Shown piece after piece: positions 1 through 64,000 of a stretch of 64,000 bases of DNA. The position numbers and the translations under genes were made by a program. The notes under the pieces are model-generated. The model made no database searches. It saw only the letters and a list, made by a program, of their open reading frames with translations, and was not told the origin of the DNA. Numbering within the stretch: the first letter of the stretch is position 1; every line of letters begins with the position of its first letter. Source of the stretch: a virus (lineage: Duplodnaviria; Caudoviricetes); IMG/VR virus record IMGVR_UViG_3300035501_000471; one strand, written 5' to 3'.

Positions 1-397
1 AAAAGTTTGTTCCAAATTTGTTTATGTTAGTTTGTTTGGCTTTCTCTAAGTTGTAATAATTTCCATCACCATATTTTTCTAATTTAGTCTGGAAAACTTT
101 TTGTTTTTTCTCATCGGAAGAAGAAGCACATGACCACGAACAAAAATCGTCATAACCGATTACCATGTTTCTAAATCTACATCTATTTTTACCACAATGT
201 TTACAGATACCAAGTTTAAGTTCTTTATCATCATGGAAGAAGTGAAATAGTTTTTGGTTGAATTTGAAATTATCCGGAAATGCCCAAAGAGAAACTTCAT
301 CATATACATCAGGAAAATGTTTTTTGAAGTAGTTTTCCTTTGTATAGTTTCCATGACCATTATGTTTCAGATATTCAAATAATTCAGATTTAGTCAT
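1..397 (-). CDS. Homing-endonuclease-like protein, N-terminal part (runs off the window start; missing from the ORF track)
   Basis: Hand translation from ATG at 397 gives MTKSELFEYLKHNGHGNYTKENYFKKHFPDVYDEVSLWAFPDNFKFNQKLFHFFHDDKELKLGICKHCG...FCSWSC...QTKLEKYG. It is paralogous to 2928..4241. CATAAATA lies at 402-409. Confidence 0.8.
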   Translation of the reverse strand, partial: MTKSELFEYLKHNGHGNYTKENYFKKHFPDVYDEVSLWAFPDNFKFNQKLFHFFHDDKELKLGICKHCGKNRCRFRNMVIGYDDFCSWSCASSSDEKKQKVFQTKLEKYGDGNYYNLEKAKQTNINKFGTNF

Positions 398-448
398 AGT
401 ATATTTATGAAAAAACTGGAAATCTGTTACAATTCCCAGTTTTATATT

Positions 449-919
449 TTATTCATTATTAGTTTCATCCTCAGTTTGAATCACCGCATCTTTAGGAAAA
501 TCGAATGTTCCATATTTACGAGGTGGTTTTCTATATGGACAACCATTTACTTCACATCTATACCAGTTAAGTTCAGAGATTATTCTATCTTTTTTGGCAC
601 TTTGAATTTTACAGTTAGAGGTTTCTTCCCAAGCGGACTCTTTAGAATTATAGACTTCGATTAGTTTGTCCTCTTTTTCTTTTAGTTTTTCGTTTAGTTC
701 TGTAATTTGTTGTTTTAAGTTGTCAATTTCCTGAGATTTCACATCGCAGAGTTTTTTCCATTCTTCATTGGTCGAAGATTCGTTTGTAATTTCAGCGGAC
801 TTTACTTCAGCATCCTTTATTTTCCTTTCCTGTTTGAAGTAAAAAATACTTCCAATTCCACCAGCAGATAATAAAGTAATAAGTCCGGTTATTATCATTT
901 GAAGTATTTCCGAAGACAT
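449..919 (-). CDS. Membrane-anchored coiled-coil protein (possible lysis or spanin-like function)
   Basis: N-terminal hydrophobic helix, long coiled coil, C-terminal CxxxxC. Confidence 0.5.
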   Translation of the reverse strand: MSSEILQMIITGLITLLSAGGIGSIFYFKQERKIKDAEVKSAEITNESSTNEEWKKLCDVKSQEIDNLKQQITELNEKLKEKEDKLIEVYNSKESAWEETSNCKIQSAKKDRIISELNWYRCEVNGCPYRKPPRKYGTFDFPKDAVIQTEDETNNE

Positions 920-950
920 TATGTTGTAATTATTGTGTATTTAATCAAAA

Positions 951-978
951 TTGTAGGGGAGTTTAATGTCCCCTACAA
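951..978 (-). terminator. Hairpin after the prohead protease gene
   Basis: TTGTAGGGGA / TCCCCTACAA inverted repeat. Confidence 0.6.
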
Positions 979-986
979 ATGGTATA

Positions 987-2906
987 TTAATATTTTCTCA
1001 TTCTCATTTTGATTTGCTCAGCTAACATTTTGTAATGGTCGTTATTCATTACACTTTCAGACACATTATTTTTATTAGGTTGAGCGGTTACTTTTTCCTC
1101 TACCTTTTGAATTTCTATTTGTTTTTCTCTTAGGTCGCGAGTATTCCAGAAATATTCAGCAGATTGAGGTGTGTTAATTACGAACATCTTTGATTCGGCT
1201 AAGATTTCTTGTTTTCTTTCATCTGACAATTTAGACCATTTTTCTTGTAGTCTATTTGGGATAAAGTTGATAAGTGTGAAATTCTTAGTATCACCGAGTT
1301 TCTTTTTAGATTCTTCAAGTGCTTCAGCTTCGAGTTTCTTAGTTTCCTCATATTGTGTTTTAACGGTTGAAATGAGAGAGTTAAGTTTTTCACTGAGTTC
1401 ACTTTGATATTTCTTAGAATCAAATTTTTCAACGGGTTTCTCAACTGGTTTTTCAGTAGGAGTAACACTTTCCTCGATAGGTTTAGGTGTATCTACTGGT
1501 TTATTGACATTTTCAGTGATATAATTCTTATTTTCGATTACATCATTAAGATTTTCAGCGAGGTAATCTGAATGTTTAATTACATTGTCAATACTTTCAG
1601 CGAGGTAATCTTGATGGTCAACCATTTGATTCATCTTTTCAACAAGATAATCAGTGTGAGCGATTGACTTGTTTTGTTCCTCAGCCAACATATTAGAATA
1701 ATCAATAGACTTATCTAACATTTCAGCAACATAGTTTTGATAACCAATAGTATCATTAAGATTTTCTACAATGTAATCTTGATGGTCAATTATCTTATTC
1801 ATATTCTCAGCAAGATAATTGTTATGACTAATTATCTTATTAGTTTCTTCTGTGATATAGTCTTGATGACTGATAGACTTGTCGAGAGTTTCGGCTAAGT
1901 AATTGACATATTTGGTCAAGTTGTTATACTTTTCTTCCATTGCGGTAGCTTTCTGAACAAGTTCCTCATCTTCAACTGCTGGTTTTACAGATTTAGTCAA
2001 AGTTTTAACTTCTTTAGCAACCATGTCCGCAATCATAGAGTTATCTACATTAGACGCATCAAATGTCATAGTAGGTCTATCATTCTTAATGCTTGTGAGT
2101 TCAGTTTTATAATTAGCTATGGCACTTTGGAGATCAGTAATTATTTCTGACAAATGTTCACTATACTTTTGGAAATCAGAGTAACTAATGAATTGTCCGT
2201 TCTCCATATTATTTGATTTATTTTGTGTATCCATTGTTGTTCCATTATTGGCCACTTCTTCTGTGTTTTTACCAGTTTGAACGGCTCCACTGTTTGAAGT
2301 TAGTTGTCCTCCTTCTTTACCAATTTCAGGTGTCAAATCTGTGTGAGCATCTTCTGACAAATCATAAATAGCCAAGTTATCATCATTAGCAAATCCATAA
2401 CTTTCATTCACTCTTGTTAAAGTCGCATTGGCAAAACCGGGTTCAGCGACCAAATCATAAGTAAATAATTGTTGAAGTCTTACTTTACCTGATTCATCAA
2501 CTGTTCCGGCGGCTCTTGAACTGATATGTAAGGGAATACCATCTTTAACGAGTGCTTGAGCTTCTTTACCTTTTGATGTATTTAACAATCTAACTTTACC
2601 AATGATTGCGTTTTGTTGGGGATCAAATTCCAACTTTTCAATTACGTGTGATACGTTAGCTAATGTTGTTTCAAAAGAATGTGGGTGGTCTAATTCACCG
2701 AGTAAAGAACCTGAATTAATTTGTTCCTTCAAAGACTCTACATGAGGTAGAAAGTCTGCACTCTCATAAATTCGACCATTTCTATTTTTGGTGTTGAAAG
2801 TGGTGAACAAACCTGTTAATATGATAGAATCATTGTCTTTATCTTGTTCAAAATTTAGATTTGAACTACAATGTTCAACTATTAATAGTTTCTTATTTTC
2901 TTTCAT
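987..2906 (-). CDS. Prohead protease (T4 gp21-like) fused to a scaffold-like coiled-coil region
   Basis: KNRNGRIY, GELDHP, ISSRAAG and YDLVAEPG motifs of the gp21 family; C-terminal 14-residue DYxxExxNKxIxHx repeats. Confidence 0.88.
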   Translation of the reverse strand: MKENKKLLIVEHCSSNLNFEQDKDNDSIILTGLFTTFNTKNRNGRIYESADFLPHVESLKEQINSGSLLGELDHPHSFETTLANVSHVIEKLEFDPQQNAIIGKVRLLNTSKGKEAQALVKDGIPLHISSRAAGTVDESGKVRLQQLFTYDLVAEPGFANATLTRVNESYGFANDDNLAIYDLSEDAHTDLTPEIGKEGGQLTSNSGAVQTGKNTEEVANNGTTMDTQNKSNNMENGQFISYSDFQKYSEHLSEIITDLQSAIANYKTELTSIKNDRPTMTFDASNVDNSMIADMVAKEVKTLTKSVKPAVEDEELVQKATAMEEKYNNLTKYVNYLAETLDKSISHQDYITEETNKIISHNNYLAENMNKIIDHQDYIVENLNDTIGYQNYVAEMLDKSIDYSNMLAEEQNKSIAHTDYLVEKMNQMVDHQDYLAESIDNVIKHSDYLAENLNDVIENKNYITENVNKPVDTPKPIEESVTPTEKPVEKPVEKFDSKKYQSELSEKLNSLISTVKTQYEETKKLEAEALEESKKKLGDTKNFTLINFIPNRLQEKWSKLSDERKQEILAESKMFVINTPQSAEYFWNTRDLREKQIEIQKVEEKVTAQPNKNNVSESVMNNDHYKMLAEQIKMRMRKY

Positions 2907-2927
2907 CGTAATGTCTATAATATTTAA

Positions 2928-4241
2928 TTATATTGTATTTATGAAATTTATTTTTTCAATTTCTGTGGATGTGAGTATAATCACTTCATTTCTAAGCATA
3001 CATTGATGTTTAGCTTCATAAAGTCCATCTTGATTTCTGTCATATGGATTTATCATCTTACCACCATCAAAAAAATGATTACCTTTCACCTCATATAACT
3101 TTCCTTCAATCAAAAAATCAGGTTTATATATGTGAACTTTGTTGTTAAATTCATACTCAAAATGTATATCGGGTTGGTAGATGTAATTTATGTGATTTAC
3201 AAAACAAAATTCAGCCACCTTTCTTTCCCAAGTCGAATCAAAAGTTTCATGAGTTATATCACTGACAAATCTATGTTTTTTAGATTTATGGTATTCATCA
3301 CTTTTTGTATAGTGATCAACTCCATATTTATTTATACAGGTTTGTTTTGATTTCTCTTGAAAGTCCTTTGTTTGAAAATAACATTCAGTCCCATATTTAT
3401 CAAGATTTGTCTTTTCAATTTTATTTCTATGTTGTTGTTTTTCTTCTTTTGATTTATTAGAAAATGTGTTTGACCTTTTCTGAGCACAGTTTAAGTAGTA
3501 ATTTTCCAGTGAACCATATTTAGAAATGATGTTTTCCATATATGATGACCTTATATCCTCATTGTTTAGTTGACATTCAGTCCCATATTTATCAAGATTT
3601 GTTTGTTTCCTTTTCTCTTTTATTAATTGTTTTTCATCATCAGTTTTAGAATAATATGACTGTGAGATTTTTTGTCCATATTGTGTATAGTAATTTTTCA
3701 ATGAACCATACTTTGAAATTAATGTTTGTTTAGTTTTCTCTATATTTGGTTCTCCTTTACTATTTCTCACTTTATCAGTTTGTCCTATGAAAGATACTCC
3801 ATATAAATCTAAGCATGTCTGTTGTCTTTTTAACTGAGCGATTTCTTTTTCATTATCAGTCATATTTAGTTTTATATCTGACATCTTTTTTGAAAATTCT
3901 TCTTTTTTCTCATCTGACCAATCATTTCTGGTTTTTGATATTTTGTCTTTGACTGACTGACTATTATTTTTACAAGTAGTGGAACAAAATCTATAATAAC
4001 CCTTTGAGAATGATTTATATTGACATCTACTACCACATTGTTCACATTTTCCAAGTTCAAAGTTCAAATCATCATGGAGATAGTGATATAGTTTTTGAGA
4101 GAATGTAAAATTATCCGGATAGTCAAATACCACAAGGTCACTATACAACTCAGGGAAATTAGTTTTTACATATTTCTCATTTGTATAGTGACCTGACCTA
4201 TTATTAGTTTCGCACAATTTTATGTAATCGAGTTTTTTCAT
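2928..4241 (-). CDS. Homing-endonuclease-like protein (Zn ribbon, KQTxLxKYG repeats, PD-(D/E)xK nuclease)
   Basis: CEQCG..FCSTTC, repeated QTNLDKYGTEC, C-terminal YKPDFLIEGKLYEVKG; lies between portal and protease genes. Confidence 0.75.
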   Translation of the reverse strand: MKKLDYIKLCETNNRSGHYTNEKYVKTNFPELYSDLVVFDYPDNFTFSQKLYHYLHDDLNFELGKCEQCGSRCQYKSFSKGYYRFCSTTCKNNSQSVKDKISKTRNDWSDEKKEEFSKKMSDIKLNMTDNEKEIAQLKRQQTCLDLYGVSFIGQTDKVRNSKGEPNIEKTKQTLISKYGSLKNYYTQYGQKISQSYYSKTDDEKQLIKEKRKQTNLDKYGTECQLNNEDIRSSYMENIISKYGSLENYYLNCAQKRSNTFSNKSKEEKQQHRNKIEKTNLDKYGTECYFQTKDFQEKSKQTCINKYGVDHYTKSDEYHKSKKHRFVSDITHETFDSTWERKVAEFCFVNHINYIYQPDIHFEYEFNNKVHIYKPDFLIEGKLYEVKGNHFFDGGKMINPYDRNQDGLYEAKHQCMLRNEVIILTSTEIEKINFINTI

Positions 4242-5944
4242 TATAATCCTGCTAATGGACTACCTCCTCCATCATCATCACCTCCATCATCATCTTCCTT
4301 TTTCTTTTCGGGTTTGAATTTGTCTTTGGGTACACCATTCAATATCTGAGCGATGTCTTCTTGTTTATACCCTTCTTTCTTCAAGGCCTTTTCATCTTTA
4401 TATCTTTGATTTTGTTTCAATTCCTCATCAGTCATATCAAAGTATTTTCTAATGACGAAATCAATATCAAAATAAGGTGTTTCATTACCCTCATCATCTT
4501 GAACAGTAAGAGTTGACATAATAGATGAAATAAAGTCTGATTGTTTTTGAAGATATTCCATCTGTTTGTTCTTCTCAAATAAAGAGTCAGAGTTATATTC
4601 AAGTCCAAGATTGACACGATAATTAATATCTGTCATAATGAACTTATATTTCAAACACATCTGGATATAAAGAGGTTTGATAAGTATCTCTGCGAAGATT
4701 GATCTTAATCTCTTGATGAATTTAGAGAAACGAATTTCTTCACGAGCGATACCTTCCGCAGACATCGAGTATTGACCTTCACCTTGGTCTTTGTCAAATC
4801 GAGTTAAAGGAATTTTGGAAGCTTGCCTTAGTTTATCTCTAAAATATTTCAATGCTTCTGTATCTGAAATCTCCGGACCGTCACCTCCTAATGGTTGGAT
4901 TTGAGGAGTTTCACCACCTTCAGAAGCCATGAAAATATCTTTATAGAATTGAAGCATTGGTCTACCATTGGTTTTAATTTCACCACTGTCCCAATCGAAA
5001 TCAACCAATTCCTTATAGTTATTCATGGCCTTCGCTAATGTTTGACGACCTCTTGGAGATTGAACTGAACCAACAGGAATGATGTACTGTGTCTTATATG
5101 ATGAATTAGTAACAGCCCAAATTATTCTTGTGGCTTCCATTGTTCTAAGGATGTTAAATGAACGAACAAGTCTTTCAACATAAGAAATCCTTGAAACTGC
5201 GTCAGCCTTTGCATATGACAGGTAAATAATTTGAGAATCATATAATATTCTATCTTGTGTTGTTTGACCATTCACATTTGTCTGTTGATTGACAAACCAC
5301 ACCTTTTCATTAGTGTTAGGATCAATACCCGGTGTCAAACTTGCAGGGTCTAATTCAACAAAACCAATTATCTCAGTTTGTTCCGCATTATACACAATTT
5401 CAAAAGCCAAGAAACCATCTATCAACCATTTACGGAAATAATCAGTAGCTTGAACAGTGTCATAAAAACCAAAGTAATTATACAACTTATTATATTCTTC
5501 CGTAAATTCATTCAAAAGGTCTTGGTCAACTTTGTAATTTAACTTAACTGTGGCGAATTTGTTAGCATCATCAAACACAATAGTTTCATCACATATAATG
5601 TCCAAGATTTCTTCAATTTCATCTTGAAGAGCAAACTTTCTTAGTTGTTCTTTTTTCTTTTGATAATTTTCTTCAGTTAAATTAAAATAACCCTTACCTA
5701 AAGATGGATCAGTAGATGACATACGGGCAAACAAAACCTGAACATTCTCATCATAAATCGAACCCACTTGTCCATTTTGAGGATTGGATTGTAGGTTCTG
5801 TTGATTCAATGTCAAGTCCTGTGACCTTACATTTCTAATCACATCATCCTTGTAGTTCATTCCAAATCGTGAAATCTGTCTTAACCTACGGATTACTGGA
5901 TTAGGATTATTTACATTATTTCTTAAATTTGTAAAACCTGCCAT
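4241..5944 (-). CDS. Portal vertex protein (T4 gp20-like)
   Basis: FRKWLIDG, SYVERLVRSFNILRTMEA, YFRDKLRQASKIP and IAREEIRFSKFIKRLR are typical of gp20. Confidence 0.92.
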   Translation of the reverse strand: MAGFTNLRNNVNNPNPVIRRLRQISRFGMNYKDDVIRNVRSQDLTLNQQNLQSNPQNGQVGSIYDENVQVLFARMSSTDPSLGKGYFNLTEENYQKKKEQLRKFALQDEIEEILDIICDETIVFDDANKFATVKLNYKVDQDLLNEFTEEYNKLYNYFGFYDTVQATDYFRKWLIDGFLAFEIVYNAEQTEIIGFVELDPASLTPGIDPNTNEKVWFVNQQTNVNGQTTQDRILYDSQIIYLSYAKADAVSRISYVERLVRSFNILRTMEATRIIWAVTNSSYKTQYIIPVGSVQSPRGRQTLAKAMNNYKELVDFDWDSGEIKTNGRPMLQFYKDIFMASEGGETPQIQPLGGDGPEISDTEALKYFRDKLRQASKIPLTRFDKDQGEGQYSMSAEGIAREEIRFSKFIKRLRSIFAEILIKPLYIQMCLKYKFIMTDINYRVNLGLEYNSDSLFEKNKQMEYLQKQSDFISSIMSTLTVQDDEGNETPYFDIDFVIRKYFDMTDEELKQNQRYKDEKALKKEGYKQEDIAQILNGVPKDKFKPEKKKEDDDGGDDDGGGSPLAGL

Positions 5945-5946
5945 GT

Positions 5947-6276
5947 TTAAGTAGTTTTCTTAAGTCCATAACGAGACAACAACAAATTATCAATAGTTGT
6001 TAGATTGTCTGTTGATAGTATAGATGTATATTTAGTATCCAACACTCTTAAAACTTCTTTATTAATAAGTGGTGTCAAAGTCAATCTGTCAGCCTTCTTA
6101 TTATAGTTAGTTTCCAGTGTTGATAATCGTTTTTTAATTGCGGTGATTTCATCCTCAACCTTGTCATTGTTGTTATTGTATATCTCAACAAATGCAGATA
6201 TATTGGTTGTACCTGATATCTTTTCACAAATTGCCATGTAAAAAAAATTATTGTTTGTATCCAATGTATGAAGCAA
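5947..6276 (-). CDS. Hypothetical protein in the head gene cluster
   Basis: Compact ORF abutting the portal gene; true start may be the MAICEK methionine. Confidence 0.5.
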   Translation of the reverse strand: MLHTLDTNNNFFYMAICEKISGTTNISAFVEIYNNNNDKVEDEITAIKKRLSTLETNYNKKADRLTLTPLINKEVLRVLDTKYTSILSTDNLTTIDNLLLSRYGLKKTT

Positions 6277-6529
6277 CCATTGTAGTAAACATTCTACTGG
6301 TTAACAGATTATATAAAATTCCACTGTTTACCCCAAGTGCTTTACAAATTGCCTTTCCAATAGTCGGTCCAACGGTTACACCAGTCAAACCTCCTAATAC
6401 TGTGCCAAGAATACCTTCATCAATTTCTTCCCCTTTCTTTTCGAGTAATAATTGACAAAGTTTATCTGACATCTCATTTACTTTTTCTTCATCAATGTTT
6501 CCAAAATATTCTTCTGAAACTTTCTTCAT
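6248..6529 (-). CDS. Small putative head protein with a glycine-zipper-like segment
   Basis: Late promoter at 6556-6563; IDE|G prohead-protease-like site; GTVLGGLTG segment. Confidence 0.55.
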   Translation of the reverse strand: MKKVSEEYFGNIDEEKVNEMSDKLCQLLLEKKGEEIDEGILGTVLGGLTGVTVGPTIGKAICKALGVNSGILYNLLTSRMFTTMVASYIGYKQ

Positions 6530-6558
6530 AACATCTAATGATTATACATATAAGATAT

Positions 6559-7809
6559 TTATGATTTTTTTCTAAGTCTCATTTGTCCAGAAGTCCAACA
6601 ATCAAAACCAAATTTATTGTCATGTCTGGTAGGTTCGATTAATGAAATAACCTCATAACCATTGTTTATGTAGTTGTTAACCATAGTTGTATCTAAATCA
6701 ATTACAACTTCAGGATTATCTTCAATTACCGTATTTTCATTATAAATTTTTTGTAATATGATTTGTTTCATTTCATCCTGTCTATCCTGCCAGTCATCCT
6801 CCCATATTTGTATTAATTGAATCCCTTTTAACCAACAACTTAAAAACTTAGATTGATGATATGTCCTGTCTTTGAAAATTGAACTGTGCCAATAAATTCC
6901 ATTAAACTCAAAACCTAAATGTAAATCAGGTAAGTAAATATCTATCTCTTTTCCATCTAAAATTGTTCTATCATTTTCAACTATTTCACCATTATAATTA
7001 TCTCTTATAAATTGATACATTGACCTTTCTTTTGATGATATAAGTGACCTATATTTAGTTCTTATTGTACAAATATCAATATTACGACTGTTTCTACCTG
7101 AAAATGTTATCTTATCTATTTCAAATTGTTTTTCTTTACATAGATTACATGATTCATCCGGACATTTACAAACAAAACTATTATCTCTTATCTCAATTAT
7201 ATTTGGATGACGTTTTAAAAGACTATCATAGAATTTTTTTCGTATCATTTCTTTCACCTCTCTATCTTGAAATGAATTAATGATATCTCCACCATATTTA
7301 GACATACAATATTCCTTATAATACTCTTGATATTGCTGACTTTGAGTGAACCAATCATGTCCAAACTTTTCTTGATTTGTTTGAATTACTTGTTGTTTCC
7401 ATTTGTCAGTTTGTGAATATCGTTTGACTCCATATCTGTCTAAAAATGTCTGTTTAACTTTCTGTTGTATTTTGTCTTTTTCACTTTTAGATTTTGGATT
7501 TGACTTTATCTTATTATTATGGTTTTTTATCATCGCAGGACAATTACTTCTACAAAATTGGTTATATCCAAACTTAAAATTTCTGAATTTCAATTTTCCA
7601 CCACATCCACAAATTCTTTCATCATAATCATCCCTTAAAAAATGCCACAGTTTTTGTTTGAAGTCAATTATAGAATCTGGAAATTTAACCATCATCATTT
7701 CTTCATATGTATCAGGGAACATTTTTTTGAAGTATTTTTCAATAACTAATCTTCCACAATACTCTTTATTATGTACATTGATAAAAGTCAAAATATCTTT
7801 CTTATCCAT
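6559..7809 (-). CDS. Homing-endonuclease-like protein (Vsr/DUF559-type C-terminal nuclease)
   Basis: N-terminus shared with 2928..4241; C-terminal EIDIYLPDLHLGFEFNGIYWH...IQIWEDDW. Confidence 0.75.
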   Translation of the reverse strand: MDKKDILTFINVHNKEYCGRLVIEKYFKKMFPDTYEEMMMVKFPDSIIDFKQKLWHFLRDDYDERICGCGGKLKFRNFKFGYNQFCRSNCPAMIKNHNNKIKSNPKSKSEKDKIQQKVKQTFLDRYGVKRYSQTDKWKQQVIQTNQEKFGHDWFTQSQQYQEYYKEYCMSKYGGDIINSFQDREVKEMIRKKFYDSLLKRHPNIIEIRDNSFVCKCPDESCNLCKEKQFEIDKITFSGRNSRNIDICTIRTKYRSLISSKERSMYQFIRDNYNGEIVENDRTILDGKEIDIYLPDLHLGFEFNGIYWHSSIFKDRTYHQSKFLSCWLKGIQLIQIWEDDWQDRQDEMKQIILQKIYNENTVIEDNPEVVIDLDTTMVNNYINNGYEVISLIEPTRHDNKFGFDCWTSGQMRLRKKS

Positions 7810-7876
7810 ATAATAAAAATAACAAATGGCTGAGAACCATTAAATTCCCAGCCATTATATATAATATGTGTTAAAA

Positions 7877-10800
7877 TTATTCAAAACTTCCGGCTGCGAT
7901 TGAACCAGTCTTTAATACTGTCAATCTTTGTGCCAAAATTTCCATGCCTCGTACAGGTTCAATGTAAATATCTATAATACCCATGTTATTATCGATCACT
8001 TCCGAAGTATTATTGGTAGTATCCATAACAGTCTTATAGTCATATACACCATTGTTATTTTTAACTGTTTCAAGGAAGTCATCAACTAATGTCTTAATTT
8101 CAAGTCGAGATTGTGCAGTATTATATTCAAATACATATTTTCTCAAGATTGTTTCAACATTGTCTTGAATATAAATACAAGCTTCTCTAACATGAATAGA
8201 ACTTAAAGCTGACTTAGGACTTTGTTTAGCGGTCTTGTTAGCATATACTTCAACACCAACACCATTTTCCCAGATGATTGAATTGATACCAACGGGTTCC
8301 AAGTAATCTCTGTTTTCATGGATAAGAGTTGCTTCTACACCTACAACTTGGTTTCCTGAAATGACACCACGTTTTTGACCAGCTACTATTGCCCATGCTT
8401 GTGAATTACTATATTTTTGGATATATAGATTTGATACATAAGCGGCGGGTGGAACAGTCTTAACAGCAGACAAATCAGAAATCTTCAAATAAGGATAGTA
8501 ATAAGCACCCCAAGAAGCTCCATTTTCAAGTTTAGGTAATGAATATAAGAATGTAGGATTCTTAGATGCATCACCTCCGTCGGCGATATATTCAACATCT
8601 ACACTACCAACCTTATTGATGAATGAAGGATCTGTTGATTTCTTAAAGTCAGCTTGTGAAGGACAGTTAATGATGGCCAATGCTGATTTTCTACCCTGAC
8701 AAAGTAAAGTATATACACTCTTACATTCTTCTTCAAGACCATAACCAAAGGTATCTACTAAGTATCTCCATTGAATATAATCTCTGTCACAAAGTGATTT
8801 ATAAAGATTTGAGGTAGTTGAATCATAGAGAGGTTCTTCTCTCAACATATCAAGGATTTCATTTTGACGTTCATTTGTTCCATTAGGACAAGCATCTTTT
8901 CTAATTGATAGACCTTTCAAACAAGTCCATTGGAATCTGTCAGCGATTTTATCAACAGGTGTAATCTTAACAATGAAATTATTGTCATAACCATGTGCTT
9001 TGTAAATCTTATCGGCACAGATAACTCTTAAACCTGCGAACTTACCATCCTTATCATATACCTTACGTGTTTCAACAACTCTGGTAACTCTTGAATATTT
9101 ACCATTAACAGTAGGTGTAAAGTCATCACCATTATCAGAATTCGTATCAGAACTTACAACATCACCATCTTCAGTGGTTGTTGTATATCCATTTCCATAA
9201 TAAGATACAAGATAATCACCAGCGATAATATTTGCGTCAGTAGAAAGAATTACTTCATTATCTTTTGTGACATATATATTATCCGCATTTCCATCTTTAG
9301 AAGTATAGAAAATGTCATCAGATACTACAATTTCAGACCAAATTTTATTTGCTTCTGTAAATGAAATTATAGACCAACTATAAGCTCCAGAGGCATCTGT
9401 TGTAACTGATACAGTTGTCTCTCCACTGTCAGTTTTAATAGTTTTTGATCCAGTACCACTACAATCAGCATATACCTTTACATTATTACTTGTAACATAA
9501 GTTGTATTTGTATATAATATATCAGTATTGTCTATATGATTATCATTATCTGGATATGTACGATACCAAGCAAAAGGATAAGGACAACCTTCTGTATCAT
9601 GGTCATCTAATGTTGATGAAGCTCTTGTGTAATATCTCGTGTCATATATATACCCAACTTTTGTATCACTAGATTTCTCGGCAAACTGAATTGCGATTAC
9701 TTGACTAACATCATTATATGTGTACTTATATGACAAGAAATCAAAACTTAAATTTCCTAAATCATTAGCATTGTTGGATATATTATCAATATGATTAATA
9801 ATATTTGCATATGTGTTATGACCAATTAAGTCAACTCTTTCATTGATTACATCAGCATCAAGGTCAACACTTTCAATTTTATTAACATTTTCAGCACATA
9901 CAAGTCCGATAGTGTCAGTGTCATCATTTACTTGTTTTACAATCCAGATATTCTTACCCAATTTGTCAACAAAGTTAGGGATTAATGAACCTACATACTT
10001 AGCCAACAAATTCACAGATGACAAATTCAAAAATTTAGTCAACTTAGAATCCATTGTTTGAGAATCACTATCTCTACGTTTGAAACCGTTTTCATCAAAA
10101 TAATCTTGATAATTAATATCTGATTGGAATCTTTGATAAGGATTTGATGATGATGTGTAGTATGTTAGAATTTCATTACCTGAACCTCCATTATCAGAAT
10201 TATCATCATCTAAATTGACAGATGAAGTTACGTTTGTACCTGTTAATGAGGGACCGAAATCACCTTGAACAACATATACTTCAACCATATAATCACTTAC
10301 ATATGAAGTTGAATTTAGGTATTCAGGAACATCACCTTCACCATACCATTCGGCAAGTGTTAAGTTATAACCTTTTACACTATTATCACTTGCTTTCTTT
10401 ACTAATATTGAAATAGGTTTCTTACCAACATTAGTGAAACTTAAAATACCATCACTATAATTATATGATGTTTCAGTATCTATATTTAGTCCATTACCTA
10501 AATACATATCAATTCCATTAAGAAGTGATTCATCATCAATATACCAGAATTTATCAGTATTATAAACACCAGTTACAGGTAAAGTAATCTTCTTTTTATT
10601 ATCAGAAACTGTATTAACTGAAAATACTTGTGTCTGAATTTGGTCTTTATCTGGATCAAGATTTAATAGGTTCAAACAGAGAATAGGTGATGTGTTCAAT
10701 GCCACTAAAGCACTTCTGTGAAAGTATGAACCTTTCTTCTCTAACGAACGATCGATGTTACCATAAAGTTTGATGAACTGTGATGCACTCGTTACTAACT

Positions 10801-10951
10801 TTGGTGTATTGAATGGACCGATTTTACTGAAACCTACTACCAATCGAAGATTAGAATACGATGTGGTGTCATTTGAAATCGTAGACAGGTCTCTCTCAAA
10901 ACGATATGTTCCTGCTGATCTCAAATTCAAAAGTTCGGAATCTAAAGCCAT
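7877..10951 (-). CDS. Tail sheath protein (T4 gp18-like) with large insertions
   Basis: VVGFSKIGPFNTP, VPPAAYV, AGQKRGV, INSI..., FEYNT and DIYIEPVR motifs. Confidence 0.92.
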   Translation of the reverse strand: MALDSELLNLRSAGTYRFERDLSTISNDTTSYSNLRLVVGFSKIGPFNTPKLVTSASQFIKLYGNIDRSLEKKGSYFHRSALVALNTSPILCLNLLNLDPDKDQIQTQVFSVNTVSDNKKKITLPVTGVYNTDKFWYIDDESLLNGIDMYLGNGLNIDTETSYNYSDGILSFTNVGKKPISILVKKASDNSVKGYNLTLAEWYGEGDVPEYLNSTSYVSDYMVEVYVVQGDFGPSLTGTNVTSSVNLDDDNSDNGGSGNEILTYYTSSSNPYQRFQSDINYQDYFDENGFKRRDSDSQTMDSKLTKFLNLSSVNLLAKYVGSLIPNFVDKLGKNIWIVKQVNDDTDTIGLVCAENVNKIESVDLDADVINERVDLIGHNTYANIINHIDNISNNANDLGNLSFDFLSYKYTYNDVSQVIAIQFAEKSSDTKVGYIYDTRYYTRASSTLDDHDTEGCPYPFAWYRTYPDNDNHIDNTDILYTNTTYVTSNNVKVYADCSGTGSKTIKTDSGETTVSVTTDASGAYSWSIISFTEANKIWSEIVVSDDIFYTSKDGNADNIYVTKDNEVILSTDANIIAGDYLVSYYGNGYTTTTEDGDVVSSDTNSDNGDDFTPTVNGKYSRVTRVVETRKVYDKDGKFAGLRVICADKIYKAHGYDNNFIVKITPVDKIADRFQWTCLKGLSIRKDACPNGTNERQNEILDMLREEPLYDSTTSNLYKSLCDRDYIQWRYLVDTFGYGLEEECKSVYTLLCQGRKSALAIINCPSQADFKKSTDPSFINKVGSVDVEYIADGGDASKNPTFLYSLPKLENGASWGAYYYPYLKISDLSAVKTVPPAAYVSNLYIQKYSNSQAWAIVAGQKRGVISGNQVVGVEATLIHENRDYLEPVGINSIIWENGVGVEVYANKTAKQSPKSALSSIHVREACIYIQDNVETILRKYVFEYNTAQSRLEIKTLVDDFLETVKNNNGVYDYKTVMDTTNNTSEVIDNNMGIIDIYIEPVRGMEILAQRLTVLKTGSIAAGSFE

Positions 10952-10963
10952 ATTATTTAATCT

Positions 10964-10984
10964 TATTTATATACGTTATTTATG
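10964..10984 (-). promoter_or_regulatory. Late promoters (TATAAATA and CATAAATA) of the tail sheath gene; representative of about 19 sites
   Basis: T4 late-promoter-like octamer just upstream of structural genes; other sites are listed in findings. Confidence 0.75.
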
Positions 10985-11037
10985 AAAAAAAAGGTGTTGA
11001 AAAATTTATCAGCACCTTCTCAATTTCTTTACATTAA

Positions 11038-11631
11038 TTAGTTGTAAATGGGAAGTCCTACTGTTTCTTCATCCCAGACATCACACATAAATGTAATACT
11101 CAACTCGCTCGCTGCATTTGGGTCATCATAACTCTTATCACCCAAACCTGTCATTTGTCCAGTTGGGAATACCTGTGAACAAGTAATCTTTCGCCAAATA
11201 GAACCATCTCTATTATATTCTACAATTATCATCTGTCCGGTGTAACCTGCCTTTAATCCCATACCACCTGTCGCGGGGTTGTAAATTAAGTTATTCCACT
11301 TTCTAAGAGTAGTATAAATGTAGTTCTCATTATAATTATTCAAGTTCAAGGAGAATGTAATACCAAGTTCCAAGTGTGTACTGTCCGGACCACCAGCATA
11401 GTGACGTTCAGCTTGTTTAAATTTTTGAGTAGCTACACCGATTGAGGGATTTAAACCATCCAAACCACTGATAGATCTAACGTGTTCAAGTAGTAGAGTT
11501 GTTTCACCATCAATTTTAGTAACACCATCTTCATAATTAGGAGGTAAAATTGTAACCTCAAACAATGAAGGATTTACAACTTCATATTGATTTACTGAAG
11601 GTATGGAATTTTTGAAATGACTTAAACTCAT
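11038..11631 (-). CDS. Tail tube protein (T4 gp19-like); start reassigned to MSLSHF
   Basis: Directly upstream of the sheath gene; NPSLFEV, YNRDG and ITFMCDVW motifs. The late promoter at 11658-11665 lies inside the longer 11682 call. Confidence 0.8.
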   Translation of the reverse strand: MSLSHFKNSIPSVNQYEVVNPSLFEVTILPPNYEDGVTKIDGETTLLLEHVRSISGLDGLNPSIGVATQKFKQAERHYAGGPDSTHLELGITFSLNLNNYNENYIYTTLRKWNNLIYNPATGGMGLKAGYTGQMIIVEYNRDGSIWRKITCSQVFPTGQMTGLGDKSYDDPNAASELSITFMCDVWDEETVGLPIYN

Positions 11632-11778
11632 TTTTTCAAATTTTATTATATTTAATGTATTTATGGATTTTTTTATTTCCAAATTGTCTTAATCTATTTA
11701 TGAAAAATCTCATAAATAAATTATGAGATTGAAGTGTGTGTCATTTTGACCACCCAATAATCAATATAAAAATTCTTT

Positions 11779-12507
11779 ATGGCTAAGAAAAAAGTTAAAG
11801 AAGTCAAGCAAGAAGCAGAGATTGTGATTGATAAGGATCCAATAACTCTCCTACCATTGCAATATCGCAATGAAAAACAAAGAATCCTCAGAGATGTAAT
11901 TAAGAACCATGACATTACAATAGTAGATGGATGTGCTGGAACAGGTAAAACATTCATTTCCATATATGAGGGATTATATAAATTACTATGTCGAAAATAT
12001 GATAAATTAATTTTGTGTAAGTCTGTCACAACAACACCGGGAGAGGACATTGGTTATATACCCGGAACAGTTGAAGAAAAAATGACACCTTATATTTTAT
12101 CATTTAAGGGTAACATGGAAAAGGTGTTTGAGAAAGAAGAACACGTAAAACGACTTTTTGACAATAAAATGATTGAAGTTTTACCTTTGGCTTACATTAG
12201 AGGTGTTACATTGGATAATTCATTTATTGTGATTGATGAAGTTCAAAATATTAGTATGGATTTATTCAAGTCAATCATCACGAGAATTGGAGATAATTCA
12301 AAAATGGTGTTTTTAGGTGATATTGAACAATGTGACTTTAATAGTGATAAGAGAAAAAAACAAAGTGCATTACAACATATCATAGAGATTTTTAAGGATG
12401 ATGAAGATGTGGGTTGTGTCCATTTTGAAGATGATGAATGTGTGAGAAACCCCATTATTCCTAAAGTATTGAATAAACTGAGAGAATTTGAGAAAACAAA
12501 AAATTAA
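11779..12507 (+). CDS. phoH: PhoH-family ATPase
   Basis: GCAGTGKT, IGYIPG, PLAYIRG, IDEVQN, GDIEQCD, VRNP. Confidence 0.93.
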   Translation: MAKKKVKEVKQEAEIVIDKDPITLLPLQYRNEKQRILRDVIKNHDITIVDGCAGTGKTFISIYEGLYKLLCRKYDKLILCKSVTTTPGEDIGYIPGTVEEKMTPYILSFKGNMEKVFEKEEHVKRLFDNKMIEVLPLAYIRGVTLDNSFIVIDEVQNISMDLFKSIITRIGDNSKMVFLGDIEQCDFNSDKRKKQSALQHIIEIFKDDEDVGCVHFEDDECVRNPIIPKVLNKLREFEKTKN

Positions 12508-12510
12508 TAT

Positions 12511-13089
12511 ATGGGGAAATTTAAGATTGCGTCACATGATACAATGAGTTATCTAAAACCATTAAATTGGTATTATAAACCTTTTCATTTTGTCGCCAAG
12601 TGTCAGTCAAAGACAATTCAACAACAATACAATGATTATGGGATTAGATTATTTGACTTACGAATTAAATGGTATGATAAAGGTAACTGTTGGAAATTTG
12701 CTCATGGAAGTATGTTCTTTGACGGTGATGTAGATGAGGTTATCAGTTGGTTAAATGAACAAGGTGATTGTATGGTTAGATTGATTTTAGAATACAACAA
12801 GGCACCTAAAAACGAAACTGAAATCAAAAATAAATTTACAGAAACTGTTGAAGAATATATCAAGAAATATGATAAGATTGTATTTTTTGAATTTACCGCT
12901 AAGTGGAGTTGGGAGAGATTATATCAACCAACTGTATTTCCAGATATGTGGCAAGGAACATCTTCAATGACGTGGAAGATATGGGATGACTGGTATCCTT
13001 ACTTATATGCAAAAACATTTAACAAGGAAAATATTAATCAGGGTACATCTCATGAATATATGTTATTAGATTTTGTTGAGATACAATAA
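12511..13089 (+). CDS. PI-PLC-X-like phosphodiesterase
   Basis: ASHDTMSY, KCQSKTIQQQ, GIRLFDLRI and FAHG catalytic-His motifs. Confidence 0.7.
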   Translation: MGKFKIASHDTMSYLKPLNWYYKPFHFVAKCQSKTIQQQYNDYGIRLFDLRIKWYDKGNCWKFAHGSMFFDGDVDEVISWLNEQGDCMVRLILEYNKAPKNETEIKNKFTETVEEYIKKYDKIVFFEFTAKWSWERLYQPTVFPDMWQGTSSMTWKIWDDWYPYLYAKTFNKENINQGTSHEYMLLDFVEIQ

Positions 13090-13093
13090 AAAT

Positions 13094-13126
13094 AAAGGAG
13101 AGGATTTTTAAGTTCCTCTCCTTTTT
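13094..13126. terminator. Bidirectional intrinsic terminator between convergent genes
   Basis: AAAGGAGAGGA / TCCTCTCCTTT hairpin. Confidence 0.75.
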
Positions 13127-13129
13127 AAT

Positions 13130-14854
13130 TTATTTCTTTATATATTCTGAAAATGTCATCACTCGAAATGATTCACTCACATTATTATCTAAAATTTCTG
13201 GAATATTCTTCTGTCCATTTTTATTTGCTGAGTGAACAAAATACTTAGGGATAGGTAAATCATTTTCTTTACAATATTTAACCAACCACTTAGCACAGTC
13301 TTCACCATCTGGGTAGTCATTACCTTTTTCAATTCCATTACCTTTCTTCAAATCTCTATCAAATGAAATAAATTCAGGTAGTCCATTAGTTTCAATATAA
13401 TCTCTGAACTCATCTAAATTTTTAACCCATTTGAATTTTATATTTTTATATTTAGTATGGAGGTCATCATAGAATTTTTTGTTTCGTTGATATGCTCCAC
13501 TTTTACTTTCTTTACTCAAATATACTTCTGGGTTTCTTTCATCATCGAGCCATAGAATTTTCAAAGAATCATCATCGGTTAAGTCAGTTGTTTCCTTGTC
13601 TATTTTATCTATAGTTTTTTCAACAGTTGTAACTTCTACCTTTTCCGGTTCTGGATTTTTTAGTTCTTCTTTCTTATTTACTTTTTTTGGTTTCAGTTCA
13701 TCTTTAAGTGATTCGTGATGACCATAAACAGTTTTGGGAATAACCGCTAATGTAATAGGAAGAATTGATTTTACTCCATATTTTTGAAGTTCCAAGCAAA
13801 TGTCATCAAGGGTAGCTCCTGAAGAAATATTATCATCAAAAATTACAACATTCTTACCTTTGAGTTTTTGTTGGATACCATTTAAGTTAGGATTTATTTC
13901 AAACAAACCCTCAATAGAACGTCTTTTACTATCTTCCAATGACTTTATTTCAAAATTCTTAGCACGACCATCAGAACCTATTGTTTTATCTTTACCTCTA
14001 CGACCTTTTCTCAAAATCTTAGCTTGGTCTTGAAGATTTGCTAATAGTTCCTCTTTTTGTTTGAACTCTCTTGTAGGTCTTCCTTGTTTTCGATTAGCCT
14101 TTGTGTATAGAATTTCATCTTTCAAGTCATCAATCTTCAATCGTAGTTCGTACAAATCAGCATCTTTTTTCCAATGTTCAATATCTTGTTGTAGTTGGTA
14201 AATGTCCTTATCAGTCAATCCAACTTCATGAGCTTGTTCATAATTGATATATACCTTACGAATGTTTTTCGTCATTAGGTCAGGGATACATTTAATACCC
14301 GGTGAATCTTTATAACCTCTTAATATATATCCAACCATTTCTTTATTAAATGCTGATGAACTTTGAGGATATGTAATAATGTCAATAGGATTTTTCTTCA
14401 ATAGTTGACGAATATATAATGATGTACGTTTCATAAATTTGTCAATACTATCAAAATCAATATTACGATTTTCAAGTTCAGAATATTTGGTGGGGTGTTT
14501 TAGGGCCTTGGAAGCTCTCATGTCAGACAGTCTATAAAGATTGTATGATGTGACTCCACTTTTCTTTAATGGTACTTCAACAAAATCTAACTTTTTGGTT
14601 TCTGGATTAAAAATTCTGGTTGATGTTGAATCTGTATCATTTTTACCGGGCACGAACTTAAATGTTCTATCACCAGATTTTGAACCATGTGAAAAACCTT
14701 CTTCAAGTTCATCATCAACACACAACTCATCATAACCCATTTCATGTTCAGCATCCATTAACATTTGGATAAAATCAATGGTAGATATTCGATTATCTTC
14801 AAATTTCATATCTTTATCTTGACCTAATTGGAAATCTTCAAAAGATTTAATCAT
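13130..14854 (-). CDS. Phosphoribosyltransferase-domain protein fused to a cyclic-phosphate-processing receiver-like domain
   Basis: PRPP-binding loop VVIFDDNISSGATL; C-terminal ILWLDDER...ISFDRDL...DGEDCAKWL...VHSAN. Confidence 0.7.
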   Translation of the reverse strand: MIKSFEDFQLGQDKDMKFEDNRISTIDFIQMLMDAEHEMGYDELCVDDELEEGFSHGSKSGDRTFKFVPGKNDTDSTSTRIFNPETKKLDFVEVPLKKSGVTSYNLYRLSDMRASKALKHPTKYSELENRNIDFDSIDKFMKRTSLYIRQLLKKNPIDIITYPQSSSAFNKEMVGYILRGYKDSPGIKCIPDLMTKNIRKVYINYEQAHEVGLTDKDIYQLQQDIEHWKKDADLYELRLKIDDLKDEILYTKANRKQGRPTREFKQKEELLANLQDQAKILRKGRRGKDKTIGSDGRAKNFEIKSLEDSKRRSIEGLFEINPNLNGIQQKLKGKNVVIFDDNISSGATLDDICLELQKYGVKSILPITLAVIPKTVYGHHESLKDELKPKKVNKKEELKNPEPEKVEVTTVEKTIDKIDKETTDLTDDDSLKILWLDDERNPEVYLSKESKSGAYQRNKKFYDDLHTKYKNIKFKWVKNLDEFRDYIETNGLPEFISFDRDLKKGNGIEKGNDYPDGEDCAKWLVKYCKENDLPIPKYFVHSANKNGQKNIPEILDNNVSESFRVMTFSEYIKK

Positions 14855-14897
14855 TTTATAAAGTTGATTATTTAGTTTATAGTTTATTTATGTTGTT

Positions 14898-15668
14898 TTA
14901 CCACAGGTTGTTAGTTTCTTTGAGGTAAAACTCTTTCTTAACTCGTTCGACTGAAATGTCATAGTAGTTTTTACTTATTTCAGTTCCTATGTATTTTCTG
15001 TCTAATCGTTCACAAACAGTACAAGTTGTTCCTACTCCTGAAAATGGATCATAAACGACATCATTTTTGAATGTGAATAGTTTTAATATTCTTTCAACTA
15101 ATTCTTCAGGAAACATAGCAGGATGACCAAACTCTTTCATCCTTCTTTCAGGTGATATATTCCACTTAGCGGTTGTCCATTTCTTAAACTCATCAGGAAC
15201 TATACTTATGTTTTCTTTATCACCAATATGTTTAGGATTATTTTTGAAGAAATACTCGATATATTCCCATGTACTTTTTAGATATGGTTTTGACGGACTA
15301 CACCAACTACCCCAAGCAGTAACAGGACAATTATAATTATTTTTTTCCCATATTATTTCACTCCCCCAAGTAAGACCACACTTAGTTAAAATGTTAGATA
15401 CTATATGATGTGTTGGATAATTCACTGTAAATATTGGTTGAACATTCACAAAAATTCGACCATCATCTTTCAAAATCCGGGCACATTCTTCAAATACTTT
15501 AGTCAACCATTCTTCATATTGGACTGGATTAAATGTGTCATCAAAACTATCATACTCCTTTTCAAACATATATGGTGGACTGGTAATAATACAATCTACA
15601 AAATTATCAGGTAGAGTTTTCATAAATTCCAAACAGTCCTCATTATATATTTTATTCAACTCTACCAT
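14898..15668 (-). CDS. DNA amino-methyltransferase, beta class (probably N4-C)
   Basis: TSPPY motif IV, HPAMFP, DPFSGVGTT motif I. Confidence 0.9.
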   Translation of the reverse strand: MVELNKIYNEDCLEFMKTLPDNFVDCIITSPPYMFEKEYDSFDDTFNPVQYEEWLTKVFEECARILKDDGRIFVNVQPIFTVNYPTHHIVSNILTKCGLTWGSEIIWEKNNYNCPVTAWGSWCSPSKPYLKSTWEYIEYFFKNNPKHIGDKENISIVPDEFKKWTTAKWNISPERRMKEFGHPAMFPEELVERILKLFTFKNDVVYDPFSGVGTTCTVCERLDRKYIGTEISKNYYDISVERVKKEFYLKETNNLW

Positions 15669-16444
15669 AATTGATTTCCTTTATCATGTAGAAGAACCTC
15701 TATTCTTTTGTTAGCCAAGTTAAAGTATTCTTCTGTTATTTCAAATCCTATAAATTGTCTATTTGTGTTAATACAAGCTACCGCAGTTGTTCCACTTCCC
15801 ATACAGTTATCTAAGACTACTTCATTTTCATTTGTATAGGTCTTAACCAACCATTCAATTAATTCAACAGGTTTTTGTGTAGGGTGTTCTTCTCCATTAC
15901 ATAGGTGTTCTTTTTTGATTTTGACAACTGAACGAGGGAACTTATATTCACTTATTATAGGATTAATTACTCTGTCAAAATTACCATAACATTGATTTTT
16001 ATCTGTGTGTTCACCATTACCTATTGGATGATTCTTTCTATCAGGGGCATATTCCATTTGAGGATTATATGTACCAAGTTTTTTATAGAATACCATAATG
16101 TCCTCATGACTTCTCATAGGCATCCGTTTAGCATTTAAGAACCCCGTAGGTCTATCCTTTTCCCAGATTAAATTATATCTCCACAATGATGGGTTAGATG
16201 TCATTAAATTGGCTGAGAACATCCCCTGACCAAATAACACAATGACACCCTTATCTTTAATTATCCTTTCATATTGTTCCCATAATTGGTCAAAAGGTAT
16301 AACTGAATCCCACTTGGCGGATTTATTTCCTTTATTTAAGACACCATAAGGTAAATCACAACAAATCATATCAATGGACTTATCAGGTATTTTTGACATT
16401 CCAATGATACAATCTTCATTATATATTTTATTTAACTCTACCAT
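15662..16444 (-). CDS. DNA N6-adenine methyltransferase, beta class
   Basis: CDLPY, HPTQKP, DNCMGSGTT. Confidence 0.9.
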   Translation of the reverse strand: MVELNKIYNEDCIIGMSKIPDKSIDMICCDLPYGVLNKGNKSAKWDSVIPFDQLWEQYERIIKDKGVIVLFGQGMFSANLMTSNPSLWRYNLIWEKDRPTGFLNAKRMPMRSHEDIMVFYKKLGTYNPQMEYAPDRKNHPIGNGEHTDKNQCYGNFDRVINPIISEYKFPRSVVKIKKEHLCNGEEHPTQKPVELIEWLVKTYTNENEVVLDNCMGSGTTAVACINTNRQFIGFEITEEYFNLANKRIEVLLHDKGNQLW

Positions 16445-17319
16445 AAATTTGTTTCTTCATCATAACTTAAATAGAGGGATTCATAAACCATTGCATTTGA
16501 ATCCTTACCTATTGTCCTTTTGAAAGATGAATTACCAGATTTGATATATAAGTGATGATTATAACATTCAGTTGGAACATTACAAGTATTATCCACGTTA
16601 CCTGATTTTCCATCAAAAGACATAATGAACTTTATGTTATTTTGTTTTAATTTACTTAGTTCAGAAAAAAATTTGTCAAAGTCCAATCCACCAAAATACA
16701 TTCCCTTTGTGTTAAAATAAGGAGGATCCAGATATAGGAAATCATTTATCTTAGCCTGTGAAAATATATCTTCATATGAACAATGTCTGAACTCAATATC
16801 AACTTTATTTAACTTCTCAGACCATTCTTGTAAAATTGGTTGGAGATTATCAGGTGTTATGCCGTTTCTTGTTAAATGAAAAGAGTTATTAAATTCACCA
16901 TTTTTATTATATCTGGGCATACCATTAGTAGTTGTCCTCATAATAAAAAAGAAAATAAATGGATTGTGAGTTTTATTATATTCATCACGTTTCTGTTCAA
17001 AATATTTTCTTTTTATATCAACATCAGAAGTGGAATTTAGTTCAGTCCACATCTTTTTATATTGAGACATTATTTCATCCGGACAATTTTTTATTTTGTT
17101 CCATAGTGAAATCAAGTCACCATTTAAGTCAGAACAGACAATCTTTTTTACTGATATATCACTGTCTAACAACATTCTCATCATTGAACAACCACCACAA
17201 AATGGTTCATAATAAGTATCAATTTGTTGAGGAAAATATTGTATAATTTCCTTGGCTTGACTTCGTTTACTACCAGACCACTTTATGATTGGTTGAAATT
17301 TACCACAGACTTTGTTCAT
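16438..17319 (-). CDS. Dam-like (D12 class) DNA adenine methyltransferase
   Basis: KWSGSK, YEPFCGG, YLDPPY. Confidence 0.9.
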   Translation of the reverse strand: MNKVCGKFQPIIKWSGSKRSQAKEIIQYFPQQIDTYYEPFCGGCSMMRMLLDSDISVKKIVCSDLNGDLISLWNKIKNCPDEIMSQYKKMWTELNSTSDVDIKRKYFEQKRDEYNKTHNPFIFFFIMRTTTNGMPRYNKNGEFNNSFHLTRNGITPDNLQPILQEWSEKLNKVDIEFRHCSYEDIFSQAKINDFLYLDPPYFNTKGMYFGGLDFDKFFSELSKLKQNNIKFIMSFDGKSGNVDNTCNVPTECYNHHLYIKSGNSSFKRTIGKDSNAMVYESLYLSYDEETNLW

Positions 17320-18148
17320 CTTTATGGTTTTTTAATGTTAGACCTTTGATATTTTCATAAAGATATTTGTATAACTTCATGACTGATATTTTCTTACTTG
17401 AAATTGAATTAGCATAGTTTCTTATTACATCAAAATCAAGTAATTTCAACATCTCTGATTTAATTCTTTCATCAGTACAATAGAAATAAACTTCCTGTGC
17501 AAACTCACCTATATGGGATGGTCTTTTTCCTAAACAACCATTTCCCCAATTACACATAGAATAACAAAAATCAGGTGAAATATCTTTGTTTTTACCTGTC
17601 ATATAATCACCATTCTTTCTACGATGTTCAATGATAGTTATTTCATTTAATTCATAGTTGGGTTTACTATTTAACTTACCTGATTTTGGTCGACGATAAA
17701 TGTTAAAACAACAATGTAAATCTCTATCTGTATAATGAGCTAATCCTAAATCCTCACTATAAATCAAATCAAATTTATATAACTTAATATCATTGTTGTA
17801 ACATGAAATTGGTAAAATGAAAGCAACATAATCACCTTCTTCCACACATTTGTTATAGAAATCTTGTATCAATTTATTGTGGACACCAAAAGGAGGATTA
17901 CCAATGAATAATCGACCTTTCTTATATGTTAAATTTAGTTTGAGAAAATCAGCTTGTATTATGTTTTCAGATTCAGGAACAATGTCATAAGCGATGCATC
18001 CTTCTATTTGATTAGAGAAAGAACCATCACCAGCACTTGGTTCGATTACTTCTGTTATGTTGTCTTTACCTATAATGTCAAAGGTTTTTTTAATTAACCT
18101 TTTAGATAGGTCAACAGAAGTATAGTATTTGTCATTATTAATCTTCAT
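17300..18148 (-). CDS. DNA N6-adenine methyltransferase, gamma class
   Basis: DKYYT, IEPSAGDGSF, IGNPPFG, FILP. Confidence 0.87.
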   Translation of the reverse strand: MKINNDKYYTSVDLSKRLIKKTFDIIGKDNITEVIEPSAGDGSFSNQIEGCIAYDIVPESENIIQADFLKLNLTYKKGRLFIGNPPFGVHNKLIQDFYNKCVEEGDYVAFILPISCYNNDIKLYKFDLIYSEDLGLAHYTDRDLHCCFNIYRRPKSGKLNSKPNYELNEITIIEHRRKNGDYMTGKNKDISPDFCYSMCNWGNGCLGKRPSHIGEFAQEVYFYCTDERIKSEMLKLLDFDVIRNYANSISSKKISVMKLYKYLYENIKGLTLKNHKDEQSLW

Positions 18149-18488
18149 CCTTTATTAGTAAATTTTTCAACTTCTCATTAAACAAAGCGTCAGCACCTTT
18201 TTCTTTATATATATCAATAAGTTTCTTTCGGGTTTCTTTATATGACTTTTTCCATTCCTCTGATGCTTTGATTTTCTTTTGAAGTCTCAATTTTTTTTCC
18301 AATCGCCTCAAGTAATCAACAGCACTTCCTTCTTTTTTTCCTTCGATATTTCTAACTCGATTAAGTACATCTAAAACAGCGTGTGTTATACCCTGTTCTG
18401 ATGTTTTATATTCATCATCAATCTCCACACCATCTTCTAATGGTTCAGAGATTACATTAGTGCTGTTAATTAATTTATCTAATTTCAT
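18138..18488 (-). CDS. Chimeric mini-protein built from pieces of 20781..22766 and 22769..24679
   Basis: First half is near-identical to the N-terminus of the vWA protein; second half is near-identical to the C-terminus of the metallopeptidase. Confidence 0.7.
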   Translation of the reverse strand: MKLDKLINSTNVISEPLEDGVEIDDEYKTSEQGITHAVLDVLNRVRNIEGKKEGSAVDYLRRLEKKLRLQKKIKASEEWKKSYKETRKKLIDIYKEKGADALFNEKLKNLLIKDED

Positions 18489-18640
18489 AACTTAAAAATA
18501 ACAAAAGGCTGATGAAAACCTCACCAACCTTTAATACATTATATAAATTTAACTATATCAAATTCCAAAAATTATCATCAACAAATTTTTGAAACTCACT
18601 ATCTAATGGTTTCATATCTTTTAATATTGTTGAGATGAAA

Positions 18641-19528
18641 TCAGACAAAATCCTCTGGTCTGACTCCATACATTTCATAGTAATCTGCAACTCCACATTC
18701 GAGGTCATCTTCACTATATGTAGTTTTTATATCTTTGAAATCAAGTCCAATTTCTTCATCGGTAACTTCACCATACATTTCAAGGTCATCATTATCACAA
18801 TATATAGTTAATTTACTAAATCGAATTTCACCATCACACCAATATTCACCATAACTTCTACGTGAACCAGAAGTCCACACATCATATTCTGAATTTATAA
18901 GACAATTACCTACTGATAATTCTATTTCATCTTCAAATTCAGTCGTTTCATCCATATCCTCACGATATTCAAAATCAAAATTTAGATGATTTTCAATAAT
19001 ATTATAAAGTTCTTGAATATCATCTTCTGTCAATGTCTTTTTCATCCACTCTACAAAACGACGATGTTCAATAACATCTCTTTTTTCTTGATGTTTTTTA
19101 TGGATATCATCATAGTTATGGATTTCCTTATTAGATTTTCCTCTATATCTATCCATATGGTGGTCTTTATCTTGACCGATATGACGTTTATTCCTTTTTT
19201 GTATCAGTTTTTTTACTTCTTCACCATTATCTTTCCACCAAACAGAGAAGATTTCCATATTACCTATAACAACACGATAACCATCTTGTAAGTCTATACA
19301 AAATGTTGCAGGATTTTTGTCATCACCATTATCATACTTTTCACAATACTCATGGAAATCTTTAACAACATCTATAATATCATCATCATGAATATCATAC
19401 AAAAGAGGTTTATCCCACTCATATTTTGGTAAACCATGTTGTTTTATAATGGCTCTCAATTTTCCACTTTGAAAACCTTCATTTAGTGAATTTAGTTTTA
19501 AAAAATCAGAAAAACTTAAAACGTTCAT
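18641..19528 (-). CDS. Hypothetical protein, probable internal head protein
   Basis: Late promoter at 19550-19557; MNVLSFSDFL...LNE|G leader. Confidence 0.6.
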   Translation of the reverse strand: MNVLSFSDFLKLNSLNEGFQSGKLRAIIKQHGLPKYEWDKPLLYDIHDDDIIDVVKDFHEYCEKYDNGDDKNPATFCIDLQDGYRVVIGNMEIFSVWWKDNGEEVKKLIQKRNKRHIGQDKDHHMDRYRGKSNKEIHNYDDIHKKHQEKRDVIEHRRFVEWMKKTLTEDDIQELYNIIENHLNFDFEYREDMDETTEFEDEIELSVGNCLINSEYDVWTSGSRRSYGEYWCDGEIRFSKLTIYCDNDDLEMYGEVTDEEIGLDFKDIKTTYSEDDLECGVADYYEMYGVRPEDFV

Positions 19529-19562
19529 TTCAATAAGTTTATTTTACCATATTTATGAAAAT

Positions 19563-20735
19563 TTACCAAAGTTTTTCTTCATCTGACTTTTTAACTTCTT
19601 TTTTATCAGGTATTTCAGTTAAACTATTATCTATGGCATACTCTATTCTGGTCTTGGCTATTGGTAAGTAATCTTCAGTTATTTCAATACCTATGTAGTT
19701 ATAATTAGCATCTCTATCATAATTCTCACTCATCACTGCTTTTCCTGTTGAACCAGAACCATTAAAACAATCCAGCACAGTTCCACCTTTAGGTGTGACT
19801 AATCTAACCAAGTATTTCATCAAAGAACAAGGTTTACAGGTTGGGTGAAAATTCTTACGGGCAACTCCGCTTCTATTAAACTGATTATTGGCTGATTCTA
19901 ATTCAGGATTTCTATCACTTTTGACAACCAATTCAAAATCATCTAAACCCTCATCTCTATCCCTACGAGAAGCCTTGGCACAGTAAAAATACCTATATTC
20001 TTCGTTAGGAAATCCTTTACATACTTCATTGTCATCTTCATCATAAGTGAGTATTACATTAGCTGGAAATCTACCTTCATCTATTGTTCGTTCACCTGTC
20101 ATTGGTTTCCATCCACCATCATAAGCTTGCCATTTTTCTATTGATTCATCTGTCATCCTATTATAAGCATTCATATTAAACTCATAATTGGATTTATCTT
20201 TTTCACCTGTAATTGGTACTCGACATTCTTCAATATTAAGGGCACCAACATTGTTATTATACATATTATCAATCAGAGAACCTTCAAATGGTTTTCTGGC
20301 GATAATAATAGGTTCATATGCTGGTTTTAGAGCGTTTCCATACTTATATAATTCACTATCGACTGGATGACCTAATTTCTTTTCTAACATTTTACCAACA
20401 TTAGAACTTTTAGGCATACCACTACCATATAACCACATAATAGTATCTCTTATTTCAAAGCCTGCATCTTCAATCGCACACACCATTCTATGAAATGTTC
20501 GAGTGGCACAGAAAGCTACCAAATATCCACCGGGTTTCAATACTTTAAGACAAGTTTTCCAAGTTTCGGGGTTGAGAGTAATTCCTGTATTATCCCATTT
20601 ATTAGACAGGAAATTTAGTTCATATGGTGGATCACAACAAATGGATGTTATACTATTTTCTTCTATAACATCCAACATATCCATCATGTCACCATTATAT
20701 AATTTATAGTTTTTTCCTTCTGAGTATAACTTCAT
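19563..20735 (-). CDS. DNA N6-adenine methyltransferase, beta class
   Basis: CDPPY, GRFPAN, HPTCKP, DCFNGSGSTG. Confidence 0.9.
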   Translation of the reverse strand: MKLYSEGKNYKLYNGDMMDMLDVIEENSITSICCDPPYELNFLSNKWDNTGITLNPETWKTCLKVLKPGGYLVAFCATRTFHRMVCAIEDAGFEIRDTIMWLYGSGMPKSSNVGKMLEKKLGHPVDSELYKYGNALKPAYEPIIIARKPFEGSLIDNMYNNNVGALNIEECRVPITGEKDKSNYEFNMNAYNRMTDESIEKWQAYDGGWKPMTGERTIDEGRFPANVILTYDEDDNEVCKGFPNEEYRYFYCAKASRRDRDEGLDDFELVVKSDRNPELESANNQFNRSGVARKNFHPTCKPCSLMKYLVRLVTPKGGTVLDCFNGSGSTGKAVMSENYDRDANYNYIGIEITEDYLPIAKTRIEYAIDNSLTEIPDKKEVKKSDEEKLW

Positions 20736-20780
20736 TATATTACTATTTTGTTAACTTAAAAATAACAAAAGGGGAGATTT

Positions 20781-22766
20781 TTAAACCTCCCCTGATATAT
20801 CATCTTTTTCTAATTCTGAAATTTCTGTTGTTACGACTTGTTTTATACCAGCAATATCTTTTAGGTATCCAATCTCAGGTCCCAATATTCTTTCAGCGAA
20901 GTCACCCCAACTCTTATCATAATATACTAAACAAAGTATATCTTTCAAATATCTTGAACAATTCTGTTTTAGATATTTTGGGTCTTTGGGGTTACTATAA
21001 CTTGTTGCCCACAGACCATCACCAAATATAAAGATAGGACAGTCATGGTTTCTTCTTTTCAATTTAAGTATCTCTAATGACACCGCTTCAAAGTTTTCAA
21101 TTCCACCACCGAGTCCTTGATCAGATATAAATTTCCAGATGTCTTTTAATAGGTCTTCAAACTTAGCCTTGTTTCTAATATCTCTTTCTTTTACCTTATA
21201 TGGTTTAGATAATCTTTCACCAAATCCATATATATTTACTTCATTAAATGCTAACTTTCTACAAAAATCCAAAACTCTCTGTAAAAATGTAAATACTAAT
21301 GGTTGAGATACAGAACCAGAAAAGTCAATGAAACAATTTATCTGTTCAATCTCACCACCAGCAGGAGATGATTTAGGTAACACAGCATCTCTCCAAAGGT
21401 GTTTTTTATCACCCCATGTAGTTTTCTTATACTTAGATGAACTTGTTCCTGACCTCTTTGATTTAGAACGTAAGAAGATTTTAACCATTTCTTTCCATTC
21501 CATATTAGTTATCTTACCTTTCAGAACACCACGAAGAATACCTTTTGCCAATGATGAACCAGACTTTCCAGACTCAGCGGCTTTCTTTTCAAGTTCTTCC
21601 GCAGCCTCCTTAGCAATAGTTTCATCATCCTCCATTTCATCTGATGTGTCTGTGTTTTTGTCCTTTTTCATTTTTTCAATGTCTTTTGGATCAAACCCAC
21701 CTTTTTTCATATCATCGGTAAATAGGTCATCATCAGGAGCATCTTCCAATGTTTCACCAGCTAACTCACCAGAACCAGATTTAGTTTCATCTGTTGCTTT
21801 GTCAATATCTTCTTTCAAATCACTGGCTTTTTCTTCTGAGGATTTACCATCTTCACTGTCACCAAAAGAATCCTTCATTTTATCAAGTAATTCTTTTTCT
21901 GATGATGAACTTGTCCCCTCTTTAGTTCTATCAAGTGCATCCTTTATCTCACTTTCCAATGAATCATAATCTTCTGAATCATAATCTATTGTGTCATCAT
22001 AGTCAACATCATCATCAGAACCATCACCAGAATCCCCACTTGATGAACTTCCACTTGTTCCTCCATGTGAACTTGATGAACCACCTGAAGATTTACTACT
22101 ACTTCCACCTGAACCTTCACCTTCGGAATCACCATCATCAAAGTCACCATCTTCATCTGAACCACCTGAAGAACTATCATCACCAGAATCATCTCCAAAG
22201 TCCCAGTCATCATCATCTCCAAGGTCATCATCATCTCCAAAATCACCATCTTCATACTCATCTTCATCATCACCACTGGGAGAAGAACCACCAAAATCAT
22301 CACCTTCTTCATCACCAGTTTCACCATGACGAGAATCAGAATCATAATCGAAATCATCAAATTCAAAATCCGGTTCATGTTTGTCAGATTCATCATCTTC
22401 ATCATCCTCAGATTTTGGATCCTCTAATTTTTCAATGTCATCCATATCATCCATAGTTGATGACTTAAATAATGAACCATCACCATCACCTCCAGCACCA
22501 CCATCGTCATAAGGTTTATCTGTCACACTGTCAGTATCATCACCACCGGGTTTTTCACCACCTGTATCATCACCACTTCCTTCTTTCTTTCCTTCGATAT
22601 TTCTAACTCGATTAAGTACATCTAAAACGGCTTGTGTTATACCCTGTTCTGATGTTTTATATTCATCATCAATTTCCACACCAACTTCATCACCATCTTC
22701 TAATGATTCAGTGATTACATTAGTGTTTTTAATTAATTTATCTAATTTCTCAAAAATACTTTCCAT
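20781..22766 (-). CDS. Acidic low-complexity region plus vWA-like (DUF2201 C-terminal type) domain
   Basis: Long D/G/S-rich tract; MIDAS-like FIDFSGSVS; GGG; IFIFGDG. Confidence 0.72.
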   Translation of the reverse strand: MESIFEKLDKLIKNTNVITESLEDGDEVGVEIDDEYKTSEQGITQAVLDVLNRVRNIEGKKEGSGDDTGGEKPGGDDTDSVTDKPYDDGGAGGDGDGSLFKSSTMDDMDDIEKLEDPKSEDDEDDESDKHEPDFEFDDFDYDSDSRHGETGDEEGDDFGGSSPSGDDEDEYEDGDFGDDDDLGDDDDWDFGDDSGDDSSSGGSDEDGDFDDGDSEGEGSGGSSSKSSGGSSSSHGGTSGSSSSGDSGDGSDDDVDYDDTIDYDSEDYDSLESEIKDALDRTKEGTSSSSEKELLDKMKDSFGDSEDGKSSEEKASDLKEDIDKATDETKSGSGELAGETLEDAPDDDLFTDDMKKGGFDPKDIEKMKKDKNTDTSDEMEDDETIAKEAAEELEKKAAESGKSGSSLAKGILRGVLKGKITNMEWKEMVKIFLRSKSKRSGTSSSKYKKTTWGDKKHLWRDAVLPKSSPAGGEIEQINCFIDFSGSVSQPLVFTFLQRVLDFCRKLAFNEVNIYGFGERLSKPYKVKERDIRNKAKFEDLLKDIWKFISDQGLGGGIENFEAVSLEILKLKRRNHDCPIFIFGDGLWATSYSNPKDPKYLKQNCSRYLKDILCLVYYDKSWGDFAERILGPEIGYLKDIAGIKQVVTTEISELEKDDISGEV

Positions 22767-22768
22767 GA

Positions 22769-24679
22769 TTAATCTTCCTCTGATGTTTTTGTTACTTTAG
22801 GAGCGAGTTTTTCAGCTTCATCAAACAAAGCGTCAGCACCTTTTTCTTTATATATATCAATAAGTTTCTTTCTGGTTTCTTTATAAGCCTTCTTCCATTC
22901 CTCTGATGCTTTAATTTTCTTTTGGGTTTTCAATTTTTTACCCAATCTTCTCAAACCATCAACCGCTAATGACATGGCACCAAATTTAGCACCCGGTGTT
23001 TCATCTTCATCACCAATAATGTCAAAGAAATGACTTACATCTTTGAAAACATCATCTAAGAATGTAGGAATTTCTCTTTTCTCCCATTTTAATATTTTGT
23101 CATCTATTAACTTGTCAAAATCTTCAGTAAGGTCTTTTTTCAATGTTGGTATATATGAAACAACTTCTTCTACATCTTCATGTACCAAATCTGTAACTTT
23201 CTTTTCAGTCAATTCAGTCATAGCTTGTCTCATTGAATATAAAGTATCACAAGTATCTGAACTAATTCTACCAATATCATATAGTCTTTCAAGATTAATA
23301 AAGGTATCCACAAATTTTTGAATTGGGTTTTTCTTTTTTAATTTATCCTTTATGGTTTCTGCCTTTTCTCTATCTCTTTCTTCTTTAGTTTTACCTGTTT
23401 TCCTAGTTTTTTCGGCTTCTCTTTCTGCCTTTTCTTTTTCCCTTCTAACCTTATCTTTATGTTCTTCAATCGCTCTTTTACGACGTTCACTTTTTCTCTT
23501 TTTATCAAGGTCATTTAATATTATAGCTTCCAAATCATCCTTAGCTTGTCTAATGATTTTTCTTTCTTCTCGTATCTCTTTATCACCTTCATATAAAGTA
23601 TTGAGAGCTTCTGTTAATGATTTCATCGCAGTTTTTACATCATTAACCACATCTTCTTCATCCTTTCTAAAGGCTTCACCTATTTTAGATGCATTCTTTA
23701 ACAGATTTTTTCTCAACATTTTAATATCAGAAATAGTCACTGAAATTTCATGGTCATCCATTTCTTTAGGGTTGGTTCGTAAGTCATCTACTACATTTTG
23801 TATATCAGATTCTAAATCACCAATTTCACCCAACATTGAATCCATTAATTTTTCCAACTCTCGTCTTAAACCAGCAAGGTCAGCCTTATCAACTATTTTA
23901 CGGTCTTTTTTACCATATAGTTCATCCATAGCTTTCTTTAACTTTTCACCAGCGATTTCTTTTTCCGCAGATGTTGAATCTTTATCATTCAAAACAGTCA
24001 AGGCTTCTTCTATTGCTTTAAGGGCGGCCTTGGTCTTATCATCGAGTTTTATACCATTCAGTTTCATCCATTTTTCATACTCCATGTCACCATATTTGTC
24101 ATAGATGTCTTCCCATGTCATTCCTGTGTATGCTGGATTATAACAACCATTCATCTTTTTCCAGAAATCTTTAGAAACAATACCATCATCAACCATAGAG
24201 GCGTTTACTTCAAAGTCAGTGGCCAGATTACATTTCATATGAATTTCTTTAGTTGCTCCTGTTCCAAATCTCTTTATACCCTTTTCAACATGCTTAAAGA
24301 AATTGTGCATTAACTCATGAAATAAAATACCAAACACCCGTTCTTTTTTCATTTTACAAGTATTATACACAAAATGAGCGTTTATCCATAAGTTTTTCTT
24401 TTGGTCAACCGCCATTGTATTAATACCCATCGAACTGGGATAATTTGGTATAAAAAAGATTTTACTGTATTTAATATATGAGTAAAAGAAACGATATTCA
24501 GAAGAAATCTTAAACATCGCATCAGTTACCACTTTTACTATATCTTTAGTTTCAACTGGAATTATAGCCTTTAATGTCATATCATAAATGTCAATCGTTC
24601 CAAGTTCCAAAAAAAGGTCTTCATTACCCTCAACAGCAGAACTGGATTCATTAAGACGATTGTAGTATATAAGATTCAT
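22769..24679 (-). CDS. Metallopeptidase (DUF2201 N-terminal type) with a long helical C-terminus
   Basis: TMAVD...LWIN, FHELMH (HExxH), NLATDFEVN. Confidence 0.75.
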   Translation of the reverse strand: MNLIYYNRLNESSSAVEGNEDLFLELGTIDIYDMTLKAIIPVETKDIVKVVTDAMFKISSEYRFFYSYIKYSKIFFIPNYPSSMGINTMAVDQKKNLWINAHFVYNTCKMKKERVFGILFHELMHNFFKHVEKGIKRFGTGATKEIHMKCNLATDFEVNASMVDDGIVSKDFWKKMNGCYNPAYTGMTWEDIYDKYGDMEYEKWMKLNGIKLDDKTKAALKAIEEALTVLNDKDSTSAEKEIAGEKLKKAMDELYGKKDRKIVDKADLAGLRRELEKLMDSMLGEIGDLESDIQNVVDDLRTNPKEMDDHEISVTISDIKMLRKNLLKNASKIGEAFRKDEEDVVNDVKTAMKSLTEALNTLYEGDKEIREERKIIRQAKDDLEAIILNDLDKKRKSERRKRAIEEHKDKVRREKEKAEREAEKTRKTGKTKEERDREKAETIKDKLKKKNPIQKFVDTFINLERLYDIGRISSDTCDTLYSMRQAMTELTEKKVTDLVHEDVEEVVSYIPTLKKDLTEDFDKLIDDKILKWEKREIPTFLDDVFKDVSHFFDIIGDEDETPGAKFGAMSLAVDGLRRLGKKLKTQKKIKASEEWKKAYKETRKKLIDIYKEKGADALFDEAEKLAPKVTKTSEED

Positions 24680-24767
24680 TACTAAAAGTATTATTATAAG
24701 TTATTTATGGTGATAAAAAAACCTGTCCAAAAAATGAACAGGTTTTTAATTATATTGAGTAATCAAA

Positions 24768-27473
24768 TTAACTATTTACTTGATATCTATCATCACATAA
24801 TTTGAAATAATTTTTAAGTTGTTTAGCATTTGATTTATCCATCAGTTTGTCAAGAATATCAACATGCATCTGTTTAATATAATTATCCTTTGAACGAGAA
24901 TATGTATTATTAATCAAATTTGTCATATTGATAAGATATTCTTCTGGAGGTAAATCAGTTTTTGAATAATGTGATTCAATATAGGTTAAACATTTTTCAG
25001 CAATCTCAGCGGCGGAAGGAATAGGTTCAGGTATCACATAAGAAGGATCTTCAAATACACTCTTCATATTAACCACTGTATCAGCACGAGATGTAATATA
25101 ATCAATATATTTATTACCTGTCACCTCACCAATCGCACCATACACGATATCTTTCAATGTTTCTATAGGTAATTCTGTGAAGTTAGTACAACCTTCCATC
25201 TTACAATGTGCCTTAAATTCTTTCATCATAGCTGACCAAGAACGAGGTGTTGGGTGGGCAACTTCACCTTCAGCATGAGCGTCAGTATCAATATTGTGCC
25301 AGTTAATATATTCACCATTACTATCTTTTTCACTAACTAAGAAAGACAATGTTAATTCATCAAATCCACCCTTAGTAGTCGCCCATTTTCTCCATTCGCT
25401 AAATTCTGGGATAAAGTTAAGTTGCATACCAAAACGGGTTGTGACTACTGAACCAGTTCTTTCAAATGTTGATGATACTTCTTCATCATCATTAGGTCTA
25501 TTTGAACAAGCAATAATAGCCCATTTATCACCAAGGATATATCGACCATCACTATATGAACGGTTTAGTAAAAGTTGCATCAAAATTTTAAAGATTGAAG
25601 GATCGGCTCTAAAGAACTCATCAAACATTAAAATACCTCCATCAAATGATTCTTCAACAATTAAGTTTTTATCATCATCATAATATTCTTTTACATCACC
25701 ATTTGCAATAAAGTTACGAAGTTGTCTTTCTTTTGGATCATTTGTTTTTCTATAACAAGGCAACCAAGTCTTAGGAGCATCATCACTTCTTACAAATGAT
25801 TTGTTTTCCATATCATCATCATCGAAGCCCAATTTATTAGCAAAGTTTTTAACAACTGAACTATTATCTGCAAATTCTTTCATTGTTTGTCTTACAGGCA
25901 TAGGAAGTGACAAACCATCAGGTGTCAAATCACCACACTCAACAACCATAAGTGATTTTTTAGTTTCAGCAGATGATTTAGACTTATTGTATTCTTTAAT
26001 GATTGCATCTGGAATTGAAGATTTACCAATACCGGGAGCACCCCAAATTAATAGAGGTTTCAAAGCATCATTACCCACTTCACCGGGTGTATAAAACATT
26101 CTGGTCTTTATATATTTCTTCAATCCTTCGGTATTTACATCACGAATAGATTTAAGACCTCCACTTTTACCAGAGAAACCAACTCTATCTTCTTCAATAA
26201 TCTCATCAAACTTACCAACATTAGCACTTTCATTAATCATACCAATAAAGGTTTTGTAGTTTTCATATTCAACATCACCTTTTTCAATATTATCATAGTA
26301 TCCAGTAAGTCCGGTTAATTGAGCTTCTGTTTTAACATTATCATTCAAAAGTCGATTTACAACAGGAGAATATGCAGTTACACCTTTAACATCACCATTA
26401 GCAATACAATTTAATGATGTGAAAGGACTGGTAGCAGGAATAAAACCATTTTCACCAAAGACTGCAACTAAAAATTCATCAACTTTAGTAATACCTATCT
26501 TAAACAATGATTTTACTTTTTCAATACCTTTCTTGACGAATGATTTTGTTTTGTCCCAAAGTCCTTCATTCAACATAAATGTTTCAAAGTCCATCACATG
26601 AGAAAATTTAGACTCATATTTGAAATCTTTGAATTTACTGTTCCAGAAATCAGCTGACATTTCCTTTTCTTCATCTTCATTAGCACCAATAAAAGGAAGT
26701 GGGGCTCGTTTTTCAGACTCAACGGTTCTTCTTTCACCAGTATCAGGATCATCAACTATTTCCTTCACTTTAATCATCTTAGGTTTCCATTTATTAACAG
26801 ATTGATTAAATTTTGAACCTAAGAACATATTTTTAAAGTCAGCACATGAACCAACATTCCAATCACAAATACTATCATTATTAAATGTTGATTTGTAGAA
26901 CATACCTTCCATATGTTTAACTGCACTAACATCCCATTCACTTAAATCAGCATTGGGGAGATTTGTAAAGGCCAACAAAGCGGTCATATCCTTTACATTA
27001 CGAGTATCAAGTAGTGATAAAGGAGTTTTTCTATTCATATTCTTTTCCTCTTTACAAATTACATCATAAATTGCATTGACTACTTTGAATACATTTCTTT
27101 TTGAACTACTTGTGTTATCAACAACTATTCGTGAACGTGGATCTGTACTGAGTTCAACTTCTTCAGGTTCTTCTGATGTCTCATCTTCATCACCATCTTC
27201 ATCTTCATCAGTATCAGGTTCTACAATTTCTGTCTTTCTTGTATCATCACCACCTTCAGAGGGTTCATCTTCATCATCATCAAACATTGAATCAAATCGA
27301 CCTTCATTCAATTTATTTGATTTAATAGATTTATTAATCTTATCTTCATTCTGAACAAACCACTCATCAAATTCTACTAAAAAATTTTTATTAGAGTGTC
27401 CTTCTTCGAGACGTTGGTTATATCCATCTAACCATTCCATCACCGCAGGACTTAAAAGTTGGTCTAATGTCAT
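24768..27473 (-). CDS. MoxR/AAA_5-type ATPase with an N-terminal BspA/DUF285-like repeat region
   Basis: WGAPGIGKS, ILMFDEF, ACSN, TRF, PTPRSW; DLSEWDVSAVKHMEGMF repeats. Confidence 0.82.
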   Translation of the reverse strand: MTLDQLLSPAVMEWLDGYNQRLEEGHSNKNFLVEFDEWFVQNEDKINKSIKSNKLNEGRFDSMFDDDEDEPSEGGDDTRKTEIVEPDTDEDEDGDEDETSEEPEEVELSTDPRSRIVVDNTSSSKRNVFKVVNAIYDVICKEEKNMNRKTPLSLLDTRNVKDMTALLAFTNLPNADLSEWDVSAVKHMEGMFYKSTFNNDSICDWNVGSCADFKNMFLGSKFNQSVNKWKPKMIKVKEIVDDPDTGERRTVESEKRAPLPFIGANEDEEKEMSADFWNSKFKDFKYESKFSHVMDFETFMLNEGLWDKTKSFVKKGIEKVKSLFKIGITKVDEFLVAVFGENGFIPATSPFTSLNCIANGDVKGVTAYSPVVNRLLNDNVKTEAQLTGLTGYYDNIEKGDVEYENYKTFIGMINESANVGKFDEIIEEDRVGFSGKSGGLKSIRDVNTEGLKKYIKTRMFYTPGEVGNDALKPLLIWGAPGIGKSSIPDAIIKEYNKSKSSAETKKSLMVVECGDLTPDGLSLPMPVRQTMKEFADNSSVVKNFANKLGFDDDDMENKSFVRSDDAPKTWLPCYRKTNDPKERQLRNFIANGDVKEYYDDDKNLIVEESFDGGILMFDEFFRADPSIFKILMQLLLNRSYSDGRYILGDKWAIIACSNRPNDDEEVSSTFERTGSVVTTRFGMQLNFIPEFSEWRKWATTKGGFDELTLSFLVSEKDSNGEYINWHNIDTDAHAEGEVAHPTPRSWSAMMKEFKAHCKMEGCTNFTELPIETLKDIVYGAIGEVTGNKYIDYITSRADTVVNMKSVFEDPSYVIPEPIPSAAEIAEKCLTYIESHYSKTDLPPEEYLINMTNLINNTYSRSKDNYIKQMHVDILDKLMDKSNAKQLKNYFKLCDDRYQVNS

Positions 27474-27510
27474 TTTTATAAATTTATTACATATATTATA
27501 TTTACGGAAA

Positions 27511-29391
27511 TTAAGCTTCTGAAGTTCTTAAAATCTCTCTCAATCTGCGTTTCCACATTCTACGACCTTTTTCACCTCTAAAAGCAATACCCATTTGAGT
27601 GGTCATACGCCAAGAAACACCAGTATAATTTGAACCTTCATTACCTTCAAGTAGATAATTTACTTCATTAATAAAATCTTCAATATCTTTTCTTGGAATG
27701 ATACATTGGTCACTTGGTAATTCTTCTTCTGTCATAGATTGTTGTTCACGAAGTTGTTTTTGAATTACGTTCCACATAACTTCATAAGGAGGATTGATTC
27801 TCACAGGTTGGAATCTTTGACGAATAGCTTCCCAGTCACCTTTACCACCAGTCTTTACAACTTCAGTTTCAAGTTCATCCAAACTCATGTTACCAATAAC
27901 GACAACACAACCATTGAATACGAACTCATCTGGAATAAGTGGTTTTGTATTTTTCTTCAATTCATCCCACTCAGCTGATATTAGGTTGTCCATGTCAGCA
28001 CCAGTCATTTCTTCACCTTTTTTACCAGAACCACCATATTCACGTCTTTTCTTTTTGAAGAACTCATTTTTTTCTTCATTTGATTTTTGACCAATCTCAG
28101 CAAAATATCTTTCTTGACGTGTTTTCTTACCAACTTCATAACATTCTGTACTTGAGTCACGAACTTCACGAGGCATCTTAATAGGTTGAGGTCTTGTTTG
28201 TAATAGACGTTTCCAGAAGGCTACACGTTTTGTTCCTGATACAACATTGGCGGCGTCATCGAGAAGAATAAGTTTACCATTAAATTTATACATCATACGA
28301 TACAAAGCATCCACATCAGTTGCACCATTACCAACATCAACATAGTCTTTCTTTTCAACCATTCCATTTTTCTTCAATGTCTGTTCAAGTGCATATGATT
28401 TACCAGCACCGGCTCTACCTGTAATATAAAGTCCTTTGGTTGTGAATACAGATTTATCATCATCATTAAGTTGACCATTTTGTTTTACATAGTGACAGAA
28501 TGTATCAACAATGTCTTTAATCATTTGTGTTGATTCTTCAAAATCTTGGGTTTCTTTTTCCAACCATTTTTTACGTTCTTCAGCACGTTCAGCTTCATAA
28601 CTTTCTATATCATAAGCATCATCAACCGACACTCTAAGAGCCGAACCAGAACCAACTAAACTTGGATCCAATACACCTCTTACTTCTTCATATAAACCAT
28701 TAAGAGCATCTGAAATAATATATGTAACATATTTCATTACAGAGTCTTTACCATCTATTGAATCATAAATGTCTTTACAGATAGGGTTTGACCCAACATT
28801 TTTTAAGATTTCACCAGCGGCCTTAGCGGGAGATAGACTTTCCAATAATTTTACAACAAAATCTTTCATTGTGGGAGACCATCTTTCAACAATGGCAATG
28901 TGTTTGGGACCATAACCAGCCTTAGCCTTAAATGCCTCATTAAGAACACTTTCATTTACATTGACTGATTTCATATCTTCTACAACCTGTTCAATCATAT
29001 CTTTCAAACCAAGTTTTTCAGAAGAATATGTTATCTCAGCTGTATTCTTACCATCAAGTTCAAAATGATTAAATACGGCGATTACTTTCGTATAACTATC
29101 TTTACAAAATACAAAACTCTTTCCTGCTTCGTTATCAGTTTCAAAGAACCAAACACCGGGTTTTCCATTTACATATACAACAGTTCCACATACTGCAAAG
29201 TTATTTACACCACCTTTTTTAAGTGCTCTCATTATGACTCTTGAAGCCTTTAATAAGTATTCATCATCTGAAATAGGTGTATCTAAAAAAGAGGCATCTA
29301 TACCATCTGATGTAACCTCATTGTCCAAACTTTCAAGAATATGATTTAACTTATATTCTTCGACATTAAAATCGGAAAATTTTTTTAGCAT
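27511..29391 (-). CDS. P-loop AAA-like ATPase
   Basis: GRAGAGKS Walker A, LILLDD Walker B, VVIGN, AIRQR. Confidence 0.75.
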   Translation of the reverse strand: MLKKFSDFNVEEYKLNHILESLDNEVTSDGIDASFLDTPISDDEYLLKASRVIMRALKKGGVNNFAVCGTVVYVNGKPGVWFFETDNEAGKSFVFCKDSYTKVIAVFNHFELDGKNTAEITYSSEKLGLKDMIEQVVEDMKSVNVNESVLNEAFKAKAGYGPKHIAIVERWSPTMKDFVVKLLESLSPAKAAGEILKNVGSNPICKDIYDSIDGKDSVMKYVTYIISDALNGLYEEVRGVLDPSLVGSGSALRVSVDDAYDIESYEAERAEERKKWLEKETQDFEESTQMIKDIVDTFCHYVKQNGQLNDDDKSVFTTKGLYITGRAGAGKSYALEQTLKKNGMVEKKDYVDVGNGATDVDALYRMMYKFNGKLILLDDAANVVSGTKRVAFWKRLLQTRPQPIKMPREVRDSSTECYEVGKKTRQERYFAEIGQKSNEEKNEFFKKKRREYGGSGKKGEEMTGADMDNLISAEWDELKKNTKPLIPDEFVFNGCVVVIGNMSLDELETEVVKTGGKGDWEAIRQRFQPVRINPPYEVMWNVIQKQLREQQSMTEEELPSDQCIIPRKDIEDFINEVNYLLEGNEGSNYTGVSWRMTTQMGIAFRGEKGRRMWKRRLREILRTSEA

Positions 29392-29425
29392 ATCTATTTA
29401 TTACATATATATTATATTTATGTTT

Positions 29426-30280
29426 TTAGAAGTTCAAGTATAAACTTTCAAACACATTTGTCTTTTCTACATTTTGTGTTGTCACCCTAAAACCTCCATA
29501 AGTTGATTTAATATTCACTTTATTTTCATAACAATCACCGGGTACAATAATCTCATTCTTTTCATTATCATAAGACACAGCATACCTTATTCCTTCTTCA
29601 TTCATTATTCTTAATCTGTCGAAGAAATCAATGTAATCTATCTTACCAAAATATCTACCTGTATTTCTCGTGAGTTCATATGGTGGATCCAAATATAAAA
29701 AATCACCATCTTCAACTTGGTCAAATATCACATTATAATCACATCTTCTAAATTCGATGTTATTACCTTTTACAATACTGTGCCAATTCCATATATCTCT
29801 CTCTAACCTTTTTGGTTTTATTCCATCACGAGTCAAATGAAAAGTGTTGTTAAATTCCCCATAACCATTATATCGAGGAATACCATTAGTCGTTGTCCTC
29901 ATCAAAAAGAAAAACAAATAAGGACTTCTTGTTTGATTAAATTCATCCCTGACTTCCTCAAAATATTTACGTTTGTCTTGTCGGTCAGTAATCTCTTTCA
30001 TCTTACACCACATCTTAGTGTATTCCTTCAACAACCCCTTTGGATCATTCTTTACTGTGTTCCATAAATCTATCAAATCTCCATTTATATCAGAACACAC
30101 TATTTTATTTATGTAGGTGTGATATTCTTTCTGTGAACATAACAACTGATATATCACTGAACATCCACCACAAAAAGGTTCATAATAAGTGTCAATATAG
30201 TCCGGAAAATATTTTATTATCTCCGCACTCTGTATTCTTTTTGAACCTATCCATTTTATCACTGGGTTGAAACCACTCAT
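29426..30280 (-). CDS. Dam-like DNA adenine methyltransferase (paralogue of 16438..17319)
   Basis: KWIGSK, YEPFCGG, YLDPPY; shares MRTTTNG.PRYN..GEFNN.FHLTR with the paralogue. Confidence 0.9.
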   Translation of the reverse strand: MSGFNPVIKWIGSKRIQSAEIIKYFPDYIDTYYEPFCGGCSVIYQLLCSQKEYHTYINKIVCSDINGDLIDLWNTVKNDPKGLLKEYTKMWCKMKEITDRQDKRKYFEEVRDEFNQTRSPYLFFFLMRTTTNGIPRYNGYGEFNNTFHLTRDGIKPKRLERDIWNWHSIVKGNNIEFRRCDYNVIFDQVEDGDFLYLDPPYELTRNTGRYFGKIDYIDFFDRLRIMNEEGIRYAVSYDNEKNEIIVPGDCYENKVNIKSTYGGFRVTTQNVEKTNVFESLYLNF

Positions 30281-30319
30281 AAATACTGTATTATTAACTA
30301 TTTATTTTTTTTTCAAATT

Positions 30320-30646
30320 ATGCGACAATCATCTTATATATATTTATTGTCAGTTGGTGATGGAGTTTACAAAATAGGAGTTTCTAAAAATGTAGAGAAA
30401 CGAGTGAAACAACTACAAACCGGAAACCCAGAAACCATTGAAATTGTTGATACGTTTTTATCAGACTATCCTTACAAAATTGAAAATGTCCTCCATAGAA
30501 GATATAAACATAGAAATATCAGAGGCGAATGTTTTTCGTTATCATTAGATGAAGTCAAAAATTTCAAGGAAGATTGTATTGTCTGTGAAACCAACTTCAA
30601 ATTGTTAGATGACTATAACAATGACATATTTTACAACATATATTAA
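30320..30646 (+). CDS. GIY-YIG (T5orf172-like) nuclease domain protein
   Basis: YIYLL, YKIGVS, RVKQLQTGNP, E..LH, RGECF. Confidence 0.82.
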   Translation: MRQSSYIYLLSVGDGVYKIGVSKNVEKRVKQLQTGNPETIEIVDTFLSDYPYKIENVLHRRYKHRNIRGECFSLSLDEVKNFKEDCIVCETNFKLLDDYNNDIFYNIY

Positions 30647-30745
30647 AAAAAGAGAGAGGACTTAAATCCTCTCTTTTCCATTTTATTCCCAAATTCTACG
30701 GATTTTCTACAAAAAACCCCCTTTAATTTCCATTTTTAGGATTTT

Positions 30746-31951
30746 TTACTTGAAATGACTTAGGGTGTCAATTTCATCAGTCTTTTCAATCAACTTCATC
30801 TTATTGTAGTTAATATTCACCCTAAATTTCTTATTCTTGTTCTGACCTTCACGAATTTTCAATATCTTAAACCAGTAATATGGAACAGCCACATTTGTTT
30901 CTTCATCTATCTCCCCAATCTGCATATCCTCAGTCTGAATAATACCAATGATTGAGTCACAAGTGTGTGCTAAACCCATACTTTCAGAAATATCCTCAAT
31001 GTTAATATCACTACCATTAAGTGCATTACGACCAATCTGAGAAGCAGTGTCAACTATAAAACCATATTTAACCGCAAGACCACGCAAATCCTCAGCCAAT
31101 GCTTTGATTTTTAGATATGTGTTTTCACTGTTAGGATTTCGATAGTTACACATAATATTAATGTAGTCAACCACCAAAATGTCAATCTTAAAATTATATA
31201 CCTCCTGAACCTCTTTAATGTAAGATTCAAGGTCAAGAACAGTACATTGACCAGTCGGATACTCCTTTATAAACAATCTTCCCAAAGGAAACATAGAACG
31301 ACTAACTAAATCATTCAACTTCTTTTTAATCTTAGTTTGTGACTTAACCAATTCATCATATTGTTCCAAAGTTATGTCAAATAAATTAGCAGATATACGT
31401 CGTGTTACTTTTTCCTCTGACATCTCACAAGTAATAAACACAACATTTTTCCCCTTTCGGATGAAGTCCGCGGCATCATTACACAAAATGATAGAATTAT
31501 GACTTAGAATTCCGTTTGTATAATATCTATGATTTTCATCATTGACTTGAATATCATACATATTTTCTTCATATCCAAGATTCTTTACACTTTTTACAGT
31601 TTCACATACAAGTTGTCCACTGTCACCTTGAACCCAGATTTTATCCGGTCGTGTATCTTTATTTAAGTCTTTAACAAACACTTCACTAAACACATCATCA
31701 AATACAATATGATTATCTGCACACTGAAGTTTTTTACCAGAGACTGTTTCAATTTCCCACACTTCATATGGAACAGTTTTACCAACACATGAAATATCTG
31801 ACCAACCTTTATCAGTTTCTATCTCCCAGTCATCATAATCAAAATGTGTCTCTACAAATTTACGATTTACATCATTGTGTAAATTATGCAAACAATCTCT
31901 ATCATCAAGTAATGCAGATGTAGTTTCTATATTATTAAATTCTATCAACAT
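30746..31951 (-). CDS. Split-intein C-part (152 aa) fused to the C-terminal half of the gp41/DnaB-like helicase
   Basis: CADNH block B, MYDIQV...YYTNGILSHN|S terminus, then FITCEMS, VVDYINIM, DTASQ, ISESMG. Confidence 0.9.
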   Translation of the reverse strand: MLIEFNNIETTSALLDDRDCLHNLHNDVNRKFVETHFDYDDWEIETDKGWSDISCVGKTVPYEVWEIETVSGKKLQCADNHIVFDDVFSEVFVKDLNKDTRPDKIWVQGDSGQLVCETVKSVKNLGYEENMYDIQVNDENHRYYTNGILSHNSIILCNDAADFIRKGKNVVFITCEMSEEKVTRRISANLFDITLEQYDELVKSQTKIKKKLNDLVSRSMFPLGRLFIKEYPTGQCTVLDLESYIKEVQEVYNFKIDILVVDYINIMCNYRNPNSENTYLKIKALAEDLRGLAVKYGFIVDTASQIGRNALNGSDINIEDISESMGLAHTCDSIIGIIQTEDMQIGEIDEETNVAVPYYWFKILKIREGQNKNKKFRVNINYNKMKLIEKTDEIDTLSHFK

Positions 31952-33098
31952 TTAATAAAAATTTTATACACGTATTAATAATTTGTTCTTTATTATTTTT
32001 ATACTCACTTTCCCAAACAGTAAATATATCAAAACCTAATTCTTGAGCAACTAATGATTTTTGTGTATCATAATCCCAGATTTCCTGTGCGGTTTTATTC
32101 ATAACACAATTCATGTCAGTTTTAATATATTGATTTGGATTCATATGCCAAAAATCACCATTATATTCAATTATTTTTTTATGGGTTTCATCAATAAACG
32201 CAAAATCATAATAGTATTGTTTATGATGTTTGAATATATGATACTGACCATTGTATACAGTCTGTGTGTAAATTTTGTCTTTAGTTATATTATTTTTCAA
32301 TAACAGTTGGACTAATTCATGACACAATTCATGTTCTGATGATGATGAAAACGCAAGTTTACCATTTATATTTGGGTCTCTAGTAAATTCTCCATTTTTA
32401 TATCTTTGTTCGATATTTTCACTCCATTTTTTGTTACGTTCACTCCATTTTTTATATCCTTGTTCTTCACCATATTTTTTAGTATATGTTTCTAATGTAT
32501 TTGTTGATTGTCTTTTCTTTAATTCCTTTTTTGCTTCTTCTATTGATAAACCTTTTTTCAAATAAAATTCAATACAACAATTAGAATACTGTTTATATTC
32601 ACCAGTATCTCTCATATGTTTTCTATATGATTTCAACTTTTCTTCACGTAACTGAGCTCTCTTTTTTACTTCCTTCTCAGCATCAACTTCACTGAAACCA
32701 AGTTCAATAAAATGTTTTTTTGACCATCCACCACGAGTTTTACCCTCAGATTTTACTTTTTTCCAGATTTCCTTTCCAACAACTGAACTCCTACTATTTG
32801 TATATTCCACACGTTTTCTTGCTTCATCTTCAGTTAAACCTTTCATCATATAATGTTCAACTGTATTTGTAGCCAGTTTTTTAGGATTATTTTTTTCGTA
32901 TTTTTTGTATCCTCTTTTCATACTAATAAACTCAGTAGGATTTCCTGTAATCGGATCTAATCCTTCATTATCTTTTTTAAAGTTATCAACATAATATTGT
33001 TCAATTTCTTTCTTTGATAATTTATGAACTTTAGTAAAATGAAATTGAAGGGTTTCTATTTTTTCAAACTCTTTATTACAAAAAGGACAAGTAAACAT
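31935..33098 (-). CDS. Free-standing homing-endonuclease-like protein between the split helicase halves
   Basis: C2H2 finger, KGLxxxEA repeats, YYDF...IIEYNGDFWH...VWE Vsr-like nuclease. Confidence 0.78.
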   Translation of the reverse strand: MFTCPFCNKEFEKIETLQFHFTKVHKLSKKEIEQYYVDNFKKDNEGLDPITGNPTEFISMKRGYKKYEKNNPKKLATNTVEHYMMKGLTEDEARKRVEYTNSRSSVVGKEIWKKVKSEGKTRGGWSKKHFIELGFSEVDAEKEVKKRAQLREEKLKSYRKHMRDTGEYKQYSNCCIEFYLKKGLSIEEAKKELKKRQSTNTLETYTKKYGEEQGYKKWSERNKKWSENIEQRYKNGEFTRDPNINGKLAFSSSSEHELCHELVQLLLKNNITKDKIYTQTVYNGQYHIFKHHKQYYYDFAFIDETHKKIIEYNGDFWHMNPNQYIKTDMNCVMNKTAQEIWDYDTQKSLVAQELGFDIFTVWESEYKNNKEQIINTCIKFLLNVDRI

Positions 33099-33144
33099 AA
33101 TTACATTATTTATTTTTACTGTATTTATGTTTACAAAGGAGTGA

Positions 33145-33840
33145 CTAATGTTGGGATAGTTTAAATAAATCTCCTATTGAAATTTCCTTAATCTCACCTG
33201 TTTTCTTATTCCTGATTTTTACTTTTGTTGAATAAGAACAACATTTTCCAATATTAGTTCCACCAATATATGCATGAAGTGTCTTAGGATCCAAACCACC
33301 ATTTGAACTTTTGTTCCAATAATCCCAAGTGAATGGAATTTTTTCTTCAACCGTTGAGTGGTGGTTTTCAGGATTAAAGAAGTCAACACCAAGATTTTTG
33401 TCAAATGTCACCAAATTTGTTTCAGACACGATATCAGTGGCTCGTCTAACAACATCTTGAACATTCTCCAAAGACACATCAGATGTTTTAATCAATGTCG
33501 CGGCCTTTGTGAAATTGGTCATCAAAGAACGAAATCTAATCCATCCTTCAGTAGTGTCCTTCAACCAATCCCTATCCATAGAATCAATATCCACATCAAA
33601 ATAACTATCAATTACATCATTAGGGATTTCACGTTTATCCGCTTCAATGATTAACTTGATTTGGTCTTTTGTGGGTGATTCTTTATATTGTTTGTAGAAA
33701 TTCTTAGCAATCATGGCGATATACTGCAAATCCTCATGTTCAAAAAAACCAGCACCTATTTGTAAAAGATACTTAGGTTTCTTTAACATATATGCAAATA
33801 TCATCTTTGATTGTTGAACACTTGTATTAATCATGACCAA
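33145..33840 (-). CDS. N-terminal half of the gp41-like helicase fused to a 32-aa split-intein N-part
   Basis: KIPFTW...NGGL...YIGGTNIGK|CCSYSTKVKIRNKKTGEIKEISIGDLF. Confidence 0.88.
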   Translation of the reverse strand: MVMINTSVQQSKMIFAYMLKKPKYLLQIGAGFFEHEDLQYIAMIAKNFYKQYKESPTKDQIKLIIEADKREIPNDVIDSYFDVDIDSMDRDWLKDTTEGWIRFRSLMTNFTKAATLIKTSDVSLENVQDVVRRATDIVSETNLVTFDKNLGVDFFNPENHHSTVEEKIPFTWDYWNKSSNGGLDPKTLHAYIGGTNIGKCCSYSTKVKIRNKKTGEIKEISIGDLFKLSQH

Positions 33841-34097
33841 GGAGTATTAATAATTTTGTAACCTTTATTCTTCTTTTTTATATATCCTAATTCTGTCAAC
33901 TCAGATATGACATTTTCTATATCTTCATCTAAAAAACCATACCTGTTCTCCATCTTAGCTGATGAAAATAAACTATCATCAACAGATTCGACACAACTTT
34001 CATACAACACATCTAATGGTGTCGGATATCCTTCCAAAGTCTTACTCAACTCTGTTAGATATTTTACTTGTATTTTATCTTTATCTAATTCGACCAT
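33831..34097 (-). CDS. Small winged-helix-like protein (start reassigned to MVELDK)
   Basis: ISELTELGYIKK..GYKI wing pattern; promoter motif at 34116-34128. Confidence 0.5.
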   Translation of the reverse strand: MVELDKDKIQVKYLTELSKTLEGYPTPLDVLYESCVESVDDSLFSSAKMENRYGFLDEDIENVISELTELGYIKKKNKGYKIINTPWS

Positions 34098-34145
34098 ACT
34101 ATAATTTTTCTGTAATAAAGATAACAAAGAGGGAGGTCTTTTTTA

Positions 34146-34300
34146 CCGTATATTAAAATCTGAACAAAATTAAACTTGTTCACTTTTAACTTCTTGTTTC
34201 AACCTACCACTACTTTTTAGGTTCAAAGATGAACGTTCATCCATAGTTGGGTAGTCCACAAGCGTGAATTCGGTTGTACTGCAACCTATTATTCTTTGAC
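34146..34300 (-). ncRNA. Putative TnpB omegaRNA (reRNA) scaffold overlapping the tnpB 3' end
   Basis: Position matches the known TnpB architecture; boundaries are approximate and inferred. Confidence 0.45.
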
Positions 34301-35411
34301 CTTCTTCTAAGATGTTTAATGATGCATTATAGTCACGTTCTATAATAGAACCACAGTTTGGACAAATCCATTGTCTATCACTTAGTTTAAGTGACTTATT
34401 TATATAACCACAATGATTACATCTCTTAGATGAAGGATAAAATCTATCAACGAAAACTAATCGTCTGTTATACCATATACTCTTGTATTCAAGTATTCTT
34501 CTAAACTCACCAAAGTTTAGTTCAGATATTGAATCTGAAAGTTTATGATTTTTAATCATTCCTTTTACATTTAAGTCCTCCATACAAATGACTTGGTTTT
34601 CATCAATTAATGAATTACTTACTTTATGTAAATAGTTTGATTTACGATCAGTTATAGTTTTATATACTTTTGCAAGTTTCTTTCTTGCTTTGTTTCTGTT
34701 GTTAGAACCTACTTTCTTTTTAGAAAGTTGTCTTTGAAGTTTCTTGATTTTCTTATATTCAGATTTCTTAAAGTGTAGGTTTTCAAAAACCTCACCGTCT
34801 GAGGTGATAACGAAGTCTTTGACTCCAAGGTCAATACCAACCATGTTAGTTGTGTCTTTGACTTTATGAGTTAAACAACCATCAACTAAGATTGATAGGT
34901 AATATTCACCACAGGGTAGTTTACTTAAAGTCGCTGATTTAATGTTTGACTTATTATCTTGAAGATACTTTGAGTATAACTTACTACATTTGAATTTGAT
35001 ATTTTTAATGTTAGCAAGTGATATCTTATAAGATAAATAGTTATTTCTCTTAGAAATAGCTTCTACTGGAAACCTACAAGACAACTTATTATCATGTTTT
35101 GATTTAAATTTTGGATAACCAGTATGACGTTCAAAGAAATTTTTATAGGAATCTAACATATCCATTATGGATTGTTTTAGAACCTTAGTATTTTGTTCCT
35201 TTAACCAAAGGAAATCTGGATTATTAATCAAATCGTGGTGAAACCACTTACTAATAGAAGTTAAATTTTCTGTTTTTCTTTCAGTTTTATAAGATTCTAT
35301 TTTATGAGCAAGACATTGATTATAAACAACACGACAACAACCAAGGAGTTTGTTGATTTGAACTTCTTGAGTCTTATTTGGATATAATCTTATTTTAACT
35401 GCTCTGTACAT
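34170..35411 (-). CDS. tnpB: RNA-guided endonuclease TnpB
   Basis: KIRLYP HTH, GIDLGVK RuvC-I, MEDLNVKGM RuvC-II, CNHCG/CPNCG Zn finger, RDYNASLNI RuvC-III. Confidence 0.93.
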   Translation of the reverse strand: MYRAVKIRLYPNKTQEVQINKLLGCCRVVYNQCLAHKIESYKTERKTENLTSISKWFHHDLINNPDFLWLKEQNTKVLKQSIMDMLDSYKNFFERHTGYPKFKSKHDNKLSCRFPVEAISKRNNYLSYKISLANIKNIKFKCSKLYSKYLQDNKSNIKSATLSKLPCGEYYLSILVDGCLTHKVKDTTNMVGIDLGVKDFVITSDGEVFENLHFKKSEYKKIKKLQRQLSKKKVGSNNRNKARKKLAKVYKTITDRKSNYLHKVSNSLIDENQVICMEDLNVKGMIKNHKLSDSISELNFGEFRRILEYKSIWYNRRLVFVDRFYPSSKRCNHCGYINKSLKLSDRQWICPNCGSIIERDYNASLNILEEGQRIIGCSTTEFTLVDYPTMDERSSLNLKSSGRLKQEVKSEQV

Positions 35412-35510
35412 CTATAAACTAAATATATAATATTTATGATGACATTTTATAATAATGTTCAAAATTTTAATCAACTATTGATAACCCCCCTCTATCTATT
35501 TTAACTTTTC

Positions 35511-36749
35511 TTAATCAAATAACAACTGTGTCTTGATTTCTTCATCTACCGTCTTTTCTTGTGTTTCTTCATCATCTTCTTCATCTACATCTTCAAATAA
35601 CTCAGCAACACTCGTAGAATCTGAATATCTAAACTCACTCTTAATATATTCATCCAGTCGTTCCAATCGTTCTTTTGTGAATACCTGTGGTGTAAATATC
35701 TTGTTTACAGGGAATATATCACCATTATCACAACAAATATTACGAGCTGTCTCACTTGGAACAAAATACTTCACTTCTTCCGGTGTTTCAACTTTAATGT
35801 ATTCATCATTTGGGTTTTTCAAGTATTCCTTTTCTGTGATGAACTTACCTCGTTGAATACCACATCGTTCAAAACTAATGTATTCCTCCAAACCAACATA
35901 AGGATTCATACCATTCACATAACTGATATAGAACTTAACCTTCTTGGGCTTACAAAAACGGTTCTTCTCAGGTTCTGCAGTCACAATAATACCTGTCTGT
36001 GTATTGTCACTTCCTTCTTTCAACTTGGCTTTCGATAGGTTGAGAATAATGGATGCACCATAAACAAGTCCTGAACCACCTGATTGTTTGGTCACAGAGA
36101 ACAAATCCAAAGTCTGATACACATGGTTAGAAAATGCGAATGTACCACCAATAAGTCCCATCTTTGAACATACGATACGGAAGATTGAACGAATAGTTTT
36201 AGGTCTTGTCATATCGGCCTTGTCAGAAGCAGATTTAGCATCATCAATTTCCTTTTGAGTGGCCAAGTTACCTACAGAGTCCAAAATAAATAAACACTTA
36301 GGAATTTGCATACCAGCTTCCTTTTTCTCAATCAACAAATCCAATGTCTGTGTAATACTGGTCTTAAATTCTTGAACAGTTCCAACAGGTTCATAACGGA
36401 ACATACTGGGATTCACTCCAAATTGGTCTAACTGACTTTTTTCAATGGCGTTTTCACTGTCATACCATATCACAAAGATGTTTTTCTTCTGGGCTTCTCG
36501 GGCGAGGTTCATCAACAAATATGTTTTACCTACACCACTTTGACCACTAATACAAATACTTCTGTTGTTGGGTATTCCTCCAAAGATACTTCCTGTCAAA
36601 CAAGCATTACAGATATAGTTACCAATAGGAATATAATCTGTAATGGCCGACACACCCGCACCATCTGACATAAGACCTCCCCACTTGGAGTTCTTATTCA
36701 TTTCTTTATTTAGATCATTAAAACTAAATTCTCCACTATTCTTTGCCAT
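35511..36749 (-). CDS. uvsX: UvsX/RecA-like recombinase
   Basis: GQSGVGKT, YDSENA, LDSVGNL, DMTR, NHVY, SGGSG..Y.AS. Confidence 0.9.
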   Translation of the reverse strand: MAKNSGEFSFNDLNKEMNKNSKWGGLMSDGAGVSAITDYIPIGNYICNACLTGSIFGGIPNNRSICISGQSGVGKTYLLMNLAREAQKKNIFVIWYDSENAIEKSQLDQFGVNPSMFRYEPVGTVQEFKTSITQTLDLLIEKKEAGMQIPKCLFILDSVGNLATQKEIDDAKSASDKADMTRPKTIRSIFRIVCSKMGLIGGTFAFSNHVYQTLDLFSVTKQSGGSGLVYGASIILNLSKAKLKEGSDNTQTGIIVTAEPEKNRFCKPKKVKFYISYVNGMNPYVGLEEYISFERCGIQRGKFITEKEYLKNPNDEYIKVETPEEVKYFVPSETARNICCDNGDIFPVNKIFTPQVFTKERLERLDEYIKSEFRYSDSTSVAELFEDVDEEDDEETQEKTVDEEIKTQLLFD

Positions 36750-36768
36750 AAACTATTTATAAATTAAA

Positions 36769-38028
36769 TTATATACTTAAAGATAACAAATCTACTATTT
36801 TTTCAGTGATTTTTTTGACCATTATTGTTTCATCTTCATCCTCCCAAACGACCATTGTAGTAAAACCGGCATCCGTTATGGTTTTCATTTTTTGTTTGTC
36901 ATAATTAAGTTTCTCATCATAACTCTGATTTGTATATAGTCCTTTCCATTCAGTATCACCATCTTTTGGATGAAACATAAGACCATTATATTCGACACAA
37001 AACTTAATGTCAGGTATTACAAAATCATAGAAATAAGGTCGTTTATATTGGTGATCCCACTTACCAAACTCATGTTCACCATAATATATCTTATCAAAAT
37101 GTATATCTTTCTTATTTAATACATCTATAACCTTTTCAAATAATTGTCTTGATGATTTACTGTATGAACATCCGGTATTTGATGATTGTACTTTCTTTTC
37201 CAACATTGATTTAGACCATTGTTTCTTCCTTTCTAAAAACTTCCTAATACCATCCTGTTCACCATATTTCTTTATATAGTTATCTACTGTATTGGTGGTT
37301 TGGATTTCTTTAACTTTTTTAACAGCTTCTTCTTCACTTAAACCTCTTTTCAACCAATATTCAACGGAACGACAAGTAACTCCTTTTTTACCTTTTCTTT
37401 TAGAGTTAGATATAGAAGAAGCGAACTTTAATCTTTCTGTATGTGCTGACTTGGCTTCCTCTAATGTATAAAGTTTACCTGTTTTTGGATTAATCTTGTC
37501 CAAAAAATACTCATACTTAAAATTTTTGGTTTTCTTTTGATTTATTTCATCTATGTTGGGATTGTTTTTGTAAGTTTCATTTCTTCTTTCTTGATAGTCA
37601 TTATACTGAGTTTCCCAATCATCACCATATTTTTCTTTGAACTTATCTTTTGAAACCGTATTTTGTCTTTGGTGAATCAAATCATCAATATATTCTTCTT
37701 TATAACATCTATTTGTATAATATATTCTTCCGACTGTTGATTTTGTATTTTCCCACATATCTTGACTAAAAACTAAATATGGTTTGATACGATTTGTTTG
37801 GAAAGTATTTTTGAAATTTCCACTATGTTCAGTAAAAAAATTGACATACTCTTTATACATTTTATTTAATTTGTCAACATTCAACATAGGTTCATGAGGG
37901 AAATTTAATCTATCTTGACATATCTGTTTGAATTTGTCTATTTTAACTGGTTCTGAAATTTCCTTAGCCGGTCTCGAGCCATAAATGAAAAATAACTCAT
38001 TTACATAACTCTTTTGATTTATATTCAT
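36769..38028 (-). CDS. Homing-endonuclease-like protein (same subfamily as 31935..33098)
   Basis: VEYWLKRGLSEEEA, YIKKYGEQDG, FYDF...VEYNGLMFHP, VVWED. Confidence 0.75.
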   Translation of the reverse strand: MNINQKSYVNELFFIYGSRPAKEISEPVKIDKFKQICQDRLNFPHEPMLNVDKLNKMYKEYVNFFTEHSGNFKNTFQTNRIKPYLVFSQDMWENTKSTVGRIYYTNRCYKEEYIDDLIHQRQNTVSKDKFKEKYGDDWETQYNDYQERRNETYKNNPNIDEINQKKTKNFKYEYFLDKINPKTGKLYTLEEAKSAHTERLKFASSISNSKRKGKKGVTCRSVEYWLKRGLSEEEAVKKVKEIQTTNTVDNYIKKYGEQDGIRKFLERKKQWSKSMLEKKVQSSNTGCSYSKSSRQLFEKVIDVLNKKDIHFDKIYYGEHEFGKWDHQYKRPYFYDFVIPDIKFCVEYNGLMFHPKDGDTEWKGLYTNQSYDEKLNYDKQKMKTITDAGFTTMVVWEDEDETIMVKKITEKIVDLLSLSI

Positions 38029-38146
38029 ATCTTCTAAATTTCTTTTAAGTATTTATGGAAAATTGTTCTAACACATGATTTACCAGACATACATATATAT
38101 TGAAAATAAAAAAGTCATAAATACTAAAAATAGATTACCTATTAAA

Positions 38147-38461
38147 ATGAAAGAAATAGATGAATGTGATGTGGCACCTGTTGGGTGTAATGTATTAGGT
38201 GATTTACCGGGGATGGGACCGATTGAATTTCCACATGATGGTAAACCGGGTTCGGGAGATATACCTATGCCCAGTGGAAAACTATACTATCAAGTTCAAC
38301 CTTTTGATTCATTTGTGAAAGACCCTCATTGGAAGAAACGTAAGAAAATGAAGAAAAAGAAAAATACTCCGGATAGTGAGATATACAAACATTCACCAAA
38401 CCCATCAGTATATAAATATGTATATGATTTTAAGACATATATGGAAAAGGCCAAGGATTAA
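38147..38461 (+). CDS. Hypothetical Pro/Gly-rich protein (start reassigned to MKEIDE)
   Basis: Late promoter CATAAATA at 38116-38123 precedes this ATG. Confidence 0.55.
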   Translation: MKEIDECDVAPVGCNVLGDLPGMGPIEFPHDGKPGSGDIPMPSGKLYYQVQPFDSFVKDPHWKKRKKMKKKKNTPDSEIYKHSPNPSVYKYVYDFKTYMEKAKD

Positions 38462-38466
38462 TTTCC

Positions 38467-39093
38467 TTAGCCTTTATTTTTTAGTTGCCCCATTATTTGA
38501 CAACCTATGAAATTTCCGATTATTGACCAGAACCAAATAAAAAATTGTGTCTTTTGAAAACCAACTGACAAACCATAAACTAAATGGTAAGCAATGTCAG
38601 CGATACAGTGAGGAAAACCACATATTATAAAGACAGGAACACAATAGAACATCGGTAAGTAAGATAATGGATTTTTGAAGTCATCTTGTGAACGGTTTGG
38701 TCTATCAACGGCATGACTCATCAACATTCCACAACCAATCGAACCCATTAAAATACCCATGTAAGATGTACTAAGTCTGGTTGAAATTATCTTAACTGCG
38801 GTAGCTGACAAAACAGGTATTTTGACCGCTCCTGTAAAATAAATCAAGGAAACAAAACAGACAATACCCAATAGATTACCTAAAATCATATAAATGTATT
38901 TGCTCCAATTTTTCCATTTTGTTTCATATCCAACCTTTCCAGTGAATAAATTAAATCTGTTATTCACTACAATAAATAGTCCGATAGTAAATAAAACCGC
39001 TCCCAAAATACCGGGGTTCAACATATATACTACTGTTCCAATTCCAATAGCAATTCCCGCATAAATTGACTTAACAAAATCTGTCCAAATCAT
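38467..39093 (-). CDS. Formate/nitrite transporter (FNT) family channel
   Basis: LFTG, GNLLG, GCGMLM and GFPHCIAD motifs; about six transmembrane helices. Confidence 0.82.
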   Translation of the reverse strand: MIWTDFVKSIYAGIAIGIGTVVYMLNPGILGAVLFTIGLFIVVNNRFNLFTGKVGYETKWKNWSKYIYMILGNLLGIVCFVSLIYFTGAVKIPVLSATAVKIISTRLSTSYMGILMGSIGCGMLMSHAVDRPNRSQDDFKNPLSYLPMFYCVPVFIICGFPHCIADIAYHLVYGLSVGFQKTQFFIWFWSIIGNFIGCQIMGQLKNKG

Positions 39094-40664
39094 TTATCTT
39101 TCTTTTTTCCTTTTCCTTTTGTAAATTTAATATTTCTATCTGGGTGAACAATTAAGTTCAGTTTATCTATCACTTCAGTAGAAAGTAGTATTCGATTACC
39201 AACTTTCTTCTTTGTTAGTTTTTGTCTTTCTTTTTCAATGTCAGTCAAATCTCTAACACACACTTCAACATCTTTTAGTGTTTTACCATCAAATGAAATG
39301 TCAAACAACACAACAGGTCTTTTATCTGATTTAACACCACCATGAAGGATTGATTTTCTTCTGACGATTTTTTTCGTAACAATTTGGTCATTTAATTTGA
39401 ACTCCAATTCTCCATCTTTTTCTTTGAAGTGGTCAGTTTTGATTGCACACATACATGAATTACCTGTGTCAAAACATCCCTTAATTGGAATACCATCTAA
39501 GTTCACCATTTCATAATAAGACACTAAATCTCTATCTTCAATATCCTGTTCGATTTCACCACCCTCAGACAGTGTTTTCTTAATGTGTTTCACTATCAAA
39601 TCTGTGGGAGCCTTGTCAGTTACTTGTGAGATACCTTTTAGTGCAGGTGATGAATTAATCTCAATAACATAATTCCTCCCTGAAATATTGTCATAACAGA
39701 TGTCAACACCACACCAAACTGAACCAATCGCCGCCGCCGCCTTCTTCGCCAGTGTTTTTTCTTCCGGTGATGGGATATAATTTGAAATGTGTCCACCAAT
39801 CGAGTAATTCGTTCTGAAATCACCATCAGCCTTTTCACGTTTCATGGATCCAATTATGATGAAGTCTTTTTCAGAAGCTCCCGCTGGTTTCAAAGTCTTA
39901 CAGAACACATGCATACGAACATCATAGTTAATTTCACAGAATGGTTGGATGATACATTTTCCCTTTGTTCTAACTAAATATTGTACTACTGATGTCAATA
40001 TATTAAGGTCTTGACACTTAAACACTCCCAAACCTTGACTACCATCCACAACCTTTACAACAACAGGTAACTGTAAATTGTTTTCGGTTAGGAATTTGTT
40101 CATGTTATCGGTAGCTTCCAATTTCTTTGAATCATGTTGTTGTCTATCTATAATAAATGTATCAATAGTATCAACACCTTTTTGTTTCAATATTTCAAAT
40201 GTCTTAGCCTTGTTTTTACATATCCCAGCAACAGACGCATCATTAGAAATCAAAAATCCATTAGCTTTCAATAATGATTTGAAATTCTTAACATTTGTCT
40301 GTGTTACTTGTTTTTCCTCATCCGTTGACTTAATTTTAACAGCATGTCGGAACATGAATATAGTGTTCTTCTTTGAAAATACACCCACATCATCTATTTG
40401 TAGTGTATTATCTTCATTTAATTTGTATTTTATATTATCAACATCAACAGGATAAATATTTACACCATATTTGTCAGCTGATTTTTTGAACCTACTATAT
40501 TCTCCATGTGAATTGTCATTGTGAGGATTCTTAGTAACAAATATAATGTTACATCCCGTCTTTGGTTTGTCATCGGTAGATTCAGACTTACTTTCGGTTA
40601 ACCCCCTACTCAATAAACCTAAACATCCCTGTGAACTCATGTATTCTTCAAATGACTGAATCAT
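39090..40664 (-). CDS. RimK-like ATP-grasp ligase fused to a retropepsin-like aspartic protease
   Basis: VVKVVDGSQGLGV, DVR, FRTNYSIGG, GVDI, IEINSSP; C-terminal FDTGN...KRPVV...ILLS. Confidence 0.85.
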   Translation of the reverse strand: MIQSFEEYMSSQGCLGLLSRGLTESKSESTDDKPKTGCNIIFVTKNPHNDNSHGEYSRFKKSADKYGVNIYPVDVDNIKYKLNEDNTLQIDDVGVFSKKNTIFMFRHAVKIKSTDEEKQVTQTNVKNFKSLLKANGFLISNDASVAGICKNKAKTFEILKQKGVDTIDTFIIDRQQHDSKKLEATDNMNKFLTENNLQLPVVVKVVDGSQGLGVFKCQDLNILTSVVQYLVRTKGKCIIQPFCEINYDVRMHVFCKTLKPAGASEKDFIIIGSMKREKADGDFRTNYSIGGHISNYIPSPEEKTLAKKAAAAIGSVWCGVDICYDNISGRNYVIEINSSPALKGISQVTDKAPTDLIVKHIKKTLSEGGEIEQDIEDRDLVSYYEMVNLDGIPIKGCFDTGNSCMCAIKTDHFKEKDGELEFKLNDQIVTKKIVRRKSILHGGVKSDKRPVVLFDISFDGKTLKDVEVCVRDLTDIEKERQKLTKKKVGNRILLSTEVIDKLNLIVHPDRNIKFTKGKGKKKDK

Positions 40665-40745
40665 GTCGAATTTTTAATTATATTTATATGTTATTTATGA
40701 AAAATTAAGGCACACATAAATAATATAACAAATAATGTAAAACAA

Positions 40746-42515
40746 ATGAATTACAACAATAAAGGTTATTCTTTACTTAATGAGAGTAAAAAGGCTAAGG
40801 ATATTCAAGTTGTTTTTTTAAGTGCTCGTGCAGAGAAAACTACAAAAAGTTCTAACTCAATGTTCTTCTTTGAGGAGGCGGCAAAGAAAGCCAATATTAA
40901 AATGGTAGTCATTGATCCATCTTCTTCAACTATTACAAAAGAAAATGATGATGAATATAAGGTAGTTGAAAAGACCACTGATAAGAAAACATATATCTTA
41001 AAACCATCAAATACAATTATAGTTCCTCGTCGAACAGTAATTAAAAATGGTGAATCAAAAGACTTCATGTCTCAACTTCAAAATTATGGTTTCTTCTGTT
41101 TTAATACTCTTGATTCGATTGAAACCTGCGAAGATAAATTTTTAACATATAGAAAATTGAAAGCAATGAATGTTCCCACCCCAAAAACTGTTGTGGTGAC
41201 TGGAACATCAATGAACAAACTGGAAGAAAAAGTTGAATCAGTTGGTGGTCAATTTCCTATTGTGTGTAAATTAGTATCTGGAACACAGGGTATTGGTGTG
41301 TTTATTATTGATTCTATGATGTCTTTGAAATCAACTCTCCAAACGATATTCAAGATTTCACCTAAGTCAGACATTATTCTTCAAGAGAAAATTGATTCTG
41401 ACTATGACCTTCGTATCCATGTAATGTATGAAGGATTTGAAAGAATATCTACTGGTCTTGACAACTACAAGATTATAGGTTGTATGAAACGTAATCAACT
41501 TGCTGGTGATTTCCGTTCAAATTACTCATTAGGTTCAACCGCTGAGAAAGGACAATTAACACCTGAACAAGAAAGAATCGCAAAGTTGGCCGCGAAAGCA
41601 ACTAATTGTAGATGGGCTGGCGTGGACTTAATTGTTTCAAGACAGACACAAACACCTTATGTAATTGAGGTTAATTCATCACCCGGAACAAAAGGTATCA
41701 CAACCGCCGCCGGAGATGATGTAGTTGGAACAATTTTTGATGAGTTCAAGAATTTCAAATATACTCGATATGAATCAGACCAAATCGGTAAGTATGAAAC
41801 TGTAACCATTAAAGATATGGGTATTGATACAGTAATGAAATTCGACACACAACATTCATTCACTGAAATGGAATGTTCATCTATCAATATTAAAGATGAT
41901 GATGTAACATTCGTATTTAATGGTATCACTTACAACAGAGAACTATCAGGTCTTAGAAAAGGTGATGCTCTTATTGAACTAAATCTTAAATTCAATGGTA
42001 CAACATACAAATCTGAGCTTGTTGTATTGAAACAATCTAACACCAACATTAACAAAAACATCTTGATTGGTGGAACAAAAATACTTGGTAGAATTAGTTC
42101 ACACAGTTCAATCGCTGAGGAATCATTTATTCTAACTGACAATTCAACTGATTTTGAAATACCTGTTGAAAAAGTAGAAGAAGGTTTATTGACTGAAGGT
42201 AGAAATTGGTTATTCAATGTAGATGATAAAGACATTCATCTATCAGGACTTAGAAAATGTATTGAATCTTTCTTGAATGGTTCACGAAATAGTTATCGTA
42301 GAGGTAGATGGATGATTGCTCAGGGGGGATATGACTTAGAATGGGAGTTATCTTACAATGACCAAGTATTCATGCAGAAAGTTAAAAATGAAAGTCCCAA
42401 ATTTATCCACACCTATATGCCAGAGAAACAAGCATTTAAGATAGCTGGTATAATTGAATCACTATTAGATGATGTTCAGGTAGATATGGGAAAATATAAT
42501 GAAGATTTTGATTAA
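40746..42515 (+). CDS. RimK-like ATP-grasp ligase fused to a degenerate aspartic protease domain and an extra C-terminal domain
   Basis: DKFLT, GTQGIGV, LQEKI, DLR, FRSNYSLG, GVDL, IEVNSSPG; FDTQ...ILIG. Confidence 0.85.
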   Translation: MNYNNKGYSLLNESKKAKDIQVVFLSARAEKTTKSSNSMFFFEEAAKKANIKMVVIDPSSSTITKENDDEYKVVEKTTDKKTYILKPSNTIIVPRRTVIKNGESKDFMSQLQNYGFFCFNTLDSIETCEDKFLTYRKLKAMNVPTPKTVVVTGTSMNKLEEKVESVGGQFPIVCKLVSGTQGIGVFIIDSMMSLKSTLQTIFKISPKSDIILQEKIDSDYDLRIHVMYEGFERISTGLDNYKIIGCMKRNQLAGDFRSNYSLGSTAEKGQLTPEQERIAKLAAKATNCRWAGVDLIVSRQTQTPYVIEVNSSPGTKGITTAAGDDVVGTIFDEFKNFKYTRYESDQIGKYETVTIKDMGIDTVMKFDTQHSFTEMECSSINIKDDDVTFVFNGITYNRELSGLRKGDALIELNLKFNGTTYKSELVVLKQSNTNINKNILIGGTKILGRISSHSSIAEESFILTDNSTDFEIPVEKVEEGLLTEGRNWLFNVDDKDIHLSGLRKCIESFLNGSRNSYRRGRWMIAQGGYDLEWELSYNDQVFMQKVKNESPKFIHTYMPEKQAFKIAGIIESLLDDVQVDMGKYNEDFD

Positions 42516-42686
42516 ATGGGATGTAACTGTAAAAAATCAAAGTTAGAATTAAATATCCGCAAAAAGATAAGACAAGAAATTAAAGAAAAGATTGCAGATG
42601 TTAAAAAAATCTGGAATGAAACAAAACAGTCACAAACAGGAAATGGAACAGTGACAACGAAAAAAGATGAATTGAATTTCAAATAA
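42516..42686 (+). CDS. Small 56-aa MGCxC protein (below the ORF-track cutoff)
   Basis: ATG immediately follows the RimK stop; translates MGCNCKKSKLELNIRKKIRQEIKEK...DELNFK. Confidence 0.6.
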   Translation: MGCNCKKSKLELNIRKKIRQEIKEKIADVKKIWNETKQSQTGNGTVTTKKDELNFK

Positions 42687-42700
42687 AAAGGAGGTGGTCA

Positions 42701-43899
42701 TTATTTGATCACCTCCTTCAAGTTTTTTATGTCCTTCTCTCTTAAAATAATAACATGATTTTTTAACATACATTGATGTTTAGCTTCCGAGAGACCATCA
42801 TTATATTCAGTCCGACTATAAGGATTTACCATTTTATCACCATCAAAGAAATGATCACCTTTAACTTCATATATTTGTCCATTAATTAAGAAGTCAGGTT
42901 GATAAATGTGAGTTTTTCCTTCAAATTCATATTCAAAATGTTGTTCAGGTTGATAGGTATATTTAATGTGATTTTCAAAACAAAACTCAGCTAACATCAT
43001 TTCCCATCTTGAATCATAAGTTTCATTCGTCACATCACTGAAAAATTTATGTTTCTTTGTTTTGTGATATTGATAAGATTTGGCATAATTTTCAACTCCA
43101 TATCTTTCTATCATAGTTTGTTTTGATTTTTCATGAACATCAGCATTTTGGAGGGCAGATACAGTTCCATATTTTTCAAGATTAGTCTGTTTTTGTTTAT
43201 CCTTGAAATCATCTAACTGTATTGGAAACTCAGTACCATATTTTTTAAGATTAGTTTGTCTTGCTTTTTGTTTGATGTCACTGGATTGTAGAGGACTTTC
43301 AACGCCATGATTTTTAAGACAGGTTTGTTTCTTTATTCTCTTTATATCACTCGATTGACTTGGATTCTCACAACCATATTTGTCAAGAAATGTCTTTATC
43401 TTTTTGTTTTGTATTTCTTCAACCTGTGATGGATTTTCTTGACCATAATTTTCAAGATATGTCTGGACTCTTTTCTCTTTGAAGTCATCGGTCTGGACAT
43501 AGTAATCTTTTCCATATCTTTCATTACAGGTTTCTTTACATTTTTCAATAAACTCATCTGTCTTAGCATAACTATCTATTCCATATCTTTTTATCATAGT
43601 TTCCTTAGCTAACTTTCTACTTAACATTGAACCACAGGAAACAGAACAAGTTTTACAATATCCGGTAGTAAAACTCTTAAACTTACATCTTTTACCACAA
43701 ACCGGACATAAACCTAACTGTAAATCAATGTCATCATGGAAATAGTGATATAGTTTCTGAGTCCACTTAAAATCATCAGGAAAAGACCATGATATCACAT
43801 CTTCATATAACTCTGGATATCTTTTGAAAAGTGATTTATTTCAATATTACCTCTTGGAAATTTTATTATAGTTTGAAATACATCTTCTTTAACAGACAT
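42701..43899 (-). pseudogene. Homing-endonuclease-like gene with a probable 1-nt frameshift near its 5' end
   Basis: ATG at 43899 (MSVKEDVFQTII...GNIE) is out of frame with NKSLFKRYPELYEDVISW...; the remainder is intact, ending in the YQPDFLINGQIYEVKG nuclease. Confidence 0.6.
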
Positions 43900-43955
43900 T
43901 TATATTACAATTATTATATATAAAGGAGTGATCAAAATGACCACTCCTCCAATGT

Positions 43956-44783
43956 TTATTTCTTTCCTTTGAATAGGACTTTATCTATAATTTTGTCATC
44001 AATTTTAGGAATGTGGTATAGTTCATATTTTCCATCATCCTTTAACCATATCAGTTGTCGGTCTATAATTTTAACACCAATACTTTCCAACATTCTTTGA
44101 TACAAGTTAAATTGAAGGGTGTAGTGACTCATCGGCTCATTAATCATATTGTTAAATGGATAAGTCATAAAGTCACCAAATCGACGGGCATAATCATTAC
44201 GAAGGGACTTATTTGTTTTCCAGTCACCAATAACATACCCACTATCTTCATCAGGAAAAACTTGATCATCACTGTGGAACAAAATATCACAAGTTCCACA
44301 AATTGGTCTTGCCCCCTTTATGTATTTTGTTGAAAGTCTAAACTCAGCTCCGATAGGTGTTAGTTTATTCAATTCATTCTTAGCATTGTCATCATAGAAA
44401 TTTTTGATGGCTTCCTCTTTTGGGTATGTGGGAATAAGGACATTAAATTCCTCCACATATTGAGGTTTATTAGCAGGACAAATCAATTCAGGATGACCAG
44501 ACATAAGATTGGTATAACTTTCTCCAAATTCATGCGTTCGTGTACCTGCGATAGTTGATTTAAGATTATTCAACTTCCAACTTTTACTTACATCTTCCGG
44601 TTTGAGTTTATATTTCTTAGCATATTGTACGGCTTTCTCATCCCAGTCAATAAAAGGTTCATATTCTTTAATTACATGACTAACAGGTACATATTCCTGT
44701 TTGTTGATGAAATATTGGTGACTTTCTTCAATAAATTCAATATCACCAAATTTTTCTTCAATATGTTTTTTTATATCTTCCAT
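43956..44783 (-). CDS. PD-(D/E)xK (Cas4/RecB-like) exonuclease
   Basis: HQY, GTRTH, GTCDIL, IGDWKTN, YTLQFNLY. Confidence 0.8.
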   Translation of the reverse strand: MEDIKKHIEEKFGDIEFIEESHQYFINKQEYVPVSHVIKEYEPFIDWDEKAVQYAKKYKLKPEDVSKSWKLNNLKSTIAGTRTHEFGESYTNLMSGHPELICPANKPQYVEEFNVLIPTYPKEEAIKNFYDDNAKNELNKLTPIGAEFRLSTKYIKGARPICGTCDILFHSDDQVFPDEDSGYVIGDWKTNKSLRNDYARRFGDFMTYPFNNMINEPMSHYTLQFNLYQRMLESIGVKIIDRQLIWLKDDGKYELYHIPKIDDKIIDKVLFKGKK

Positions 44784-44802
44784 ATCTATTAATTTTACAA
44801 AA

Positions 44803-44834
44803 CAAAGTTACAAGATTTTTTTCTCTTTACCAAA
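44803..44834 (-). promoter_or_regulatory. Canonical Bacteroidota sigma promoter TTTG-N20-TAACTTTG
   Basis: Minus strand: TTTG at 44834-44831, 20-nt spacer, TAACTTTG at 44810-44803, upstream of the exonuclease ATG. Confidence 0.7.
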
Positions 44835-44847
44835 TTTCAAAAGTTAA

Positions 44848-45114
44848 TTAGTCTAAAATACCTATAACCATTTCAGGAGTAATAACAACTAACTCATCTG
44901 AATCCACCTGAATATAAACACCCCCATAATCTTGAAAACAAATTCGTTGACCTATGGAATATTCACAGTCCTCACCAATAGAATCAATCACACCACTATA
45001 AGGTTCAGGTATTTCTTGGAAAGACTCGGCTTTGTAATTCACGTCATTCATTTGGGAAAAATCACTTGGATCCTTCTTAACTATTATGACATTATTAACT
45101 GCCTGTAATCGCAT
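44848..45114 (-). CDS. GroES-like co-chaperonin
   Basis: LQAVNNVIIVKK, GVIDSIG, IGQRICF..YGG, VIGIL. Confidence 0.7.
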   Translation of the reverse strand: MRLQAVNNVIIVKKDPSDFSQMNDVNYKAESFQEIPEPYSGVIDSIGEDCEYSIGQRICFQDYGGVYIQVDSDELVVITPEMVIGILD

Positions 45115-46144
45115 ATTCTTGTAACTTATTTTTTATTTCATCTCTAAGGTCATCATCTATTGAAACTTGGTCTAAAAAATCATCAATATATTCAGATGAT
45201 GACTTAGCTTCTGATAACTCGATTTCTTTATTCTCCAAGATGCCCTGTGTAGTTGATTCACCGATAAGTTTGAACTCCTTATATGTTCCCAAAAGGGTTT
45301 CTCTAAGTTTATCCAATTTACAGTTCATCAAGTCATCATTTTTTACAATCACATCCACAAAGTTATTCTTCCACCGTTCCTTTAACTCAGCAACAGTTTG
45401 GTCAAGAATGTCATATACAGACTCTTTGATAAATCTTGGAGAGAATTTGTTTTCTATAAATTTAGTGGCACCTGATTGAAGATGTAGTAGAGTGATACCT
45501 TTTTCATTTCCAATATCACCTCTATCTTTCATATAAGGTGTACCAATATAATTTACATTTTGAATTTTTTGTCTAATGTGAATATGACCTGCATATACTC
45601 TGGCTGACTTAAAATCTTCCTCTTGAATTGTGGTACTGGTCTTTAACATATTACCTTTTGAACTGGTCATACATCCACCAATTTCAAGATGACCAAAAAC
45701 ATAATCAACATTAAACCTTCTCAATATGTCTTTTTGTTCCTGAGCATTTTCATTCCAAGGTAAAAATAGGACACGTTTATCATCTATGGTTTCAACAGTC
45801 GGTGTGTAATATATATCAATATTCTTAATGTGTTTTAACATATCAACAGATGTAATTGAGGTATCTGTCTTTTTATATATGTCGTGATTACCGATTACTA
45901 TTTTTATCTTATTGAAAATGTTAGACAATCTTTCAAATATCTTTATTGTTGTTGAGATTGTATTTAGACCAATAGTAGAACGGTTATCAAAAACATCACC
46001 ACAATGAATAAGTATATCTTCAGGTTTGACCTTTTCTTCCATTAGGGGGAACAAGACCTTATCAAAATAATCATATATGTCTTGCATCCAAATAGGGTTA
46101 TCTCCCTTTAATCCAAAATGTGTATCTGATATTAACCAAATCAT
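45095..46144 (-). CDS. Mre11/SbcD-like recombination nuclease (T4 gp47-like)
   Basis: SDTHFG, GDVFDNR, GNHD, GHLE, GHIH, YIGTPY. Confidence 0.9.
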   Translation of the reverse strand: MIWLISDTHFGLKGDNPIWMQDIYDYFDKVLFPLMEEKVKPEDILIHCGDVFDNRSTIGLNTISTTIKIFERLSNIFNKIKIVIGNHDIYKKTDTSITSVDMLKHIKNIDIYYTPTVETIDDKRVLFLPWNENAQEQKDILRRFNVDYVFGHLEIGGCMTSSKGNMLKTSTTIQEEDFKSARVYAGHIHIRQKIQNVNYIGTPYMKDRGDIGNEKGITLLHLQSGATKFIENKFSPRFIKESVYDILDQTVAELKERWKNNFVDVIVKNDDLMNCKLDKLRETLLGTYKEFKLIGESTTQGILENKEIELSEAKSSSEYIDDFLDQVSIDDDLRDEIKNKLQEYAITGS

Positions 46145-46222
46145 AATTTTTTAATCTATTGTATATTAAACATAACAAAGGGAGGTTTTTGTTTCCTCCC
46201 TCTATGTTTTTTTGATTTGATT

Positions 46223-47035
46223 TTACCAGAGTCCCCACTCAGCTAAGGCTTCATAACCACCGATTTGATTAATATATTCCTGAGCGATTTGAACAATTTC
46301 ACCATAGGGTCGGCCATCAACAAAATGATCACCAATAGCACATGAAAGTTCCTTAGTTTTACCTGTACGTTGTGCCTCTAACCAACAGTAAATGTTAAGT
46401 GTCACATCTGATTTACTGATATCCTTACCATGAATACCACCACCAGTTACACTATGTCCCATGTCACTACCAAGTTTACGATTAACCGCACCAGTATCTA
46501 CATTTTGAGAACCAGTCCAATAACCAAGAGGATTAATGGTAATTGTGTATTGGGGGTAAGCCTTATGGAGATGTTCATACAACTTATCTGTATCTTCGAG
46601 ATGACTTTGACACACAATAAGTTCTTTATCCTTTTCATTGAGGACATATTTACCATCAGTAGGATAATCATTATAGATGTCCTGAGCAATGGTAGTCAAT
46701 GTCATTTCCTCATCCGTCAAAGGAACACCCTTAAAAATACCATTATCACCACAACGATAATCTACACTTTGATTCTCCGCCAAGTGTTCATCCTGTGGAA
46801 CACAAATAAACTTCAACTCAATACCTTCGCCCGCGATACGATTTACGATAGGTTGTATATCATCAACTGTGAGGTCAACTGATGACTCTGCGATAATTGT
46901 ACAATGGCCATGACCAATTAGACCTTCTACTGCAATCTTAGGGTTTGTTTGTTTAGTGTAACACAAATCAACAATGGCTCCGGCGATTCTATCCATAATC
47001 TTGTCCGGATGACTGGGATTTACTTTTTCTATCAT
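46223..47035 (-). CDS. metK: S-adenosylmethionine synthetase (short form)
   Basis: EKVNPSHPDK, AVE, GDNG, DGK, INPLG, DTGAVNRKL, GGGIHGKDISKSD. Confidence 0.88.
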   Translation of the reverse strand: MIEKVNPSHPDKIMDRIAGAIVDLCYTKQTNPKIAVEGLIGHGHCTIIAESSVDLTVDDIQPIVNRIAGEGIELKFICVPQDEHLAENQSVDYRCGDNGIFKGVPLTDEEMTLTTIAQDIYNDYPTDGKYVLNEKDKELIVCQSHLEDTDKLYEHLHKAYPQYTITINPLGYWTGSQNVDTGAVNRKLGSDMGHSVTGGGIHGKDISKSDVTLNIYCWLEAQRTGKTKELSCAIGDHFVDGRPYGEIVQIAQEYINQIGGYEALAEWGLW

Positions 47036-47118
47036 ATTATAAACTAAATTTAAATTTCAGATTTATTATAAAAATAACAAAGTTAATCGTAATATCACAA
47101 AAATCACATAAATAAATT

Positions 47119-47751
47119 ATGATAAAAATTGGTATAGATTATAGTTTAATTAGTCCAGCTTTGTGTATTCATAAAGATGGAGAGTATAAATTCATTTCAT
47201 TTTTTGATGATTATGGGAAAGATTGGAAAACATCTAAATTAAAGAAGTTTTTTTATCACAGAGAATTGTCAGATATAATGGAATTGATACCTTATACTCG
47301 TGAACTTGATAAAGAAAATTATAGGTCTGAACAAAAGACAAAAATGAAAAGTGCTAAGTTAATTGCAGAACTTATTACCAACAGAATTAAAGAAGAAGTT
47401 GGTGATGATGAAGTAATTATTGGTATTGAAGGATTTAGTTATGGTTCTGTTTCATCTAATACAATAGACCTATGTTTATACAATTCATTTCTTAGATTAA
47501 AACTCCTTGAAACATTTGGTGAAGAATGTATTGTTATTATTTCACCAACAGAAGGAAAGAAAACCTTATTTGGTAAAGGTAATGCTAAGAAAGATGACAT
47601 GATTAACTCATTTATCAATAATAGATTAGAAGATAAAGAATTAGAAAATAATCCACTGTGGAAATATTGTGTTGAACATGATTTAGATTTTAATAATGTA
47701 AAACCTATTGATGATTTAGTGGATAGTTATGGAATATTAAAAAGTATATAA
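47119..47751 (+). CDS. RuvC-like Holliday junction resolvase
   Basis: IGIDYS, IEGFSY, SPTEGKK, GKGNAKKDDM, DDLVDS. Confidence 0.8.
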   Translation: MIKIGIDYSLISPALCIHKDGEYKFISFFDDYGKDWKTSKLKKFFYHRELSDIMELIPYTRELDKENYRSEQKTKMKSAKLIAELITNRIKEEVGDDEVIIGIEGFSYGSVSSNTIDLCLYNSFLRLKLLETFGEECIVIISPTEGKKTLFGKGNAKKDDMINSFINNRLEDKELENNPLWKYCVEHDLDFNNVKPIDDLVDSYGILKSI

Positions 47752-47754
47752 ATT

Positions 47755-49248
47755 ATGGGACATATATTAAACAGAGCAGATTTCTTAAAAGAATCATTGT
47801 GGAAAGGTGTGATTGACCGTTCTAAATCTGGTGAAGTGAGAAAAGAAGATATACTCGGTAATCATAGTTTCACAGATGGTAATGGAACATTTCACAAACA
47901 TGGTATAAAACCTGATGAATACCAACCTTATGACGCGATTACTAAGGTTGTATGGTGGCATTTGGACAGAAAATCAATAAAAGATGTAATAGACCTAAAT
48001 GTAATAGACACCAGTGAATTAACAAGTATGGTTGAGGTATTTTCATTAGCTTTCACACGATTAATGTGGCCAAAAGACTATGATAAAGAAGGTTATAGAG
48101 CTTTGACTGCGGAAGAAGTAGATGAACTCAAATTTGATTGTTCAGGTTGGCAATTAGATAACATGAGGAATATAACTTTCAAAGGTCTATTCAAGGATAT
48201 AAATATTGATAATTGGACAATACCTGAAGGATTAAAAATAAAATTTGGTGATTTCAAGGACAGTTATTATGAAAACAATCCACCCAGTTGGTACAATTTC
48301 GATATAAAAGAATGGGTAGCCAGTGCTGTTTATGGTAGAGGAGCAGTAAGTCACAACAAATATGGTGTTGATAAAGTTAGAACCAAAGAATTAGGAAAGA
48401 AATGTTACTGGGTTAAATTTACAGAATCGTTCAGATGTAGAAATATTCCTGAGTGTGTATCTATTATTGATATCACAAATGAAAATAATCGACACGATAG
48501 AGTGTTTGCTGATTTAAGTGGTATTGAAACACTTAGAGGTTTACCTGAATCTGTAAAAAAAGAGAGTAAGGTATGTATTGAACTCTGTCTAAATGACCTT
48601 ACAGATAAAGAACTTATACTACCGGAAGGTATTGACCAACTTTCTATTAAAGAATCTGATAATGTTGATTTATTACCTACCGTTCTACCATACTCAATTT
48701 CTTTAGTTAACTCTAAACAACTTGGTCATGTTACTGAAGTTAATGGTTGGTTTAATTGTGGAAATTCAGGTATAACATCTTTGAAGGGTTGTCCTAAAAA
48801 AGTAACTGGTCATTTTGATTGTCATAACTCAAAATTGACTGATTTAGTAGGTGCTCCTGAATATGTTGGTAGTGACTTTAGTTGTTCAAACATGGGTTCT
48901 ATCAAATCACTAAAAGGTTGTCCTAAATATGTTGGTGGTGACTTTAATTTCTATTCAACAGGAGTAACAGATATAGATGATTTTCCTGAAGAAATAGGAG
49001 GTGGTGTTTATCTATCCGGTTGTTGTCACCTAAATAGTTTTGTTGGAATACCAGAAGGTGTAATAAAAGGTAATTTAGACATCGGTTATTGTAATGTTAA
49101 ATCGTTAGAAGGACTACCTGCAAGTATTGGAGGTTATTACTTTATAAAAAATTTAACATTGAATGGTAAATCCGTATCAAAAAATGATTTCTTGGAAATG
49201 TGTCCACACATCAACCCAGAAAAAGTAAAAAATTCAAAATATGATTAA
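47755..49248 (+). CDS. Leucine-rich-repeat family protein, copy 1
   Basis: LKESLWKGVIDRSK N-terminus; SLKGCPK.VGGDF repeats. Confidence 0.75.
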   Translation: MGHILNRADFLKESLWKGVIDRSKSGEVRKEDILGNHSFTDGNGTFHKHGIKPDEYQPYDAITKVVWWHLDRKSIKDVIDLNVIDTSELTSMVEVFSLAFTRLMWPKDYDKEGYRALTAEEVDELKFDCSGWQLDNMRNITFKGLFKDINIDNWTIPEGLKIKFGDFKDSYYENNPPSWYNFDIKEWVASAVYGRGAVSHNKYGVDKVRTKELGKKCYWVKFTESFRCRNIPECVSIIDITNENNRHDRVFADLSGIETLRGLPESVKKESKVCIELCLNDLTDKELILPEGIDQLSIKESDNVDLLPTVLPYSISLVNSKQLGHVTEVNGWFNCGNSGITSLKGCPKKVTGHFDCHNSKLTDLVGAPEYVGSDFSCSNMGSIKSLKGCPKYVGGDFNFYSTGVTDIDDFPEEIGGGVYLSGCCHLNSFVGIPEGVIKGNLDIGYCNVKSLEGLPASIGGYYFIKNLTLNGKSVSKNDFLEMCPHINPEKVKNSKYD

Positions 49249-49252
49249 ATAA

Positions 49253-49286
49253 AAAAGGAGAGGAATAAAAAATTTCCTCTCCTTTT
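49253..49286. terminator. Bidirectional terminator
   Basis: AAAAGGAGAGGAA / TTCCTCTCCTTTT between convergent genes. Confidence 0.75.
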
Positions 49287-49327
49287 AGTTTATAAAACAT
49301 TAGTCACAAATATGTTTCTTCTTTCAA

Positions 49328-50188
49328 TTATGCGAAACGAACAGGGGTAAGAACCACATAGGTCTTCACATTGTCATCATCAAAGCTAACAAACTTGATT
49401 TTGTTAGAATGGAATTCAATGTTGTAGAACTTGTCACTGTCAATCCATTCAAAATATTGTTTGTTGAAACATCCAAGGTAGTTTTCCACACCTTCACTGG
49501 CGGTAAACTCATTGTGGATAAGTTTCTTGTCATACAACTTGTCGAATTTTTGGAAACCAACAAAGTCATTGTCTTGAATAAGGTCATTAACCGTACTACG
49601 AACATTTTCGTCGGTTGATTCAATCTCGCTGACAACAATACTGTCACCATTTACAAGATTGAAGAATACACGAACCGAATCTTTATTCAAACCGAACAAA
49701 CCACGAAGTTTCTTGAACTCGGTGTCTGTGATACTAACTGAACATTGAAGTTTAGATGTATCTTCAAAGATTGAGAATCGTGCGGTTTCAGGAATTTCAA
49801 GGAAGTCAACAGCTTCTTTATCAGCACAGTTAACAGTTACATTCATTTCTGAGTTCTTAACTGTCAACTTCTTAGCATAGTTGTTGTCCTCAATATCAAA
49901 CACCATGTCAACAGTATCTTCACCTACAAGAGTGAGGGTAGTGATAAGTTTAGTCGCATTTGAGAACTGAATCTTAACAGGTTCATCAAATGGATTAGTA
50001 AATTCATCACACATGGTTTCGATGTCAGCAGATACTGATTTAAGAGCTGACTTGTTACGGTTATACGCGGTTGATTCAAACTTACTACCATTTAGGGTAA
50101 CAAAAATGAGGTTATCCATAGAGGCACTTCGCTTAATCAAAGAGGCGAATTGTTTGGTTTTTACACCTTTCAATGAGATTTTTTTCAT
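49328..50188 (-). CDS. Probable DNA polymerase sliding clamp (gp45/PCNA-like)
   Basis: 286 aa with an apparent two-domain alpha/beta pattern ending in a hydrophobic strand; carries the replication-class promoter. No diagnostic motif, so this is an inference. Confidence 0.55.
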   Translation of the reverse strand: MKKISLKGVKTKQFASLIKRSASMDNLIFVTLNGSKFESTAYNRNKSALKSVSADIETMCDEFTNPFDEPVKIQFSNATKLITTLTLVGEDTVDMVFDIEDNNYAKKLTVKNSEMNVTVNCADKEAVDFLEIPETARFSIFEDTSKLQCSVSITDTEFKKLRGLFGLNKDSVRVFFNLVNGDSIVVSEIESTDENVRSTVNDLIQDNDFVGFQKFDKLYDKKLIHNEFTASEGVENYLGCFNKQYFEWIDSDKFYNIEFHSNKIKFVSFDDDNVKTYVVLTPVRFA

Positions 50189-50312
50189 TATAAAACTATT
50201 AAAAATTTAAATTATCAATTACATTATAAAAATAACAAACTTGTGAAATTTTTGACTAACTTTCATCTTCAATTTCAACTACATCATAAATATAACAAAG
50301 AATGTTTTTTTT

Positions 50313-51815
50313 TTGATGAGACAAATTTTAAGACGTGATGAATTTCTAAAAGAGGCTCTGTGGAAAGGTGTCATTGACCGTTCTAAAAGTGACAAAGCAA
50401 GAGAGGAAGATGAGAACCACCACCATTTCACTGATGGTAATGGAAAAATTCATAAACATGGTATTCTTGTAGAAGATAATATTGAACAAACTGTTCCTGA
50501 TGTTATTGGTAAATACATTTTAGACCAACTTGAAAAGGGTAATTATGACATTGACCTTAATATTCTTGATATGAGTGAAGTAAAATCTATCCAAGATTTA
50601 TTCCACAACATTAAAGTATATCTATTATATAAGAGTATTCCATTAGCAGACATTAACAAAATTAAGTTGGATTGTTCTGGATGGTTATTAGATACTGTCC
50701 AACATCTTAGATATGCTTTCAATGGATTGTGGACTGACATTGGTATTGAAAATTGGAAATTCGCCACTGAAAAACAAATGGACTATACTACATTCAAAAA
50801 TAGTTGGTATGAAGATAATTTACCCAGTTGGTATGAATTTAATCCAAAAGACTGGGCATCTACTTGTATAGACCATATAAGTAAATTCAGTTCCAGACTT
50901 GATAAAGTAAGAACCAAGGAATTAGGTAAGACCTGTTATCTCGTTAAATTTAAGGTAGGATTAAATGATAATTTGACCATTGAACATATTCCTGATGTTG
51001 TTACTATCGAAAGTATAATTGGAGAATATACAAATCGTGTTATAAATTGTCAAAATCTAAAATCATTTGAGAGATTCCCCAAAGAATTTGATCCTTATTA
51101 CAAGTTTATGTTAGAATTAACCCTTAAAAAATTTGATGAAGAAATTGTACTACCCAAGGGATTACATAAAATATTAATTAAGGACAAAAATGATGACATT
51201 ACGAGATTACCAAAAGTATTAGATTGTGGTATTCATATATATCATTCAAATGTCCTTGTTCCACATTTTGAAGAAGTAAAAGGTGATTTTAAGGTCAATT
51301 TTTATGGTTCAGGTTCAACATCATTAGATGGGTTTCCTAAAGTTGTAGGTGGTGAAGTTGAATTATCAAATTACAATGGTTCATCACTAAAAGATTGTCC
51401 GGAAAGTGTTGGTGGAGATTTTATTATAAGGAATTGTCCAAACATAGATAGCTTACAATATTGTCCAAAGTTTATAGGGAAAAGATTTGACATAACAAAT
51501 ACTCCTAAACTCAATAAATTTGATTTCTTCCCAGATGTGATAAAAGGAGATATATCATTTGAAGACTTAAAACTTGATGACTTTGAAGGTTTACCTGACA
51601 CACTAAATAATAAAATATATATGTTACGTATAGTGTGTAATAAATCATTCAAGGGTTTACCAACTAAAACTACACAAGAAATTGAAGTTGATAATTTCCA
51701 ATTAAATAATACATTTATACAACCAGAGGATCTTATTCCAAAATTGATAGAGGATAATCCGAATGTTAACCCAGACCTATTTACTCATAAAATTAAAGCA
51801 TATAATAACAAATGA
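50313..51815 (+). CDS. Leucine-rich-repeat family protein, copy 2
   Basis: LKEALWKGVIDRSK; SLDGFPKVVGG and SLKDCPESVGGDF repeats. Confidence 0.75.
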   Translation: MMRQILRRDEFLKEALWKGVIDRSKSDKAREEDENHHHFTDGNGKIHKHGILVEDNIEQTVPDVIGKYILDQLEKGNYDIDLNILDMSEVKSIQDLFHNIKVYLLYKSIPLADINKIKLDCSGWLLDTVQHLRYAFNGLWTDIGIENWKFATEKQMDYTTFKNSWYEDNLPSWYEFNPKDWASTCIDHISKFSSRLDKVRTKELGKTCYLVKFKVGLNDNLTIEHIPDVVTIESIIGEYTNRVINCQNLKSFERFPKEFDPYYKFMLELTLKKFDEEIVLPKGLHKILIKDKNDDITRLPKVLDCGIHIYHSNVLVPHFEEVKGDFKVNFYGSGSTSLDGFPKVVGGEVELSNYNGSSLKDCPESVGGDFIIRNCPNIDSLQYCPKFIGKRFDITNTPKLNKFDFFPDVIKGDISFEDLKLDDFEGLPDTLNNKIYMLRIVCNKSFKGLPTKTTQEIEVDNFQLNNTFIQPEDLIPKLIEDNPNVNPDLFTHKIKAYNNK

Positions 51816-53311
51816 AACACATATTAGACAGAAAGTCTTACTTAAAAGAAGCTTTGTGGAAGGGAGTAATTGACCGTTCTAAGACTGATGAAGACAGAAC
51901 GGAAGATGCACTTGGTCATCATCAATTTACTGATGCTAATGGTAAATTTCATAGGAATGGTATTTTAGTAGATAGTAATGATGTTGTTGGTGACATTGTA
52001 AAAGTGATTAAAAGATATGCGGGTAAACAAGATGTAATTGATTTAAATATTCTTGATTTTAGTGAAGTAAGACGAGTAAATGAAAGATTATTTAAGGATA
52101 TATATGATGCATTAAAATTTGATGATGAATTTATGTCACTGGGTATTAAACCTGATGAATTGGGTTTGGATACTTCTGGTTGGGATTTGACATCATTATA
52201 TAATTTAGGTCATATCTTAACAAACGTAACACATGATATTGGTGCTGATGGTTGGAAAGTAAATGAAGAATGTGCATCTCAATGTACTGCTTTCAAATTC
52301 AGTTACTATGACTATCACAATCCTAAATGGTATAAGTTTGATATAAAACAATGGGTTCAATCATGTTGTAATTCCACACAGTTACACACCGCAGACGCGA
52401 GATTCCAAGAGTATGGGATTGATGAAGCAAGAACAAAACAAGAGGGAAAAGATTGTTATTATGTAATTTTTAACACTGATTGTACTATTAATTTCATACC
52501 TGACAATGTAACAATAAGAACAATCACAAGTAAAAAGACAAAACGTGATGAAAAGAATATATATGTTGATGTTGATATATCCGGATTAAAGACTCTCAAG
52601 AATTTTGCACAGTCATTTGATCCAAAAGAAAGAGTTATTCTACATATTGATTTGAATAATTTTGAAGATAATGAATTTATAGTTCCTGATGGTACAAATA
52701 TAATAAAGGTTCCAAAAGAATCACCAATCGACAAACTACCAAAAGAATTAAATTGTTCATTCTCAATATCAACACCTAAACATCTCAATCATTTCACAAA
52801 AATAGATGGTGATTTGTTTTTCAGAAGTAAATACATGAACTCTCTACAAGGTTGTCCGGATGTTGTTACTGGTAAATTTTATGTTTGGAGTGCTCCCTTA
52901 AAAGATTTCAATGGTTGTCCAAAAGAAATTGGTGGAGATTTTATTATTAGTAGTGTTGATAAATTACAATCTTTCAATGGTTGTCCTGCAAAAGTGGGAG
53001 GTAATATTGACTTATATGATGTAAAAATACCTTCATTTGATGGTTTACCGGAATGTAACTCTATCATTTTATATAATAGTTCATTCACAGATTTCACAGG
53101 TTTCCCTGAAAAAGTAAACGGTGACTTGGTTATTAAAGATTGTTATATAGATACAATAAATGGATTCCCAAAAGAAATTGGTGGTAAATTGAAAATCAGT
53201 CACGACACCAAATTAGATGGTAAAAATATGACACTTAAAGGAATACTTGGAAAAGTTAAATTATCATCTATGAATGTTACATATAAAGACCATTATACGA
53301 TTTTAGGATGA
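51812..53311 (+). CDS. Leucine-rich-repeat family protein, copy 3
   Basis: Same architecture as copy 2; ATGA overlap with the preceding gene. Confidence 0.75.
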   Translation: MKHILDRKSYLKEALWKGVIDRSKTDEDRTEDALGHHQFTDANGKFHRNGILVDSNDVVGDIVKVIKRYAGKQDVIDLNILDFSEVRRVNERLFKDIYDALKFDDEFMSLGIKPDELGLDTSGWDLTSLYNLGHILTNVTHDIGADGWKVNEECASQCTAFKFSYYDYHNPKWYKFDIKQWVQSCCNSTQLHTADARFQEYGIDEARTKQEGKDCYYVIFNTDCTINFIPDNVTIRTITSKKTKRDEKNIYVDVDISGLKTLKNFAQSFDPKERVILHIDLNNFEDNEFIVPDGTNIIKVPKESPIDKLPKELNCSFSISTPKHLNHFTKIDGDLFFRSKYMNSLQGCPDVVTGKFYVWSAPLKDFNGCPKEIGGDFIISSVDKLQSFNGCPAKVGGNIDLYDVKIPSFDGLPECNSIILYNSSFTDFTGFPEKVNGDLVIKDCYIDTINGFPKEIGGKLKISHDTKLDGKNMTLKGILGKVKLSSMNVTYKDHYTILG

Positions 53312-54804
53312 AAAATCATATATTAAATAGAGAATCTTACTTAAAGGAAGCATTGTGGAAAGGTGTAATTGACCGTTCCAAGACTGGTAAGGCTCGAGAA
53401 GAAGATGTACCCGGTCATCATCATTTCACAGATGGTAATGGGGTGAAACATAAACATGGTGTAAAACCTGATTATGAGGTCGATCCAAGATTTTTAATTG
53501 AACTCATAAAAGAAGCTATCATTAAACAAAAGGATAAGAATGATGTAATCGACCTTAATTATATTGATATGTCAGAAACCTCAACTATTTCTGATTTGTT
53601 TCCCAATGTATTTGATGATTTAGAAGATGAAATAGAAAAGGATGAGTTATATAATCTTAAATTTGACACATCAGGTTGGATAATGACAAATCTCCAAAGA
53701 CTAAACCATGCATTTCAAGGTTTAACTTCAGATATTGGTATAAACAACTGGAAGATTAATAAAGATAAACTTGATATAAACTGGAAGGTAGTTGAAGGTA
53801 GTTATTATGAATCCCATCTTCCTGAATGGTATGAGTTTGATCCTGTTGATTGGATTAGAAGTCTAAATATCATGTACCCATCAAAGGATTCTATTGTGGA
53901 AGATGAAGAAAGAACAAAACAGTTGGGAAAAAAATGTTACATAGTTTCTTTACACAACTCATGTACAATAAATTTCATTCCTGAACAAATTACCATTGAT
54001 TCTATTGATGGTGTTAACGATTCAGGAAGTATCCCAAATACAAAAATACATATTACAAAGTTAACATCATTAGATAGATTTCCAGAGTCTTTTGATGCTG
54101 ACCAAAATGTAATACTATATACTAATTTAAACAATATTAAAGATAATCCACTAATTATACCAAAAGGGATTAAGAAATTATGTATAACCAGTAAAGATGA
54201 TGTGACACGATTACCAAAACATATTGATTATGGTATTGAAATAAGAAGTAAATCACAACTTGGTCACTTCATAACAGTTAGAGGTAACATGGTTTTCTTT
54301 TCATTAGGTCATTCCAAATATGATGTAGACTCATTTAAGGGTTCACCTAAAAAAGTTGGAGGTTCTTTTTTATGTAACAATAATCAATTCATAAAGACAT
54401 TAGAAGGTTGTCCGGAAGAAGTTGTAAAAGATTTTTCAGTAGGTCGTTCATCATCTCTGGTTTCTCTAAAGGGTTGTCCTAAATATGTAGGTGGTAATTT
54501 TGGTATCAGTTCAAATAAATTATTAAAACAAATTGATGATTTTCCTGAATATGTTGGTGGACATATCGACATATCTTACAATGATTTAGATAGTCTTGAG
54601 GGATTACCTGAAGAAGTAAAAGGTGACATTATTTTAATAGGAACTAATGTTAGATCATTTAAGGGATTACCAAAAAAGATAGGTGGTTGTATCAAAATAA
54701 GTAATTCAACAACATTGGATGGTAAAAAAGTTGATAAAAATGATATAATTAAAGAAAACCCAGACTTAAAACCATCAGATATAAAAGTATTTGAAGTTAA
54801 CTAA
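53308..54804 (+). CDS. Leucine-rich-repeat family protein, copy 4
   Basis: Same architecture; ATGA overlap. Confidence 0.75.
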   Translation: MKNHILNRESYLKEALWKGVIDRSKTGKAREEDVPGHHHFTDGNGVKHKHGVKPDYEVDPRFLIELIKEAIIKQKDKNDVIDLNYIDMSETSTISDLFPNVFDDLEDEIEKDELYNLKFDTSGWIMTNLQRLNHAFQGLTSDIGINNWKINKDKLDINWKVVEGSYYESHLPEWYEFDPVDWIRSLNIMYPSKDSIVEDEERTKQLGKKCYIVSLHNSCTINFIPEQITIDSIDGVNDSGSIPNTKIHITKLTSLDRFPESFDADQNVILYTNLNNIKDNPLIIPKGIKKLCITSKDDVTRLPKHIDYGIEIRSKSQLGHFITVRGNMVFFSLGHSKYDVDSFKGSPKKVGGSFLCNNNQFIKTLEGCPEEVVKDFSVGRSSSLVSLKGCPKYVGGNFGISSNKLLKQIDDFPEYVGGHIDISYNDLDSLEGLPEEVKGDIILIGTNVRSFKGLPKKIGGCIKISNSTTLDGKKVDKNDIIKENPDLKPSDIKVFEVN

Positions 54805-56327
54805 TGAAAACGATATTAGATAGAAAATCATTCCTAAAAGAAGCATTGTGGAAAGGTGTAATTGACCGTTCCAAAAACAACATGGATAGAAAAGAAGATA
54901 TTTTAGGTCAACATAAATTTACAGATAGAAATGGTGTCACTCATGAACATGGTATCTTAGCACACCCTGAAAATGACTTGTGTGAAACAGTAGCTAAGGT
55001 TATTTACTATTATGTGAAAAAAGGTGAGAATGTGGTTGACCTAAACTTAATTGACATGAGTGAAATAACATCAATAGACTGGTTATTCAAAAACACTATT
55101 GAAGAATTGGAAGAAACTTATAATATGTTAAAACGTGACATCTTCAAATTAAAAATGGATGCTTCCGGTTGGGATATGTCATCTTTAACTGATGTTGATT
55201 ATGGATTTTGTGGATTGTGGACTAAGATAGGTGCTGAAAAATGGAATGTTTCTGAAGATTGTAATGTTAAGTTACATGATTTTATGACATCACCTTATAT
55301 GTCAGAACCTCCTACTTGGTGTAAATTTAGAATGTCGGACTGGATTGCTATGACCACAGAATACTCTTCAGATGCAGAGTGGGGTGAAGATGATGAAAGA
55401 AGTGAGAAATTAGGTAAACCTTGTTATTGGGTTATACTTCAAAATCACTTCGACCTTCAATATTTACCTGATTTCATTACAATTAGAGAGATTAATGGTA
55501 AAAAATGTACAGGTGATTTAATTGGAGATGTTACTGAACTTAAATCCATCAGAAGATTACCTAAAGTTTTTAAAGATGACCACAGAGTTATATTAAGGAT
55601 TTGTCTTAAAAATATTGAAGATGAATATGTAGATTTGCCTGCTAATATACATGAACTAATACCTGATTTCAGAGATAATGATATAGACATTAAGAAATTA
55701 CCAAGAAAACTCGATTGTGGTATTACATTCAAAGACGAAAGTCAAATTTGTGGTTATATTCAAGAGGTTGTTGGTAATGTTGATGTAATTGATTTACCTT
55801 TAAGTAGTTTACATAAATTACCTGATATTATACATGGCCGACTTTTATTGAAAGATATTACATCATTACACAACCTTAGAGGATTTCCTGTTAAAGTAAA
55901 TAATCTGATAATAAATAATGTAACAAACTTAGATTCTTTTGATGGTTGTTGTCGTGAATTAAGTGGTGATTTAAGATTGAAAAAATTACCTAATATAATT
56001 AATTTATTAGACCTACCCAAGAAAGTAAAAGGTGATGTTGAAATTGATGATTTATTTATACATGAATTATACGACTTCCCTGAAACCGAAGGAAATGTAA
56101 TCTTAAATAAATTGAAGGGTATAGATAGTTTTGAAGGATTTCCTGAACATTTATATCAAGACCTACATATTCAACAATGTAATATTAAATCTATCAAGGG
56201 ATTTCCCAAACAAGTTGACGGAAGAATACACTTCTATGACACAAAACTAAATGGAAAACCCATTACGATTGATGATATTTTAGAAGTTAGTCCTGAATTA
56301 AACAAAGCAAATATTGACATACAATGA
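54804..56327 (+). CDS. Leucine-rich-repeat family protein, copy 5
   Basis: Same architecture; TAATG overlap. Confidence 0.75.
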   Translation: MKTILDRKSFLKEALWKGVIDRSKNNMDRKEDILGQHKFTDRNGVTHEHGILAHPENDLCETVAKVIYYYVKKGENVVDLNLIDMSEITSIDWLFKNTIEELEETYNMLKRDIFKLKMDASGWDMSSLTDVDYGFCGLWTKIGAEKWNVSEDCNVKLHDFMTSPYMSEPPTWCKFRMSDWIAMTTEYSSDAEWGEDDERSEKLGKPCYWVILQNHFDLQYLPDFITIREINGKKCTGDLIGDVTELKSIRRLPKVFKDDHRVILRICLKNIEDEYVDLPANIHELIPDFRDNDIDIKKLPRKLDCGITFKDESQICGYIQEVVGNVDVIDLPLSSLHKLPDIIHGRLLLKDITSLHNLRGFPVKVNNLIINNVTNLDSFDGCCRELSGDLRLKKLPNIINLLDLPKKVKGDVEIDDLFIHELYDFPETEGNVILNKLKGIDSFEGFPEHLYQDLHIQQCNIKSIKGFPKQVDGRIHFYDTKLNGKPITIDDILEVSPELNKANIDIQ

Positions 56328-57766
56328 GAAAACCAATATTAGATAGACAATCATTCCTAAAAGAAGCATTGTGGAAAGGTGTAATTGACCGTTCCAAAAA
56401 TGACACTGTTAGAGAAGAAGATGCTATGGGACACCATAAATTTACTGACAATAATGGTGTTCATCACAATCATGGTGTATTGCCTGAGAATAGAAATGAA
56501 TTGGTAGAGTTTATTGTCCAAATCACACTTAAACATTTGGATGATGAAAAAATTGACTTAAATGACATAGATACAAGTAAATTGAAAAGTATTGCTTATG
56601 TCTTCCAAAAGGTATTTTCTGATTTGAATTATGCACATAGTATCAGAAAACCTAAATTGGATTCTCTCATCTTTGATACATCTGGTTGGGATATTTCAAA
56701 TGTTGGTGCCTTAGAATTTGTTTTTTATGATGTAAACCATGACATAGGTGCTGATAATTGGAAAGTTAGTCCTGATATGTCAATGGAGTATAATGATTTC
56801 AAATTCAGTCCATACTATCAAGACCATCTACCTAAATGGTATAAATTTGATATTGAAGACTGGGCAACATCAAACACCAAATCAAGAAAAGCTGTTGAAT
56901 GGGGTGATGATGATGAACGAACAAAAGAATTGGGTTATCAGTGTTATTGGGTTAAATATTATGACCATTGTAGTTTTTATGATATTCCAGACAATGTGAG
57001 AATTTTAGATATTAATGGTTCAAAATTCGATACACCATCACCTACTGTTGACATTGAAAATCTTAAAACACTTAAAAACTTTCCAAAGTCATTCAACCCG
57101 AAATCAAACATACTCTTAAAAATTAACCTTGATAAATTTGATGATGACCATTTTGATGTACCTAAAGGAATAAAGTACCTACATCCAAAAGAAACAAATG
57201 ATATTAAAAAACTTCCTACCGTTATAGATTGTGGTATCATGTTATCACCTAAACAACTTGGTCATATCGTTGAAGTAAAAGGTGATGTTCAACTTAGAAG
57301 TGGAGTAACAACTTTATCTGGAATACCTAAAAAAATTGGTGGTGATTTAACAATTCACAATGGTCTAATTACTGACCTTACTGGTTGTCCATCTAAAATT
57401 GGTGGTACATTAGAATTATATGGATGCGAACAACTTAAAACCCTAAAGGGAGCACCTAATGAAGTTGGAGGTAGTGTCATGATTAAAGTAACAAAACCAA
57501 TAAATTTTGAATACCTACCCCAAAAAATAGGTGGAGATGAAATAATTATAACTTCATATAGTGGTGAAAACTTTATGGGACTACCTGAAGAAATTGGAAC
57601 ACTGTCATTAAAATGGTGTAGTATTAACTCTCTCGAAGGACTACCAAAACACATAGACAATCTTACACTAGAACAAGTAAGATTAAACGGTGAAGAAGTT
57701 AGGACAAAAGATGTGTTAGTAGTGTCACCTGAAATTGATAAAAGAAGTATTGATATAAGAAATTAA
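56324..57766 (+). CDS. Leucine-rich-repeat family protein, copy 6
   Basis: Same architecture; ATGA overlap. Confidence 0.75.
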   Translation: MRKPILDRQSFLKEALWKGVIDRSKNDTVREEDAMGHHKFTDNNGVHHNHGVLPENRNELVEFIVQITLKHLDDEKIDLNDIDTSKLKSIAYVFQKVFSDLNYAHSIRKPKLDSLIFDTSGWDISNVGALEFVFYDVNHDIGADNWKVSPDMSMEYNDFKFSPYYQDHLPKWYKFDIEDWATSNTKSRKAVEWGDDDERTKELGYQCYWVKYYDHCSFYDIPDNVRILDINGSKFDTPSPTVDIENLKTLKNFPKSFNPKSNILLKINLDKFDDDHFDVPKGIKYLHPKETNDIKKLPTVIDCGIMLSPKQLGHIVEVKGDVQLRSGVTTLSGIPKKIGGDLTIHNGLITDLTGCPSKIGGTLELYGCEQLKTLKGAPNEVGGSVMIKVTKPINFEYLPQKIGGDEIIITSYSGENFMGLPEEIGTLSLKWCSINSLEGLPKHIDNLTLEQVRLNGEEVRTKDVLVVSPEIDKRSIDIRN

Positions 57767-57767
57767 A

Positions 57768-57795
57768 AAAGGGAACGAAAAAAATCGTTCCCTTT
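57768..57795. terminator. Bidirectional terminator between the LRR array and the polymerase gene
   Basis: AAAGGGAACGA / TCGTTCCCTTT. Confidence 0.75.
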
Positions 57796-57799
57796 AATT

Positions 57800-59275
57800 T
57801 TACCACAATCCTGATTCAAATCCCATTCCAAAATCAATAGGTGAATATCCCATCGCTGTCACAATTCGATTAATCGGTCCCAACACCAACAAATCAAACA
57901 TTCTACCCATGTCTATATCAATATCACTGGCTAAGTCCATTGGGAATAAACCCGCAGGATAACTAAAGGCTTCACATTGGGCAAGTGACATTATGTTTGT
58001 ATATACTTCATAAGGTTTACCGGAAGTAGGTCTAATCAATTCAGTTTCATTATTCAACAACTTATACTGTTCTGGGTTTCTAAGATAGTCACTTACTTTT
58101 ACCTGACTTTCCAGTTTCCAATAAGTATATCGTTTTGTTGGTTTGATATAGACAACACAAAGTTTATCACTATCTACCAAGACCGAATATTTTTTCTTGT
58201 ATTTTTCATTATTATTCAACATATAGTTATACAAGGCCGCTCCCTGAACAGTTACCATTGATTTAGGTCTTAGTTCTATTTCGTTGGTATCATTCATCAC
58301 ATACTGTTCATACTTGTTCATACCCTTATTAACACTAATTGTATCAACATTCTGTAACATGAACTGTTTTCGGACTTTTGACACTTCCTTGGCAAAGTTA
58401 TCAAATACAAAGTTTTCCTCTTTGAAAATCCATGTAACAAGGTCTGTCAGTTGTTTTTTAACCCAAGGTGAACTTGATGTTTGAGCAATTTCCACACCAG
58501 TTGCCTTAATCTTAGAACAACTGTCATAATACACATTTGGTTCAGCCCATGTTACATTCTTGATATATTTCTTCTTAGCCAACCAAATACCCGCTTCATT
58601 ATACGCCTCCAATTCAAAGTCAAGAATGTTAGGTGTTTGGTTATCCTCAGCATATTTCTCATGTATCTTTTTGAGGAAGTCATGCATGAATACTCTATCT
58701 AATGTCAAACAAAACTCACGACCAGCAGGTTCAATTTCATCAATCTCAAACTCATATTTATCAGTATCAATCTTATCAACTTCAAAATAAGACTGTGCAT
58801 CTTCTAATGTAGGATAACCCCCTTGAGATACATACATGAATGATTTTAAGTCTGTTGCTTTCTCAATTTTTGTCAATCTCCAGACATTGTGGTCAAACCA
58901 ATCAGTCACATTAATGATTTGTTCATAAGAGGCATATATACTGTCAGTGTCAATATAAACACTGATATTCTGTTTAATTGGATTCTCATCTAAAATTTTG
59001 ATTCCCATTTTTTTGTGGGTTTTTGTGTCTTTTTGCCAAACTTTCTGAGCCCACTTATTCATCAAAACTTCCGCGTTCAAGATTACGTTCTTACCTTGCT
59101 TAGTAACTGACTCTGCGATGTTCTTATTATAAAAGTAGAACCCTGAGAACCCAAAGGCACCATATATTGAATTGATTAGAATCTTACTTGACATCTGATA
59201 GTTATTGTAAATGTCAGCTTGTGTTGCACAGTAACCAATTATCTTTTCAACTTTTTTTCGTGTTTCTTCTGTCAT
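57800..59275 (-). CDS. Family B DNA polymerase, C-terminal subunit (gp43B-like)
   Basis: KILINSIYG, YIDTDS, KKKY, GVE. Confidence 0.9.
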   Translation of the reverse strand: MTEETRKKVEKIIGYCATQADIYNNYQMSSKILINSIYGAFGFSGFYFYNKNIAESVTKQGKNVILNAEVLMNKWAQKVWQKDTKTHKKMGIKILDENPIKQNISVYIDTDSIYASYEQIINVTDWFDHNVWRLTKIEKATDLKSFMYVSQGGYPTLEDAQSYFEVDKIDTDKYEFEIDEIEPAGREFCLTLDRVFMHDFLKKIHEKYAEDNQTPNILDFELEAYNEAGIWLAKKKYIKNVTWAEPNVYYDSCSKIKATGVEIAQTSSSPWVKKQLTDLVTWIFKEENFVFDNFAKEVSKVRKQFMLQNVDTISVNKGMNKYEQYVMNDTNEIELRPKSMVTVQGAALYNYMLNNNEKYKKKYSVLVDSDKLCVVYIKPTKRYTYWKLESQVKVSDYLRNPEQYKLLNNETELIRPTSGKPYEVYTNIMSLAQCEAFSYPAGLFPMDLASDIDIDMGRMFDLLVLGPINRIVTAMGYSPIDFGMGFESGLW

Positions 59276-59278
59276 CTT

Positions 59279-60235
59279 TCAATCTTTGTTTAAACCTGTT
59301 TTTATTTTTTCAATATCAACTTTTCTCAATATCACAACATTATTATCTAACATACATTGATGTTTCAACTCATATATATCATCCATAGTTCTATCATATG
59401 GATTTATCATTTTATTACCTTCAAAGAATTGATCACCTTTTACTTCATATAATTTACCTTCTATCAAAAAGTCCGGTTGATAAATTTTCTCCTTTCCTTT
59501 ATAGTAGTATTTGAATTGTATATTAGGTTGATATTCAAAATTTAAGTTGTGATTGATACAATATTGATAAACTATAACTTCCCAACCAGAATCAAAAGTT
59601 AATCCATTATATTCAACTCGTTTATGGTGATACTTAGCATACTCATTTGTCTGTGTGATATTTTCGACACCATATCTCTCTAAACAAGTTTTCTTTATCT
59701 TTTTAACAATTTCTGGTATTTTAGTGATATGTTCAGTTCCATATTTTTCTTTTATCACTTTCTTAGCTTGTTTTTGAATTTCCTTTACTGAGAATGGTGA
59801 AGATGATTGTAATTTCTCACCATATTTCTCAGATAAAGTATTCAACCTTTTTTCTTTAATTTCATCACCTTTGAACTTATAAATGTTTAGTAATGATTTA
59901 GAACATGATTTCTGGATTTTCTCTCTCACTTCATTATCATTATTTGAACATTTCCTCGAACAGTATTTTGAGTAACTGTTATTGTGAAATTCTAGTGATT
60001 GTCCACAGGTTTTACATACAGGTGGAATTTCAATATGATTTACTAACCTATATAAACTCTCTCTTAAATATTCTTTATCTTTGACTGAGAGTGAATTGTT
60101 ATCATATCTATTAACCACATATGTATAAAACCCATGACTTTTAAGAACTGATTCTAAACATCTTTGGGGGATAAGTTTACCTTTTGGAGCGATATAACTT
60201 AATACAACATCATCATTCAATATTGTCAAGTCCAT
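59279..60235 (-). CDS. Homing-endonuclease-like protein between the polymerase halves
   Basis: CKTCG..YCSRKC, TCLERYG repeats, YQPDFLIEGKLYEVKG. Confidence 0.78.
   Translation of the reverse strand: MDLTILNDDVVLSYIAPKGKLIPQRCLESVLKSHGFYTYVVNRYDNNSLSVKDKEYLRESLYRLVNHIEIPPVCKTCGQSLEFHNNSYSKYCSRKCSNNDNEVREKIQKSCSKSLLNIYKFKGDEIKEKRLNTLSEKYGEKLQSSSPFSVKEIQKQAKKVIKEKYGTEHITKIPEIVKKIKKTCLERYGVENITQTNEYAKYHHKRVEYNGLTFDSGWEVIVYQYCINHNLNFEYQPNIQFKYYYKGKEKIYQPDFLIEGKLYEVKGDQFFEGNKMINPYDRTMDDIYELKHQCMLDNNVVILRKVDIEKIKTGLNKD

Positions 60236-64000: not shown

Follow-up and report, generated by a model that had tools for sequence, protein, structure and literature searches.

All internal head proteins of phage T4 use a capsid-targeting sequence (PMC3012670). 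In the T4 record this leader reads MKTYQEFIAE↓A in IPII and IPIII (the arrow marks an actual or putative cut), and in IPI it is MKTFKEF, with 11 residues separating this from ITE↓A. The T4 Alt protein is cut at ITE-6 and LTE-619 (PMC5694885). In the phiKZ-like giant phages phiKZ, 201phi2-1 and SPN3US, an S80 protease processes inner-body and ejection proteins, and many head-internal proteins, enzymes included, are packed into the prohead and cleaved behind the Glu of a three-residue motif (PMC5694885). A further described class, the polyvalent proteins, comprises large multi-domain effectors delivered with phage or plasmid DNA, according to work cited in PMC7824862.

The window analyzed here, a 64,000-nt stretch of the IMG/VR virus record IMGVR_UViG_3300035501_000471, is part of an uncultured giant phage from gut or rumen that bears a T4-type head module. 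Its genome is ~31% G+C. Two whole relatives, G1 and G2 (345 and 412 kb), were compared with it. The window encodes an S77/gp21-family protease and a gp20-type portal, with a gp23-type capsid gene just beyond its end, and Peptidase_S77, Portal_T4 and Gp23 each score above their own Pfam cut-off. The protease matches Peptidase_S77 at 37.7 bits (cut-off 27), is assigned by PHROG as a head maturation protease and aligns with T4 gp21 by BLASTP (E = 4e-9), including the GELDHP and SSR motifs, which cover the His and Ser motifs; the S80 model also scores (31.7 bits). Its gene has CATAAATA 37 nt upstream, and its translation contains, in the C-terminal half, ~10 tandem repeats of the pattern ..[DN]Y[LIV]xE... 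The gp23-type capsid propeptide harbors ILNE↓S, ITE↓S and LNE↓S, the LNE↓S immediately preceding the mature-like N terminus, and these sites match the LNE↓S and ITE↓S of the late enzymes described below. The small late protein of the same module also has conserved sites in its N-terminal part, with [LIVM]xE[SGA] in 89 of 90 distinct homologue N termini (LNE↓S in relatives), and its orthologues begin MIQKYDEYF (G1) and MNMVQKYNDFF (G2).

Table 1. Head-module genes and candidate cargo genes in the window, with leaders and putative cleavage sites
Feature	Coordinates	Strand	Leader	Putative sites	Matches and promoter
Prohead protease, S77/gp21 family, fused to scaffold-like C-terminal half	987..2906	-			
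T4-type portal protein	4241..5944	-			Pfam Portal_T4, E = 1e-70
Small late head-module protein, acidic N-terminal part, Gly-zipper C terminus	6248..6529	-		IDE↓G, Glu38	CATAAATA promoter
PRTase-like/cREC protein	13130..14854	-	MIKSFEDF, aa 1-8, nt 14831-14854	LEE↓G, Glu52, nt 14696-14707; VSE↓S, Glu561, nt 13169-13180	Pfam cREC_REC, E = 3e-17; Pribosyltran under its cut-off
Leader protein	18641..19528	-	MNVLSFSDFL, aa 1-9, nt 19502-19528	LNE↓G, Glu17, nt 19475-19486	
Acidic low-complexity protein, VWA-like C terminus	20781..22766	-		ITE↓S, Glu20, nt 22704-22715	
Metallopeptidase-like protein	22769..24679	-		LNE↓S, Glu11, nt 24644-24655	DUF2201_N, weak; CATAAATA promoter
DUF285 + MoxR AAA+ fusion	24768..27473	-		LEE↓G, Glu24; LNE↓G, Glu57; internal Glu303 (DFETFMLNE↓G, leader plus site, aa 294-304, nt 26562-26594) and Glu415	Pfam DUF285, AAA_5; variant promoter CGTAAATA
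AAA+-like ATPase	27511..29391	-	MLKKFSDF, aa 1-8, nt 29368-29391	ILE↓S, Glu20, nt 29329-29340; loop VNE↓S..LNE↓A, aa 145-153, nt 28933-28959	
RimK1, RimK-type ATP-grasp + PF05618-like (RimB-type) protease domain	39090..40664	-	MIQSFEEY, aa 1-8, nt 40641-40664	LTE↓S, Glu24, nt 40590-40601; LSE↓G, Glu367, nt 39561-39572	Pfam RimK, E = 2e-26
RimK2, second RimK-type ATP-grasp protein	40746..42515	+		LNE↓S, Glu13, nt 40776-40787; VEE↓G..LTE↓G, aa 477-485, nt 42174-42200, internal Glu484	Pfam RimK, E = 8e-30
Six LRR-like paralogues	47755..57766	+		LKE↓[AS], nt 47785-47796, 50346-50357, 51842-51853, 53341-53352, 54834-54845, 56357-56368	

The first-pass annotation had proposed that late, non-structural-looking genes of the window begin with T4-type capsid-targeting leaders and carry gp21-type sites. 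Every leader and site it quoted was located at the genes concerned, and the four proteins that start with an aromatic-x-acidic-aromatic leader are indeed encoded by such genes, all with CATAAATA promoters. This octamer is late in type and lies one base away from T4's TATAAATA; of its 22 copies in the window, 18 are located 12-68 nt upstream of an ORF start, and the genes that it precedes include those for the protease, tail sheath and tail tube in addition to the four leader genes. The late promoter also precedes the TnpB gene and several homing-endonuclease genes, none of which has a leader, so its presence does not by itself indicate one. A membrane protein encoded by an operon partner (38467-39093), as well as several late-promoter genes, has neither leader nor site.

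All-against-all BLASTP found no similarity among the four leader proteins besides the leader. The motif F[SE][DE][FY] occurs six times in the 20,103 window residues and four of these matches fall at residues 5-8, where 0.04 would be expected (Poisson P ~1e-7), for a motif that is short and was chosen after the sequence had been viewed. With the interiors of the same proteins as baseline, N-terminal leaders are also enriched in G2 (7 vs. 1.6 expected, P = 0.001) and in G1 (5 vs. 1.6, P = 0.02); their association with late promoters reaches P = 4e-4 in G2 and is not significant in G1 (P = 0.16). Chance, composition or the copying of a promoter-plus-start cassette at the DNA level is a very improbable source of the pattern. 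Such an origin would fit the low G+C content, as A/T-rich start regions yield Lys/Ile/Phe-rich N termini and MIKK-type starts are common in genomes of this kind, and it would fit motifs defined post hoc. However, the enrichment holds against the proteins' own interiors and is repeated in two other genomes, the leader genes differ from one another both in synonymous-position codons and in upstream DNA outside the octamer, and the motif is retained down to 32% protein identity, with an internal copy at a conserved fusion junction.

The aliphatic-x-Glu sites show a similar distribution. Nine families have [LIV]xE[SGA] with the Glu placed at residues 8-30, against 3.7 expected (P ~0.01). By our own operon assignment, 8 of the 26 late-operon families have it, as opposed to 1 of the remaining 24 (P = 0.024). 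Two non-late genes are partial counter-examples: FIEE↓S is found at Glu20 of 43956-44783, and 61815-62375 begins MQDWYDEY. In all three genomes, [LIV][NT]E[SGA] is over-represented at aa 6-40 and associated with late promoters.

Conservation within families points to the same two elements. In the AAA+ family the leader is present in 31 of 32 homologues, all 31 of which have hydrophobic-x-E at aa 17-26; in a 16-sequence alignment M1, F5, F8, E20 and E147 are invariant, and no position before residue 73 is invariant apart from the first four. Leader and P1 Glu persist in distant homologues, whereas the linkers between leader and aliphatic-x-Glu vary among the AAA+ and PRTase-like homologues. Among 120 PRTase-like homologues, a regular expression finds the leader in 118 and one more has it further in (~119/120), and E↓G[WF][ST]xG is kept in all 120. 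At the best-conserved site of this family P3 is mostly Cys (93/120), and the leader-to-site region is itself conserved and might therefore have a structural role instead of forming a propeptide. The 18641..19528 protein could be assigned to no family or fold; its G2 orthologue (32% identity) retains F-x-D-Y ... VLNE↓S directly ahead of the conserved core. Three homologues of the metallopeptidase-like protein retain LNE↓[SAD] within variable flanks. The VWA-like protein, which shares its operon and matches the second half of the PHROG profile that its upstream neighbor matches, has orthologues with INE↓A and VNE↓S at the equivalent place. The RimK2 sites are likewise retained in the G1 and G2 orthologues, a weaker observation because the whole N terminus is conserved in that family. 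In predicted structures, leaders and internal sites lie in low-confidence, unpacked segments: the AlphaFold model of the AAA+-like ATPase has pLDDT < 50 at aa 1-35 and 143-158.

The first-pass annotation placed internal sites at domain boundaries in the MoxR, RimK2 and PRTase-like proteins; RimK1 has one at its domain junction as well, and internal copies occur at fusion junctions. The leader-plus-site element at the MoxR domain junction is conserved in the window, G1 and G2, and one G1 paralogue starts at that very point. In RimK1 the junction site at Glu367 precedes a C-terminal region (aa 378-515) that matches stand-alone G1 and G2 proteins with a Zn_protease domain, which begin with leaders of their own, MLKKFEEY and MLKKFDEY. 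The leader is portable between unrelated proteins, with the Zn_protease domain occurring alone behind its own leader in the relatives and fused behind RimK in the window. A search for a cultured relative carrying the tagged proteins found none.

The core of the earlier interpretation, a T4-type capsid-targeting leader together with gp21-type sites on late, non-structural-looking proteins, held up in each comparative test that was run, and the interpretation as a whole is supported in part. The most likely reading of these sequence patterns, which we hold with moderate confidence, is that the late proteins would be loaded into the capsid and trimmed by the head protease, the matured cargo probably being ejected into the host. 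Indeed, a T4-like leader and head-protease sites on many late enzymes suggest that the phage probably delivers enzymes with its DNA. Late genes with CATAAATA promoters would encode the aromatic-x-acidic-aromatic leader, often followed directly by [ILV]-x-Glu, and this putative capsid-targeting sequence would let the protein dock on the prohead's scaffolding core. After shell closure the S77 (gp21-type) protease would cut behind the Glu of aliphatic-x-Glu↓Ser/Gly/Ala, which would strip leaders, open exposed inter-domain loops and split fused modules; the matured proteins would remain in the head with the DNA and probably be ejected into the next host. Proposed cargo comprises the PRTase-like/cREC protein, RimK-type ligases with a RimB-type protease domain, AAA+ and MoxR ATPases and LRR-like proteins, which might serve in host takeover or anti-defence. 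If correct, this would be the known T4 strategy at a larger and more modular scale.

The likeness to T4 extends from the S77 protease, gp20-type portal and gp23-type capsid with an N-terminal propeptide to the presence, on unrelated proteins, of an N-terminal aromatic-x-acidic-aromatic leader that ends in or precedes aliphatic-x-Glu. Both T4 leader forms recur: the direct form of IPII and IPIII in relatives (MIKKFEEFINE↓S, MAYIKKFSEFIKE↓S), and the spaced form of IPI both in the window, with Glu17, Glu20 and Glu24, and in the AAA+ family, where the leader reads MIKKFKDF. However, there are differences. T4 cargo consists of three small basic proteins and Alt, whereas the candidate cargo here comprises large multi-domain enzymes of 300-900 aa and polyproteins, and tagged genes are far more numerous (each relative's genome has dozens). 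In addition, leader copies also occur internally, P2 prefers Asn, and many sites precede a second conserved element (S-V-W...R-K-E-D). With the phiKZ-like phages it shares several sites in some propeptides and paralogue families with common N termini (PMC5694885); in contrast, the cleavage motif of those phages is Ser/Ala/Gly-x-Glu, they are without a T4-like leader and their cargo families are unlike those here.

The MoxR, metallopeptidase-like and VWA proteins had been counted as injected cargo. Their sites are present, but they could instead be prohead-resident helpers, since in T4-like (group 2.2) jumbo phages a MoxR-vWA pair, its vWA protein fused to a metallopeptidase, is a proposed chaperone of virion assembly (PMC7824862). 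The window likewise has a MoxR AAA+ gene beside peptidase- and VWA-like genes near structural genes, although here peptidase and VWA are separate and MoxR is fused behind DUF285. More broadly, the tagged proteins or a subset (the MoxR and AAA+ ATPases, the metallopeptidase-like and VWA proteins and the small Gly-zipper protein) might be assembly helpers or core components that are then degraded or expelled with no delivery to the next host, a fate like the handling of T4 gp22, gp67 and gp68 by the protease. We regard this as unlikely. It accords with the MoxR-module genes adjoining tail and head genes in the window, G1 and G2, with several sites per protein, as in scaffold-type fragmentation, and with the repeat-rich, scaffold-like tail of the protease. 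However, the MoxR homologue of phage 121Q is without leader or propeptide, indicating that the leader is a clade-specific addition, and whereas the window MoxR, peptidase and VWA proteins all have N-terminal aliphatic-x-Glu sites, their 121Q homologues have none. Moreover, the RimK/RimB-type, PRTase-cREC, GNAT, MATCAP-like, WYL_2 and LRR-like proteins look effector-like, with no obvious role in assembly.

The LKE↓A site of the LRR-like family, quoted in the first-pass annotation, is present, but it is not isolated: it opens a ~33-residue, clade-wide module that extends past the putative cut. Each of the six paralogues begins with this junction module, I-L-x-R-x-x-[FY]-L-K-E↓[AS]-L-W-K-G-V-I-D-R-S-K...R-x-E-D, in which E13 is invariant across the family alignments. 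The AlphaFold model has low confidence at aa 1-30, with the fold beginning near aa 35, and Foldseek matches are weak and to LRR proteins only. In G1 and G2 the module (aliphatic-x-E↓SVW...RKED) occurs both N-terminally and internally, the internal copies lying within late polyproteins. Of 27 internal copies, 23 have an aliphatic P3 (P = 1e-9); Asn predominates at P2, and P4-P9 vary. Conservation thus begins exactly at P3, where a gp21-type protease would read. The strongly conserved part nevertheless lies downstream of the putative cut, so the module might instead act in structure or docking and not be cleaved. The N-terminal modules might then be a shared docking or recognition element rather than protease substrates, either an anchor by which the diversified LRR-like proteins attach to the tail or baseplate and serve in receptor binding, or a tag that a co-encoded modifying enzyme recognizes, for instance a RimK-type ATP-grasp ligase. 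Arrays of paralogues with a constant N terminus and a diversified LRR-like C terminus are typical of receptor-binding proteins, and RimK-type genes are among the tagged genes in the window, G1 and G2. Still, we give this explanation a low probability. Upstream of the Glu only an aliphatic P3 and Asn-rich P2 are conserved, which is the reading frame of the protease and the pattern of the capsid propeptide; the leader closely matches the T4 capsid-targeting sequence; and the module recurs inside long proteins at module boundaries, unlike a terminal anchor. RimK-type ligases, moreover, are known to act on C-terminal Glu and are not known to act on N-terminal leaders, which counts against a RimK tag.

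The earlier figure of about 14 candidate proteins proved reasonable, with four that have a leader, five that have conserved N-terminal sites only and six that have the junction module. These three tiers are unequal in strength. The window contains no intact junction-module polyprotein, only a remnant (38075-38461). In G1, a late 1,027-aa protein joins a GNAT domain to six further modules, a conflict-type chaining of domains like that of polyvalent proteins; unlike in the latter, a recurring junction compatible with the head protease separates the modules, and many single-module genes occur as well.

The window is densely coding in the standard code at ~31% G+C, and its T4-type head and tail genes include those for a portal and a prohead protease. 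In a pairwise BLASTP alignment with T4 gp21 (E = 4e-9), GELDHP of this protease pairs with GELNHP and SSR with SSR; together with the Pfam match (table), this places it in the S77 (T4 gp21) family, with the His and Ser catalytic motifs kept. Its closest GenBank relatives, at 34-36% identity, are from uncultured huge phages, followed by those of Lak phages; phmmer with the full protease against PDB sequences gave no match. The C-terminal half of the protease resembles a scaffold domain joined to the enzyme; it contains ~10 tandem units of ~11 residues (..[DN]Y[LIV]xE..), every one of them an aliphatic-x-Glu site in its own right. Megablast of the window against GenBank phages found no match, and a single-sequence search of IMG/VR found no close relatives of the AAA+ protein. 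With the AAA+ homologue alignment as query, eight IMG/VR loci were retrieved, and two of these contigs, G1 (411,604 bp) and G2 (344,746 bp), were taken whole as independent test genomes. Each is ~94% complete, is syntenic with the window and encodes a protease 67-68% identical to that of the window.

Features of the window and their coordinates
Feature	Coordinates	Match or remark
Prohead protease, 639 aa	987-2906	Pfam Peptidase_S77 (PF03420), 37.7 bits (cut-off 27)
Tandem repeats of the protease C-terminal half	987-2000	
Portal	4241-5944	Pfam Portal_T4, E = 1e-70
Small protein	6248-6529	
Tail sheath	7877-10951	
Tail tube	11038-11682	
C-terminal region of the PRTase-like protein	13130-13168	last 13 residues
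Mini-gene, 116 aa	18138-18488	
Unassigned leader gene	18641-19528	
VWA-like gene	20781-22766	
Metallopeptidase-like gene	22769-24679	
DUF285-MoxR gene	24768-27473	
Helicase, two pieces	30746-31951; 33145-33840	
TnpB-type transposase and homing-endonuclease-like genes	34170-35411; 31935-33098; 36769-38028; 2-397	
ORF, 128 aa	38075-38461 (+)	
RimK2 gene	40746-42515	
LRR paralogues, six genes	47755-57766	
Polymerase, two pieces	57800-59275; 60213-61700	

The first-pass annotation had proposed that late-expressed enzymes of this phage begin with leaders resembling the T4 capsid-targeting sequence and carry prohead-protease sites, and all of the leaders and sites that it quoted are present in the window. 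The leader, an N-terminal aromatic-x-acidic-aromatic motif, is found on a PRTase-like protein, an unassigned protein, an AAA+ protein and RimK1, a fusion of RimK and a RimB-type domain. The pattern F[SE][DE][FY] occurs six times in 20,103 window residues, and four of these occurrences lie at protein residues 5-8, where 0.04 are expected (P about 1e-7, for a motif defined post hoc). The four proteins show no similarity to one another beyond the leader. Moreover, the leader codons and the upstream DNA differ among the four genes, which places the conservation at the protein level. These differences, at synonymous positions as well as in the upstream DNA, and the internal recurrence of the motif led us to reject an RNA-level or copied-cassette origin. 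Behind the leader, three of the window proteins have an aliphatic-x-Glu site, and the PRTase-like protein fits less well, its first matching site lying only at Glu52. Across the window, [LIV]xE[SGA] with the Glu at residues 8-30 is found in nine families compared with 3.7 expected. Of the 26 late-operon families 8 have it, as against 1 of the 24 remaining families (P = 0.024).

The test genomes show the same tendencies. The leader motif is found at residues 4-6 in seven G2 proteins (1.6 expected, P = 0.001) and five G1 proteins (1.6 expected, P = 0.02), and [LIV][NT]E[SGA] falls within residues 6-40 in 18 cases in G2 (6 expected, P = 5e-5) and 19 in G1 (9 expected). These sites are linked to late promoters in both genomes (P = 5e-4 in G2 and P = 0.003 in G1), while the leader is tied to late promoters in G2 (P = 4e-4) and not significantly so in G1 (P = 0.16). 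The observed pattern of leaders and sites is real and non-random. The C terminus of the PRTase-like protein, ..VSE↓S-F-R-V-M-T-F-S-E-Y-I-K-K (the arrow marks a putative head-protease cut, here and below), contains a second leader-like F-S-E-Y core just past a Glu site.

In the T4 record NC_000866, IPII and IPIII start with MKTYQEFIAE↓A, and IPI starts with MKTFKEF, followed by an 11-residue spacer and then ITE↓A. A leader of this capsid-targeting type, also quoted in PMC8442874, is used by all T4 internal head proteins, and the cuts in T4 Alt, which is trimmed at its C terminus too, fall at ITE-6 and LTE-619 (PMC5694885). Both T4 forms, direct (IPII and IPIII) and spaced (IPI), occur in the clade of the window: the direct form in relatives, with examples such as MIKKFEEFINE↓S (G2), MAYIKKFSEFIKE↓S and MKNILDFDNYILE↓S, and the spaced form in the window, at Glu17, Glu20 and Glu24. 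Compared with M-K-T-[YF]-x-E-F of T4, the clade has K-T-Y-D-E-F (often, in the PRTase family), F-K-D-F (AAA+) and F-E-E-F-I-N-E (G2). This resemblance is a likeness between short motifs only, for which homology is unprovable. As in T4, a short leader lies at the extreme N terminus of otherwise unrelated proteins, and the phage that has these leaders also has genes for a gp21-family protease and for a capsid protein whose propeptide bears sites of the cargo type.

Of 32 AAA+ homologues (32-99% identity), 31 have the leader, and all 31 carriers have a hydrophobic-x-Glu at residues 17-26. In a 16-sequence AAA+ alignment only M1, F5, F8 and E20 are invariant before position 73; E147 is invariant too, and the AlphaFold model has pLDDT < 50 at residues 1-35 and in the loop 143-158, which holds VNE↓S..LNE↓A. 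In the PRTase-like family the leader pattern is matched in 118 of 120 homologues, and further in for one more, and E↓G[WF][ST]xG is kept in 120 of 120; at P3, the third residue before the putative cut, 93 homologues have Cys, 17 Leu and 9 Ile, a weaker fit to aliphatic-x-Glu. Orthologues of the VWA-like, metallopeptidase-like, DUF285-MoxR and RimK2 genes keep their N-terminal sites amid variable flanks. In G1, G2 and further homologue sets the leader is carried by Zn_protease, WYL_2, MATCAP-like, AAA+ and PRTase-like proteins. The leader also travels with domains. In G1 and G2 the counterpart of the RimK1 C-terminal domain (aa 378-515) is a separate protein of the Zn_protease family with its own leader, and a leader plus site lies at the DUF285-MoxR fusion junction in the window (DFETFMLNE↓G), G2 (DYDSFINE↓G) and G1 (DFDTFVNE↓G), the position at which a MoxR-only G1 paralogue begins. 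The phage itself is uncultured. Among cultured phages, homologues turned up solely for the cREC domain and, as a distant match at 24% identity, for MoxR, and no homologue from a cultured phage with a virion proteome was found. Pfam, PHROGs and the protein atlas gave no function for the unassigned leader gene. A late, leader-tagged protein of the MATCAP type (tyrosine carboxypeptidase family) is encoded at 168634-169791 in G1 and 8800-9957 in G2; taken with the RimK and RimB-type genes, it suggests that editing of protein C termini is a theme of these enzymes.

The gp23-type capsid gene is seen in L001, an IMG/VR fragment near-identical to the window that reaches beyond it. Matches of the G1 orthologue confirmed the family (Pfam Gp23, E = 8e-36, above the Pfam cut-off; PDB T4 gp23, E = 9e-7). 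The capsid propeptide contains, in order, ILNE↓S, ITE↓S and LNE↓S, the last just ahead of a stretch matching the N terminus of mature T4 gp23, and we infer that the head protease would cleave the propeptide at these sites. The sites proposed in the cargo are of this same type and so, by analogy with T4, would be ones that the phage's own protease must already cut. A long 5' leader precedes the capsid coding sequence (L001 13556-13655, G1 273107-273206, G2 114834-114933), and a block of it that is conserved across the three may be a translational control element; CATAAATA lies ~88 nt 5' of the capsid start in L001 and G1, and none is visible within the 100 nt examined before the G2 capsid gene.

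The six LRR paralogues are near-invariant at residues 4-50, although their overall identity is only ~36%, and E13 is invariant in a wider LRR alignment. The model of an LRR paralogue has low confidence at residues 1-30 and a C-terminal LRR-like solenoid, for which Foldseek support is weak. A profile-free search of 1.8 billion representatives returned 18 proteins with the LRR-type N terminus; in many, the leader is fused straight to this element, as in MIKKFEDYITE↓GMW, and one protein has five internal copies. The N-terminal anchor of the LRR paralogues represents a junction module that spans the clade. In the form x-E↓S-[VI]-W-x-D-[IM]-x-[KR]-R-[SG]-N-G...[RK]-K-E-D, it is found N-terminally 14 times in G1 and 11 times in G2 and internally 15 and 12 times, respectively; Pfam and PHROGs gave no function for the junction-module proteins. 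Six of the internal copies are in one late 1027-aa G1 protein, in which a GNAT domain comes first. Of the 27 internal copies, 23 have Val, Leu, Ile or Met at P3 (P = 1e-9) and 13 have Asn at P2; positions P4-P9 vary. Since P3 is aliphatic and P4-P9 vary, conservation of the module begins at the protease reading frame, which supports cleavage at module boundaries. The basic stretch after the putative cut is also strongly conserved, and the module could instead be a docking element that acts without cleavage.

The first 24 residues of the capsid protein (L001 13656-13730) align with the window LRR N termini (53308-53380) in the pattern M-K-N-x-I-L-N ... L-K ... W-x-G-x-I (shuffle P 0.0005-0.0045), and the G1 forms of the module give no alignment with the capsid N terminus (shuffle P = 0.02 to 0.9). 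Derivation of the junction module from the capsid propeptide is a lead only. The 128-aa ORF of the window shares 43% identity with the final module of the G1 polyprotein (235853-238936, late, 1027 aa) and is probably a polyprotein remnant or a free-standing module.

The octamer CATAAATA is one base away from the T4 late promoter, TATAAATA. It has 22 copies in the window, of which 18 sit 12-68 nt 5' of an ORF start, and it precedes the protease, sheath and tube genes, the small-protein gene and all four leader genes. From the genes that the octamer accompanies we infer that this promoter class is late. Late CATAAATA also fronts a TnpB-type transposase and several homing-endonuclease-like genes.

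The MoxR, metallopeptidase and vWA genes may have another role. A MoxR-vWA-metallopeptidase module has been described in T4-like jumbo phages, with a proposed function as a virion-assembly chaperone (PMC7824862), and because of that proposal the trio may not be injected. The AAA_5 match of the window MoxR is clear; the metallopeptidase-like gene matches DUF2201_N at E = 0.008, under its cut-off, and the vWA assignment is based on two adjacent genes that match consecutive halves of one PHROG profile. The MoxR of phage 121Q is without a leader. The mini-gene is 82% identical to the N terminus of the VWA-like protein and 55% to the C terminus of the metallopeptidase-like protein, and by this match is a rearranged duplicate of the junction between these genes.

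Collectively, the best reading of these data, and one that we consider reasonably probable, is T4-style capsid targeting and protease trimming that extends to large enzymes and polyproteins. A broader proposal, which we advance only tentatively and regard as rather unlikely as a whole, is that a portable two-part address label, consisting of a leader and a ~20-residue junction, builds the injected toolkit of the clade. The first part would be the T4-type capsid-targeting leader and the second the junction, aliphatic-x-E↓S-V-W-x-D-I-x-K-R-S-N-G...R-K-E-D. Both single genes and long polyproteins would bear such labels, and cutting by the head protease within the capsid would yield dozens of individual modules, among them GNAT, RimK/RimB-type and MATCAP-like protein-tail modifiers, PRTase-cREC, AAA+/MoxR and LRR-like binders. 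The basic stretch at the new N termini might serve a function in itself, for instance in binding DNA within the head or in ordering ejection. If this address-label proposal is correct, enzymes that modify ribosomes or proteins would be at work in the host ahead of any phage gene expression. If the reading of capsid targeting and trimming holds, T4 capsid targeting would not be peculiar to T-even phages and their three small internal proteins but an ancient, portable label, used by giant phages of gut and rumen for loading large enzymes and cleavable polyproteins. RimK/RimB-type tail modification, cREC-type RNA-end repair and AAA+ remodelling would be among the unexpected first-minute activities in the host. 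A sequence rule, leader plus aliphatic-x-Glu behind a late promoter, would predict the injected proteome of uncultured T4-type phages. This reading would also explain the first 30 residues common to many unannotated paralogue arrays in these genomes and provide new natural leaders for packaging proteins in phage engineering.

A second promoter-like motif, TTTGTTAT[TG]TTTA, lies 16-61 nt 5' of polymerase, methyltransferase, clamp-like and other non-late genes (7825, 18504, 20768, 46178, 47080, 50238, 61761 on the minus strand and 61780 on the plus strand), often with a G+C-rich hairpin directly before it, and is probably an early or middle promoter class. In two replication genes the coding sequence is split: the helicase pieces match the two halves of one 445-aa G1/G2 protein, and the polymerase pieces match one ~978-aa protein. 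In both, an endonuclease-like gene lies between the pieces.

Follow-up and report, generated by a model that had tools for sequence, protein, structure and literature searches.

The DNA polymerase of bacteriophage T4, gp43, binds the sliding clamp gp45 via its C-terminus. The C-termini of T4 gp33 and gp55 also bind gp45 (PMC9690074). Peptides directed to a sliding clamp are described in other systems, with mammalian DNMT1 recruited to PCNA through a PIP-box motif and a C-terminal form of the bacterial beta-clamp motif reading QL[SD]LF (PMC9690074). Here we report that the replicative polymerase and most DNA methyltransferases (MTases) of an uncultured jumbo phage and its relatives end in L-[W/F]-COOH. 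The best reading, which we hold to be reasonably probable, is that these tails dock on the phage sliding clamp and couple DNA methylation to replication.

The window, i.e. the whole 64,000-nucleotide stretch of DNA analysed, contains 56 ORFs of at least 60 amino acids, and 7 of these 56 end in Leu-Trp, compared to the ~0.05 per 56 ORFs (~0.9 per 941) expected from amino-acid composition. The seven LW-stop carriers are five DNA MTases of three classes, the C-terminal half of a family-B polymerase (PolB) and a short MetK. The Leu codon preceding Trp is CTG, TTA, TTA, CTG and CTT in the MTases, TTG in PolB and CTC in MetK. All seven ends and their codons were found where the original prediction had placed them, and the gene identities it had assigned are upheld by both Pfam and PHROGs. 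The LW motif it had proposed is real but was drawn too narrowly, the actual motif being L-[W/F]-COOH.

The five MTase genes are located on the minus strand. The N6_N4 DNA methyltransferase at 14898..15668 (256 aa, Leu codon CTG) matches Pfam PF01555 with an E value of 2e-47, the domain stopping at residue 240 ahead of the LW end; its G001 orthologue is 75% identical and ends in LW, and its G003 orthologue ends in LF (G001 and G003 are two near-complete relatives). A second LW-ending N6_N4 enzyme at 15662..16444 (260 aa, PF01555, E 1e-31) has a TTA-TGG-TAG end that overlaps the ATG of the next gene, and its G001 orthologue, 64% identical, ends in KLF. These are accompanied by a D12-class Dam methyltransferase at 16438..17319 (293 aa, PF02086) that carries a linker followed by LW, and by an LW-ending NPPF-type enzyme at 17300..18148 (282 aa), which matches phrog_5172 (E 4e-28) as well as phrog_799, annotated as DNA methyltransferase in PHROGs (E 6e-12). 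In the insert-containing N6_N4 enzyme at 19563..20735 (390 aa), the PF01555 domain stops at residue 361 and is followed by ~25 polar residues and then LW. PF01555 or PF02086 scores above gathering for the N6_N4 and D12 MTases of the window and for those of the relatives, and the Pfam domains finish 10-29 residues short of the C-terminus.

The motif TTTGTTATNTTTA has 11 exact matches, all upstream of ORF starts and positioned at ORF edges or between ORFs; allowing one mismatch gives 16 matches, compared to 4.0 expected. An exact copy of this promoter-like motif, TTTGTTATTTTTA (18493..18505, minus strand), heads the operon running from 18488 to 14898, which consists of a 116-aa gene and four MTase genes. 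Further sites are found at 20757 (390-aa MTase), 47069 (MetK), 50227 and 50287 (clamp), 61750 (PolB), 61779 (the PolB neighbour), 36778 (UvsX) and 46167 (SbcD-like). The predicted common motif upstream of the MTase, MetK, clamp and PolB units is thus present.

The Dam enzymes provide an internal control. A D12 Dam paralogue at 29426..30280 (minus strand, PF02086) lacks the tail, and its orthologues in both G001 and G003 likewise stop directly after the fold. In an alignment of the tailed lineage from four phages, the core is common to the tail-less paralogue as well and is followed by 4-9 variable residues and an invariant LW, bearing out the contrast between the Dam twins that had been drawn from the window. 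The accompanying claim that the tail-less gene lacks the promoter stands only to the extent that there is no motif directly upstream, as the gene may be co-transcribed from a motif at 34116. A similar pair exists among split C5 MTases, where the G003 N-part ends in ELW and the G001 homologue, at 57% identity, is tail-less.

Enrichment was determined for the window together with G001 and G003 (941 ORFs). L-[W/F] ends are present on 16 of 21 MTases and on 22 of 920 other ORFs (odds ratio 131, p 2.5e-20), with 18 LW ends observed against 0.9 expected and 20 LF ends against 3.4. Counting beyond the window hence reveals a strong excess, concentrated on MTases. Split C5 MTase parts in G003, recognised by later Pfam matches, also carry L-[W/F] ends. 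The window has five tail-bearing MTases and the genomes of relatives at least ten each, and across the clade the tail is found on N6_N4, D12, NPPF-type, phrog_757-type and split C5 enzymes. A few MTases of the clade have no tail, and some L-[W/F] ends sit on proteins that have no evident function on DNA, namely a nucleotidase and an IspD-like enzyme. Among 72 non-redundant tails, Leu occupies position -2 in all and position -1 is either Trp (38) or Phe (34); all six Leu codons are used and the polar linkers vary, leaving the final two residues alone fixed. A comparison of the 3' ends of PolB and MTase genes detected no DNA similarity. The codons and the 3' ends both uphold the original prediction that conservation acts at the protein level.

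The window PolB gene is split in two by a homing-endonuclease gene. The N-terminal half (60213..61700, minus strand; PF03104 and PF00136) comprises the exonuclease and the start of the polymerase domain and shares 72-77% identity with the unsplit PolB of G001 and G003. The C-terminal half (57800..59275, minus strand; PF00136) ends in GLW. PolB is a T4-type family-B polymerase, with tblastn matches to annotated gp43. In 120 clade homologues the end is LW in 109 and LF in 9 (118/120 L-[W/F]), with variable preceding residues, and L-W/F is found without exception in G001, G003 and another ten related contigs. A conserved neighbour of PolB in divergent orientation (61815..62375, plus strand, 186 aa) ends in KLF, and the L-F end is seen in 8/8 aligned phages. 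Neither Foldseek nor sequence profiles gave a match for this protein. The AlphaFold2 model of its C-terminal domain (pLDDT 85-93) has T4 gp33 (3tbi_A) as top VIA-align match (rmsd 2.3 over 70/71 residues), the only one of 48,161 chains with Z of at least 5 (Z 6.2, next Z 4.5), although a Z below 8 can reflect a common helical arrangement. We consider the protein a candidate gp33-like clamp client, though the Z behind this assignment is middling and the domain small and helical.

The proposed docking platform is encoded at 49328..50188 (minus strand, 286 aa). This protein has neither a Pfam nor a PHROG match, but its AlphaFold2 model (mean pLDDT 91, pTM 0.86) retrieves archaeal and eukaryotic PCNA as the top Foldseek matches in the PDB, over the whole chain (E 3e-14 to 1e-12, TM 0.63-0.77). 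The model and its matches fit the two topologically repeated beta-alpha-beta-beta-beta domains per subunit of PCNA/gp45-type clamps, supporting the putative clamp assignment at the level of predicted fold. A gp44-like loader (Gp44_lid, RFC box) is encoded by the relative G001, the loader gene lying outside the window, and the clamp gene of the G001 subclade lies next to both the MTase cluster and PolB.

One tail was modelled with the clamp, using a trimer (an assumed stoichiometry) and the last 35 residues of the 390-aa MTase. The complex scored 0.42 compared to 0.00 for the best of 3 controls, with the partner poorly folded and no interface reported; 58 of 80 solved complexes reach the pass mark, as do 2 of 110 mismatched pairs, but a pass at 0.60 or below is shared by only 7 of the 80 solved complexes and by both of the passing mismatches. 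Contacts coincide between runs to at least 64%, with a partner pLDDT of at least 39 (about 40). As PCNA-peptide complexes have already been solved, the pass may reflect likeness to known complexes. The prediction thus lends weak support to docking of the tail on the clamp.

The short MetK (46223..47035, minus strand; phrog_1569, PF00438) ends in WGLW. In 120 homologues WGL is followed by a variable last residue (I 31, W 23, F 22, V 20, Y 16), so the LW of the window protein represents one of several forms of a terminus that belongs to the family itself, and the full-length MetK of G001 has no such end. MetK was dropped as a candidate member of the clamp system, given an ending conserved family-wide that is neither limited to L-[W/F] nor appended, and judging from these sequences it is probably not part of it. 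The suggestion of a local SAM supply is therefore unsupported; the caveat attached to it, that the MetK tail may be ancestral to its family, is borne out and removes MetK. What remains of the proposed clamp-tethered MTase toolbelt is strengthened by the clade-wide tail on PolB and the MTases, the candidate gp33-like carrier, the predicted PCNA fold, the loader, and a parallel in coliphage RB49 described below.

We propose that L-[W/F]-COOH, presented on a short variable polar linker, is the clamp-interaction peptide of this clade, carried by the gp43-homologous polymerase, the adjoining candidate gp33-like protein and nearly all orphan DNA methyltransferases. It would enter a hydrophobic pocket of the trimeric PCNA-fold clamp that the phage itself encodes, once this has been put on DNA by the gp44-like loader. 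MTases, apparently co-expressed with the replication genes via the common promoter-like motif, would gather on clamps located at the fork or behind it, and nascent phage DNA would be methylated at many specificities ahead of cutting by host restriction. We found no paper describing such clamp-tethered, replication-coupled MTase tails. With five to ten clients vying with the polymerase for three pockets, a traffic problem would arise.

Tail conservation and enrichment imply a common partner without naming which, and it is conceivable, if rather unlikely, that L-[W/F]-COOH docks onto another replisome hub (SSB, helicase-primase or another scaffold), with methylation still coupled to replication but not via the clamp. 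C-terminal aromatics make non-clamp replisome contacts in other phages: T7 gp2.5 and gp4 contact the polymerase through C-terminal aromatic residues. The weak clamp prediction also leaves room for such a partner. Counting against the clamp reading, the choice of W or F does not co-vary between PolB and MTases (a phage with a PLF-ending PolB has both LF and LW MTases), thus there is no within-clade co-evolution signal singling out one partner. Several observations argue for the clamp instead. The T4 counterparts of PolB and of the candidate gp33-like protein are both clamp clients via their C-termini (for gp33, PMC9690074), and the controls in the complex prediction scored 0.00. RB49 has an MTase with the same tail as gp43, the sole two DLFDI-ending genes being gp43 and the annotated DNA methyltransferase RB49p143. 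Remote homologues display the beta-clamp form of the motif: among 150 remote N6_N4 homologues, 13 end in LF and eight of these in QxxLF, Gln at -5 being present in 8/13 LF-ending proteins compared to 5/137 others, and one phage-like contig encodes three MTases of two classes with QKxLF(N) ends.

It is very unlikely that the tail is instead a stability or turnover signal, i.e. a C-terminal degron or protection tag for a host or phage protease, timing the abundance of replication-phase enzymes with no tether. Bacterial proteases do read non-polar C-termini, the tail-bearing genes all seem co-expressed from one promoter type, and the short MetK too has a WGL-plus-hydrophobic end. However, an L followed by a strictly W or F final residue, presented on a flexible polar linker, is what a docking anchor typically looks like, a degron on an essential polymerase (118/120 homologues) seems costly, and the RB49 polymerase/MTase pair repeats the pattern with a different tail. 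That the tail is functionless, a by-product of cassette insertion beside the polymerase gene or of translational coupling (a TTA-TGG-TAR end provides the following gene with an overlapping ATG-GTA start, TTA-TGG-TAG overlaps the next ATG in two MTases of the window and in several from relatives, and MTase genes frequently lie directly behind PolB or clamp genes), is hardly credible and appears already largely refuted, as LW occurs without overlap and with other Leu codons in PolB and in three of the five MTases of the window, LF ends are unable to form ATG, the 3' ends of PolB and MTases are dissimilar, the tail-bearing MTases of the window lie ~40 kb away from PolB, and the tail is retained though linkers diverge.

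The proposed clamp docking of the L-[W/F] tails can be placed alongside the known clamp-interaction systems. PIP-box clients of archaea and eukaryotes (Qxx[I/L]xxFF) resemble the proteins of this phage in the PCNA fold of the clamp and in having a short, frequently C-terminal hydrophobic motif, but the 72 clade tails have no conserved Gln and no PIP-spaced aromatic pair, just L-[W/F]. The bacterial QL[SD]LF pentapeptide resembles the tails in being C-terminal with an L-F end; in contrast, Gln at -5 is not enriched among the 72 tails, and the phage has its own PCNA-like clamp. No characterised clamp motif is as short as a two-residue anchor. DNMT1 offers the precedent of a DNA methyltransferase brought to a sliding clamp to methylate freshly replicated DNA, as proposed here. 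It is a single maintenance C5 enzyme, whereas in the phage numerous orphan N6/N4/C5 enzymes carry an anchor of two terminal residues, presumably serving anti-restriction.

The likeness to T4 and RB69 extends over several components. As for gp43, gp33 and gp55, a hydrophobic or aromatic peptide at the extreme C-terminus, following a flexible linker beyond the catalytic fold, is common to the replicative polymerase of family B and the other proposed clients. The phage supplies a clamp of its own (a trimer being assumed here), a gp44-like loader is seen in the relative G001, and a candidate gp33-like protein carries the tail. The systems differ in that the peptide is just L-[W/F]-COOH rather than an LDFL-type motif, that the 286-aa PCNA-fold clamp has no sequence match to gp45, and that the main proposed clients are DNA methyltransferases, which to our knowledge are not known as gp45 clients. 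We know of no publication giving a function for the RB49 DLFDI tail. RB49 nevertheless shows the polymerase and an MTase of one phage sharing the same end peptide: there a single MTase with a longer DLFDI-type tail and a genuine gp45 system, here an arsenal of MTases.

The C-terminal L-[W/F] tail is real, strongly non-random and kept clade-wide. The original prediction held that methyltransferases (MTases) of the window, four at 14898-18148 and a 390-aa enzyme at 19563-20735, share a Leu-Trp end with the DNA polymerase, and all the LW-stop ends and Leu codons it listed are present (7 of 56 window ORFs). The source contig of the window represents ~22% of a genome (CheckV), and genome-wide tail counts were taken from two near-complete relatives, G001 (363 kb) and G003 (345 kb), which served as whole-genome comparison set. 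Across the 941 ORFs of the window, G001 and G003, LW ends are far above the expectation from composition (18 versus 0.9), and 20 LF ends are found versus 3.4 expected. The tail is present on 16 of 21 MTases and 22 of 920 other ORFs, with an odds ratio of 131 (p 2.5e-20) that ignores shared ancestry, although the MTases are of unrelated classes.

The LW ends of G001 (7-8) belong to the family-B polymerase PolB, five Pfam-confirmed N6_N4 MTases, a Dam orthologue and a 248-aa protein without Pfam match, and these genes form one single cluster adjoining the clamp gene. Additional G001 MTases end in LF, including one of phrog_757 type located away from the cluster. Later Pfam runs extended the tail to split C5 cytosine MTases, whose N-terminal (about 240 aa) and C-terminal (73-177 aa) parts lie in different ORFs in G003 (129728-133487) and G001 (66159-67550): one N-terminal and three C-terminal parts end in L-[W/F] in G003, and the homologous parts in G001 carry no such end. 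The G003 locus consists of one N-part followed consecutively by three alternative C-parts. Among the MTases, the tail is absent from the core Dam, an Eco57I-like protein and an N6_N4 enzyme that ends PLI. The tail is also seen on non-DNA enzymes, e.g. an IspD-like protein and a nucleotidase, where it may be due to chance. The short SAM synthetase (MetK, 46223-47035) had also been suggested as a possible tethered protein. Its family ends in WGL followed by I, W, F, V or Y, and the full-length MetK of G001 lacks such an end; the ending is thus intrinsic to the family, and MetK was dropped from the system.

The proposed docking partner is the 286-aa product of ORF 49328-50188, predicted to adopt a two-domain PCNA fold (pLDDT 91). 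Neither Pfam nor PHROG searches gave a match, while Foldseek relates the model to archaeal and eukaryotic PCNAs (E 3e-14 to 1e-12, TM 0.63-0.77). G001 further encodes a gp44-like AAA+ loader with RFC box and Gp44_lid domain. PolB is a gp43-type polymerase and one of two tail-bearing proteins with a T4 counterpart; T4 gp43 binds the gp45 clamp through its C-terminus. A conserved divergent neighbour of PolB (61815-62375) ends in L-F in 8 of 8 aligned phages, and its top structural match is T4 gp33 (VIA-align wide, 48,161 chains; rmsd 2.3 Å over 70/71 residues), with a Z of 6.2 that is only middling on VIA-align's own calibration; the runner-up has Z 4.5, and the gp33 match is absent from Foldseek PDB and sequence profile searches. 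T4 gp33 and gp55 bind gp45 via C-terminal motifs (PMC9690074).

A further tail carrier is a conserved 223-256-aa protein whose gene is flanked by PolB and the clamp gene in most relatives (e.g. 139937-140683 in G001 and 9187-9951 in the related contig L034). It always ends SLF, ALF, PLW or SLW, has no Pfam or PHROG match and lacks a homologue within the 64-kb window. Another conserved protein of 159-175 aa ends GLF or TLF (G001 167943-168422; G003 37212-37739). A weak feature-search lead pointed to Phage_clamp_A (gp62), the small subunit of the clamp loader, a family carried by only 12% of the members of one cluster. This lead was rejected: the PF16790 model has no match in G001 or G003, and the G001 neighbours of the 159-175-aa protein are not loader genes. 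In the window, a total of six tandem paralogous plus-strand genes of about 480-507 aa flank the clamp gene (47755-49248 and 50313-57766); they have N-termini in common and no Pfam or PHROG match. Relatives carry a different multi-copy family at this position (160-430 aa), sharing an MKKLSKIDES-type N-terminus.

A complex of the clamp trimer with the C-terminal 35 residues of the 390-aa MTase was predicted, and lends weak support to docking. The tail scored 0.42, versus 0.00 for the best of 3 controls. Of 80 solved complexes, 58 reach the pass mark, as do 2 of 110 mismatched pairs; only 7 of the 80 pass at 0.60 or under, a range that includes both passing mismatches. Contact agreement between runs was at least 64%, with partner pLDDT of at least 39. 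PCNA-peptide complexes are present in the PDB, and the pass may therefore stem from likeness to them. Of the clamp-tethering model, the tail shared by polymerase and MTases across the clade stands, the part of MetK is not supported, and complex prediction supports docking weakly. We consider clamp docking the most likely mechanism of the tail, and a probable one.

No co-variation of W versus F was found when PolB was compared with MTases from the same genome, and in a phage with PolB ending PLF the MTases carry both LF and LW. The two residues are interchangeable, and nothing within the clade identifies the partner. The tail could instead dock onto another hub of the replisome, which we regard as unlikely though worth keeping in mind, and a role as turnover signal is more doubtful still.

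That the tail is a functionless by-product is the least credible reading, given how it is conserved. In a set of 72 non-redundant tails, conservation is confined to the final two positions, L followed by W (38) or F (34); the six residues before them are polar and differ between tails, and Leu is specified by six codons. PolB homologues (n=120) end in LW in 109 cases and LF in 9, and the residues upstream vary by subclade. The Dam pair was proposed as an internal control and serves as such: the paralogue at 29426-30280 and its G001 and G003 orthologues are tail-less and end directly after the fold, while the lineage of the tail-bearing enzyme (16438-17319) has 4-9 variable residues appended, followed by an invariant LW. 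Overlap with a start codon was rejected as the cause, although the TTA-TGG-TAG end of two genes in the window overlaps the ATG that follows, because LW occurs elsewhere with other codons and no overlap, and LF cannot create an ATG. An insertion scar was likewise rejected, with no DNA similarity seen between PolB and MTase 3' ends.

The promoter-like motif TTTGTTATNTTTA, proposed earlier as a common promoter, was recovered, with 11 exact matches, all located shortly upstream of ORF starts; 16 matches are found versus 4.0 expected when one mismatch is allowed. Exact matches precede the MTase operon and the 390-aa MTase, UvsX, SbcD-like, MetK, clamp, PolB and gp33-like genes, a distribution that supports co-expression of MTase and replication genes. 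The 116-aa gene heading the MTase operon (18138-18488, minus strand) is nearly identical over its first ~50 residues to the N-terminus of the adjoining 661-aa acidic protein (20781-22766, minus strand), and an N-terminal module appears to have been duplicated ahead of two different genes.

The window stems from a low GC (about 31%) jumbo myophage, and encodes portal, sheath and prohead protease as well as a UvsX-like recombinase, SbcD-like nuclease and DnaB-like helicase. A TnpB/IS605 OrfB-type gene (34170-35411, minus strand; HTH_OrfB_IS605, OrfB_IS605 and Cas12f1-like TNB domains) lies within the replication block, with UvsX on one side and the helicase operon on the other. Auxiliary genes encode a formate/nitrite-transporter-like membrane protein (38467-39093, minus strand), a PhoH-like ATPase (11779-12507, plus strand) and a 574-aa protein (13130-14854, minus strand) in which a phosphoribosyltransferase-like segment is joined to a cREC_REC receiver domain. 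A free-standing homing-endonuclease gene (phrog_3339, 59279-60235) separates the two ORFs that make up PolB (57800-61700, minus strand). In most relatives PolB is unsplit (976-981 aa), in contig L026 a 636-aa insert gene occupies the same split site, and some database versions show an intein-type Pfam match (PF14890). Relatives of 230-410 kb form a large clade in metagenomes. Megablast against 50,697 phage records revealed no close cultured relative of the MTase region, and the nearest PolB matches in cultured/GenBank phages are about 25% identical. Chryseobacterium phage MA9V-1 and Flavobacterium phage MaF61, both related in PolB, have no N6_N4 MTase, and their PolB ends MEL and PLF, respectively.

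In other lineages the peptide changes, and MTases are again paired with a clamp-type motif, as a docking function predicts. In coliphage RB49 (NC_005066), a DLFDI-stop pattern matches exactly two genes: gp43 and RB49p143, an annotated DNA methyltransferase located between baseplate genes 8 and 9. The first MTase of the window was also compared with its remote homologues, as the best 150 of their 50%-identity representatives. Of these, 13 end in LF, 8 of them as QxxLF; Q at -5 is found in these 8 of 13 versus 5 of the remaining 137. The beta-clamp motif is a C-terminal QL[SD]LF (PMC9690074). One of these LF-ending homologues is encoded in L070, a phage-like region on a contig of a MAG labelled Sericytochromatia, within a nucleotide-metabolism module alongside RNR, ThyX and dUTPase genes. 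Three MTases there, from two classes, terminate in QKxLF, in one case followed by an additional N. These ends resemble the bacterial beta-clamp motif, which suggests the same tethering logic, using the host clamp.

We tentatively propose, as a serious possibility, that copying the local clamp-binding peptide onto MTases is a general, undescribed strategy of phages and mobile elements, with L-[W/F] serving the PCNA-like clamp of this clade, DLFDI the gp45 system of RB49 and QxxLF the beta clamp of the host. The present clade would be an extreme case: 5-10 or more enzymes of up to five structural classes on one clamp through a two-residue anchor, with replication-coupled methylation as main anti-restriction device. 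The 5-10 tail-bearing clients would share three clamp pockets with the polymerase, possibly using clamps left behind on finished DNA, by analogy with T4 late transcription. Binding of the tails to the clamp would explain how one infection cycle suffices to protect a 350-kb genome fully at many specificities, and would define a minimal two-residue anchor for a PCNA-like phage clamp. It would also provide a sequence rule for clamp clients in uncultured phages (a C-terminal peptide identical to that of the polymerase), and loss of the two-residue tail is predicted to sensitise the phage to host restriction. We found no paper linking phage or prokaryotic DNA methyltransferases to clamp-binding motifs. 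If clamp binding holds, orphan MTases of phages would be replisome-associated, as DNMT1 is in animals, rather than free-diffusing. The known analogue is DNMT1-PCNA, compared to which the scale and the two-residue anchor are distinctive here.
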